A stretch of DNA of 32,986 bases from Puniceicoccales bacterium. Its GTDB lineage: Bacteria; Verrucomicrobiota; Verrucomicrobiia; Opitutales; JAIRLM01. Below, one piece after another: positions 1 to 32,986 of this stretch (position 1 is its first letter; every line of letters begins with the position of its first letter). The notes beneath the pieces are model-generated. The model saw only the letters and a program-made list of their open reading frames with translations. It ran no database searches and was not told the DNA's origin. The stretch covers positions 1-32,986 of the forward strand of contig JAIRLM010000003.1 of assembly GCA_031259325.1 (NCBI GenBank). Direction: 5' to 3'. Both the position numbers and the translations under genes were made by a program.

Positions 1-526
1 ACAGCTTCGCGGTGGTATTGGTGGCGAAAATGAAATTGCCGCATTGGAAAAGCTATTAGAAGACATCGGTTGCCAGAGCAATGTGGTCGGCCGACAAAAA
101 GTTGAAGAGAATTTGCAAAAAATTAAACAGATAAAGCAAGGAGTTGCGCAGCAGCCCGCGGTCCCGCTTCAACCGAAAACTCAATCGGGAATATGGATTA
201 TAAGTTTAGTAGCGGGCTTGGAGAATGTGATCAAGTCCGCTGTGATACGTGGCCGTGATGATGATGATGAATTGGAACAAAACGAAATCACGGCCTTCAA
301 AGCATTCCTTGGTCACCTGCTTACTTTGGCGGAGGCAAATCCAGGAGACCGCTTTACAGCAGACTGCATTCGTGATAGCGTCGAGATTAAAAGAGCTTTA
401 GCGGACTGTCGACGAGGCAATGGTATTTACGTCGGCATATACGACAAAATCCATAACGCGGTTTGCGGAAAACATCCGAACGGTTTAATAAATGCGGTTT
501 TCGCTATCGATACAGACGGATGGTAA
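1..526 (+). CDS. Hypothetical protein, 5'-truncated by the window edge (possibly the first part of a frameshifted gene running to 832)
   Basis: The frame is open from position 2 (QLRGGIGGENEIAALEKLL...) to TAA at 524-526. No recognisable motif. Confidence 0.55.
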   Translation, partial: QLRGGIGGENEIAALEKLLEDIGCQSNVVGRQKVEENLQKIKQIKQGVAQQPAVPLQPKTQSGIWIISLVAGLENVIKSAVIRGRDDDDELEQNEITAFKAFLGHLLTLAEANPGDRFTADCIRDSVEIKRALADCRRGNGIYVGIYDKIHNAVCGKHPNGLINAVFAIDTDGW

Positions 527-807
527 CCATAGGTTTGTCGAATATGCATCTGGTAATATTTTTGCACAAGATAGTAGCGTGATGAAATGTGTTTCGTTCC
601 TTTTTCTCCTGAAAATAAGCGATTTAGTAAAGGTGGATTTATGGGATATGTTTTACGTGGAAGCGCCAAGACGGCGCACCGAATTCGAAAAGAAATACAC
701 GACTCTAAAGAAAACATCGCGACCCTCGCTGCATGCTATGTGTTTGATCCCGCGACAAATGGGGGTGCCTACAAGCCGTCCGGGATGATGAATTCGAAGT
801 CTTTCGA

Positions 808-1440
808 CTACGTATCTGTACTGCCGTCATGATCGGCGGGCTGCCTATCGCCTCCGAATACACGCCCATACAAAACAGGCGACAAAAAACCAGCGATGCC
901 ACCTCCAATCGCGCCCACTACCCCAGCGACAAGGCCGCCAATGGCGCCAAAACAGATGGCTGCGCCGCCATATATGGCGGAATTCCTCAAGTTATCCATT
1001 TGCACGTTTCTCTCCTGAATGCGCGCAGTTTCAGCCCGCGTACGCGCGGTCGCAGCCCCAATGCGCGCATTTTCAGCCCTGAGATCGTCAAGCTCTTGCT
1101 GCTGCGGAGCTTCGCGCGCGGCGATTATTTGCGGTCGCTGCCTTCGCATTTCGGCGACGACAATCCTGCTCGCAGAAATCATGCTTTCACCTCGATCGAT
1201 CAACGACCAGAACATACTCCTGATAAAATCGCTGCGCTCCGGATACAGCAACATCGTAAGCACAAGCCGAATCTTTGCACCCGCTTCATCACTGGCATCC
1301 TCATCCGGGGGTGTAGCCCACCCCGAAAGATTCGCTGCTAATACAACCTCAGTTGGGACATCGCACGTAACCTGCCGGTCGCTTTCCGGATCAGAAATCA
1401 CATACGTACGAGTATCGGGTTGTCTATGAACTTCATTCAT
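808..1440 (-). CDS. Hypothetical 210-aa protein with a coiled-coil segment and a C-terminal glycine-zipper membrane segment
   Basis: ATG at 1440 (MNEVHRQPD) is preceded by GGAG. Helical stretch QQQELDDLRAENARI...; C-terminal GGAAICFGAIGGLVAGVVGAIGGGIAGFL with GxxxG repeats. Confidence 0.75.
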   Translation of the reverse strand: MNEVHRQPDTRTYVISDPESDRQVTCDVPTEVVLAANLSGWATPPDEDASDEAGAKIRLVLTMLLYPERSDFIRSMFWSLIDRGESMISASRIVVAEMRRQRPQIIAAREAPQQQELDDLRAENARIGAATARTRAETARIQERNVQMDNLRNSAIYGGAAICFGAIGGLVAGVVGAIGGGIAGFLSPVLYGRVFGGDRQPADHDGSTDT

Positions 1441-1456
1441 ACTCACTCCATTTCCA

Positions 1457-1588
1457 TTACAGGAAAGCCAATGCCCCAATTATTCCACCGAGGCCGCCGC
1501 CAATCAGTGCGCCAGCCGGTCCAGCAAACGCACCAAGAGCAGCTCCTTTGGCAATTCCGATTCCAGCCCCAAGCGCGATACTACTCAC
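1457..1588 (-). CDS. Small 43-aa glycine-zipper peptide (below the ORF-track cut-off)
   Basis: GTG at 1588 is preceded by AAAGGA. It translates to MSSIALGAGIGIAKGAALGAFAGPAGALIGGGLGGIIGALAFL, with TAA at 1459-1457, 16 nt upstream of the next ATG. Confidence 0.75.
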   Translation of the reverse strand: MSSIALGAGIGIAKGAALGAFAGPAGALIGGGLGGIIGALAFL

Positions 1589-2188
1589 AATTTAATCCTT
1601 TCATACGCCAGCACTTCTGACGGTGCTCCAATTGAAAATGCTACGTGACACCTGTCGACAACACGTCAGTGTTTTACTAAATTTCGACAATCGGAAAAAT
1701 AGATGCAACCCCGAACAGGGGGCTTTGCGTAACATTTACCACTGGAAAGTCAAGCATCCTTTTGCCGCATGAGTGACACGCAGGGCTTGTTAATTCTGCA
1801 CAACTGCCTTGACCGCCCTTCTCGGAAATCTGTCGCACACGGATAATTTCCCATGCATGGATTGCGGCGAAAAATGGCCAAAAATAGACCCTCGCAAGAA
1901 GTCCATTGATCCGCTTGGTCCGGCGAGGTTCCTGAAAGGTCCGCTCTTTGAGTTTGTGGGATTAGACATGCAAGTTGTTTTCCAGATATGTCCTGATCAC
2001 TAATTAATTTATGCGTCTTGCCGCTTCTCGGCGAATTCCCTTTTAGCCCCGAAGATCATATATTTTTTCACGTGATCGACCCCTGAACCGTTGGCTTGAC
2101 AACTCCCGGGAATATTATCTAAACCACATTTGAGTTTTGGGATGTTCGGCGGGATGCTGGATGCGTGCTATGGAAAAGGGGAGTATTT

Positions 2189-4375
2189 ATGTTAGCGATT
2201 TTTTGGGCCGCACCCTTCGTGGCGTGCATTGCCTTATGGTTTGCTTGGACCTTTTACCGGGGGATGATGGCCGAGGATGCTGGCAGTGACCGGATGCAAA
2301 CCATTGCCAGGCACGTGCGCAAGGGCGCCATTGCCTATCTTCTACAGCAGTACCGCGTCGTCGGAGTTGTATTTTTATTGGCAGCCGCATTGTTGGCGCT
2401 TTTGTCCTTTGGGCTTGATCTGCAAAATCGCTGGCTGCCCTTCGCTTTTTTGACCGGCGGTTTTTTTTCAGGCCTCGCCGGTTTCTTTGGCATGCAAACG
2501 GCCACGCAGGCTTCTTCGCGGACGGCACAGGCGGCGGCCAAATCCCTAAACCGAGGCTTGAGGGTGGCCTTCCGCAGCGGGGCGGTCATGGGTTTGACGG
2601 TGGTTGGCCTGGCACTGTTGGACTACTCCTTTTGGTTTTATATACTTAACCGTTTTCTCCATGTGCCGGAGGAACTCAAAATGACCGCAATCACCGGAAT
2701 CATGGTCACGTTCGGCATGGGCGTGTCCCTGCAAGCCCTATTTGCGCGCGTGGGGGGCGGGATTTTCACAAAGGCCGCGGACGTCGGCGCCGACCTGGTG
2801 GGCAAGGTGGAGAAGGGCATTCCCGAGGACGATCCACGCAATCCGGCGACCATTGCGGACAACGTGGGAGATAACGTGGGTGACGTGGCAGGCATGGGCG
2901 CCGATCTCTACGAGTCCTTTTATAGCTCCATTCTTGCCGCGGCCGCCCTCGGTGCCGTCGCCTTCAATGGTATGGGGACCGCGTTGCAAGCCCGGGCGGT
3001 GCTTTTGCCGGTCCTCATCGGAGCCTGCGGAACACTTTTTTCAATTTTTGGAATTTATACCGTGCGCACGGAGGAAAATGCGAACATGGGCGTTCTGCTA
3101 CGCGCCCTTGGCAGGGGTATTAACTGGTGCAATATCTTCGTCGTCGCCGCCATTTTTTGTCTTTGCCGCTGGCTGAATTTTCCAAATTACCTCGGCCTCT
3201 GGGGCGCCGTCGTCGTCGGTCTAATCACGGGCAGCGTCATCGGAAAGTCCTCGGAATATTACACATCACAGGCCTACCGCCCGACGCAGAACGTGGCCCG
3301 CCAATGTGCCACCGGCGCCGCAACGGTTATCATCGCTGGCATGGGTCTTGGCATGGTTTCCGCCGCCGTTCCCGTTTTGTCCGTGGTCATCGGAACCATT
3401 TGCGCCTACGCCCTGGCCAGCGGATTCGATTTTAGCCAGGTAAATGCGGGACTCTATGGCATTGGGATTTCTGCGGTCGGCATGCTCTCAACCCTTGCCA
3501 TAACGCTCGCAACGGATGCCTATGGGCCCATCGCTGACAATGCGGGCGGAAATGCGGAGATGAGCGGTCTCGGCGGCGGCGTGCGGGAGCGGACGGATAC
3601 CCTTGATTCCCTAGGAAACACGACGGCGGCCACCGGAAAAGGTTTTGCCATCGGCTCCGCAGCCCTCACTGCTCTTGCCCTCCTGGCGTCCTACGTGGAA
3701 GGCGTTCGCATGTGTTTGATGCGCAGCGGCCTTACCGCCATTGATTTAGGTACGCGGGCGGTTGAACTCTCCTCAGCCACGCTGCAAGATTTTATGACCT
3801 ACTTCGAGGTCCATATTCTGAATCCAAAGCTTATTTTGGGGCTTTTTCTCGGTTCCATGCTTTCCTTCGTATTTTGCGGGTTAACCATGAATGCGGTCGG
3901 CCGAGCGGCGACGAAGATGGTGAATGAGGTGCGCCGGCAATTCCGCGAGATTAAGGGCATCCTCGATGGATCCGCGGAACCGGATTATGGCGAGTGCGTG
4001 CGTATTTCCACTTCCGCAGCCCAGTGGGAAATGATTTTTCCCGCCCTCGTCGCCCTGTGCGCTCCCATTTTGGTAGGGCTGTTCCTTGGGGTTCCCGGGG
4101 TGATGGGCCTCCTCGCCGGATCGCTCTCCACGGGATTTATCCTGGCAATTTTCATGGCCAATTCCGGCGGTTGCTGGGACAATGCAAAAAAATTCATCGA
4201 AGAGGGTCAGCACGGAGGCAAGGGATCCAGCGCCCACCACGCGGCGATCATTGGAGATACGGTCGGCGATCCTTTTAAGGATACTTCCGGACCGAGTTTG
4301 AATATTTTGATCAAATTGATGACTATCGTATCCATCGTCGCCGTGGGCATAACGGTAAAATATCATATCATTTAA
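2189..4375 (+). CDS. hppA: K+-dependent membrane-bound cation-translocating pyrophosphatase (Na+- or Na+,H+-PPase)
   Basis: Motifs [47 protein letters not shown] and [14 protein letters not shown]; many TM helices; ATG 2189 follows GGGGAG. Confidence 0.97.
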
Positions 4376-4427
4376 ATTCATTGTCTGGAAAAATTGCTTG
4401 TATCCTGCATGATTTCGGGCAACATGC

Positions 4428-5783
4428 ATGGGCATGCACCTCTCCGCCTATTTTGCGCGCAGGCGTTTGATAAACCTCCGCAGCCAAACTTTGGAAGGTG
4501 CCCTCAGTGAACTTTTGAGACGCCTTTCCCCGACGGCGAAAATTGATCGCGAAGCCGTTCTGCGGGAATTGATCGTCCGGGAAAATAGGGCTTCCACGTG
4601 TCTGGGAAACGGCATTGCCATTCCGCATATTAAAACTCCCCTCCCGCGCCCGTGTATTTTGGCCATCGGACGCTGCCCCAATGGCATCAAATTTGGCGAA
4701 AATCCCGAATATAAAAATGTGCGACTCGTTTTTCTAATTCTCTTCAACGAGGGATGGGATGGGCAATTGCAGGTTTTAGCTCAGTTGGCCCGTGAACTCC
4801 ACGATCCGCACAAGATATTGTCGCTTATTCATCCGCAATCACTGCCGGCTTTTTACAAAAAATGGCAACAAATTTTTGGCGAAAAGAAGCTAGCAAATCC
4901 GGACGTTCACGTCTCGGCCAAGGGGCAGCGGATTTTTCTCCGGGAATCCTTTCGCCTCGCCCGCAGCTCCGGTTGTCAGTCCGTTTTTCTTTTTCCCGAC
5001 TCGTTGGGCGAGTGGTTTGTCTTCGGAAAATATTTTCCGGGAATGAAGCGCATCCTAGTCACCGAGCGCTTTCAAGAGGATCTTCCATCCCAATATGGCA
5101 TGGATTATTTTCTCAATGTATCTAATCACTCGCGCGCGCGCCTGGTCCAAATGCATGGGGCCATTCTCATCGCACTCACCAGGGGGTTTATCTGTTGCGA
5201 TGAAAAAATATGCTGCATCGGGAGCGGGAGCGAAAGCGGCCACTTTGATTGTCTGGTTTTTGTGGATGTCGCGATTAGGTACAAGTCCCTGTTTGACACG
5301 CGCCGCGGTCTGATTCCTAAGGACGTTTCCTCGGAAGTTTTCGAGCGCGTCATTGCCATTGCCCATCAAATCGCCGCAGAGGGACGGGAGGGTAAGCCGC
5401 TGGGGGCAATGTTCATCCTGGGAAATCACGCTAAAATCAAGCGCTACTACAAGTCACTTATTCTCAACCCGTTTCAGGGCTACCCGCGCCAGGAGCGGAA
5501 CGTTCTCAACCCATTCATCGACGAAACGATTAAGGAATTCGCTTCCATTGACGGCGCCTTCATCGTAGGTAGCGACGGTGTATTCGAGGCCGCTGGGACG
5601 ATGATCAACGCACCGAGTCGCAGAGTCGTCCTTCCTGGGGGATTGGGAACCCGCCACACATCTGCCGCTGCCATATCCAAAGCCGCCGATAGCCTGGCCA
5701 TCGTAGTTTCCCAAAGCACCAGTCAAGTTACCCTTTTTCGTAACGGTCGAATGTTGTCCCTGTCGGAGAAGGTCATTGGCTGA
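4428..5783 (+). CDS. PTS EIIA (fructose/Ntr-type) domain fused to a DacZ-like diadenylate cyclase (DisA_N domain)
   Basis: N-terminal RE..AST.LGNGIAIPH is the EIIA phospho-His motif. The C-terminal part has EGREGKPLGAMF, SIDGAFIV and GLGTRHTSAAAIS (DAC DGA and RHx motifs). Confidence 0.88.
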   Translation: MGMHLSAYFARRRLINLRSQTLEGALSELLRRLSPTAKIDREAVLRELIVRENRASTCLGNGIAIPHIKTPLPRPCILAIGRCPNGIKFGENPEYKNVRLVFLILFNEGWDGQLQVLAQLARELHDPHKILSLIHPQSLPAFYKKWQQIFGEKKLANPDVHVSAKGQRIFLRESFRLARSSGCQSVFLFPDSLGEWFVFGKYFPGMKRILVTERFQEDLPSQYGMDYFLNVSNHSRARLVQMHGAILIALTRGFICCDEKICCIGSGSESGHFDCLVFVDVAIRYKSLFDTRRGLIPKDVSSEVFERVIAIAHQIAAEGREGKPLGAMFILGNHAKIKRYYKSLILNPFQGYPRQERNVLNPFIDETIKEFASIDGAFIVGSDGVFEAAGTMINAPSRRVVLPGGLGTRHTSAAAISKAADSLAIVVSQSTSQVTLFRNGRMLSLSEKVIG

Positions 5784-5906
5784 ATGGTCTCGAAATCAAG
5801 CCGATGCTTCGAAGTTAAGAAAGCCGGCTGCTTCTAGTTCTGGCACACCCTCGCCGTCTCTCTGTCTGGTACTGGCGGCAGCTGAAATGGTAAAACATGG
5901 CGACGA

Positions 5907-6989
5907 TTACTCTTCCTTTGCGGATATTCTGGAGTATGCCGCAGAGGCTTCTTCATTGGAAATAGCATGTGAATTCCCCGTATACCCCAAAAGCGTATTC
6001 ATTTGCGAAATTTCATTCCGAAACCAAAATAAAGAAGCCGACGCCTGATGGGGTGGTGTGCCATCGGCAATTTGCTGTCTGGCCTGTGCTTCCAGAGAGG
6101 CAATTCTATTCGGAAGATTGGCTTTGTACTGCTGCGTTATCGCAAGAAAGCTCTCATCAAATTCCCGCTTCAATTTGGTGCAAAATTCAGCAATTTCGGG
6201 CATGCATTGGCTGATAAACGCGTCCGTTTTCGGGTCATAGCAGAGTACGTCCGGGTTATGCGCTTGGCTCAGGTCGTTCACGCGATTGGATTGCATATCT
6301 GAAGTGCCTCCATAACGAACAATCCGCGAAAGATCCCACATGCATTTGGCAAGTTTCAAGTGACTATCAACCCGCGATGAATTTGGGTTTCCTAGCAAAT
6401 CAAGCTCTTTTTTGGGAAGCGTTCTCGTCGGATTTTTGGCTATATTCTGATAATCTGCCTGAAGTTTCTCCAGTTTTTGGCGTACAATCTCTTGGTATCG
6501 TTGATTGTAATCCGATTGTGACGCATCGGATACGATTTGCTTCGCAGCGTCCCGGGCGACATCCGTGTCCTCCGGGTGTGCTCCCGGCGGGAGCATGGCG
6601 TCTGTCATCTCTATAATAGCCTCGTCACGGTGTGCATCCAATATTTTGACATTGGGACTATCGGCGATACCACTTTGCAAATTTGTTATAATTGCCCCAA
6701 ATTTATTTACTATTTGCTGGGCGCCAAGTTGGCTCGTGTGGGCCACGACCGCATTAACTATTTTTTCGGACATCCCGAAAAGCGCATTCGTAATACGCAC
6801 CCACCATCCAACGGCTTCACTCTTTCCTAGGGCTTCCCAACGCTTACCGATGGCCTCCCATTTCGCCCGCAACCCTTCTGCGATGTTCAACCGCAAAAGC
6901 CCCGCCCGCAATCTATCTGCAATTCCCGTATTTTTCCCATCACAAAAAGCGGCGGGATTGCAGCTAGGCCCTGCTACGCCCATACTCAT
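5907..6989 (-). CDS. Hypothetical 360-aa helical protein, candidate secreted effector
   Basis: Long ORF. The track start at 7280 overlaps skp, so ATG 6989 (MSMGVAGPSCNP) is preferred. No signal peptide and no known motif. Confidence 0.7.
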   Translation of the reverse strand: MSMGVAGPSCNPAAFCDGKNTGIADRLRAGLLRLNIAEGLRAKWEAIGKRWEALGKSEAVGWWVRITNALFGMSEKIVNAVVAHTSQLGAQQIVNKFGAIITNLQSGIADSPNVKILDAHRDEAIIEMTDAMLPPGAHPEDTDVARDAAKQIVSDASQSDYNQRYQEIVRQKLEKLQADYQNIAKNPTRTLPKKELDLLGNPNSSRVDSHLKLAKCMWDLSRIVRYGGTSDMQSNRVNDLSQAHNPDVLCYDPKTDAFISQCMPEIAEFCTKLKREFDESFLAITQQYKANLPNRIASLEAQARQQIADGTPPHQASASLFWFRNEISQMNTLLGYTGNSHAISNEEASAAYSRISAKEE

Positions 6990-6996
6990 AAGAATT

Positions 6997-7025
6997 ATTC
7001 TGGCAGGCGTACGCAAGGAGCGCAA
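6997..7025 (-). promoter_or_regulatory. Candidate sigma70-type promoter giving a leaderless transcript
   Basis: TTGCGC-N17-CAGAAT on the minus strand, ending 7 nt before ATG 6989. No SD sequence. Confidence 0.35.
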
Positions 7026-7155
7026 CAAAAAAATGCGGACTCGAGGATGGAGCATTGAAGGATCTACACCTCCGCGCAGCATATATAACACCAGCCGGCC
7101 TTTTCCAATTGACTCGATGGGCCGCAGGTCCACAGAATCGGGGCGGAGATTTGTT

Positions 7156-7737
7156 ATGAAAAAGTTTCTTTTGGCGCTCACGCTGAGCGGATTATTCATC
7201 GGCGCCTCGGGCGCGGAGCAGTGTCGTTGTGAAAACAAGCAGTGCTGCAGCGACTGTTGCAATATCCTCACGGTGGACATGCCGAAGATCTACAACAGCT
7301 ACGGCAAGGCGGAGCGATCCAGGGAAAAATTCCAAAAGGCGGTGGAAAAAGCCCAAAACGAGCTCCGCGCCATGCTAGAAGACGGAATCAAAATGGCCAA
7401 GGAGCTAAGGAATCTCCAGGAAAAGGCTGAAAATCCAGCGCTCAGCGATTCGGCGAAGGAAAAACAACGCAAGCAGATCGAGGAATTGACGGAGAAGGTG
7501 CACAAAAAAGAAGTCGAAGTGAATGAGTTTCGCCAGGAAAGCGATCGAAAACTTTCCGAAAAACGCGAGAAATTCGTGACGCGCCACGTGAACGAAATTA
7601 AGGAGGTCATTGGAAAAATCGCCGAAGAAAGCGGCGCCATTGTCGTTCTTAATGCTGCGGGTGTCGATGTGCTTTACTACATGCCAGGCCTGGATATTAC
7701 CCAAAAGGTGATTACGCGTCTAAATGCTGAAAAATAA
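7156..7737 (+). CDS. skp: OmpH/Skp-family periplasmic chaperone
   Basis: Signal peptide MKKFLLALTLSGLFIGASGA after GGAG; ILTVDMPKIY beta-strand; long coiled coil; C-terminal VLYYMPGLDITQKVITRLN. Confidence 0.88.
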   Translation: MKKFLLALTLSGLFIGASGAEQCRCENKQCCSDCCNILTVDMPKIYNSYGKAERSREKFQKAVEKAQNELRAMLEDGIKMAKELRNLQEKAENPALSDSAKEKQRKQIEELTEKVHKKEVEVNEFRQESDRKLSEKREKFVTRHVNEIKEVIGKIAEESGAIVVLNAAGVDVLYYMPGLDITQKVITRLNAEK

Positions 7738-7839
7738 GGCTTTTGCAGCGGAATGGCACTTTTGAAATTCCGCGGACTTGTCCGGATTTTTTATGATTCC
7801 CCGTTGACGTGTGCGTGTCGGGCAATAACTAGTAGATTC

Positions 7840-8553
7840 ATGGAGAGCGCATTGCCGCCTGTTTATAGGAGAATTCTCCTTAAATTAAGCGGTGAATTGT
7901 TGGGCAGCGGCGATGGAGCTTTCGACCGGGCGGAATTACTACCGATTGTGGAACAAATTCGCGCCCTACTGAGGATAGGTGTTCGGGTGGCGATCGTATT
8001 TGGCGGTGGAAACATTTACCGGGGATGTCAGGGGCAAATTTCACGGGAAATCGGTGACCGCATGGGGATGTTGGCGACGGTTATCAATGGCCTGGCCTTG
8101 CGGGATATTTTTGAGAGGGAGGGAATCCCATGCCTTTTGCAAAATGCGTTTGGAACCCTGGCCGGTGTTGACCCGGTGGATGGTCGAAGGGCGCGGGATG
8201 CGTTGGAGGAAGGCCGCGTGGTCTTTTTTGCCGGGGGAACGGGAATTCCGTTTTTTTCCACGGACACAGCTGCCGCGCTGCGGGCCATAGAAATTCACGC
8301 GGATGCCCTGCTGAAGGCGACCAAAGTGGACGGCATCTATGACTCGGATCCGGCGATGAACCCGAATGCAAGGCGCTTTGAACGCATTTCCTTTTCCAAT
8401 GCGGTGCGGCTGGGACTACGTGTGATGGACGCGGAGGCCTTCTGCATGTGCCGTGCCCACTCGATACCCATCGTTGTTTTTCCCATGTGGAAGCAAAACG
8501 CCCTCTTGGACGTGGTAAGCGGGAAACCGGTTGGATCCGTATGCGCGCAATGA
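7840..8553 (+). CDS. pyrH: UMP kinase
   Basis: YRRILLKLSGE, GGGNIYRG, DRMGMLATVIN, GTGIPFFSTDTAAALRA, KVDGIYDSDP. Start taken at ATG 7840. Confidence 0.96.
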   Translation: MESALPPVYRRILLKLSGELLGSGDGAFDRAELLPIVEQIRALLRIGVRVAIVFGGGNIYRGCQGQISREIGDRMGMLATVINGLALRDIFEREGIPCLLQNAFGTLAGVDPVDGRRARDALEEGRVVFFAGGTGIPFFSTDTAAALRAIEIHADALLKATKVDGIYDSDPAMNPNARRFERISFSNAVRLGLRVMDAEAFCMCRAHSIPIVVFPMWKQNALLDVVSGKPVGSVCAQ

Positions 8554-8593
8554 TTGGCCTGGAAAATATTTCCTATGAAGAAATAATAGAAGC

Positions 8594-10111
8594 ATGGGTT
8601 CATTGGCAAATTTTCTTTCCAGGTGCATGAGGTTCGACGCCATCGGATTTTCCCTGGATAGCAGTAAAATTCCCATGACGGAGGATGTTTGGCGGAAACT
8701 TTCCGGGCCAACGGCGGCGGCGTTGGAGGCCTTGGAACGATTGGAGGGCGGCGCCATTGCCAATGCCACGGAAGGTCGTCAGGTTGGCCATTACTGGCTG
8801 CGGGCACCAAAATTGGCACCGGATAAGGCCATTGAAGATGCCATCGGGTCCACGTTGAAGCGGATTATGTCCTTCGCCGAAGACGTTCACACTGGTAAAA
8901 TCACCGCCGGAGGTAAAAAATTCACCCATTTACTCTGCATCGGCATTGGCGGTTCCGCCCTCGGTCCGCAACTGGTCGCGGATGCTCTTATGCCGGAAAA
9001 CCCATCGCTGGAAATCCTGTTTCTCGATAACACGGATCCAGATGGCTTCGCCCGCTGCTTCAAATCATTGGAGCCGCATTTGGAAACAACTTTGGTCATC
9101 GTGACTTCCAAATCCGGATCAACACCCGAGCCAAACAACGCACTGGCGGCGACGGTCGGATTTTTTGTCAAACGCAAAATTTCGTTCCCATCCCACGCCG
9201 TTGCCATCACATGCGATGGGAGCAAGCTCCACCAACGGGCCCAGGACGAAAATTGGCTGGCCATCTTCCCCATGTGGGACTGGGTTGGCGGTCGAACGAG
9301 CGTTACATCCGCGGTCGGTTTGCTGCCGGCGGCGCTATATGGCATCGACGTCGGATCTTTTTTACGGGGAGCGGCGGAGATGGACAAGCTCACCCGCGCA
9401 CGGGAAAATAACCCAGCCATGCGCCTGGCCCAGTGCTGGTACGTGGCGGCCAATGGCAAGGGCACCAAGGACATGGTTATTATTCCATACCGGGACGGCC
9501 TGGGACTTTTGGCTAAATATCTGCAGCAGCTTATTATGGAATCGCTGGGCAAGCGTCTCGACCGGAAGGGCAACGTGGTGCACCAGGGCCTCACCGTCTA
9601 CGGCAACAAGGGGTCCACGGATCAACATGCCTATGTGCAACAGCTGCGGGACGGCATGGATAATTTTTTTGTCACGTTCATCGAAGTCCTCCGCAATCAG
9701 TCGGCAACCGGACAAAACGTAGTCAATGCGGCGGAGGCGGCCGATTATCTAGAAGGATTTTTGCTTGGCACCCGGGAAGCTCTAAGTGAGTGCGGGCGGA
9801 TGTCCATAACCATTACCCTGCGGGAACTTACGCCATTTTCCCTGGGCATGCTCATCGCCCTATATGAGCGGGCGGTTGGTTTCTATGCGGAATTGATCGA
9901 CGTGAATGCCTATGACCAGCCGGGCGTGGAAGCTGGGAAAAAAGCCGCCGCTGAAATTTTGCTGCTTAAAAAAGAAATCTGCGATTATCTGAGTCAAAAT
10001 TCCCTTTCACTGGAAAATGTCGATGCGGCGACCATCGCCAAAGCCCTCCATAGGGAGGAACGCGGTGAATTAATTTTCAAACTGCTTGAGTTTTTGCGCG
10101 CTAATTCCTAG
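8594..10111 (+). CDS. pgi: Glucose-6-phosphate isomerase
   Basis: GIGGSALGP, SKSGSTPE, WDWVGGRTS, QQLIMESLGK, GSTDQHAYVQQLRDG, YDQPGVEAGKK. Confidence 0.97.
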   Translation: MGSLANFLSRCMRFDAIGFSLDSSKIPMTEDVWRKLSGPTAAALEALERLEGGAIANATEGRQVGHYWLRAPKLAPDKAIEDAIGSTLKRIMSFAEDVHTGKITAGGKKFTHLLCIGIGGSALGPQLVADALMPENPSLEILFLDNTDPDGFARCFKSLEPHLETTLVIVTSKSGSTPEPNNALAATVGFFVKRKISFPSHAVAITCDGSKLHQRAQDENWLAIFPMWDWVGGRTSVTSAVGLLPAALYGIDVGSFLRGAAEMDKLTRARENNPAMRLAQCWYVAANGKGTKDMVIIPYRDGLGLLAKYLQQLIMESLGKRLDRKGNVVHQGLTVYGNKGSTDQHAYVQQLRDGMDNFFVTFIEVLRNQSATGQNVVNAAEAADYLEGFLLGTREALSECGRMSITITLRELTPFSLGMLIALYERAVGFYAELIDVNAYDQPGVEAGKKAAAEILLLKKEICDYLSQNSLSLENVDAATIAKALHREERGELIFKLLEFLRANS

Positions 10112-10188
10112 GTTTGTGAATCGCAAGGGAAATTTGGCAAAATTTTTATTTGCTAATTCCTGCGGACTTCATAATTATAGATGGCGTT

Positions 10189-10410
10189 ATGGCGAGTATA
10201 GCTGCGCGCGTTCGGCCATCAAAGTCTCTCAAGATCCATAAGGCCAGTTGCGCCAAAAAGATTGTGGCTAAAAAGGATGACGATCTTCGCCGCCCAAAAG
10301 AGGATCTTATGGATAGCCTAAAAGAGACAGAAGATCTATCGAAGTGCAAGTCTTATTCAAGCTTGGACGAGCTGCTCAGTGATTTGCGATCAAAACATGG
10401 AAATATTTAA
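10189..10410 (+). CDS. Putative antitoxin for the downstream YoeB toxin
   Basis: 73-aa ORF overlapping the toxin start. The C-terminus KSYSSLDELLSDL resembles RelB/DinJ-type antitoxin tails. Confidence 0.65.
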   Translation: MASIAARVRPSKSLKIHKASCAKKIVAKKDDDLRRPKEDLMDSLKETEDLSKCKSYSSLDELLSDLRSKHGNI

Positions 10411-10663
10411 GTCGAAGCGTTTTGAAAATGGCTATGCAAGACTTGTGAAAGAAGATCCGTGTTTGGTTAGAAAGCTCGAAAAAATTATGGCCGCCGTGAT
10501 TACATCGCCCAGGGCGGGAGTTGGGCGACCTGAGCAGCTTAAGGGATATCGCCCGCGGGTAGTGTGGTCGCGGCGTATCATTGGCAAACATCGTTTAGTG
10601 TACGAACTTGGTAAAAATTTTATCGTATACCATTCCTGCTACGGCCACTACGATGATCATTGA
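10397..10663 (+). CDS. yoeB: Txe/YoeB-family toxin (ribosome-dependent mRNase)
   Basis: GVGRPEQLKG...WSRRIIGKHRLVY...SCYGHY, the YoeB signature. Confidence 0.9.
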   Translation: MEIFKSKRFENGYARLVKEDPCLVRKLEKIMAAVITSPRAGVGRPEQLKGYRPRVVWSRRIIGKHRLVYELGKNFIVYHSCYGHYDDH

Positions 10664-10983
10664 CCGAGCAGGCATACATCCGTTCGTAGCCGTGGATTAA
10701 ATCTTCGAATGAGCCTTGGGATATTTTCCAGGAGACCGGTTACAAAATTCTCGGATTCCGGCACTTGGGGTTATGCGCGAATTTGCTGGCGAATCTTGCG
10801 AATTTTATTCTTAAATGCGCCCCATGCGTTCGCGTGTACTTTGGCTGTGTGCGGCGGCAATTCTAAGCCTTTGCGGCGGATGTTGCTCTGACCGTTGCCC
10901 CGATGAAGCGTCCCTGCCCTGGGCGCGGCCTTCCAGCTGGGAAGGGAGCAACCCGCTTTCGGCGATAACCCAGCGGTAATGCC

Positions 10984-11724
10984 ATGGAACAAGCCGCCCA
11001 TCCGTTGGCTCCTGGGCTTTACGTAGTTGCCACGCCCATTGGAAATCTTGGCGATATTACCCTCCGGGCGCTGAAGATTTTAAAATCCGTGGACTTGATT
11101 GCCTGTGAAGATACGCGGACAACGGCTAAGTTGTTACGACACTACGACATAGTGCGTGCGATGGTTTCATACCACGAGCACAATGAACGCGCGCGAGCAA
11201 GCGAAATTGCCGATAAAATTCAAAACGGTTCGCGCGTGGCACTGGTTTGTGACGCTGGAACGCCCGCCGTGAGTGACCCCGGCTTCCGACTGGTTCGGGA
11301 ATGCCGTATCCGGCGACTCCTCGTTGTGCCCATACCTGGACCTAGCGCATTTACGACGGCACTTTGCGCATCGGGGCTGCCATCCAATGCTTTTTTATTT
11401 TTGGGATTTCTCTCCAATAAATCCGCCGCGCGCGTCCGAACGCTGGAAAATTACCGAAACTTCCCGCACACACTTATCTTGTACGAGTCCTGCCACCGGG
11501 CCCAAAAGCTTCTCGGCGAAATTGTTCAAGTGTTCGGCCATGAGCGAGTCATAGCCATCGGTCGAGAACTCACCAAATTGCATGAAACGTTCTACCGCGG
11601 GAATGCCGGTGAGCTTCAAAAAATATTGGACACATCCCAATGTCGTGGTGAATTTGTCTTTCTCATTGCCCCGGAAGATTTTAGCAGCAATGAAGTTCCG
11701 GTTTGGGCGCCGAATGCCACGTGA
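10984..11724 (+). CDS. rsmI: 16S rRNA (cytidine1402-2'-O)-methyltransferase
   Basis: LYVVATPIGNLGDITLRAL, IACEDTR, DAGTPAVSDPG, PIPGPSA, RELTKLHE. Confidence 0.97.
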   Translation: MEQAAHPLAPGLYVVATPIGNLGDITLRALKILKSVDLIACEDTRTTAKLLRHYDIVRAMVSYHEHNERARASEIADKIQNGSRVALVCDAGTPAVSDPGFRLVRECRIRRLLVVPIPGPSAFTTALCASGLPSNAFLFLGFLSNKSAARVRTLENYRNFPHTLILYESCHRAQKLLGEIVQVFGHERVIAIGRELTKLHETFYRGNAGELQKILDTSQCRGEFVFLIAPEDFSSNEVPVWAPNAT

Positions 11725-11726
11725 CG

Positions 11727-13682
11727 CTATGCCTCGTATTGCAGGGTTGAAATGTGGTGTTGTTCGCGCTGTGATTTCTTCCAGCCCCTCCAGCTCTTCC
11801 GACCTCTTCGATGTGGTTTTTCAGGTATGGCAAACTCGTCCATGTTGAGGGTTGGTTTCCCGGAGAGATTGCTTCTTTGAAAGAATTTTTCGTAGGGATC
11901 GCCTTCATCCGGGGAAAGCTCAACAACACGCGGAGATATAATGAACAAGCGCTCCATGGTTTCCGTCGCCCGATCGGCCATACTAAATAGACGGCCGATA
12001 ACGGGAAGATTTTTCAAAACCGGGATTCCACGTCGGCCATCGCTGTGGTGCTCGTAGTAGTACCCGCCAACGATGAGGCTTTGTCCCTCGTTGAGGATGG
12101 ACTGGGTGTTAATTTGACTACTGGTGACCATGGGCATGCCCGCGGAGCCGCCGGTGTCGGACATGGTTCCATCCTCAATGCTGACGAAGAGTTTGATTTT
12201 GCGCTCCACCGTTCCGTCATCCCTGGGAATATCAATAATGTGGGGAATGACGCGAAGGGCGACCTTCGCGGAAACGGTGAACAGATCCGTGGCATAGGCG
12301 CCAGCCACGGGAACATAGGTTTCCCGATTGTTGGAGATGACCGCCGCAATGTTATCCAGCGTCAGCACCGACGGACGAGACAGGGTTTTTGCCGCGCTAG
12401 ATGACTCCAAGGCTTGCAACCTGGCGGTAATTCCCGCGGATCCCATGTTGGGAACTTTTAAATAGAAGTTTAAATTTTTGTCGTCCAGGGTTAAATCGCC
12501 GCCTTCCGGTCTCCAGAGGAGAGAGCGCTCTCCATTAAGGAATTCCAGCACATCGATGCCCATTTTGTGACTTCTACCCACGTTGATATCTACGATGGCC
12601 ACGTCGATTTCTACGGCTTTCGTGGGAACGTCGAAACGCTCAATCAGGGACTGGTAAAATGGCATGAGATCCTTCCGATCCCGTATTATCACTGCGTTCT
12701 GCCGGGCATCGTAGGTAATTGAGGTAAATTTCCCGGTTAGGCTCCGAGACTCCGCTTCTTCAGCCGTGGTTTTAGTTTTCTTATCATCAGTAGTTCGCAA
12801 AGGCTTTGTTGAGAGCTTAGTGATCCCCTTCAATTGCGAAACCTGCGTTGATTGTTTCTTTGCCTCCTGCTCCTGTTGTGCTGCCTGTGCCGCCATTTGC
12901 TGGGCCTGATTTACCGCCGTGGAAACCGCTGACTGCTGCTTAAGCACGCCATCTACGGTATTTGGTTTATTCGGGGCTCCCAGTAGGACGCTTTCCTGCA
13001 TGACATTGGGAATGGTGTTCATTCCGCTCAAAATGCGGGTTAAAAGGGTCGCGACGCCCTCAATGGAGACACCGCTGCCCGTACCGACATCCAGGGTGAC
13101 GTCATAGGCGAACGCATATTTTAATGGAAAAATTTGAACCACGGTTTCATCGGCGAAGTTTTGAATGGTGTTCGTTTGGACCTTGGAGAGGAACGTGCGC
13201 AACACTTCGAGGAACCTGGGCGGACCGCTAGCAACCATCATTTTCGTGTCGGGGACGTAGCGGAGGACGGTGTTGGATCCGGCAAAGTCCAAATCGGCCA
13301 TGACTTTCCGGAGAGATGCGGCTTCCTGCGGCGTCATGGAGATAACCTCGGTCTTTATTTCCGTTCCCGGATAGACGTAAAGCGCGGTGCCGTCGTAGAA
13401 CCAAATCAAATTATACGCCTTTGAGAGCCGTTCCCAAAATTCATTTGGGGCGATGTTTTCAAAAATTCCATTCACGATCCCGGACAACGGAGCGCCGATG
13501 ATCACATCCACATGTTGAATGGCGGTGAAATCATGGATAAGAGCGTTAAGATCCTGGTTCTGTGCAAAATGGTAGTAATGCTCGTCCGTCCATGGAATCT
13601 CGCCGGCTTGGAGCGAATCGCTGAGCAGGAAGAGTCCAATTACCAATGCCGTGGACGAAAGAAAGCGATGAAGTAATTTCAT
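11727..13682 (-). CDS. sctC: Type III secretion system outer-membrane secretin (SctC; YscC/HrcC/EscC family)
   Basis: Signal peptide. N0 domain IPW..YYHFAQNQDL...F..LSKAYNLIWFYDGTALYVY, N1 MVASGPPRF and IFPLKYAFAYD are typical of T3SS secretins. The secretin domain has SRPSVLTLDN, GQSLIVGG, GIPVLKNLPVIGRLF and ERLFIISPRVV. Confidence 0.9.
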   Translation of the reverse strand: MKLLHRFLSSTALVIGLFLLSDSLQAGEIPWTDEHYYHFAQNQDLNALIHDFTAIQHVDVIIGAPLSGIVNGIFENIAPNEFWERLSKAYNLIWFYDGTALYVYPGTEIKTEVISMTPQEAASLRKVMADLDFAGSNTVLRYVPDTKMMVASGPPRFLEVLRTFLSKVQTNTIQNFADETVVQIFPLKYAFAYDVTLDVGTGSGVSIEGVATLLTRILSGMNTIPNVMQESVLLGAPNKPNTVDGVLKQQSAVSTAVNQAQQMAAQAAQQEQEAKKQSTQVSQLKGITKLSTKPLRTTDDKKTKTTAEEAESRSLTGKFTSITYDARQNAVIIRDRKDLMPFYQSLIERFDVPTKAVEIDVAIVDINVGRSHKMGIDVLEFLNGERSLLWRPEGGDLTLDDKNLNFYLKVPNMGSAGITARLQALESSSAAKTLSRPSVLTLDNIAAVISNNRETYVPVAGAYATDLFTVSAKVALRVIPHIIDIPRDDGTVERKIKLFVSIEDGTMSDTGGSAGMPMVTSSQINTQSILNEGQSLIVGGYYYEHHSDGRRGIPVLKNLPVIGRLFSMADRATETMERLFIISPRVVELSPDEGDPYEKFFQRSNLSGKPTLNMDEFAIPEKPHRRGRKSWRGWKKSQREQHHISTLQYEA

Positions 13683-14131
13683 TTTGCGAGACCTCTACTG
13701 TGTGGATTAGACGGGAGCGCCCCCGGTGTGGGATCGATAAGGCCTTTCAGGGCCATCCGGTTATGTTTCACGTTGGCCACGAAATTTTCCACCACTTCCC
13801 CAATGGAATCTTCGGTGGCCGATTCGAACGGAATATTCATTGACAGGGCAAGCTCATCATACTCTGGAACATAGACGAGAACCTCCGGCTCGGCGATGGC
13901 GCGATCGAAATTCAACCGCAGCAAATCCATGCATTTGTCCAACTTCGCAAATGCGGTGGAGGCTTCCTTCACAAGTTGTCCTTCCAGCAGAAGGTTCTTG
14001 CCGCTGTTTGCCAAGAGGCGGATTTGCGACCCGTCGCCGAGCACAACTCCATAGTTGCCGTTTCCATCGGCTTCCCAGCTGAAAACGCCCAGCTCTGCAG
14101 CGATAACGGAAATCACCTCTTCCCTTTGCAT
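13679..14131 (-). CDS. Class I type III secretion chaperone (CesT/SycE-like)
   Basis: 150-aa acidic protein with the pattern DGNGNYGVVLGD...LLRLNF...ELALSMNIP...VENFVANVKHNR. Its stop overlaps the sctC start by 4 bp (ATGA). Confidence 0.72.
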   Translation of the reverse strand: MQREEVISVIAAELGVFSWEADGNGNYGVVLGDGSQIRLLANSGKNLLLEGQLVKEASTAFAKLDKCMDLLRLNFDRAIAEPEVLVYVPEYDELALSMNIPFESATEDSIGEVVENFVANVKHNRMALKGLIDPTPGALPSNPHSRGLAK

Positions 14132-14145
14132 ACAACAGACGGCTG

Positions 14146-14174
14146 AAGTTACCTAGAAGGATTTTGACTGGCAA
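14146..14174 (-). promoter_or_regulatory. Candidate sigma70-type promoter of the chaperone-sctC operon
   Basis: TTGCCA-N17-TAACTT on the minus strand, 14 nt upstream of ATG 14131. Confidence 0.4.
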
Positions 14175-14231
14175 GGAAAATCTTCCAAATCACCCCGCTG
14201 GACGAAACTTATCGTGTCGCCGGGGTGCACT

Positions 14232-14726
14232 TTACGCCCTGCTCCGCGTCCACCAATCGCGCAGACGGTAAGGATAAACGGCCAAATAGAGGCTTTCAAG
14301 GACAATGCCATAGGCGAATACCTTTATGCCTAAGGCCCACCATTGGTAGTGGTCTAAAAGCGCATTAAGCACGGCCGCCGCCCAAAGTAGCTGCAAAATT
14401 ACAACGCCGCGAACGGCCAGAAAGCCGTAATTTCGCCAAATGGCCCCCGCCGCCAGAAGGACTAGGAAAGCCTGAAAAATCCTTCGATGCCCGCCGAAAT
14501 CCGCATCGCTCAGCGTGGAAAATTTCCAAAAGAGGCACACCACCGCTGCTAGAAAAATGCTGAAATTTATCCATTTGTTGAATAGGATCCTGTAGACGAA
14601 ATCACGCTCAAACGGATGCCAAACCACCAGCGCCAACACGCCAACGGGAATAAGACCGGCGAAAATCAAAAACCACACGAACACACCGTAAATGCGATAG
14701 TCCGAGATGCCACAAAAAATCTCCAT
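14232..14726 (-). CDS. Hypothetical multi-pass membrane protein
   Basis: About 5 hydrophobic segments with LSDADFG, FLAVRG and YPYRLRDW. Start ATG 14726 is preferred because 14825 overlaps the HEPN gene. Confidence 0.75.
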   Translation of the reverse strand: MEIFCGISDYRIYGVFVWFLIFAGLIPVGVLALVVWHPFERDFVYRILFNKWINFSIFLAAVVCLFWKFSTLSDADFGGHRRIFQAFLVLLAAGAIWRNYGFLAVRGVVILQLLWAAAVLNALLDHYQWWALGIKVFAYGIVLESLYLAVYPYRLRDWWTRSRA

Positions 14727-14794
14727 CACGTCAGAACCCGCGACGGCATCTTGAAAATATTGCCAATTGTGGATGATGGAAACAGAAATTTTCC

Positions 14795-15226
14795 ATGGTC
14801 GCCGATGGACTTTTCTATGAGCCACTTGTCCGCGCGCTTGGAACCTTGGAAGAGGCCTTGAATTCTGCGCAAAAACGGCCCAACGACCTTATCGCCCGGG
14901 ACGCAACCATCCAGCGCTTCGAGTACACCTACGAATTAGCAACCAAAATCCTGCGGCGCTACTTGGTCATGCAGGCGTTGAGCGGGGACGAAATCGCCCA
15001 GATGGGCTTCAAAAACCTGATACGGGAGGCCAACGCGCGGGGCATTCTTCGCGGAGATGTGGCACTTTGGGATAGCTTTCGCGAGGCTCGGAACCTGACC
15101 GGCCACACTTATCGGGCGCCGATAGCCGACGAAGTTTTTGAGAAAATCCCCGCCTTCATCGGCGAAGTAAGATTTTTTCTCGATGAACTACGACGCGTAG
15201 AAAGGACGGAAAATGGGGATCATTGA
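14795..15226 (+). CDS. HEPN-domain protein, HI0074-like nucleotidyltransferase substrate-binding subunit (toxin)
   Basis: RDATIQRFEYTYELA and the Rx4H motif RNLTGHTY. Confidence 0.9.
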   Translation: MVADGLFYEPLVRALGTLEEALNSAQKRPNDLIARDATIQRFEYTYELATKILRRYLVMQALSGDEIAQMGFKNLIREANARGILRGDVALWDSFREARNLTGHTYRAPIADEVFEKIPAFIGEVRFFLDELRRVERTENGDH

Positions 15227-15533
15227 CCTCACTCCGGAGCAGATGCAGTTCGTGCGTGTGACCTTGGCCAGGCATCTCATAAATAGCGGCGCAACGGTGT
15301 ACGTGTTCGGCTCGCGGGCGACGGGCAAGGCGCGGAAGTTTTCCGATTTGGATCTGGCCATAGATTACCCCGACGGCATTCCCGAAAACACATTGCTAGC
15401 CCTGAAGGACGACTTCGAGGAAAGTAACTTCCCCTACTTCGTGGACATCACCGACTACCACCGGTGCGACAGACCATTCCAAGAAATCATCGACCGAACG
15501 AATACCCTGCTTACCCGATACACACCAGGATAG
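15213..15533 (+). CDS. Minimal nucleotidyltransferase (MNT) antitoxin
   Basis: VYVFGSRATGKARKFSDLDLAI (GSx10DxD) and FEESNFPYFVDI. Overlaps the HEPN gene. Confidence 0.9.
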   Translation: MGIIDLTPEQMQFVRVTLARHLINSGATVYVFGSRATGKARKFSDLDLAIDYPDGIPENTLLALKDDFEESNFPYFVDITDYHRCDRPFQEIIDRTNTLLTRYTPG

Positions 15534-15602
15534 AACAGTCCAACGCTCAGCAAAGACCTTCCCAGTTGCGAAACCCTCCTAACGTGCCATGAAAAGCCCT
15601 AA

Positions 15603-16238
15603 CTATACAAGCATTTGCTGGGTCGCAAGCATTGGCCCGTAATGTCGGCCGGCCCATTGGGCCAAAATCCCAAAAAAGAGGCCAATCATCGCAGCGACGG
15701 CGGACAGGAAAACGCCCTGCCATGGAATGGCAAAACCAGCGGATTTCGTAAGCAGAAGCCCAAGCATAGTACAAAAAGCCGCAAACCCGGTGGCAATCCC
15801 TCCATCAGCAACCCGGGCCAAGGCAACGCGCGACACGGAATCCGGCAACGGCGGAATTCTATAAGAAACAGCAAGTCCGTCGTCCAGGATAACGCAACGC
15901 ACCATCACCTCATGCCCATTTGCCGCCTTTCGCAAAGTCTGCTCCATCAGAGGCACATACGCCTTACTCCGCACAAAAAAAAGCGGCACGCCAGACGATA
16001 GGCCAAGGCACAGCATGACAATCTTATCCGCCACTCCCTCCCGCAACTTCAAACTTTCTTCGTCTCCCACGGCTGGAGCGGCGGTGACCTCGGGCTCCGG
16101 CATCACGCAACCATCCGCCCCGTAACAAACCGCCGGACCCGAAGCCGAAACAGCCAATTCGTGCAAGTCTGAACGCCCAAACTTAAGATTCCACGCCACT
16201 GCGAACTCATCCCAAAATCGTGCTACCCGTGCGTTCAC
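15603..16238 (-). CDS. Hypothetical protein with a C-terminal two-helix hydrophobic hairpin
   Basis: 211-aa ORF with an uncertain GTG start; C-terminal GGIATGFAAFCTMLGLLL-TKSAG-FAIPWQGVFLSAVAAMIGLFFGIL. Confidence 0.6.
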   Translation of the reverse strand: MNARVARFWDEFAVAWNLKFGRSDLHELAVSASGPAVCYGADGCVMPEPEVTAAPAVGDEESLKLREGVADKIVMLCLGLSSGVPLFFVRSKAYVPLMEQTLRKAANGHEVMVRCVILDDGLAVSYRIPPLPDSVSRVALARVADGGIATGFAAFCTMLGLLLTKSAGFAIPWQGVFLSAVAAMIGLFFGILAQWAGRHYGPMLATQQMLV

Positions 16239-16441
16239 GCGTAATCTTGTACGCCTTTGCGCAGGCGAATGACATAATCTGATGCAATATTACAATTTAA
16301 AAACATTATCAGGCCATTTGGGGAAAATGAAAATTAACACATCGGCGATTTTAGCGAATTATTTAATTGTGGCATTTTTCCGTCATTATCACAAATTAAG
16401 CTTTTTTTTCGCGGTAGTACGCGAGAAACTTGCCATCAGTC

Positions 16442-16702
16442 ATGGGTTGGGGAGGAGTTGGAATCAGTACGCGGCCGAGGTACATTGCCAGAGGCAAGGC
16501 GGGAAATGATAATGGGCGGTCATCTGCACAGGAACTTGAGGTCACACAGGTGGATGTTTGCAATGGGAGGTATTCAGTGGAGGCTACTGCGGTTCCGAAA
16601 CAGGCGTTTGATGTCCTTGTGGCCCTTGCCAAGCAAGGGGCGTTGTTCCAGCAAGGGTGTGGTGGGGATCTTAGGCCGCTCAAGCTTTTGGTTGATGCGT
16701 AG
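16442..16702 (+). CDS. Small hypothetical protein or gene remnant
   Basis: The ORF (MGWGGVGISTRP...) follows an AT-rich intergenic region and overlaps the 3' end of fmt. No motif. Confidence 0.3.
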   Translation: MGWGGVGISTRPRYIARGKAGNDNGRSSAQELEVTQVDVCNGRYSVEATAVPKQAFDVLVALAKQGALFQQGCGGDLRPLKLLVDA

Positions 16703-17675
16703 TATGGGCTTGTGTTGCTGGCCGCATTTTTTCCGTTGGTAGCTGGAGTTCAAAAATGCGGAGGGTGCCGGCGGCGGTTGCGATTTCGAGGGCATCGTTG
16801 TTGACTCCGAGTATGGTCCCAGGTGCTGCTGGTGGGTTGTCTGTGCGCCATTCGGTGTGGCCAATCTTTGTGGGCTCGCCGTTGTAGATGAAGAAACTCC
16901 CCGGCCAAGTTGTGTAGGCTCGTGTCTGAGCTTCAAGATCCCTGGCTGGTTTATTGAAATCCAGCATTCCATCGGATTTTTGAATGAGTTTTGTGTAAGT
17001 TGCCTTTGCGTGATCCTGTTCAACGGGAACCACGCGGCCGGTTAGGACGGTTGTCAGGTATTTTTCCAGAACGATTGCAGCAATGAAGGATACCTTTTCC
17101 CGGAGCGTGGGCGTGGTTTCCATGGGATCGATGTCGATTGCCTCGGCCGCGTAAATTGGTCCCGCGTCCATGGCTTGGACAAGTTTCATGAATGACACAC
17201 CCGTTTGCGTTTTGTGTTGCAGAATAGCGTTTTCGATGGGCGCCGGGCCGCGGAGCTCCGGCAGTAGCGATGGGTGTAAATTTAAAAAACCAAGTGGAAT
17301 GCCATCCAACAGAGTTTTTGGCAGGATACATCCATAGGCAAAGACGAGGCCCGCATCGGCTTCCAACGCAAGCATCCAGGGGAGAATTTCTTCCCTGGGC
17401 CGCTCCGGTTGCAGCAGGGGAATTTTATTTTCACGGGCCCAGGCGGTGATGGGATTTGCCTGCAAGCGGAGGCCGCGGCCGCGTTTTTTGTCCAAGCCAC
17501 TCACGACGCCGGCGAGGCGAAATGCCGAGCCGGAATTTTCAAAAAGCCATTGTAGCGCGCGGAGACCGATGCCATCGGATCCCAAATAGACCAACTTTTT
17601 AGGGGAATTAATCAAAGCGGTAGATCCTCGAACGATTCCATGCCGTTGCCAAGGAAAGATGTCCGAACCTTCCAA
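16680..17675 (-). CDS. fmt: Methionyl-tRNA formyltransferase
   Basis: DKKRGRG, AYGCILP, NLHPSLLPELRGPAPI, MDAGPI, QDHAKATYTKLIQKSDG, WPG. The true start may be about 60 nt downstream of 17675. Confidence 0.93.
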   Translation of the reverse strand: MEGSDIFPWQRHGIVRGSTALINSPKKLVYLGSDGIGLRALQWLFENSGSAFRLAGVVSGLDKKRGRGLRLQANPITAWARENKIPLLQPERPREEILPWMLALEADAGLVFAYGCILPKTLLDGIPLGFLNLHPSLLPELRGPAPIENAILQHKTQTGVSFMKLVQAMDAGPIYAAEAIDIDPMETTPTLREKVSFIAAIVLEKYLTTVLTGRVVPVEQDHAKATYTKLIQKSDGMLDFNKPARDLEAQTRAYTTWPGSFFIYNGEPTKIGHTEWRTDNPPAAPGTILGVNNDALEIATAAGTLRIFELQLPTEKMRPATQAHTTHQPKA

Positions 17676-19235
17676 TCACAGAAGTAAAAAGGCCGAACCC
17701 AGAATGATGGTTGGCGGAAGCGCGGCGGCTAGTAATCCGAGGGGGGAAACGCCCCGGGGGAAAAATCTCTGCAGGATGGATTGGCCGGCGGGGTTCGGCG
17801 CATTGGCGATAACCGTAAGTCCGCCACCGCTGAGGGCTCCCGCGGCAATGGCATACTGCAGGGCGCTATTGCCGGAAAACTCCGGAACCAAAGAGCACAG
17901 GTAGGTGATGGCTGCGTTGTCGTTAAACGTGCTCAGACCCATGGCTCCGAAGAACAACCACAGACGGGACATGCGCTCCAATACCGGGGCAATCCACCAT
18001 TCCTGCAGCCCGCCGTGGGTTACCAACCCAGCCAGGAAAAATCCGACGAAAATGGGTTCGCGGAGGGAGACGCGGTACTGAAAATGCGACGTGGCTTGAA
18101 TAAATGCCAGGAAGATAAGGAAAGTATACCAGAATGTCTGCGGCGAGTGGAGATTGGCCACGCTCCAGGCGATGAAGAGAATATGTACCAACGTAACCCA
18201 GAATGGCACCGCTGATTCCGCGGATTCGGCGTCCTTGGGCTCATCCCGCCGCAACGCCTCCGCCTTGCCATTGAGTAACAGCAACTCCCGGCGGAAAACG
18301 CAGGCGTACATGAGCGTGTTGAGTCCGATGCCCACCATGGCCCGCCAGCCAAAATGCGTGAACATGAACATCAGGTCCCAGTTCCACTTATCGGCGACAA
18401 TGAGCACGGGCGGTGCGGCGAAGTGGGTTAACGTGCCGCCGACGGAAACATTGGCAAAGAGCAAACCAAGGGTTCCATAGGAAAATGCCGTGGATGGGGA
18501 AAGCGGGTAAAATTTTCGCGCCAAAAGCATTGCGGCTATGGTAATTGCCGCCGGTTCGGTGATAAACGATCCCAGCAGTGGGGCGATGGAAAGAATGGTA
18601 ATCCACCAGGCGGAAACACTCGCATGGCCAATTCGGGCCACGAATCCGAGGATGCGCTCGGCAAACGCGAGAATGGGTTTACTCGCCGCCATGGCCATGA
18701 TCACCACCACAAACATGGCCTCCGTGTAGGAAACCCGATGGGACACATAGAAGCAGAAGTCATCCCAGCCGTAGCGCAGGGTGATGGCCAGGGCCACGGG
18801 GATAATCCAGATGCCAAAAATGGCCTCAATTTCGCCCATGAAGTGGCAGAGAGTGGCGGGAAAGGAAACGGGGATTTCCGAGGTGTTTTTTGTTCTCTGC
18901 GGATTCATCGACAAACGAAATTCATGGCGCTCCTCAAGTCGTTGAGACAGGCGCAGAAATTTCGGAGCCAGGAAAGTATGCGCGATGGCACCGAAAAAAA
19001 GAAGGGTTACCACCACGTTCATTGGCGCATACGCAACACGCACGCGCAGGGTCTCCCAAAGCGTGAGCGGACGGTTTAATTCCCGCATAAGTTGGTTTTC
19101 GCATTTTTGGTAAATTTCCAGGGGGATCGGATATTCCACACCGGATGGGCGCGGGACCAAGTGTTCGCCACGGGATTCGCCGGTGAGCAGGGCGGCAAAA
19201 ATGAACACCGTCAAAAATGGAAGCCTTCTGAGCAT
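17676..19235 (-). CDS. Putative Na+/H+ antiporter (DUF1504/Na_H_antiport_3-like)
   Basis: Many TM helices; HFMGEIEAIFGIW, PLLGSFITEPAAIT, NVSVGGTLTHFAAPPVL, FNDNAAITYL, GGGLTVIANAPNPAGQSIL. Confidence 0.85.
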   Translation of the reverse strand: MLRRLPFLTVFIFAALLTGESRGEHLVPRPSGVEYPIPLEIYQKCENQLMRELNRPLTLWETLRVRVAYAPMNVVVTLLFFGAIAHTFLAPKFLRLSQRLEERHEFRLSMNPQRTKNTSEIPVSFPATLCHFMGEIEAIFGIWIIPVALAITLRYGWDDFCFYVSHRVSYTEAMFVVVIMAMAASKPILAFAERILGFVARIGHASVSAWWITILSIAPLLGSFITEPAAITIAAMLLARKFYPLSPSTAFSYGTLGLLFANVSVGGTLTHFAAPPVLIVADKWNWDLMFMFTHFGWRAMVGIGLNTLMYACVFRRELLLLNGKAEALRRDEPKDAESAESAVPFWVTLVHILFIAWSVANLHSPQTFWYTFLIFLAFIQATSHFQYRVSLREPIFVGFFLAGLVTHGGLQEWWIAPVLERMSRLWLFFGAMGLSTFNDNAAITYLCSLVPEFSGNSALQYAIAAGALSGGGLTVIANAPNPAGQSILQRFFPRGVSPLGLLAAALPPTIILGSAFLLL

Positions 19236-19344
19236 GTTTCGCAGTCTGTTGCGCAGACCGGTTCTGTCAATCGCCGGAGAAAATGCGCATTCCTCGCGTA
19301 CGACAACGCTGGTAATTTGAAGCACTCCGGTTAGCGTTGGCGAT

Positions 19345-20646
19345 ATGGCTCAACAGGGTAATTTATGGAACGACGACGGGACCAACTCCGGCGATAAAGG
19401 ATTTTTTCGACACATCCCGTTGGCCGTGCGCATGCGGCCCAAAAAGCTAGCGGATGTGGTGGGTCAGGAGCATCTTCTTGGTCCAAACTGTTTTTTGCCA
19501 CGGATGATTCAACGGGATAATTTCGGAAGCATCATTCTCTTCGGGCCCCCCGGATGCGGGAAAACCTCACTCGCCGAGGTAATTGCCAACGAAACACGCA
19601 GTAAGTTTGTTGCTATCAACGCGGTCATGTCCAATGTGGCTGAATTGCGTCGCATTATTCAGGATGCTCGCGGGGCTGCCCGGCCGCCCATTTTGTTCAT
19701 CGACGAAATCCATCGGTTCAACCGCGCGCAGCAAGATTCCCTTCTCCCGGATGTGGAACGTGGGACTATCCGGCTCATCGGAGCAACGACGCATACCCCG
19801 GCGGTTTATATCATTTCCCCGCTGCTTAGCCGGAGTCACCTTTTTCAATTGGAACCGCTTAAGGTCGATGTGATTAAAAATTACCTGCTGCGGGCGTTGC
19901 ACGATAAGGAAATAGGATTGGGGAGCAGTGGATGCGATTTGGACAACGAGGTGTTGGATATTCTAGCCCAAAGTTGTGATGGCGACCTACGCCGGGCGCT
20001 CGGGAACTTGGAAACGCTCGTCATGGGCGCAGCCACCGGAACCCGCATCACCATCTCTCTCTGGGAGGCCTTTGCCGCCGAACGGCACATCCGATACGAC
20101 CGCGACGAGTCCGAGCACCATGCAACTATTTCCGCCTATATCAAAAGCATGCGCGGCTGTGATCCCAATGCAGCTGTCTATTGGTTGGTAAAAATGCTGG
20201 AAGGTGGGGAGGACCCCCGGTTTATCGCCCGCAGGCTGGTCATATTTGCTTCCGAAGATGTCGGCCTCGCCGATACGCGCGCCCTGCCACTTGCCAACGC
20301 CTGCTACGCCGCTTGCGAAACAGTTGGCATGCCCGAATGCGCCATTAATCTGAGCCACGTAACCGTATTCATGGCGCTGGTGCGAAAAAGTAACTCCACA
20401 TACATGGCACTCACCAACGCGCGCGAGGAAATGCGTACGCACCCCGTGCAGCCCGTTCCGAGCTATTTGCGCAATCAGCCCAAATCCATAGCCCGCCGGT
20501 TGAACACGGAGTCCTACCTCTATGCCCACGATTATCCGGACAACGTCACCGGCCAAGCGTACATGGTTGAACCAAAAACATTCTATCATCCCCGGAACGC
20601 CGGCGACGAAATCGCATTAAATGCGCCAAGGCGAACAACTTATTAG
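19345..20646 (+). CDS. rarA: Replication-associated recombination protein A (MgsA/RarA AAA+ ATPase)
   Basis: PLAVRMRP, Walker A GPPGCGKT, FIDEIHRFN, ISAYIKSMRGCDP, ASEDVGLAD, YLYAHDY. Confidence 0.96.
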   Translation: MAQQGNLWNDDGTNSGDKGFFRHIPLAVRMRPKKLADVVGQEHLLGPNCFLPRMIQRDNFGSIILFGPPGCGKTSLAEVIANETRSKFVAINAVMSNVAELRRIIQDARGAARPPILFIDEIHRFNRAQQDSLLPDVERGTIRLIGATTHTPAVYIISPLLSRSHLFQLEPLKVDVIKNYLLRALHDKEIGLGSSGCDLDNEVLDILAQSCDGDLRRALGNLETLVMGAATGTRITISLWEAFAAERHIRYDRDESEHHATISAYIKSMRGCDPNAAVYWLVKMLEGGEDPRFIARRLVIFASEDVGLADTRALPLANACYAACETVGMPECAINLSHVTVFMALVRKSNSTYMALTNAREEMRTHPVQPVPSYLRNQPKSIARRLNTESYLYAHDYPDNVTGQAYMVEPKTFYHPRNAGDEIALNAPRRTTY

Positions 20647-20916
20647 CGATTGAAATGCGCGGTTTTGCGCCTAGTTGTTTCTTGTTTTTGCAGTGTCCTA
20701 GGGTTAAAAAACGTGTGTGCCAATTACGGACGGACTGCGACGAAATTCTAAGCTCTTTACTAACTTGTGTATAAATTTTGCCGCTTACAACCAGCCATAC
20801 GGACGCGTCTTTCAAATCCTGATTATATTTTATAACGTATGGGAGTTTAGCCGTAAGCATCTCTAGCGCAACAGAAAAAAATCCACCCAGGTCAAAAATT
20901 ATCAGGCTTTGCTATA
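20643..20916 (-). mobile_element. IS630-family remnant: left end plus transposase N-terminal HTH fragment
   Basis: KYNQDLKDASVWLVVSGKIYTQVSKELRISSQSVRNWHTRFLTLGHCKNKKQLGAKPRI resembles the IS630 HTH (YSxDLR...GRPR). TATAGC on the minus strand at 20916-20911 resembles an IS630 terminus. No DDE domain. Confidence 0.6.
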
Positions 20917-21034
20917 AATTTCGCGCAAATATTTTTCACACGACCATGAATACGTCTAGCTCTCCGCGTAAAGCCGGCGGTTGAGGGACAAAAATCTTCT
21001 CATTTGCGACAAAAGCGCATAGGGGACTTGAACC

Positions 21035-22246
21035 GTGCGAAGGATTGGGCGCAAAAACTGGGAACGGGACTGGGTCAATCCGGCCTGCATGCTTCTGTTA
21101 GTGCTCCTGGGCGTGATATCCATTCGATCGGCGCAACTTTCGATTCATGGCAATCAATGGCGGGGCCAGCTGATTTGGTTTCTGCTGGGAACTGTTTGCT
21201 ATGTGCTATGTGCCCGGTGGCATTATTCAATTTTTTTACGCCATGCACATTGGATTTACCTCCTCGGGATTTTTTCCCTATTGATGCTTTGGTCGCCCTT
21301 CGGCCTGCGCCGTTACGGTGCCTTGCGGTGGATCGGGCTATTTGGCCTCTGCGTCCAACCGGCGGAATTTGCGAAGTTTTCCACGCTGATTATGCTGGCC
21401 GGGACGCTGACGGGGGCGAAAATGGGACCCATTCGCGAGTCGAAGTCACCCCTCCTGCGGGCTTTCATAATTTTCGCCATTCCGTGGTTTCTTATTTTTC
21501 TACAACCGGATTTGGGCTCCGCGCTCATTCTCCCCCCAATTCTTCTGGCCATGCTTTACGTTTCCAATCTATCCAGCCGCTTTTTTTTGGTCATTTTTGC
21601 ACTGGGAATCCTTGCGCTTAGTGCGGTCACCTGGGACCTCTACCGCTATCGCAATTTCTTGGATGCAAACGACCTCTCCCCGGGCGAGCACGGAGGACTT
21701 TACCAAAAACATTCCTGGTTCCCGCTGAAAGATTACCAGCGCAACCGCATCATCGGGTTCATCGCCCCGGAGGTGGTGGATCCGCAGGGCACGGGAATCA
21801 GCTGGAATTTGCGCCAATCGCTTATTTCCATCGGATCCGGTGGATTTTGGGGCAAGGGGTATGGAAACGGCACGCAGGCACAGTTGGGCTATTTGCCCAA
21901 GGCGGTGTCGACGAATGATTTCCTGTTTTCCGTACTCGGTGAGGAGCGGGGTTTTCTGGGAACCTCGGCGGCGCTGTTGCTCCTGAGCACGCTCATAGGA
22001 AATACCTTTCGCATCGCTGGCCTGGCCCACGACCGCTTTGGCCGCTATTTGACCGTGGGTATTGGGGTGTTTTTTCTCATGCACATGCTGATTAACATTG
22101 GCATGACCCTGGGACTCATGCCGATTACGGGAGTACCCCTGCCGTTTCTAAGCTACGGTGGGAGCTTTTTGATCGTGTGTTGCATTTTACAGGGAATCGT
22201 GCAGAGCGTCTATCGGCGGCGGCGGAACGTGGACCGCGAGGGATAG
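21035..22246 (+). CDS. rodA: Rod shape-determining protein RodA (SEDS family)
   Basis: GALRWI, VQPAEFAK, QPDLGSA, YQRNRI, QSLISIGSGG, NDFLFSVLGEERGF, GLMPITGVPLPFLSYGGS. Confidence 0.93.
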   Translation: MRRIGRKNWERDWVNPACMLLLVLLGVISIRSAQLSIHGNQWRGQLIWFLLGTVCYVLCARWHYSIFLRHAHWIYLLGIFSLLMLWSPFGLRRYGALRWIGLFGLCVQPAEFAKFSTLIMLAGTLTGAKMGPIRESKSPLLRAFIIFAIPWFLIFLQPDLGSALILPPILLAMLYVSNLSSRFFLVIFALGILALSAVTWDLYRYRNFLDANDLSPGEHGGLYQKHSWFPLKDYQRNRIIGFIAPEVVDPQGTGISWNLRQSLISIGSGGFWGKGYGNGTQAQLGYLPKAVSTNDFLFSVLGEERGFLGTSAALLLLSTLIGNTFRIAGLAHDRFGRYLTVGIGVFFLMHMLINIGMTLGLMPITGVPLPFLSYGGSFLIVCCILQGIVQSVYRRRRNVDREG

Positions 22247-22272
22247 GATGGAAATGAAAAATTTTGATATTT

Positions 22273-23937
22273 ATGAAAAATTCTAACAGTTCACCGCGCC
22301 AAGATTCGGAACCGTGCGGGGAAAAAATTGACGAACGGGAGCTCAAGGATGGCTCCAAGGACCGGGCAAAGGACCAGTCGCTTCTCCAACGCATCATAAA
22401 GGGGTTAACCCGCAATGACCGAAAATTTCGCGAGATCGTCATCAGTCGCCAGCTGGGCATAACCCGCGTCGCCGTGCTCATTGACGGCATAATGGAAAAT
22501 TTTGAAACGGATGCCTACAGGGGCGCGGATCTGGTCGGGGCCATTTTCAAGGGGCGCATTCAAAAGCTCGAGGACGGGCTAAAAGCGGCCTTTGTCATCA
22601 CCGGACAGGAAAAAAATGCGTTTCTCCACTACTGGGACATGCTTCCAGCGGCCAATGATAGCTTTGAGGTTGTCACCAAGAATCCGGCAAAATCCAAAAT
22701 TACCCCGGATGACATTCCGCGCATGTACCCGGTTGGTGCGGAGGTTTTGGTGCAGGTTTCAAAGGCGCAAATGGGGACCAAGGGGGCACGGGTTACCACG
22801 AATATCACCGTCACCGGCCGCTATCTCATACTAACCCCGTTCAATGAACAGTGTGGCATATCGCGGAAGATTGAGGACGAAAAGGAACGGGAGCGGCTCA
22901 AGGGCATTTTGGAAAAATTAACCGTCCCAAACGGCATGGGGATTGTCATCCGGTCCTCCGGCGCGGAAAAGAAGCTGAAGTTTTTCATCCGCGACCTGTC
23001 CATTCTGCTCTCCCGCTGGAAAGCTATTTCCAAAAAAGCGAGCGAAATGGAGGACCCAGGATTGGTCTACCGGGAACCGGGACTGATCGGCCGGTCCGTG
23101 CGAGATTTTCTCACCGATGACGTGGATCGTATTGTAACCGACTCGCCACAGGTCTTTGACGAAATCGTCTCCGAAATCAACGAAATCGCGCCGCAACTAC
23201 GGGGAAAGGTGGAACTTTACAAAGATGAGATGCCGGTTTTGGAACACTTCAACGTCGAAAAGCAGGTCCAACGCACATTCAGCCGGCGCCTTCCCCTGCC
23301 ATCCGGTGGAGAAATCGTTTTAGAGGAAACGGAGGCGCTCATCGCCATCGACGTAAACACAAGCTCGCACAAGGTCGCAAGGGATGAGGGGAAAAATCTC
23401 CTCCTACAGGTCAATTTAGAAGCCGCGCGGGAAATCGTTCGGCAAATGCGACTGCGAAATCTGGGCGGGCTCATCATTATCGACTTCATCGACATGAAAA
23501 ACAAGGCGGATCAGAAGCAAGTCTTCGACGCTGTGCAGGAATTGATGTCCCATGACAGCGCCAGGTTTCAAATTTTACCCATTTCGCCCATGGGGATCAT
23601 GCAAATCACCCGACAGCGCCATTCGCAGAGCATGGGCCGGGAAATGCGCATTTGTTGCCCCTATTGTTCCGGCCGGGGAACCGTCCAATCACCCCAGACC
23701 ACGGCCATGGTTCTTCAGCTGGAAATCCTACGCACCCTCGGCCAATTGCGCAAGGACAGCAGTAATAAGCGCACGCACACGCTGAAAATTTTTCTCCATC
23801 CGCAGGTGTTAGATGTCCTCCGGCAACAGGAACGGCAAATTCTTGAAAATTTAGAAGATACCTACGGCGCCCGACTTTTTTTTCAGGCAGATGAAACCAT
23901 GCACTTGGAAAATTATAAAATCCTCCAGGAAATTTAA
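22273..23937 (+). CDS. rne: Ribonuclease E/G family
   Basis: S1 domain GAIFKGRI...AAFV, KGARVTTNI, IAIDVNT, RLRNLGGLIIIDFIDM, Zn-link CPYCSGRG. No long C-terminal scaffold. Confidence 0.93.
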   Translation: MKNSNSSPRQDSEPCGEKIDERELKDGSKDRAKDQSLLQRIIKGLTRNDRKFREIVISRQLGITRVAVLIDGIMENFETDAYRGADLVGAIFKGRIQKLEDGLKAAFVITGQEKNAFLHYWDMLPAANDSFEVVTKNPAKSKITPDDIPRMYPVGAEVLVQVSKAQMGTKGARVTTNITVTGRYLILTPFNEQCGISRKIEDEKERERLKGILEKLTVPNGMGIVIRSSGAEKKLKFFIRDLSILLSRWKAISKKASEMEDPGLVYREPGLIGRSVRDFLTDDVDRIVTDSPQVFDEIVSEINEIAPQLRGKVELYKDEMPVLEHFNVEKQVQRTFSRRLPLPSGGEIVLEETEALIAIDVNTSSHKVARDEGKNLLLQVNLEAAREIVRQMRLRNLGGLIIIDFIDMKNKADQKQVFDAVQELMSHDSARFQILPISPMGIMQITRQRHSQSMGREMRICCPYCSGRGTVQSPQTTAMVLQLEILRTLGQLRKDSSNKRTHTLKIFLHPQVLDVLRQQERQILENLEDTYGARLFFQADETMHLENYKILQEI

Positions 23938-24059
23938 AGGACGTAATCGATGTTTTAGTTCGTAAACTGGTGCCAAGTCGTCATTACAGGCAAATTGTGC
24001 AAAAAGTTTCACTGTAATCATTGACAATATTCAAGTAAGGTCATAAATGCGTATCCGAT

Positions 24060-25934
24060 ATGAGCACTCACAATGTTGGCTTAGCGGGGGGATTCCTTCT
24101 GCCTTTGCGCGGAAAATTGAAACAAATGGGGACTGGCGTTACGTACGCCACTGATGGAGTTGTAATCACTTGCACAAACGCAACTTTGAGATCGGGCACC
24201 TTTAACCTTGGCCGTGCGCTGCGTTTCATCGTTCAAATTACCGGCATTGGTGCGCTGATACTTTGGGTGGCGGAAAGCCGAATCGCCCGTAGCGAGCCTA
24301 AATCTCCGCGTACGCTTACGAACGCACTCATCGCCATCTCGCATTGGGCGCCACTGACTCAAAAAACAGGAGATGGGGCGCGTATCGCCAAAGAACGCTT
24401 GGGGGCAGTCGTTAAGGCTACCGAGGGAATTACAAGAATAGCTGCAGAACCGGTCCCTGTCCAGCAATTACCTGACCTAAATGTGTCCGTCGACGACAAA
24501 CTGCCAGCACCACCGGAGGCAGTAAATGTTCCGCCACTGGAAGACCATCCAGTGAAAGGACCAGAATCACGTAACTTAAACATACCCAGCGTCGACAAGC
24601 CATTGGATCGATCGGAGAAAACAGACGTTCAGCCGCCGGAAGACCATCCAGTGGAAGGACCAGAATCACGTAACTTAAACACACCCAGCGTCGACGAGCC
24701 ATTGGATCGATCGGAGAAAACAGACGTTCAGCCGCCGAAAGATATTCCAGTGGAAGGACAGCCCCCTGCACCACAACCGGAACAAGCGCCGTCGCCGGTT
24801 GCATTTGTAGATTTTTTAGCCAAGGTAGACATCCCGGACGCCGAATGCGCACTCGTGCGAGCCGCGCGGGCCAAACTTGGATTCGCAGGAGAGAGAAATA
24901 AGGGTACAATAGAGACGTGGAAAAAAAATCCTCATGGTACAAAAAGCCAACTTGGCCAAGCCTTTAGGGACAAAATTGATAAGTATTTGAATGAAGGTTA
25001 TACGGAACTGCAGCCGGAAATAGCGGCTCTGGTAGCCAAGAGCCCATGCTTATCCATGCGGAATGTATCGCCGGATGAAATCACCGCGCTTGCTAAGCGG
25101 CAAAATGATAACCCGTCGGTATTTACCATCGTATCTGGAATGCCGGTAGAAATTTTACAACATATCCCGTCCGCCGACAACGGCCGACCACCAATTGTGC
25201 AAGTGGCAAGCCAGTTCAACGGCTGCGAATCTCCATGGGCGCATTTAGTCGAACTCCCAACTTATGTGCGCGACCGCACGCAGGGTCCTGGAGCCAGCCT
25301 GACCGCGTTGGTAGCCGCCGCATTGCGTCTCGAATTTTTTCGAGCCCAAGGGTATGACGCCATGAAAGAATGCCTGACTGGGTGCACGGTGACAACAGCC
25401 GAAGGCGATAAGTCCATATGCGCCGCATATCCGGAACTTTGCCAAAACGGATATTTTCAGCCTCATGTCATCGGCAACACGGAACATTTGCGCGTCCTGG
25501 AACAGTGGCTGGAAAACCACAAAGTTTCGACTATGGCACAGTGGGTGCAATGTGAGGAATCGGGCGCGGTGCAATTGCAGGTGTTTAACGCTGCCGCATC
25601 CTTCCAGAACGTCAAGGTGACATGGAACGCCACGGATGATGAACGGACGAAATTATTGATAAACATATGTAGACACACACTCGTTGGGCAGTACCGAGCG
25701 TTGGCACGAGTAGCCGCTCATACCGGCCAAGATTTACATCTAACCTTGGTTGGGATGGGCGTATTTCATAATCCACCCGCACTTGTTACAGACATATTAC
25801 GCGCGACTAACGAAGAGCTTGTCGGAGCTGGTGTGCGTGTGTTCCTGCATGCATATGCACAGAAAGATGCCGACCTCTGGGGTGCTGCCATAAAAGCAAA
25901 TAACCTCACAAACGCAAACATTTCGCTGGCCTAG
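24060..25934 (+). CDS. Hypothetical 624-aa protein with Pro/acidic tandem repeats and a C-terminal macrodomain/PARG-like domain; candidate effector
   Basis: Long ORF. C-terminal motifs QVASQFNGCE, YVRDRTQGP and LHLTLVGMGVFHNPP. Confidence 0.75.
   Translation: MSTHNVGLAGGFLLPLRGKLKQMGTGVTYATDGVVITCTNATLRSGTFNLGRALRFIVQITGIGALILWVAESRIARSEPKSPRTLTNALIAISHWAPLTQKTGDGARIAKERLGAVVKATEGITRIAAEPVPVQQLPDLNVSVDDKLPAPPEAVNVPPLEDHPVKGPESRNLNIPSVDKPLDRSEKTDVQPPEDHPVEGPESRNLNTPSVDEPLDRSEKTDVQPPKDIPVEGQPPAPQPEQAPSPVAFVDFLAKVDIPDAECALVRAARAKLGFAGERNKGTIETWKKNPHGTKSQLGQAFRDKIDKYLNEGYTELQPEIAALVAKSPCLSMRNVSPDEITALAKRQNDNPSVFTIVSGMPVEILQHIPSADNGRPPIVQVASQFNGCESPWAHLVELPTYVRDRTQGPGASLTALVAAALRLEFFRAQGYDAMKECLTGCTVTTAEGDKSICAAYPELCQNGYFQPHVIGNTEHLRVLEQWLENHKVSTMAQWVQCEESGAVQLQVFNAAASFQNVKVTWNATDDERTKLLINICRHTLVGQYRALARVAAHTGQDLHLTLVGMGVFHNPPALVTDILRATNEELVGAGVRVFLHAYAQKDADLWGAAIKANNLTNANISLA
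24539..24760 (+). repeat. In-frame 99-bp (33-aa) tandem repeat, about 2.2 copies
   Basis: Units start at 24539, 24638 and 24737, encoding EDHPV(K/E)GPESRNLN(I/T)PSVD(K/E)PLDRSEKTDVQPP. The first two copies are nearly identical. Confidence 0.95.
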
Positions 25935-26015
25935 GAGCATTGCCGTGTGGCCCGAACAACACTCGTCTTGGGGCCGCTCAATGGCCTAATTCATTTGGCG
26001 CCAAACGTGCCATTG

Positions 26016-26278
26016 GACTTATTGCAAAAGTCAAACTCGCAATTCTCGAACTCGCAATTCATGCGATGGAGAATGACCGAGAACAATTTTTGCAAAAAAT
26101 CTATTTTTAACTTGCTAAGTTTGACCATGTTGTAAGGCTCCGCCAGCTTATGAGTATGGAAAGGATAGGCGGGAGTGTTCCACATCTCGCGGTAGGTGAT
26201 AGCACGGCTGCTATTGTGCTGAACCCTGGACTTCTACCGGCAGTCGCGACAGAGCGCTTGGCCGGAGCGGAAACCGTG
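26016..26278 (+). repeat. Direct repeat copy 1 (upstream region plus first 43 codons)
   Basis: Aligns colinearly with 27265-27525, e.g. GACTTATTGCAA, TTTTGCAAAA, TTTTAACTTGC, CTTATGAG, TGTTCCACATCTCGC, GGACTTCTACC. Confidence 0.92.
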
Positions 26279-27256
26279 GACCTGGCCCACGCAAAATCCG
26301 CAAATAGTACCGCCTGGACAGAATTAGATAGACTCGTACGTGATGGTCTGTTTTACCGTCTAGACGTGGGCGCCGTTCGAAGTGTGCTCGGATTATTTCC
26401 TACTAGAGAGGGTGACATTGAAACGATTCGAGCGAATACGCTGGCGCTTCAACAGGAAATAACGGCTTTGCAGGCGGTAATAGTTACATACCGCAGAGCA
26501 CTTGAGCAACTAAGGGAAGTCAAGGGCATATGGGAGATGGAATTTTTAGGCAACGAATACGTACTACTCACATCGAAATGCATACAGAAGACCGACTATA
26601 GGTTGCTATGTATAATAGACGGTGTTCCCGAAGAGGAAGCCGAAGAGGTTCCTGGTATGACCAGGTATGAAGCCGCCCAGAACGTGCTGGAGGACATTAT
26701 TGAGCTACTCCAAGGTACAGGAGAGAACGTGTGTACCGGAAGACTACAAGCCGCAATTGTAGCCGTACAGCAGACGATAGATGCTGAAATGGAGGCGCGA
26801 AGGATCCAGGAAATACGACAGAGCATGATGCCCCAATATGGGCGCGTGTGTCTTGAATGCAGGACGTTGTGCAACACAGTTCAATGCATGACACGGTTTG
26901 CAAGCACGTTGGACCTCGCTCATATCACTGAGCTTATGCGTGTTGACAACATGGGAAACACAGTCGAAGAAATCCGAAGGACTATCGAAAGAATGCAGGC
27001 CGCAATACGGCTTTTTAATCGGATGCTCGTCAATGATCTAATTTGGCGTATCTTAGAAATGTTCATCGGTGAATTGAAGAAGCGTGGACTGGATCCAAAC
27101 CAAACTATAAAGGCGTATCGTGATTTTGCGGGTGACGTGGAGGCTAATGGCGGCGACGCATCGCCAGAAGCTCTGGAACCAGCGAGAGCCGAAGTGCTAA
27201 GGTTGAAGACGCTACTGCCCGATGTGCACAATAGACTTTTAGAGATGGACTATTGA
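26150..27256 (+). CDS. Hypothetical 368-aa coiled-coil-rich protein, candidate effector
   Basis: Long ORF with heptad-like segments (TLALQQEITALQAVI, VEEIRRTIERMQAAI). No signal peptide. Confidence 0.75.
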   Translation: MSMERIGGSVPHLAVGDSTAAIVLNPGLLPAVATERLAGAETVDLAHAKSANSTAWTELDRLVRDGLFYRLDVGAVRSVLGLFPTREGDIETIRANTLALQQEITALQAVIVTYRRALEQLREVKGIWEMEFLGNEYVLLTSKCIQKTDYRLLCIIDGVPEEEAEEVPGMTRYEAAQNVLEDIIELLQGTGENVCTGRLQAAIVAVQQTIDAEMEARRIQEIRQSMMPQYGRVCLECRTLCNTVQCMTRFASTLDLAHITELMRVDNMGNTVEEIRRTIERMQAAIRLFNRMLVNDLIWRILEMFIGELKKRGLDPNQTIKAYRDFAGDVEANGGDASPEALEPARAEVLRLKTLLPDVHNRLLEMDY

Positions 27257-27264
27257 ATTGAATA

Positions 27265-27525
27265 GACTTATTGCAAGAGTCGGAATCGCAATTCTCGGGC
27301 TCACGATCCGTGCGGCGGAGGATGATCATGAACGATTTTTTGCAAAAGTCTATTTTAACTTGCCAAGTCTGGCCACGTTGCAAGGCCCGCCAACTTATGA
27401 GCATAGGGAGAATAAGTGGGAATGTTCCACATCTCGCAGCAGGGGATGGCACGGTTGGTGTTATGTCGAACCCGGGACTTCTACCAGCAGCCGCGACGAA
27501 GCGCCTGGCCGAAGGGGAAGCCGTG
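27265..27525 (+). repeat. Direct repeat copy 2
   Basis: Diverged copy of 26016-26278, beginning 8 nt after the stop codon of 26150..27256. Confidence 0.92.
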
Positions 27526-27601
27526 CGTCGAGCAGAATGGACGACGGGAGATGGAATTTTTCGATAACAAACGGGTGCTGTTCCCAGCGAAATACCTGTA
27601 A
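27397..27601 (+). pseudogene. Internally deleted, frameshifted paralogue of 26150..27256
   Basis: 27 of the first 43 residues are identical to the upstream gene. GGGAGATGGAATTTTT at 27546 matches 26532 and gives EMEFFDNKRVLFPAKYL* versus EMEFLGNEYVLLTSKCIQ in a shifted frame. Confidence 0.8.
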
Positions 27602-27655
27602 GAGCTCTAATATCTCGATCTACTGGCGTAGGAACCTTTTTGCGAAAATTTGTGT

Positions 27656-28804
27656 CTATTCCACATCTTTGGCGAGTGATTGGCGGGTGCTGGGGCAACC
27701 GGCGCGCAGCCAACCGTTTATGAATAAATCCAAGTCGCCGTCCATGACCGCTTGAATATTACTCGTCTCGACCCCCGTGCGCAGGTCTTTCACCATTTGG
27801 TAGGGCTGAAAGACATAGCTGCGGATTTGGTATCCCCATCCAATTTCGCCCTTTGCGCCATAGAATTTTTCCAATGCGGACCGCTTTTCGTCCTGTCGCT
27901 GTTCGTAGATGCGGGCCCGCAGGACGCGGATGGCGGCCAATCGATTCTTTTGCTGGGACCGGTCGTTTTGACAGGTGACGACAATTCCGCTTGGCAAATG
28001 GGTGATGCGCACGGCGGATTCGGTTTTGTTCACGTGCTGGCCGCCCTTGCCGCTCGACCGATAGGTATCGACGCGCAGATCTTCGTCGCGGATTTCGATT
28101 TCTCCGTCATCCTCGATTTCAGCAATCACGTCCACGGAACAGAAAGATGTATGCCGGCGCTTGTTGGCGTCGAATGGGCTGATTCTCACGAGTCGGTGAA
28201 CACCCCGCTCCGCCTTGCAGTAACCATAGGCGTTTGTGCCGATGAGCCGAAAGGTTGCCCGGGAAATTCCCGCCTCGTCCCCCGATTGTATGTCTTGGAT
28301 TTCACATTGAAATTCCCGCAACGCCGCCCAGCGGGTGTACATGCGCAGTACCATTTCCGCCCAATCGCAGGCCTCCGTTCCACCGGCACCCGAGTGAATG
28401 GTCACGATGGCATTGCTATTATCATGGGGTCCGCGGAGAAAGGACTGGAGCTCAATGTCATCCATGCGCCTTTGCAGATCTTCGCACAAATGCACGACTT
28501 CCGAAAAATCCACAGAAGACTCCGGCGCCAATGTATCGGCCAGTAATTCGACGTAGGCCCGCAGGTCGCGCAGGTCACTTTCCAGGGCATCAAGCGGTGC
28601 CAGCGGATGACGCAGGTCATTTACTTCCTTGATGATACGCTGGGCCCGGTCCTGCGAATTCCAAAATTTCGGATCGGACATCACCGCCTCCAATTCTCCG
28701 ATGCGCCGCAGCCTTCGGTCCACGTCCAGAAAGACGCGTAGTCGGGCCAGGCGCCGTTCCAGGGCGGCACATTCACCGTTCAAATCTGCCCATGTTTCAA
28801 TCAC
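27656..28804 (-). CDS. prfB: Peptide chain release factor 2
   Basis: GAGGTEACDWA, ERGVHRLVRISPF (SPF specificity motif), GGQHVNKTESAVR, IRSYVFQPYQMVKDLRT. Single uninterrupted frame. Confidence 0.97.
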   Translation of the reverse strand: MIETWADLNGECAALERRLARLRVFLDVDRRLRRIGELEAVMSDPKFWNSQDRAQRIIKEVNDLRHPLAPLDALESDLRDLRAYVELLADTLAPESSVDFSEVVHLCEDLQRRMDDIELQSFLRGPHDNSNAIVTIHSGAGGTEACDWAEMVLRMYTRWAALREFQCEIQDIQSGDEAGISRATFRLIGTNAYGYCKAERGVHRLVRISPFDANKRRHTSFCSVDVIAEIEDDGEIEIRDEDLRVDTYRSSGKGGQHVNKTESAVRITHLPSGIVVTCQNDRSQQKNRLAAIRVLRARIYEQRQDEKRSALEKFYGAKGEIGWGYQIRSYVFQPYQMVKDLRTGVETSNIQAVMDGDLDLFINGWLRAGCPSTRQSLAKDVE

Positions 28805-28965
28805 GATGGTGCATATTTGTAATTATAATATTCTCCGATGGGCAATTCCGGATTTTGTGACCATGGGCGTGAAGGCCTCCAAACCGCGTAATTTCAGTTC
28901 CAAAGACGGATCCGCCGCCGGAACTCGGTTCTTTACATATCCCTGCGATTTCCAAGGATCCTCCG

Positions 28966-29865
28966 ATGAGTTTCTGCCCGATTTATAAGGATTCCACGGA
29001 GGCCAGCCGGGTTTACCTTTTGCCAAATCTGTTTACCGCGGGAAATTTATTTTGTGGATTTTTGGCGATTTTGCGATTTATCCAAGCCAAGTACGGCTCG
29101 CTGGTTGGGTATAACCCCGTGGAATATTACACCCAGGGTGTGTGGCTCATCGTGCTTGCCGCGATTTTGGATCTCTTCGACGGCCGCGTGGCCCGTTTAA
29201 GTGGCCGCATGTCACTCTTTGGCGCCGAGTTTGACTCACTTGCGGATCTTGTATCCTTCGGCGTCGCCCCGGCACTGCTCGTTTTTTTCCTCATTCTATC
29301 CCCGTCGCCGGGGAATTATCCGCAGTACCTGGATTCGGTATTTTTGAAATTTGGCTGGCTCATCGGCTTCATTTATTTGCTCTGCTGCGCCGCCAGGTTG
29401 GCCAGATTTAATGTGCTCATGACGCCGTTGCTTCCCCGCGGGGAAAAGTACATTGACGTGCACGATTCCATTGGGCTTCCCGTTCCAGCGGCGGCGGGGA
29501 TCATCATCTCCATCGCCATCATCCTCATACACGCGGAACTTTCCCCGCCATTTGCCGGATTACTGCTGCCGATTATGCTGCTCGTTTCCGTGCTAATGGT
29601 AAGCACCATTCCGTTCCCGGTGTTTAAGCATATCGCCTGGAACACGCGCACCCGATTCCGCACCTTCGTCGTGGTTGCAACCGTCGTGTCCATGATTGCA
29701 TTTCTCTCCGTCTACGCCATCGCCATTGTATTTTTCACCTACCTCGTGAGTAGCCTGTTTTTGCGCCGCCGACTCATCACCCGCTGGCCATTCCAAAAGG
29801 TGGCCAAGGTGCATAGGCTGATTTGCGAAAAGCGCAACCGCCGCGTTAATGGTGATTCGGTGTAG
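28966..29865 (+). CDS. pssA: CDP-diacylglycerol--serine O-phosphatidyltransferase
   Basis: LLPNLFTAGNLFCGF, the CDP-alcohol motif DLFDGRVAR...FGAEFDSLADLVSFGVAP, ARLARFN, GLPVPAAAG. Confidence 0.9.
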   Translation: MSFCPIYKDSTEASRVYLLPNLFTAGNLFCGFLAILRFIQAKYGSLVGYNPVEYYTQGVWLIVLAAILDLFDGRVARLSGRMSLFGAEFDSLADLVSFGVAPALLVFFLILSPSPGNYPQYLDSVFLKFGWLIGFIYLLCCAARLARFNVLMTPLLPRGEKYIDVHDSIGLPVPAAAGIIISIAIILIHAELSPPFAGLLLPIMLLVSVLMVSTIPFPVFKHIAWNTRTRFRTFVVVATVVSMIAFLSVYAIAIVFFTYLVSSLFLRRRLITRWPFQKVAKVHRLICEKRNRRVNGDSV

Positions 29866-30649
29866 CCACGCGCGCGCAGTCGATCCAGTCCAGGTATAGG
29901 GTAAATTTTGTTTTTGGTTTCCTCCCGTCGACGCCGTCCGGCGCAACGGGTTCCGCCTCAATGCCTTGCAATACAACCGGCATGGACCGCATTTTATTTA
30001 CGAACCTGCGAAATGTACCCGTGGAACAGCTGAACTGTAACCGGAATGAATATGCTCCGTCCCTTGGAAATTGAAAAAGTGGTACGAATTTTCGCGCGTC
30101 AAATAGGTCATTGGGAAAGCGTGCCAGTTCCCGCGATTCACCGGCTCGCTGAAGGGATATGAACTGCAAATCCCCGTCGGATATGCGAAACAGGGCCGTT
30201 AGCAAAAGGCGCGTGAGCTCCAACTGGTCCTGAATTTTCGCCGCGTCCCAGGCCATTCCCCGGCGTATGAAATCCGAAAAGCCAAATCGCGGCCCGTCGG
30301 CAAAGATAATCCCGGACGACACCGCCTCCTGTTCCAACCGGTGCATGGTTTCTATCAAATGGAAATAGGCATCGGTGGCGGTAACGGCGGGGCCCTCTCG
30401 GTGAAACTGGGCAAACGGATGCGCCTGCCAGGCTTTTGCAAATTCCTCCGTTAGTTGCCGTTGCCGGACAAGAGTTCCTCCGGCGACATTTCCAAGCCTC
30501 TGCCGCGTGTCCATTGCTTCCCGGTAGGTGGTAAGCAATTTCTGGTGCCGTACCCGCAACCGCATGTGGGCGACGGCCAAGAGCACAAACACAACGGCGA
30601 AGGCGACCCACAGAATGGTCCTGCGATGACTTTGTAACATGCGATTCAT
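29846..30649 (-). CDS. Amuc_1100-like / PilO-like type IV pilus alignment protein
   Basis: N-terminal TM anchor, coiled coil, then AYF...EAVSSGIIF...FGFSDF and FRLQFSCSTGTFRRFVNKM. Coupled (ATGA overlap) downstream of the PilM-like gene. Confidence 0.65.
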   Translation of the reverse strand: MNRMLQSHRRTILWVAFAVVFVLLAVAHMRLRVRHQKLLTTYREAMDTRQRLGNVAGGTLVRQRQLTEEFAKAWQAHPFAQFHREGPAVTATDAYFHLIETMHRLEQEAVSSGIIFADGPRFGFSDFIRRGMAWDAAKIQDQLELTRLLLTALFRISDGDLQFISLQRAGESRELARFPNDLFDARKFVPLFQFPRDGAYSFRLQFSCSTGTFRRFVNKMRSMPVVLQGIEAEPVAPDGVDGRKPKTKFTLYLDWIDCARVATPNHH

Positions 30650-32232
30650 GGCTTAAAATATTTGGCGTTCAATGTGATTGTGCATTGGAAGGGTTGCGCA
30701 CCCGGACGGGCCTCGGCAAGGGTTAGATTTCCCGTGGAACCAACAACGGGCAATGTTTCCAATTGTTCGAAGAACCGGCGAAATTTTGGTAAAATCTCCT
30801 CACCTTCATCGGCAAAGATACAACCGCCGATGGCAACTTCCCGCGGGGCGTCCCCGGATGATGACATCACCCGCAATTCGTCCAACCATCCATTCCCGCC
30901 GGCCACCAAAATATCCTGCAGTTCCTGGAACAGAGCCGTCCACGCCGCCTGGCAGGAGTGCACTTCGTTGGCCCGCTCCAATTGGGCGCGATATCCTTCC
31001 ATTTCCCCATTGAGTCGGCCGATGGACACCGCCGTTACTCTTTCTTCATCCGTTTTTTGGCGCAAACTGGCCAAATTCTGCCGCAATGCGTAATTTTGCG
31101 TCACGTGGTATAAATTTCCCAGCAGTAAAACACCGCATGCGACGGCACAGGCGGTTACTTTTGCGAGAAAACACCGGGCCTGCCGTTCCTTTTGCGCGAC
31201 CGCCGGGGGAACGACGACGGACGGATTGTCCATGGTTCCATTAAATAGCATTTCGGCACCGTGAAAAAGATGCATTCGGGTAATTTCATCCGGCACTTCT
31301 CCGGGAGCAGAAATTGGACACTTCCAGCTTTCGTTTACTACAATAACATTGGTCGGGTGTGTGAGATGTTTTTTAAGAAACCTAATCCAGGATCGACTTC
31401 CAGGTCTACTGCTAACAACGGCCATTTGGGTGTGGGGTCTTCCCTGAAGGCGGTGGAAGTAGTACAACTCGCATGTGTGAATTTCCGCCGCCAGTTCGTG
31501 AAAAAATTCATCCATCTTTTCCGCCAAATCTCCATTTCCAGAACAATCATTTTTTATCCAATCATCCCATTGGGCTTCGGCGTCCCCGTTCCCCAAAACG
31601 CGGGTCCATCCGTGGGGAAGACAGCGCGCGTAGGGGCGTTCACCGCCGGTAAAAACTAGAGAAATGGCTTCCTCGTCGATGCAGAGTTGGAGGAAATTTC
31701 CCGCATCCGCCGCCATGGCCGAGGAAAATTCAATGGCCAGTGGAACAAGCGCGCCTCTGGGATAGATTTTAGCGCGAAGAAACGCATCGAATATGGGCTT
31801 TACCTGCGACCAACGTTCCGCGAAAACGTAGGAGAGAAAGCGTTCGCCGGTGTCGTAGACGTGCAGGGGAAAAAAGTCCCAGGCAAATGCGTCCGATTTG
31901 ATGGGCAAATCCATTTCGATGGCGTCGGCGAGCATGATTCGACGCAAATCCGGCGCCACCGGGTGGTGTATGATGCACTTATGCAGTGGATGAATTTTTG
32001 GCAAAATGACGTGGCACCGATGCCGGCGAAATCCCTGGGGAACTTTGGCGAGCGCCGCGGCGAGGGATTCGGCCCCTCCATCGGCTAATGGTTGGGTAAA
32101 TATCCGTTTGATTTTGCAGGCACCCTTGGACCCTTCAGCGATGGCGGCCACAAGCCGACGCCGGCCGATGGAAATAATGGTCAACCGGCGTTTCATCCAG
32201 GGCATACTACACAGGCATTGGGGCAAACGCAT
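30646..32232 (-). CDS. Divergent PilM-PilN fusion (type IV pilus assembly protein)
   Basis: Actin-like N-terminal region (AIEMDLPIKSDAFAWDF; FHELAAEIHTCELYY), one TM helix, a coiled coil, and a PilN-like C-terminus (W..LFQELQDIL...WLDEL...F.CTITL). Confidence 0.65.
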   Translation of the reverse strand: MRLPQCLCSMPWMKRRLTIISIGRRRLVAAIAEGSKGACKIKRIFTQPLADGGAESLAAALAKVPQGFRRHRCHVILPKIHPLHKCIIHHPVAPDLRRIMLADAIEMDLPIKSDAFAWDFFPLHVYDTGERFLSYVFAERWSQVKPIFDAFLRAKIYPRGALVPLAIEFSSAMAADAGNFLQLCIDEEAISLVFTGGERPYARCLPHGWTRVLGNGDAEAQWDDWIKNDCSGNGDLAEKMDEFFHELAAEIHTCELYYFHRLQGRPHTQMAVVSSRPGSRSWIRFLKKHLTHPTNVIVVNESWKCPISAPGEVPDEITRMHLFHGAEMLFNGTMDNPSVVVPPAVAQKERQARCFLAKVTACAVACGVLLLGNLYHVTQNYALRQNLASLRQKTDEERVTAVSIGRLNGEMEGYRAQLERANEVHSCQAAWTALFQELQDILVAGGNGWLDELRVMSSSGDAPREVAIGGCIFADEGEEILPKFRRFFEQLETLPVVGSTGNLTLAEARPGAQPFQCTITLNAKYFKP

Positions 32233-32365
32233 GGGAAGACGCTAGCGTTGAATGATTCCTTGTAAACGATGAAAACAAAAACACCACGGCCACTATGACG
32301 GAGGAAACTCTACTACGCAATAAAACGACTACAAAACAGTAACGCGCAGCCAACGCCTACCATCC

Positions 32366-32830
32366 CTAGCCACGATGAGACCCGACGAGAGAATAAACCT
32401 CCGCCTGATCATCCGGAGATACCCCATTTACCTTAAGCGCACAGGAAAAAATACATCTAGATACATGCCATAAAATAAACCTCTCAAGTGGCTTCTTCGC
32501 CATTACCTCGCGCACCGCTTCGGGCACCAACTTTATGATGGCATCCCGGAACGATTGCTTTTCGCCTTCGCCGGTTACCGCATCCAGCCCATAAATAAAA
32601 AGTGCCAGCGCCGATAGCGAGGGAGCATTCCATATGGACACCGCCCGCATCAACGCCAAATCCACCTTCAGCGTAACCACACGCTCCAGCCGCGAAACCA
32701 GCGCCGCCTGCTTTTCCTCATTCCCTTCACACGCGCGGAACGCTTGCATAAATCGCACTATCGTCCGATCGTGCGTCTCACCCGCACGCGAAGCATCGAA
32801 GGTGCTACCAATAACCGCAGGACTCAACAT
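32366..32830 (-). CDS. Hypothetical 154-aa helical protein
   Basis: ATG preceded by GAAGAGG. No motif. Confidence 0.65.
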   Translation of the reverse strand: MLSPAVIGSTFDASRAGETHDRTIVRFMQAFRACEGNEEKQAALVSRLERVVTLKVDLALMRAVSIWNAPSLSALALFIYGLDAVTGEGEKQSFRDAIIKLVPEAVREVMAKKPLERFILWHVSRCIFSCALKVNGVSPDDQAEVYSLVGSHRG

Positions 32831-32986
32831 ACCTATGCCTCTTCACTCTTTAATGATGCCAAGTTTCCTTCCAATAAAACGAAAGAAAACAGTTATTTTT
32901 TCGCAAATGGCCACCATCTTACTCCACGCTGTGGCTCCGATCGACCGGTGCGCGCTGGGCTTTTTTTTTCCGTGCCACCCACAGCC

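Follow-up and report, generated by a model that had tools for sequence, protein, structure and literature searches.

The similar starts of the orphan genes in the window (the whole stretch of DNA analysed, 32,986 nucleotides of a small verrucomicrobial genome of 838,471 bases) are best explained by a combination of gene duplication, N-termini inherited within families and a genus-level compositional bias, and a subset of the orphans would most likely be substrates of the type III secretion system (T3SS), an overall reading to which we give about an even chance. Duplication accounts for most of the likeness between the starts of the named genes: of the five examples listed by a sequence-only reading, two (P3 and P4) go back to a single event.

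Five reading frames from four families

All five reading frames and N-terminal peptides described earlier were found (Table 1), and the named genes are indeed real, lineage-restricted and free of Sec signal peptides. One is a gene fragment and the others are genes proper; they belong to four mutually unrelated families, found only in a genus of Puniceicoccales-like Verrucomicrobiota with reduced genomes. Reading frames and starts were called by a home-made program that took the first ATG no more than 15 codons after the upstream stop, the start of P1 being corrected by hand after automatic calling. The start codons, on which the earlier claim depended, are backed by relatives of P1, P2 and P5, and the conservation of family-specific N-termini (MSxG[VI] in the P1 family, [IV]G[LF]xAGFL in the P2 family) confirms them. 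The public call of P1 has the same start and 360 aa, that of P2 begins at a TTG 42 codons downstream (P0006), and that of P3 at the second ATG (P0055).

Table 1. Positions of the genes, domains, duplications and start-region blocks in the window
Feature	Position	Strand	Remark
P1 gene, 360 aa, MSMGVAGPS...	5907..6989	-	translation
13-mer CTTATGAGTATGG, first copy, P1 start codon	6980..6992	-	
Upstream block GTCCGCATTTTTTTGTTGCG, common to P1 and C9 paralogue	7021..7040	-	family-specific 5' region
SctC, type III secretion outer-membrane secretin	11727..13682	-	TIGR02516 E 2.8e-109, above cut-off; Pfam Secretin, Secretin_N, T3S N0
CesT-family type III chaperone	13679..14131	-	PF05932 E 1.8e-10
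P2 gene, 624 aa (MSTHNVGLAGG)	24060..25934	+	N-terminal module, Pro-rich duplicated linker, C-terminal PARG-like macrodomain
P2 N-terminal module, residues 1-130	24060..24449	+	[IV]G[LF]xAGFL, hydrophobic segment, then ALIAxxHWxP
99-bp tandem duplication in P2 linker	24540..24734	+	copies 24540-24635 and 24639-24734, 93/96 nt identical
P2 C-terminal domain, residues 240-624	24777..25931	+	macrodomain fold (predicted)
Source copy of tandem duplication	26013..26279	+	~137 bp upstream and first ~43 P3 codons
13-mer CTTATGAGTATGG, second copy, P3 start codon	26147..26159	+	
P3 gene, 368 aa, MSMERIGGSVP...	26150..27256	+	strict singleton
Duplicate of P3 5' region	27262..27528	+	~80% identical, starts a few bases past P3 stop codon
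P4, 56-codon ORF, MSIGRISGNVP...	27397..27567	+	inside duplicated fragment
P5 gene, 154 aa, MLSPAVIGST...	32366..32830	-	family: none found

P1 had no match in Pfam, NCBIfam or PDB sequences. Its relatives are a paralogue in the same genome (G000:C9:17622-18725), homologues in G001, a genome of the same genus, and P0054 (55% identity), the sole further homologue among 5.8 billion proteins; M1 and S2 are invariant in the family alignment (4/4 members). The start regions of P1 and the C9 paralogue reach a local alignment score of 22, against a null maximum of 17. The AF2 model of P1 is all-helical (pLDDT 73), with pLDDT <50 over residues 1-32 and the first ~32 residues predicted to be disordered, and Foldseek gave no fold match for it (best E 0.15).

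A phmmer search with P3 against 1.84 billion representatives returned only P3 itself and the P4 reading frame, and the Atlas held no usable match; weak similarity links P3 to two internal segments of a 1725-aa protein encoded on contig C12. This giant gene has the same leader and start as P3 (start-region local scores 23 for P3/C12 and 73 for P3/P4; null maximum 17). The stretch duplicated from P3 to P4 spans ~265 bp at ~80% identity, and the likeness of P4 to P3 stops after ~43 codons; P4 is a truncated tandem copy of the P3 5' end (promoter, leader and N-terminus) and probably a gene remnant, and the C12 gene carries this 5' module as well. P5 has an orthologue in G001, the alignment with which starts at residue 1, and no nucleotide motif in common with the other four genes.

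In P2, residues 5-40 are kept in five aligned genus relatives and in P0008, an orthologue that starts with MN, not MS, and the N-terminal module is joined to other C-termini in G000-G003 (open frames of 88-923 aa). The duplication in the linker, which encodes the repeat EDHPV(K/E)GPESRNLN..., was found by direct comparison; TRF and a second automated repeat search did not report it. The C-terminal domain, which had no Pfam match at E <= 0.01, belongs to a family without an earlier name, of which 48 homologues were detected, some of them encoded by an intracellular pathogen or a symbiont of amoebae, and in other genera it is attached to other N-termini. Its AF2 model (pLDDT 93, pTM 0.92) matches 5zdc/3sih in Foldseek (E 7e-5) and PARG structures with VIA Z 15.7, 225-235 aligned residues and an rmsd of 3.6-4.2 Å, so that the modelled fold is closest to bacterial-type poly(ADP-ribose) glycohydrolases (PARG). 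The alignment covers most of the 248-274 residues of these structures (PDB 3sih, 5zde), and a GxGxF-type loop, LVGMGVFHNPP, is kept in the P2 family; however, identity is only 13-15%, the family has motifs of its own (IVQVASQFNxLES, DxTQGP), and the GGG-X6-8-QEE signature of PARG is absent from the domain. P2 would deliver a membrane-anchored PARG-like macrodomain by which ADP-ribose is bound or removed, its 130-residue N-terminal module being reused on other C-termini across the genus.

N-terminal bias and the injectisome

Across the genome we surveyed 299 reading frames, of which 79 were Pfam-less and 213 Pfam-positive. The possibility, raised beforehand, that such starts are equally frequent in housekeeping genes does not hold: Ser stood at residue 2 in 21/79 Pfam-less against 12/213 Pfam-positive proteins (OR 6.1, p 3e-6; 18/76, p 4e-5, after removal of the three discovery genes), and Gly at positions 6/7 in 21/79 against 15/213 (p 3e-5). 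The Ser bias is positional, since whole-protein Ser differs little (6.1% vs 5.6%). The S/T/P/G/N fraction of residues 3-30 was 0.362 in Ser2 orphans vs 0.300 in other orphans (p 0.0014) and 0.261 in Pfam-positive proteins, and a crude signal-peptide-like N-terminus occurred in 2/79 orphans vs 21/213 Pfam-positive proteins. Of the shared start signature proposed earlier, the enrichment of Met-Ser starts and small polar N-termini in Pfam-less proteins thus stands, but not a discrete motif; a regular expression built from the original peptides hit 4/79 orphans (three of them discovery genes) vs 1/213. The lack of an obvious SD is likewise correct for the named genes but not distinctive, SD-like motifs being equally rare in annotated genes (21/79 Pfam-less vs 73/213 Pfam-positive, p 0.26).

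In G001 the Ser2 bias recurred weakly (6/31 vs 5/87, p 0.036), and this genome, being kin of ours, is not an independent replicate. There was no Ser2 enrichment in G016, a reduced genome from another T3SS-bearing family of the same order (4/28 vs 12/109), so Ser2 is not a requirement of the machine, and none in G015, a relative that yielded no T3SS ATPase (0/23 vs 6/109). Two further features, Ser >= 10% of the first 50 residues and no D/E in the first 12, were also enriched among the signal-peptide-rich orphans of G015 and are therefore not specific to type III secretion.

The secretin announced for the window is SctC, with nearest relatives in Puniceicoccales MAGs (86, 60 and 57% identity), and the CesT chaperone gene overlaps the sctC start by 4 bases. 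These two lie inside the window and SctN, V, J, U, T, R, D, K, L and O outside it; the non-flagellar injectisome is complete, and the genome has three CesT chaperones in all, as well as proteins with eukaryote-type domains (UCH, n=3 among the proteins scanned; LRR with Tyr-phosphatase; Fic). Because this equipment coincides with an N-terminal composition resembling type III signals, a substrate role appears the most likely one for part of the orphans, which would be exported unfolded and N-terminus first; the genus-level bias of domain-less proteins consists of Met-Ser, Gly 6/7 and a small polar, probably disordered stretch of ~30 residues. The Met-Ser excess fits export by the T3SS, short of proof, and effector status of the orphans is plausible. 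The "lineage-specific export signal" is better treated as a hypothesis, because there is no discrete motif, the 13-mer is not conserved, one duplication underlies two cases, SD absence is general, Ser2 occurs in only 1/7 of the proteins most expected beforehand to be effectors (UCH, LRR-phosphatase, Fic), and G016 lacks the enrichment.

Competing explanations of the shared starts

The identical 13-mer that the sequence-only reading saw across the start codons of P1 and P3 exists, at 6992..6980(-) and 26147..26159(+), as do CTTATGAGCATAG at 27394 and ATATGAGCAC at 24058; P1 and P3 both have GCCAG upstream, but at unequal spacing (-15..-11 at 6989, -8..-4 at 26150), and its counterpart at P4 is GCCAA. 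These nucleotides (GCCAG ... yTTATGAGTATGr) could represent an RNA- or DNA-level element that co-controls P1, P3, P4 and the C12 giant gene, either as a common leader or start region for a regulator or small RNA or as an mRNA-borne secretion signal. The 13-mer occurs exactly twice in the 838 kb, at these two starts, the probability of a registered match is ~1e-3 within the window, C12:9488 carries GGCCAGTTTATGAGTATGAAC, and a 7-nt gap brings the GCCAG contexts of P1 and P3 into line. We nevertheless regard such an element as highly improbable, since the P1 family keeps the peptide and not the nucleotides (the C9 paralogue has TTCATGAGTGCAG; in the MSM codons of the G001 homologue, Ser is TCT), what P3, P4 and C12 have in common is shared by descent, and intergenic consensus promoters between 24 and 27.7 kb numbered 3 against 3.9 expected. 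The absence of the 13-mer from P1 relatives suggests that the P1/P3 match is probably a coincidence. With a per-pair chance of 1.7e-6 to 4.5e-6 for an identical -3..+10 13-mer, the ~30 genes of the window should yield 0.0007-0.002 such pairs and the 493 predicted ATG starts 0.2, and one other unrelated gene pair in the genome also has an identical start 13-mer; over -100..+40, the score of 13 for P1 and P3 corresponds to the 99th percentile among 3000 start-region pairs drawn at random, which reached 17 at most. On the reading preferred here, neither the exact 13-mer nor GCCAG is a functional element by itself.

It is possible, though on balance unlikely, that paralogy and coincidence are the whole story and the orphans are not T3SS substrates, the Met-Ser and small-polar bias reflecting the origin or processing of young, weakly expressed, lineage-specific genes in this genus, for example because removal of the initiator Met exposes a Ser that stabilises the protein, or because a genome poor in SD motifs favours certain starts. 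The P3/P4 duplication, the unconserved 13-mer, a P1-P3 score no higher than the 99th percentile of chance, low SD use across the genome, the absence of Ser2 enrichment from G016 and from 6/7 eukaryote-domain proteins, and the Ser codon TCC (21% in orphans vs 38% in annotated genes, as expected for another expression or age class) all agree with this. However, random or mis-started reading frames would give ~6% Ser at position 2, not 27%, and orphans of two other genomes show no bias in the same pipeline, which argues against a generic orphan property; moreover, the first 30 residues are more polar where Ser2 is present, the Ser2 orphans are long proteins with a median of 432 aa, 18/70 families have at least one Ser2 member, and a T3SS accompanied by three chaperones is a clear investment for this genome. 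For P2 and the relatives of its N-module, a distinct reading is that they are Sec/YidC-inserted envelope proteins, not injected effectors, with the 130 residues as cytoplasmic tail and signal-anchor. A single segment of P2 exceeds the hydropathy threshold (residues ~52-72); since it is homologous to the signal-peptide-like h-region of a C12 macrodomain paralogue, and since in P0009, a related protein of a different Puniceicoccales MAG, two macrodomains follow a classical signal peptide, P2 may use Sec. We consider this quite improbable for the group, because an ADP-ribose-processing domain would presumably lack an obvious substrate in the periplasm, 50 conserved residues precede the segment, and T3SS-delivered membrane proteins with hydrophobic segments, such as Tir and the chlamydial Inc proteins, are well known. 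We thus prefer duplication, family N-termini and a genus-level bias, with some orphans as putative T3SS substrates.

Likeness to known secretion signals and effectors

Type III signals as modelled by T3_MM or BPBAac-type predictors occupy the N-terminal ~25-30 residues, have no consensus and are rich in Ser, with a polar and flexible character. PMC3589343 names serine as the residue favoured above all others in such signals, both overall and at most positions. The orphans resemble them in Ser2, high S/T/P/G/N and few signal peptides, but their bias is concentrated at position 2 and Gly 6/7, concerns only about a quarter of the orphans, and is genus-specific, being absent in T3SS-bearing G016. 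As in Chlamydia-like injectisomes, T3SS genes are scattered amid housekeeping genes (here on at least five contigs, contig breaks blurring the true dispersion) and several CesT-type chaperones exist, although the organism is a verrucomicrobium. The defining feature of Inc proteins is a bilobed hydrophobic domain made of two segments, unlike the single one of P2, and they have no sequence relationship with it; alike are families specific to the lineage, a reduced genome in which T3SS genes are scattered, and the order of N-terminal region, hydrophobic domain and variable C-terminal domain. Salmonella SPI-2 effectors have an N-terminal domain in common, and terminal reassortment of effectors was reportedly described by Stavrinides et al. 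in 2006. Unlike in shared translocation modules, the hydrophobic segment in the P2 N-module could equally be a Sec signal-anchor; yet this module stands before various C-termini in four genus genomes, the P2 macrodomain follows other N-termini in other genera, and a separate copy of the P3 5' module (leader and first ~43 codons) has arisen, all of which resembles terminal reassortment.

Duplication and family descent account for most of the resemblance among the starts

The sequence-only reading had treated the starts of five genes, P1 to P5 (also named here by start coordinate), as a shared signature of candidate effectors of a type III secretion system (T3SS). All the peptides and oligonucleotides that it quoted are present, and the 13-mer CTTATGAGTATGG does span the starts at 6989(-) and 26150(+), with no further copy in the genome. 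GCCAG also precedes both starts, at a distance that differs between them. The start at 27397 is not a separate instance, being part of a tandem duplicate of the 26150 5' region (about 265 bp, 26013-26279 vs 27262-27528, roughly 80% identity). The duplicate at 27262-27528 copies ~137 bp of the P3 upstream region and its first ~43 codons, where the similarity ends, and the P4 ORF within it stops after 56 codons. The start at 24060 shares only the nucleotides ATGAGC (Met-Ser) with the other starts, and the 32830 start region has no nucleotides in common with the other named starts. Duplication and family descent thus account for most of the resemblance.

The start codons themselves are supported by relatives and, for P1, by the public gene call. 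An alignment of four members of the 6989 family (the P1 protein P0001, a paralogue on contig C9, the 55%-identical public protein P0054, and a homologue in the same-genus genome G001) shows M1 and S2 to be invariant, the N-termini reading MSMGVAG, MSAGVAG, MSLGISA and (MD)MSMRVS; the public call of P1 has the identical 360-aa start. Conservation of residues 5-40 in genus relatives of the 24060 protein and in its orthologue P0008 makes the public call P0006, which begins at a TTG 42 codons downstream, probably too short. The start at 26150 is favoured over the public call at 26156, since the 27397 fragment retains the first ATG of P3 and has lost the second. The G001 orthologue of P5 is alignable from residue 1.

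The 13-mer occupies positions -3..+10 around the ATG, in the same register in both genes. The chance that two starts share such a 13-mer is 1.7e-6 with position-specific frequencies taken from the 493 predicted ATG starts, and 4.5e-6 over all 5696 ATGs that open 100 codons or more; 0.0007-0.002 sharing pairs are expected among the ~30 window genes and 0.2 genome-wide, and an unrelated pair on contigs C28 and C17 likewise shares one. Local alignment of the -100..+40 regions scored 73 for P3/P4, 23 for P3 and the gene starting at C12:9488, 22 for P1 and its paralogue, and only 13 for P1/P3; among 3000 random pairs the highest score was 17, and 13 lay at the 99th percentile. Three relatives of P1 keep the peptide but not the nucleotides: the C9 paralogue reads TTCATGAGTGCAG at its start, and the G001 homologue uses TCT for Ser. 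The P1 and P3 proteins are unrelated (BLASTP E 2.9). We read the 13-mer as a coincidence of two families both starting Met-Ser-Met, not as an element. The lack of a Shine-Dalgarno (SD) sequence does not set these genes apart either: an SD-like tetramer at -20..-4 precedes 21/79 ORFs without and 73/213 with a Pfam family (p 0.26), and many housekeeping genes of the window also have none. By eye, a TTGC[AG]AAAA box seemed common to the regions preceding the orphans; as a degenerate pattern it has 381 matches genome-wide, including housekeeping genes such as dnaK, and was discarded. Sigma-70-type promoters gave three matches in 23900-27700 against 3.9 expected, none of them intergenic, and sigma-54 and sigma-28 boxes, judged by eye only, had unsuitable spacing.

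P1, P3 and P5 showed no recognisable domain in profile searches. The P1 model is all-helical, with pLDDT below 50 in the first 32 residues, and found no Foldseek match; neither P1 nor P3 had a PDB sequence match with E below 0.07 or a usable ESM Atlas neighbour. P3 is a strict singleton: of 1.84 billion representatives, phmmer retrieved only P3 and the P4 ORF. Its weak similarity to the 1725-aa C12 protein covers two segments of the latter, and the two have the 5' module in common. Relatives of P5 were found only in the genomes G001 and G011.

An N-terminal bias in unannotated proteins of the genus

A simple codon-usage score called 618 ORFs in the genome, of which 301 were retained (at least 100 aa, score at least 20, first ATG no more than 15 codons from the upstream in-frame stop). 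Pfam was scanned at E <= 1e-5 on 299 of these, two on contig C44 being left out, and gave 79 Pfam-less and 213 Pfam-positive ORFs; seven were put aside as eukaryote-type or giant after their names had been seen (three UCH proteins, an LRR and Tyr-phosphatase protein, a Fic protein, a weak LRR protein and a 4098-aa DUF3638 protein). The P1 start was moved by hand from 7280 to 6989; the uncorrected version still begins MS, without Gly at 6 or 7.

N-terminal features in Pfam-less and Pfam-positive ORFs of the genome and of three control genomes
Feature	Pfam-less	Pfam-positive	Statistic
Ser at position 2	21/79	12/213	OR 6.1, p 3e-6
Same, three discovery genes removed	18/76	12/213	p 4e-5
Gly at position 6 or 7	21/79	15/213	p 3e-5
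Same, three discovery genes removed	18/76	15/213	p 2.5e-4
S/T/P/G/N fraction, residues 2-25	0.325	0.259	p 3e-6
Crude signal-peptide-like N-terminus	2/79	21/213	p 0.048
Regular expression modelled on the quoted peptides	4/79 (3 are discovery genes)	1/213	p 0.02
G001 (same genus; 118/169 ORFs sampled), Ser2	6/31	5/87	p 0.036
G001, Gly 6/7	6/31	11/87	n.s.
G016 (other family, T3SS ATPase present; 137/186 ORFs sampled), Ser2	4/28	12/109	p 0.74
G016, Gly 6/7	3/28	14/109	
G015 (2-Mb relative; 132/209 ORFs sampled), Ser2	0/23	6/109	
G015, Gly 6/7	0/23	7/109	

The peptide motif proposed for these genes did not extend much beyond them. Ser2 and Gly 6/7 were not equally frequent in housekeeping genes, as judged from Pfam-less against Pfam-positive ORFs: both are commoner in the Pfam-less set. 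Ser2 members occur in 18/70 orphan families, and whole-protein Ser is 6.1% in Pfam-less vs 5.6% in Pfam-positive ORFs. The Ser2 bias is not a nucleotide motif, since the orphans encode this residue by AGT (7), AGC (7) and TCN (7). Residues 3-30 are more polar in Ser2 orphans than in other orphans (0.362 vs 0.300, p 0.0014). Two Pfam-less window ORFs, 2-526(+) and 15603-16238(-), have paralogues that both start Met-Ser (C39:11359, 707 aa, MSYASGAP; C43:288-875, MSLKFHAI).

The controls went through the same pipeline, with about 400 kb per genome and random samples of the selected ORFs. They show that neither the Ser2 nor the Gly 6/7 bias is a pipeline artefact or a generic property of orphans, and that Ser2 is not a universal companion of a T3SS. 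The Ser2 bias is a trait of the genus, strong in one genome and weak in a related, non-independent one; the Gly 6/7 bias was not replicated in G001. In G015, where SctN found no match at E <= 1e-100, orphans are also enriched for 'Ser >= 10% of first 50' and 'no D/E in first 12', and mostly carry MK...-type signal peptides, so these two properties are not specific to type III secretion (T3S). They are two rules of the Pseudomonas-type three-rule test for T3S N-termini, which 11/79 Pfam-less vs 9/213 Pfam-positive ORFs pass, and we therefore give that test little weight. P3 has Glu at position 4. Some of the surveyed orphans are possibly phage genes, because a Mu-type portal protein on contig C36 sits among several Pfam-less ORFs in what may be a prophage or prophage remnant.

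Secretion machinery, the P2 macrodomain and effector-like genes

The assembly (838,471 bases, 47 contigs, G+C 50.8%, completeness rating 79%) includes the window as contig C21 in full, and all 13 other genomes listed for the family are likewise small (0.7-1.4 Mb). Besides housekeeping genes (H+-pyrophosphatase, PGI, FtsW, RNase G, release factor and others), the window encodes the type III secretin SctC, whose nearest public relatives are three 'MAG: Puniceicoccales bacterium' proteins (86, 60 and 57% identity). With SctN above the TIGR02546 cut-off in a profile search, and with SctV, SctJ, SctU, YscO, SctT, SctD, SctK, SctL and FliP/SctR, a non-flagellar T3SS is predicted to be encoded in full. 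Three CesT chaperone genes are present, one of them in the window, where by gene coordinates none of P1-P5 adjoins it. One of the other two comes immediately after a Pfam-less ORF of 602 aa, with which it may form a chaperone-substrate pair.

Features of the window and of other contigs
Feature	Location	Strand	Remarks
PTS EIIA-2 / diadenylate cyclase protein	4428-5783	+	EIIA-2 (residues 15-135), weak DacZ_P sensor match, DisA-type cyclase (residues 315-441); unusual pairing for a c-di-AMP synthase
P1	5907-6989	-	360 aa
YoeB-family toxin	10150-10663	+	PF06769, E 9e-13; small ORF just before, possible antitoxin
SctC, type III secretin	11727-13682	-	TIGR02516 E 2.8e-109, above cut-off
CesT-family chaperone	13679-14131	-	PF05932 E 1.8e-10, 41.4 bits vs cut-off 22; overlaps sctC
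Nucleotidyltransferase substrate-binding (HEPN-like) and minimal nucleotidyltransferase genes	14795-15533	+	Overlapping, adjoin T3SS chaperone; look like a toxin-antitoxin pair
104-aa ORF	20546-20860	-	Weak match to IS630 transposase N-terminus (NF033545, E 1.6e-4); probably a transposase remnant
P2	24060-25934	+	624 aa
P3	26150-27256	+	368 aa
P4	27397-27567	+	56-codon ORF
P5	32366-32830	-	154 aa
UCH paralogue cluster	C14:2349-4604, C18:4205-5746, C18:5782-7179 and four more ORFs		Eukaryote-type PF00443 in three scanned members, E 8e-31, 2e-19, 2e-10
LRR and protein-tyrosine-phosphatase protein, 1356 aa	C26:224-4294	-	Phosphatase match weak; eight-member paralogue cluster
Giant ORF, 4098 aa	C17:152-12448	-	
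Giant ORF, 2925 aa	C28:4659-13436	+	
Giant ORF, about 3300 aa	C26:4464-14408	+	
Giant ORF, 1725 aa	C12:4311-9488	-	
Further CesT-family chaperones	C36:19346-21825 (L046:1-2480); C40 (L078:4-444)		Pfam
Mu-type portal protein	C36, about 14018-15211 (L045:12838-14031)		PF06074 E 1e-56

P2 consists of a 130-residue N-module, a Pro-rich linker and a C-terminal domain (residues 240-624), and had no Pfam or NCBIfam match. The N-module contains one hydrophobic segment (residues ~52-72), and in this genome and three of its genus (G001-G003) N-modules are joined to open frames of 88-923 aa bearing other C-termini; a search for related loci with the whole of P2 found nothing. Direct comparison revealed a near-perfect 99-bp tandem duplication in the linker (24540-24734), which Tandem Repeats Finder and a second repeat search missed. 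The C-terminal domain is predicted to adopt the alpha/beta/alpha macrodomain fold, closest to bacterial PARGs: its model (pLDDT 93, pTM 0.92) has a Foldseek E of 7e-5 and, in VIA, Z 15.7 with bacterial PARGs (225-235 residues aligned, rmsd 3.6-4.2 Å) and Z 13-13.6 with MacroD/Af1521-type domains. Bacterial-type (DUF2263-like) PARGs have the catalytic signature GGG-X6-8-QEE, and P0002, the P2 protein, contains no GGG, QEE or GG.G string. Motifs conserved in the domain are ASQFNxLE and GxGxFxNPP. Among its 48 detectable relatives are proteins whose names place them in Pajaroellobacter abortibovis, a Candidatus Berkiella kinase fusion, and one protein that Pfam matches to histone folds.

Effector-like proteins are encoded elsewhere in the genome. 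Three UCH deubiquitinase-type proteins were found among the scanned ORFs, all inside one seven-member paralogue cluster, two tandem copies of which start MCSV(A/L)SV, and Pfam identified a Fic protein. Three of the four giant ORFs were scanned, none with a firm Pfam family. The same ~60-bp sequence recurs near contig ends (C12:73, C40:184, C42:73, C11:4093(-), C39:13589) and probably breaks the assembly.

The bias as a possible export signal

Unannotated proteins of this genus are thus marked by a positional Ser2/Gly 6-7 and polar bias, for which an export signal is the proposed explanation. Serine is given as the most preferred residue in T3S signals (PMC3589343). The orphan N-termini would then be unstructured signals that the T3SS export gate reads, with 5' modules reused on new C-termini and P2 carrying an ADP-ribose-processing domain to a host membrane. 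Several observations weaken this reading: the Ser2 bias is missing in G016, only 1/7 of the set-aside eukaryote-type proteins has Ser2, and the P2 orthologue P0008 starts MN. P2 may use Sec, because its paralogue and P0009, an 824-aa protein from a Puniceicoccales MAG, have signal-peptide-like N-termini; in P0009 a classical signal peptide precedes the new PARG-like macrodomain, which is present there in two tandem copies. Macrodomains such as the one predicted in P2 are found in purely bacterial contexts too. We consider it unlikely that the injectisome substrates of the genus share an N-terminal code (Met-Ser, with Ser exposed after Met removal; Gly at 6 or 7; polar, disordered first 30 residues) which would mark some twenty or more unannotatable proteins, giants included, as effectors of a host-associated, uncultured verrucomicrobium, in a set built by shuffling 5' modules (leader and signal) onto new C-termini.

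If the Ser2 orphans are T3SS substrates, the bias yields a cheap first effector list for a group of reduced-genome Verrucomicrobiota, and the known host-directed activities gain a new family of PARG-like macrodomains that other intracellular bacteria also have. Otherwise the case still serves as a caution: most of the single-window 'signature' came down to a tandem duplication, N-termini conserved within families and a 13-mer shared by coincidence. We found no paper joining 'Puniceicoccales' and 'type III secretion', and broader searches of listings and abstracts returned nothing on T3SS effectors of reduced Verrucomicrobia. Chlamydial Inc proteins have a bilobed hydrophobic domain of two adjacent transmembrane segments, whereas P2 has a single segment above 1.4, centred at residues 59-66 (Kyte-Doolittle, 19-residue window, residues 1-148). 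Injectisomes served by lineage-specific, modular sets of Ser-rich effectors are an already known kind of system, of which the set in this genome would be a new member.

Follow-up and report, generated by a model that had tools for sequence, protein, structure and literature searches.

The 150-aa chaperone and the secretin SctC encoded next to each other in a 32,986-nucleotide stretch of DNA (hereafter the window) are very probably parts of a complete, non-flagellar, Ysc-like injectisome, which is encoded at about seven loci in the genome of an uncultured Puniceicoccales/Opitutales bacterium of about 1 Mb. Gene content and gene order match the Ysc type. The system is canonical, in a little-studied lineage, and not the undescribed system proposed in the original prediction.

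The chaperone-sctC pair

The features of the pair and its upstream region are as follows.

11727..13682, minus strand: sctC, encoding the outer-membrane secretin of type III secretion, 651 aa (TIGR02516; Pfam Secretin and Secretin_N)
13605..13682, minus strand: Sec signal peptide predicted for SctC (residues 1 to about 26), MKLLHRF...SLQA/GE, read by eye from the translation
12747..13016, minus strand: Q/T/A/K-rich expansion inside N3 (Secretin_N), residues 223-312, flanked by the two parts of the TIGR02516 match
11919..12413, minus strand: C-terminal pore domain of the secretin, residues 424-588 (PF00263 at 105.6 bits, matched over all 169 profile positions)
11730..11918, minus strand: 63-aa C-terminal tail of SctC with a basic end, after the secretin domain
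13679..13682, minus strand: 4-nt ATGA stop/start overlap of the chaperone gene and sctC (junction GCA AAA TGA over ATG AAA TTA)
13679..14131, minus strand: gene of a class-I (CesT/SycE-fold) T3SS chaperone, 150 aa, pI 4.65, in the yscB position (Pfam CesT)
14132..14231, minus strand: 100-nt gap upstream of the chaperone gene; candidate promoter region, unsupported by the consensus scan
14232..14825, minus strand: co-directional 197-aa ORF, hydrophobic, probably a membrane protein, 100 nt upstream of the chaperone gene

The secretin had been predicted to be of the YscC/HrcC type. Indeed, it scored 365.7 bits with the NCBIfam equivalog profile TIGR02516 (cutoff 238.45); the stricter model NF011873 gave 273 bits, below its cutoff of 524. 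The domain plan consists of the predicted signal peptide, a marginal T3S N0 domain (26.4 bits, just below the cutoff of 27), Secretin_N (52.4 bits, residues 182-354) and the pore domain. The predicted Q/A/K/T-rich insertion is also present: 13 Q, 11 T, 11 A and 10 K were counted among the 90 residues 223-312, and the 69-position Pfam profile of Secretin_N is stretched over residues 182-354. Measured from residue 215 to residue 320, this loop has 106 aa, against 27-30 aa in YscC/AscC and 50-88 aa in the remaining SctCs of the comparison; values of 83-106 aa are those of the family of the window SctC itself. It is therefore no new domain but an extreme of length in a hypervariable loop. The C-terminal tail is basic, as predicted, with a pI of 9.52 overall and of 11.0 for the last 31 aa. 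Relatives have tails of other lengths and sequences, L034 of the same genus for instance one of 41 aa; in other secretins, the S domain that binds the pilotin presumably occupies this position.

The predicted translational coupling of sctC to a CesT-like chaperone gene was borne out by the ATGA overlap and by a match of the 150-aa protein to Pfam CesT (PF05932) of 41.4 bits (cutoff 22). In relatives, each of the 22 distinct loci has a chaperone ORF immediately upstream of sctC, and a tblastn search of the window's genome found no paralogue of the chaperone elsewhere. The AF2 model of the protein (pLDDT 86.1) has the order of elements H-E-E-E-H-H-E-E-H and thus the alpha-beta3-alpha-beta2-alpha fold of class I. 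In the PDB, 41 structural matches were found at E ≤ 0.001, those listed being almost all T3SS chaperones.

Annotated Yersinia, Aeromonas and Nitratidesulfovibrio plasmids place a chaperone gene directly before sctC-sctD. On this comparison of gene orders, the pair is shown to be the remnant head of a Ysc-type operon (chaperone-sctC-sctD-...-sctL, corresponding to yscB-yscC-yscD...L) broken between sctC and sctD, rather than a novel stand-alone chaperone-SctC unit, as had been supposed. The promoter proposed for this unit likewise found no support: the consensus scan of positions 11400-15000 returned three sites, compared with 2.3 ± 1.5 in shuffled sequences, and none of them lies in the gap 14132-14231, where a weak TTGCCA...TAACTT match but no clear Shine-Dalgarno sequence was seen by eye. 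The 197-aa ORF upstream of the gap matched no Pfam or NCBIfam family. At this position, L020 and L046 have a homologue with 62% identity, which L021 and L022 lack there; the ORF is possibly co-transcribed with the pair, and its membership in the operon is uncertain.

Is the chaperone a YscB-type co-chaperone of the gatekeeper? We consider it rather unlikely, but well worth weighing, that the 150-aa protein is instead a general or effector-specific homodimeric chaperone of the CesT type, or an ExsC-like chaperone that binds a regulator. The profile of its family matches CesT-family chains in the PDB slightly better (E 5.7e-9 and 7.1e-9) than YscB (1.6e-8). With Foldseek, chain 1xkp_C (YscB) is the top match of the model, and ExsC, SicP and CesT follow closely. 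The YscB equivalog TIGR02513 gave 13.4 bits with the window protein (E 0.066), far from its cutoff of 90.05; it is nevertheless the NCBIfam model with matches in the largest number of family members (11 of 20, the best at E 2.2e-5 and none reaching the cutoff), against 5 of 20 for SicP and 2 of 20 for CesT_sub. The chaperone also persists in relatives that have no sycN beside sctV (G003, G109, G064 and G020), and a clear gatekeeper domain was not found in the family. Against this, the gene sits where yscB and ascB sit, relative G001 has the gene string chaperone-sctC-sctW-sycN, and the window's genome still has TyeA, a candidate gatekeeper and a SycN-like partner. The YscB assignment relies on position and a narrow lead, with YscB, CesT, ExsC and SicP as near-ties.

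A complex of the chaperone with the SycN-like protein encoded before sctV was predicted with a score of 0.85, the best of three controls reaching 0.20; of 80 solved complexes, 58 attain the mark set for this score, as do 2 of 110 mismatched pairs. The runs agreed in at least 93% of the contacts, and the pLDDT of the partner was at least 80. Since a complex of this kind has already been solved (1xkp, SycN-YscB), the model shows likeness only: its score may reflect prior exposure of the predictor to that structure, and the prediction does not separate a heterodimer from a homodimer.

The remaining injectisome genes and their scattering

The genome to which the window belongs is an 838-kb draft of 47 contigs (labelled C1-C47 here), with a completeness of 79% and a contamination of 0.07%. 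Of the sequencing runs listed, only a DNA run labelled as termite gut metagenome contains the stretch, and it may be the source; no RNA run was among them. Within the window, the only T3SS matches of a Pfam search of the 34 ORFs of at least 70 aa were sctC and the chaperone gene, in agreement with the original prediction; 16 of the 34 ORFs had no family, and the pair stands among housekeeping genes. A non-flagellar export apparatus was indeed found elsewhere, as expected for an injectisome: on other contigs, SctV (906.5 bits), SctN (667.1), SctU (409), SctR (263), SctJ (212.2) and SctT (193.5) exceeded curated cutoffs. Because V, U, R, T and J each had a single match, there is no flagellar set. 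Pfam matches cover the YscD domains, the needle protein SctF, SctI, YscK, SctL, YscO and SctS, whereas SctQ (384 aa) and SctP (276 aa) gave only sub-threshold matches and owe their names to position and to comparison with the same-genus genome G077. Besides the window, the genes are arranged as follows.

C12: sctD-(E)-F-(G-like)-I-J-K-L, mid-contig
C8 and C47: sctN-O-P-Q...R
C9: sctS-T-U
C45: tyeA, sycN-like gene, yscX, yscY-like gene, sctV
C33: LcrG-, LcrH- and translocon-like genes
C37: candidate YopN-like gatekeeper gene

On C45, sctV is preceded by genes for TyeA (41.3 bits), a CesT-like protein of 124 aa (SycN-like, C45:18931-19305), YscX (PF09474, 68.5 bits) and a TPR protein of 166 aa (YscY-like); SycN (PF21665) scored 39.4 bits in the G029 orthologue of the SycN-like protein. 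The translocon candidates are below cutoffs (LcrH-like, 67 bits; SseD-like, E 5.8e-7). The gatekeeper candidate on C37, a protein of 502 aa, matches weakly (E 0.084 with LcrE and 2.2e-8 with an ad hoc profile), and its gene adjoins a UCH-type deubiquitinase gene (135.5 bits). The HrpJ/LcrE gatekeeper domain (PF07201) was found neither in this genome nor in any of the five family members searched, and tblastn with the SctW of G029 gave no match. The gatekeeper model TIGR02568 did not match either, which is a weak test, as the control also matched nowhere.

A decaying relic without present function is a very unlikely explanation of these genes. The genome is reduced, its operons are broken, and SctP, SctQ and the gatekeeper domain can hardly be recognised, but the reading frames of all core sct genes are intact and free of internal stops. 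Furthermore, sctC and the chaperone gene are under purifying selection (dN/dS against same-genus orthologues of 0.055-0.062 and 0.12-0.20, respectively), and in our sample of the order SctC is retained in 47 of the 49 genomes of up to 1.4 Mb, compared with 4 of 152 others.

The chromosomal dispersal of the injectisome, which had been foreseen, is real, since sctC has sct-free flanks of 11.7 and 19.3 kb and sctD-L lie in the middle of C12. The sct genes fall into about seven loci. Given the incomplete (79%) and fragmented assembly, C8 and C47 are probably adjacent and the number of loci is approximate; their ends show no exact overlap. It is highly improbable that the dispersal is an artefact of contigs binned from different organisms or adjoining across assembly gaps. 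The draft does consist of 47 contigs, sct genes lie at the ends of C8, C9, C45 and C47, and C8 and C47 are probably neighbours; on the other side, contamination is negligible, the G+C content of the contigs is uniform (0.44-0.54), each core gene is single-copy, and SctC and sctD-L lie mid-contig between 11.7-35 kb of housekeeping flanks. The genes are likewise scattered in G077, where sctC, J, N and V are each on a different contig (four in all), and in the closed genome of relative G003 (878,461 b), where SctV lies at 101 kb, SctN/J between 261 and 264 kb and SctC at 773 kb. In contrast, the 4.4-Mb genome G001 has a single T3SS island, all within about 27 kb and including chaperone-sctC-sctW-sycN-...-sctV, and the 1.8-Mb genomes of the order have partly linked sct loci.

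The genome encodes another secretin on C1, very distant from SctC (branch length 10). Secretins are common to type II secretion, type IV pili and competence systems, but a role of the window secretin in one of these is practically untenable, because its matches to PilQ (117.6 bits), GspD (80.1) and HofQ (79.6) are weak and all below the cutoffs of these models, it matches InvG (126 bits) and MxiD (123) in the PDB better than PilQ (76) and GspD (51), it is coupled to a T3SS chaperone, and it stands far from the C1 secretin in the tree, so that the predicted exclusion from the GspD/PilQ group held.

Proposed function and significance

In the scheme that we propose, SctC would be exported by Sec and form a ring in the outer membrane, above those of SctD/SctJ. 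The chaperone would act like YscB, pairing with the SycN-like protein and holding the gatekeeper, and thereby help to order secretion, with translocators before effectors. The assembled machine would deliver effectors into a eukaryotic host cell; we infer this target, and count the UCH-type deubiquitinase in its favour. Rearrangement during genome reduction may have led to the scattering, as in chlamydiae.

What is known of genome-reduced verrucomicrobial symbionts of protists comes largely from 16S data and a small number of genomes. In the main texts of the literature searched, no description of a T3SS in these Puniceicoccales/Opitutales lineages was found, apart from a possible mention in a freshwater-sponge microbiome study. 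Type III secretion is not mentioned in the main texts of PMC8204192, PMC5698493 and a bioRxiv termite-gut paper, and a Nucleococcus MAG of roughly 1 Mb is called unpublished in a passage of PMC8204192. With its translocon and gatekeeper candidates and the eukaryote-type deubiquitinase, the injectisome offers a concrete, testable mechanism of host interaction. In addition, the order provides a graded series for the dismantling of a 25-kb multi-operon machine without loss of function, from the single island at 4.4 Mb through partial linkage at 1.8 Mb to complete scattering in the closed 0.88-Mb genome. To our knowledge, this question has so far been approachable mainly in chlamydiae.

Tentatively, and with slightly less than even confidence, we suggest that the order acquired a Ysc-like injectisome a single time, before at least ten of its family-level lineages (genomes of 0.8-1.9 Mb) radiated, and that purifying selection has kept it in nearly all genomes of up to 1.4 Mb while its operons were progressively cut, as a host-manipulation organelle shared by a whole radiation of verrucomicrobial protist symbionts. 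The radiation meant here is the 'Nucleococcus cluster' in the sense of PMC8204192, with its kin. On this view, it would be a second, independent PVC case of the chlamydia-style lifestyle with a scattered T3SS, and the YscB/SycN/TyeA module would act on a gatekeeper diverged beyond recognition.

Comparison with known type III secretion systems

The nearest characterised system appears to be Yersinia Ysc. The annotated orders on pYV are yscA-yscB-yscC-yscD-E-F-G-yopR-lcrO-J-K-L and yscN...U, and that of Aeromonas is ascB-ascC-ascD; in both Yersinia and our genome the chaperone gene directly precedes sctC, and the orders D-E-F-G-I-J-K-L and N-O-P-Q-R-S-T-U match. A chaperone gene before sctC also occurs in a Pantoea Hrp cluster, so this adjacency is not unique to Ysc. 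TyeA, a SycN-like protein, YscX and a YscY-like TPR protein precede SctV as in Yersinia, YscX/YscY being presumably specific to the Ysc family, and YscB is the top structural match of the chaperone. The C-domain of SctV matched PDB entries 7qij (408 bits), 6wa6 (312 bits; presumably chlamydial CdsV) and MxiA/InvA/SsaV/EscV (150-173 bits), and the full-length protein scored 827 bits with its closest chain, which we take to be YscV; this ranking of bit scores favours Ysc as the nearest characterised family. Unlike the single plasmid region of Yersinia, the genes here occupy about seven chromosomal loci, with sctR detached from sctS and SctQ in two genes. Identity to the Yersinia SctC is only 31.8%, the loop here being longer by about 75 aa, and YopN, the YscW pilotin and VirF have no recognisable counterparts in the genome.

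In a quick SctC tree (30 rows, 8 of 27 forks open, long branches; references without chlamydial, SPI-2/LEE or myxococcal sequences), YscC/AscC grouped with other proteobacterial references and not with the window SctC, the deep forks being open. The tree was rooted on the C1 secretin, whose branch length makes the root unreliable, and a sister T3SS family of SctC was therefore not inferred. The Desulfovibrionales-type plasmid T3SS of Nitratidesulfovibrio vulgaris gave the best plasmid SctC score in tblastn (33.0% identity, 278 bits) and has the order CesT-family chaperone-sctC-sctD-x-sctF-TPR-x-sctJ-x-sctL, with sctW-sycN nearby. It differs in being a single plasmid-borne cluster, and in the quick tree it groups with the proteobacterial references.

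The chlamydial T3SS ('Chlamy' family) resembles the present one in being scattered among housekeeping genes in the reduced genome of an intracellular PVC bacterium, and 6wa6 is the second-best match of the SctV C-domain. According to passages of PMC3459982, T3SS genes are scattered in all Chlamydiales, and chlamydial T3SSs use a T2SS-like secretin. In contrast, the secretin here is of the SctC type, with only a low GspD score, and YscX and SycN/YscB-type genes are present. A complete scattered NF-T3SS in an intracellular symbiont is also described in a passage of PMC3459982 for Hamiltonella defensa, a gammaproteobacterium that we liken by this description only. Verrucomicrobium spinosum, compared by partial description only, is free-living with a large genome, unlike the present bacterium; its T3SS-dependent pathogenicity to Drosophila and C. 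elegans, stated in abstracts, makes its T3SS the only verrucomicrobial one known to have experimental support.

The chaperone-secretin pair and its operon context

The original prediction rested on two adjacent genes of the window, called as ORFs:

11727-13682, minus strand: sctC, encoding a 651-aa secretin
13679-14131, minus strand: 150-aa chaperone of the Pfam CesT family

The 651-aa protein scored 365.7 bits with the SctC equivalog model TIGR02516 (cutoff: 238.45), whereas the PilQ (117.6 bits) and GspD (80.1 bits) models stayed far below their cutoffs. Pfam recognized C-terminal Secretin and Secretin_N domains, with the T3S N0 domain just below threshold, and the solved structures InvG (126 bits) and MxiD (123 bits) scored above PilQ (76) and GspD (51). 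Judged by sequence, it is the secretin of a type III secretion system, as predicted. Its Q/A/K/T-rich insertion proved real (residues 223-312) and lies in a hypervariable loop whose length differs in all SctCs compared: 27-30 aa in YscC/AscC, 83-106 aa in the window's family and 50-88 aa in others. The basic C-terminal tail is also real (pI 9.5; final 31 aa, pI 11), and its conservation is absent even among same-genus proteins. In the relative G010, the SctC frame (L048:8427-13457, G010:C1) has 1676 aa, including a strongly acidic 1117-aa C-terminal extension beyond the secretin domain (238 D/E vs 97 K/R).

The 150-aa protein is acidic (pI 4.65) and matched Pfam CesT with 41.4 bits (cutoff: 22). 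Its structure model, built from an alignment of 20 orthologues (pLDDT 86), has the alpha-beta3-alpha-beta2-alpha chaperone fold, in agreement with the predicted CesT-like identity. The two ORFs overlap in an ATGA read from the sequence, which bears out their predicted coupling, and an ORF of 132-218 aa abuts sctC in 22 of 22 distinct relative loci. The dN/dS was 0.12-0.20 for the chaperone and 0.055-0.062 for sctC.

The family profile matched CesT-family chains (5.7e-9, 7.1e-9) and YscB (1.6e-8) about equally. The best Foldseek match was YscB (1xkp_C; E 1.2e-7, TM 0.74 on target), with ExsC, SicP and CesT narrowly behind; among the 20 orthologues, 11 touched the YscB model, five SicP and two CesT_sub, all below cutoffs. 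Since a chaperone also precedes sctC in a Pantoea Hrp cluster, position alone does not prove YscB identity. Complex prediction of the chaperone with a SycN-like protein encoded on contig C45 gave 0.85 versus 0.20 for the best of three controls (58 of 80 solved complexes reach the mark for this score, as do 2 of 110 mismatched pairs), with at least 93% contact agreement across runs and a partner pLDDT of at least 80. The model supports a heterodimer and is also compatible with homodimers; because the SycN-YscB complex has already been solved, it indicates likeness and is no proof of binding.

The same head-of-operon order occurs in annotated records of Yersinia pYV (yscA-yscB-yscC-yscD-E-F-G-yopR-lcrO-J-K-L), Aeromonas (ascB-ascC-ascD) and a Nitratidesulfovibrio plasmid (CesT-family chaperone-sctC-sctD-x-sctF-TPR-x-sctJ-x-sctL). 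Therefore, the pair is not a newly invented stand-alone operon. It comprises the first two genes of an yscB-yscC-type operon, split from sctD-L, which lies mid-contig on C12. The candidate promoter proposed for it found no support: 3.6 kb contained 3 consensus sites versus 2.3 ± 1.5 in shuffled sequence, and the 100-nt gap upstream of the chaperone gene contained none.

Among all 34 window ORFs of at least 70 aa, only the pair matched T3SS families, confirming that no other sct gene lies in the 33 kb. The flanks encode H+-PPase, PGI, an RsmI-type methylase, Fmt, RarA, FtsW/RodA, RNase G, a release factor, two toxin-antitoxin pairs and 16 ORFs without family. The stop codons of sctC and the convergent rsmI-like gene are 2 nt apart. 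Toxin-antitoxin-like pairs bracket the operon (10150-10663 and 14795-15533, both plus strand), one a YoeB-like toxin with an 86-aa ORF upstream, the other an HEPN-type NTase_sub_bind protein with a Pol-beta nucleotidyltransferase. A 451-aa protein (4428-5783, plus strand) joins PTS EIIA-2 (residues 15-135) to a DisA-type diadenylate cyclase (residues 315-441). The 'orphan effector candidates' of the original prediction are sizeable Pfam-less ORFs of 211-624 aa (808-1479, 5907-7280, 15603-16238, 24060-25934, 26150-27256, 29846-32232).

Other secretion loci in the genome

The draft genome (G000; 838,471 b, 47 contigs, 79% complete, 0.07% contamination), of which the window is the whole contig C21, encodes single copies of SctV, SctN, SctJ, SctT, SctU and SctR over curated cutoffs on other contigs. 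No second FlhA, FlhB, FliP, FliR or FliF-type match was present in the assembled part; therefore, no flagellar apparatus was found there. The loci are:

C8: SctN-SctO-(276 aa)-(384 aa)
C9: SctS-SctT-SctU, with a 629-aa ORF ahead that is FeoB-like by eye
C12: SctD-(75 aa)-SctF-(TPR protein)-SctI-SctJ-SctK-SctL
C33, 6195-13665 (L057): probable tip/translocon operon
C37: candidate gatekeeper (502 aa); beside it, at 13067-14578 (L067:4067-5578), plus strand, a eukaryote-type ubiquitin C-terminal hydrolase, 503 aa (PF00443, 135.5 bits)
C45: TyeA-(CesT-like, 124 aa)-YscX-(TPR, 166 aa)-SctV
C47: SctR

In G077, a genome of the same genus, sctN-O-P-Q-SpoA protein-sctR are contiguous and followed by unrelated genes; SctQ is encoded there by two genes (L066:7484-9419, G077:C12), one of 400 aa with a weak and one of 232 aa with a clear SpoA match (62.8 bits). 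On this evidence, C8 and C47 probably adjoin, with the second SctQ gene in the gap between them; SctQ is divided between two genes, and the separation of sctR from sctS-T-U is genuine. The usual place of sctS, immediately downstream of sctR, is taken by a 1482-aa ORF without Pfam family (G000:C47:26676-31124, minus strand; L018:4676-9124).

The C33 genes comprise a 127-aa LcrG-like ORF (weak), two paralogues (826 and 553 aa) that are nearly identical at the N-terminus, an LcrH-like chaperone with 67 bits, a 438-aa ORF and an SseD-like translocon protein of 319 aa (E 5.8e-7); the LcrH and SseD matches both stay below their cutoffs. We take this order to be that of lcrG-V-H-yopB-D. On C37, a 502-aa protein is a candidate gatekeeper by sequence similarity (ad hoc SctW profile, E 2.2e-8; LcrE only E 0.084; tblastn with the YopN-like protein of the relative G007, 1.5e-4). 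The adjoining ubiquitin C-terminal hydrolase is a strong effector candidate.

Two further ORFs were observed. An open frame truncated at the contig end (at least 4185 aa; G000:C45:1-12558, minus strand) lies 6 kb from the tyeA...sctV locus. A second, 631-aa secretin (G000:C1:9770-13706, L019), very distant from SctC and adjoined by smaller ORFs, presumably belongs to a type II or type IV pilus system kept in the reduced genome.

Distribution and fragmentation among relatives

The closest SctC loci in a species-representative collection (86, 60 and 57% identity) all come from records titled as Puniceicoccales bacterium MAGs, and the nearest keeps the order 177-aa ORF-chaperone-sctC-rsmI-pgi. 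SctC exceeded the cutoff in 51 of 201 sampled genomes of the order: 47 of the 49 listed at up to 1.4 Mb (sizes rounded, kin non-independent) and only 4 of the 152 others (1.8, 1.8, 1.9 and 4.4 Mb). Of the two small genomes lacking it, one is a bin of 61% completeness, and the other has just the gene's N-terminal half. Across the phylum sample, non-flagellar SctV was present in 19 of 301 genomes and 13 of 149 genera. It is also over cutoff, with 832-834 bits, in two closed genomes (0.9 Mb) from a different family of the same class (G274:C1:314470-316500, G296:C1:603123-605147).

The genes of a 4.4-Mb relative (G001; identity to the window's genome 29% for SctC, 61% for SctV) lie within ~27 kb of one contig (sctU-T-S-R...N...J...D...chaperone-sctC-sctW-sycN...sctV). 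The predicted dispersal, about seven loci in the window's genome, recurs in the closed G003 (878,461 b; SctV at 101 kb, SctN/J at 261-264 kb, SctC at 773 kb), in G109 (one contig; SctJ/N at 394-397 kb, SctC at 633 kb) and in G077 (C, J, N and V on four contigs). The genes ahead of sctV are lost step by step:

G029, G014: sctW (HrpJ + TyeA)-sycN-yscX-yscY-sctV
G007: split YopN-like + TyeA, then sycN-yscX-yscY-sctV
Window's genome, G077: tyeA-sycN-yscX-yscY-sctV
G003, G109, G064, G020: yscY-sctV only

Relation to known secretion systems

SctV scored 827 bits against chain 7alw; its cytoplasmic domain scored 408 against 7qij, 312 against 6wa6 and 150-173 against MxiA, InvA, SsaV and EscV. We take 7alw and 7qij to be Yersinia YscV, and 6wa6 to be chlamydial CdsV. 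These scores agree with the Ysc gene order of TyeA, the SycN-like gene, YscX (68.5 bits) and the YscY-like gene. SctC was about equally identical to Desulfovibrio-type (33.0%), Ralstonia (32.6%) and Yersinia (31.8%) secretins. The secretin phylogeny proposed originally, a quick tree (30 rows, 609 columns, 8 of 27 forks open), placed SctC in a clade with its own family (100*), with three other small-genome families as the sister group (93) and the six named references apart from it in one clade (92); the root of this tree is unreliable. By sequence, the system appears Ysc-like, a label short of membership in the Ysc clade proper.

To summarize, the pair was confirmed as observed, and the analysis supports a dispersed T3SS. 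Three points of the original prediction change: the two genes are a fragment of a yscB-yscC-type operon, no support was found for their promoter, and the machine is a canonical one, not undescribed in kind. The system is of interest for its retention across the lineage and for its graded series of fragmentation. Within the accessible literature, our search returned no T3SS description for Puniceicoccales/Opitutales symbionts. Only one public run, a DNA data set with the label termite gut metagenome, contains the window's stretch; it may be the source. According to PMC8204192, the verrucomicrobial 'Nucleococcus cluster' consists of symbionts that live in the nucleus or cytoplasm of protists and includes an unpublished MAG of ~1 Mb, a size that our genome fits. 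According to PMC3459982, non-flagellar T3SSs had been detected in Verrucomicrobia, and scattered ones were known from Chlamydiales and Hamiltonella. Chlamydial systems carry a T2SS-like secretin according to the same paper, whereas the secretin here is SctC-type; on that description, the system therefore lies outside the chlamydial family.
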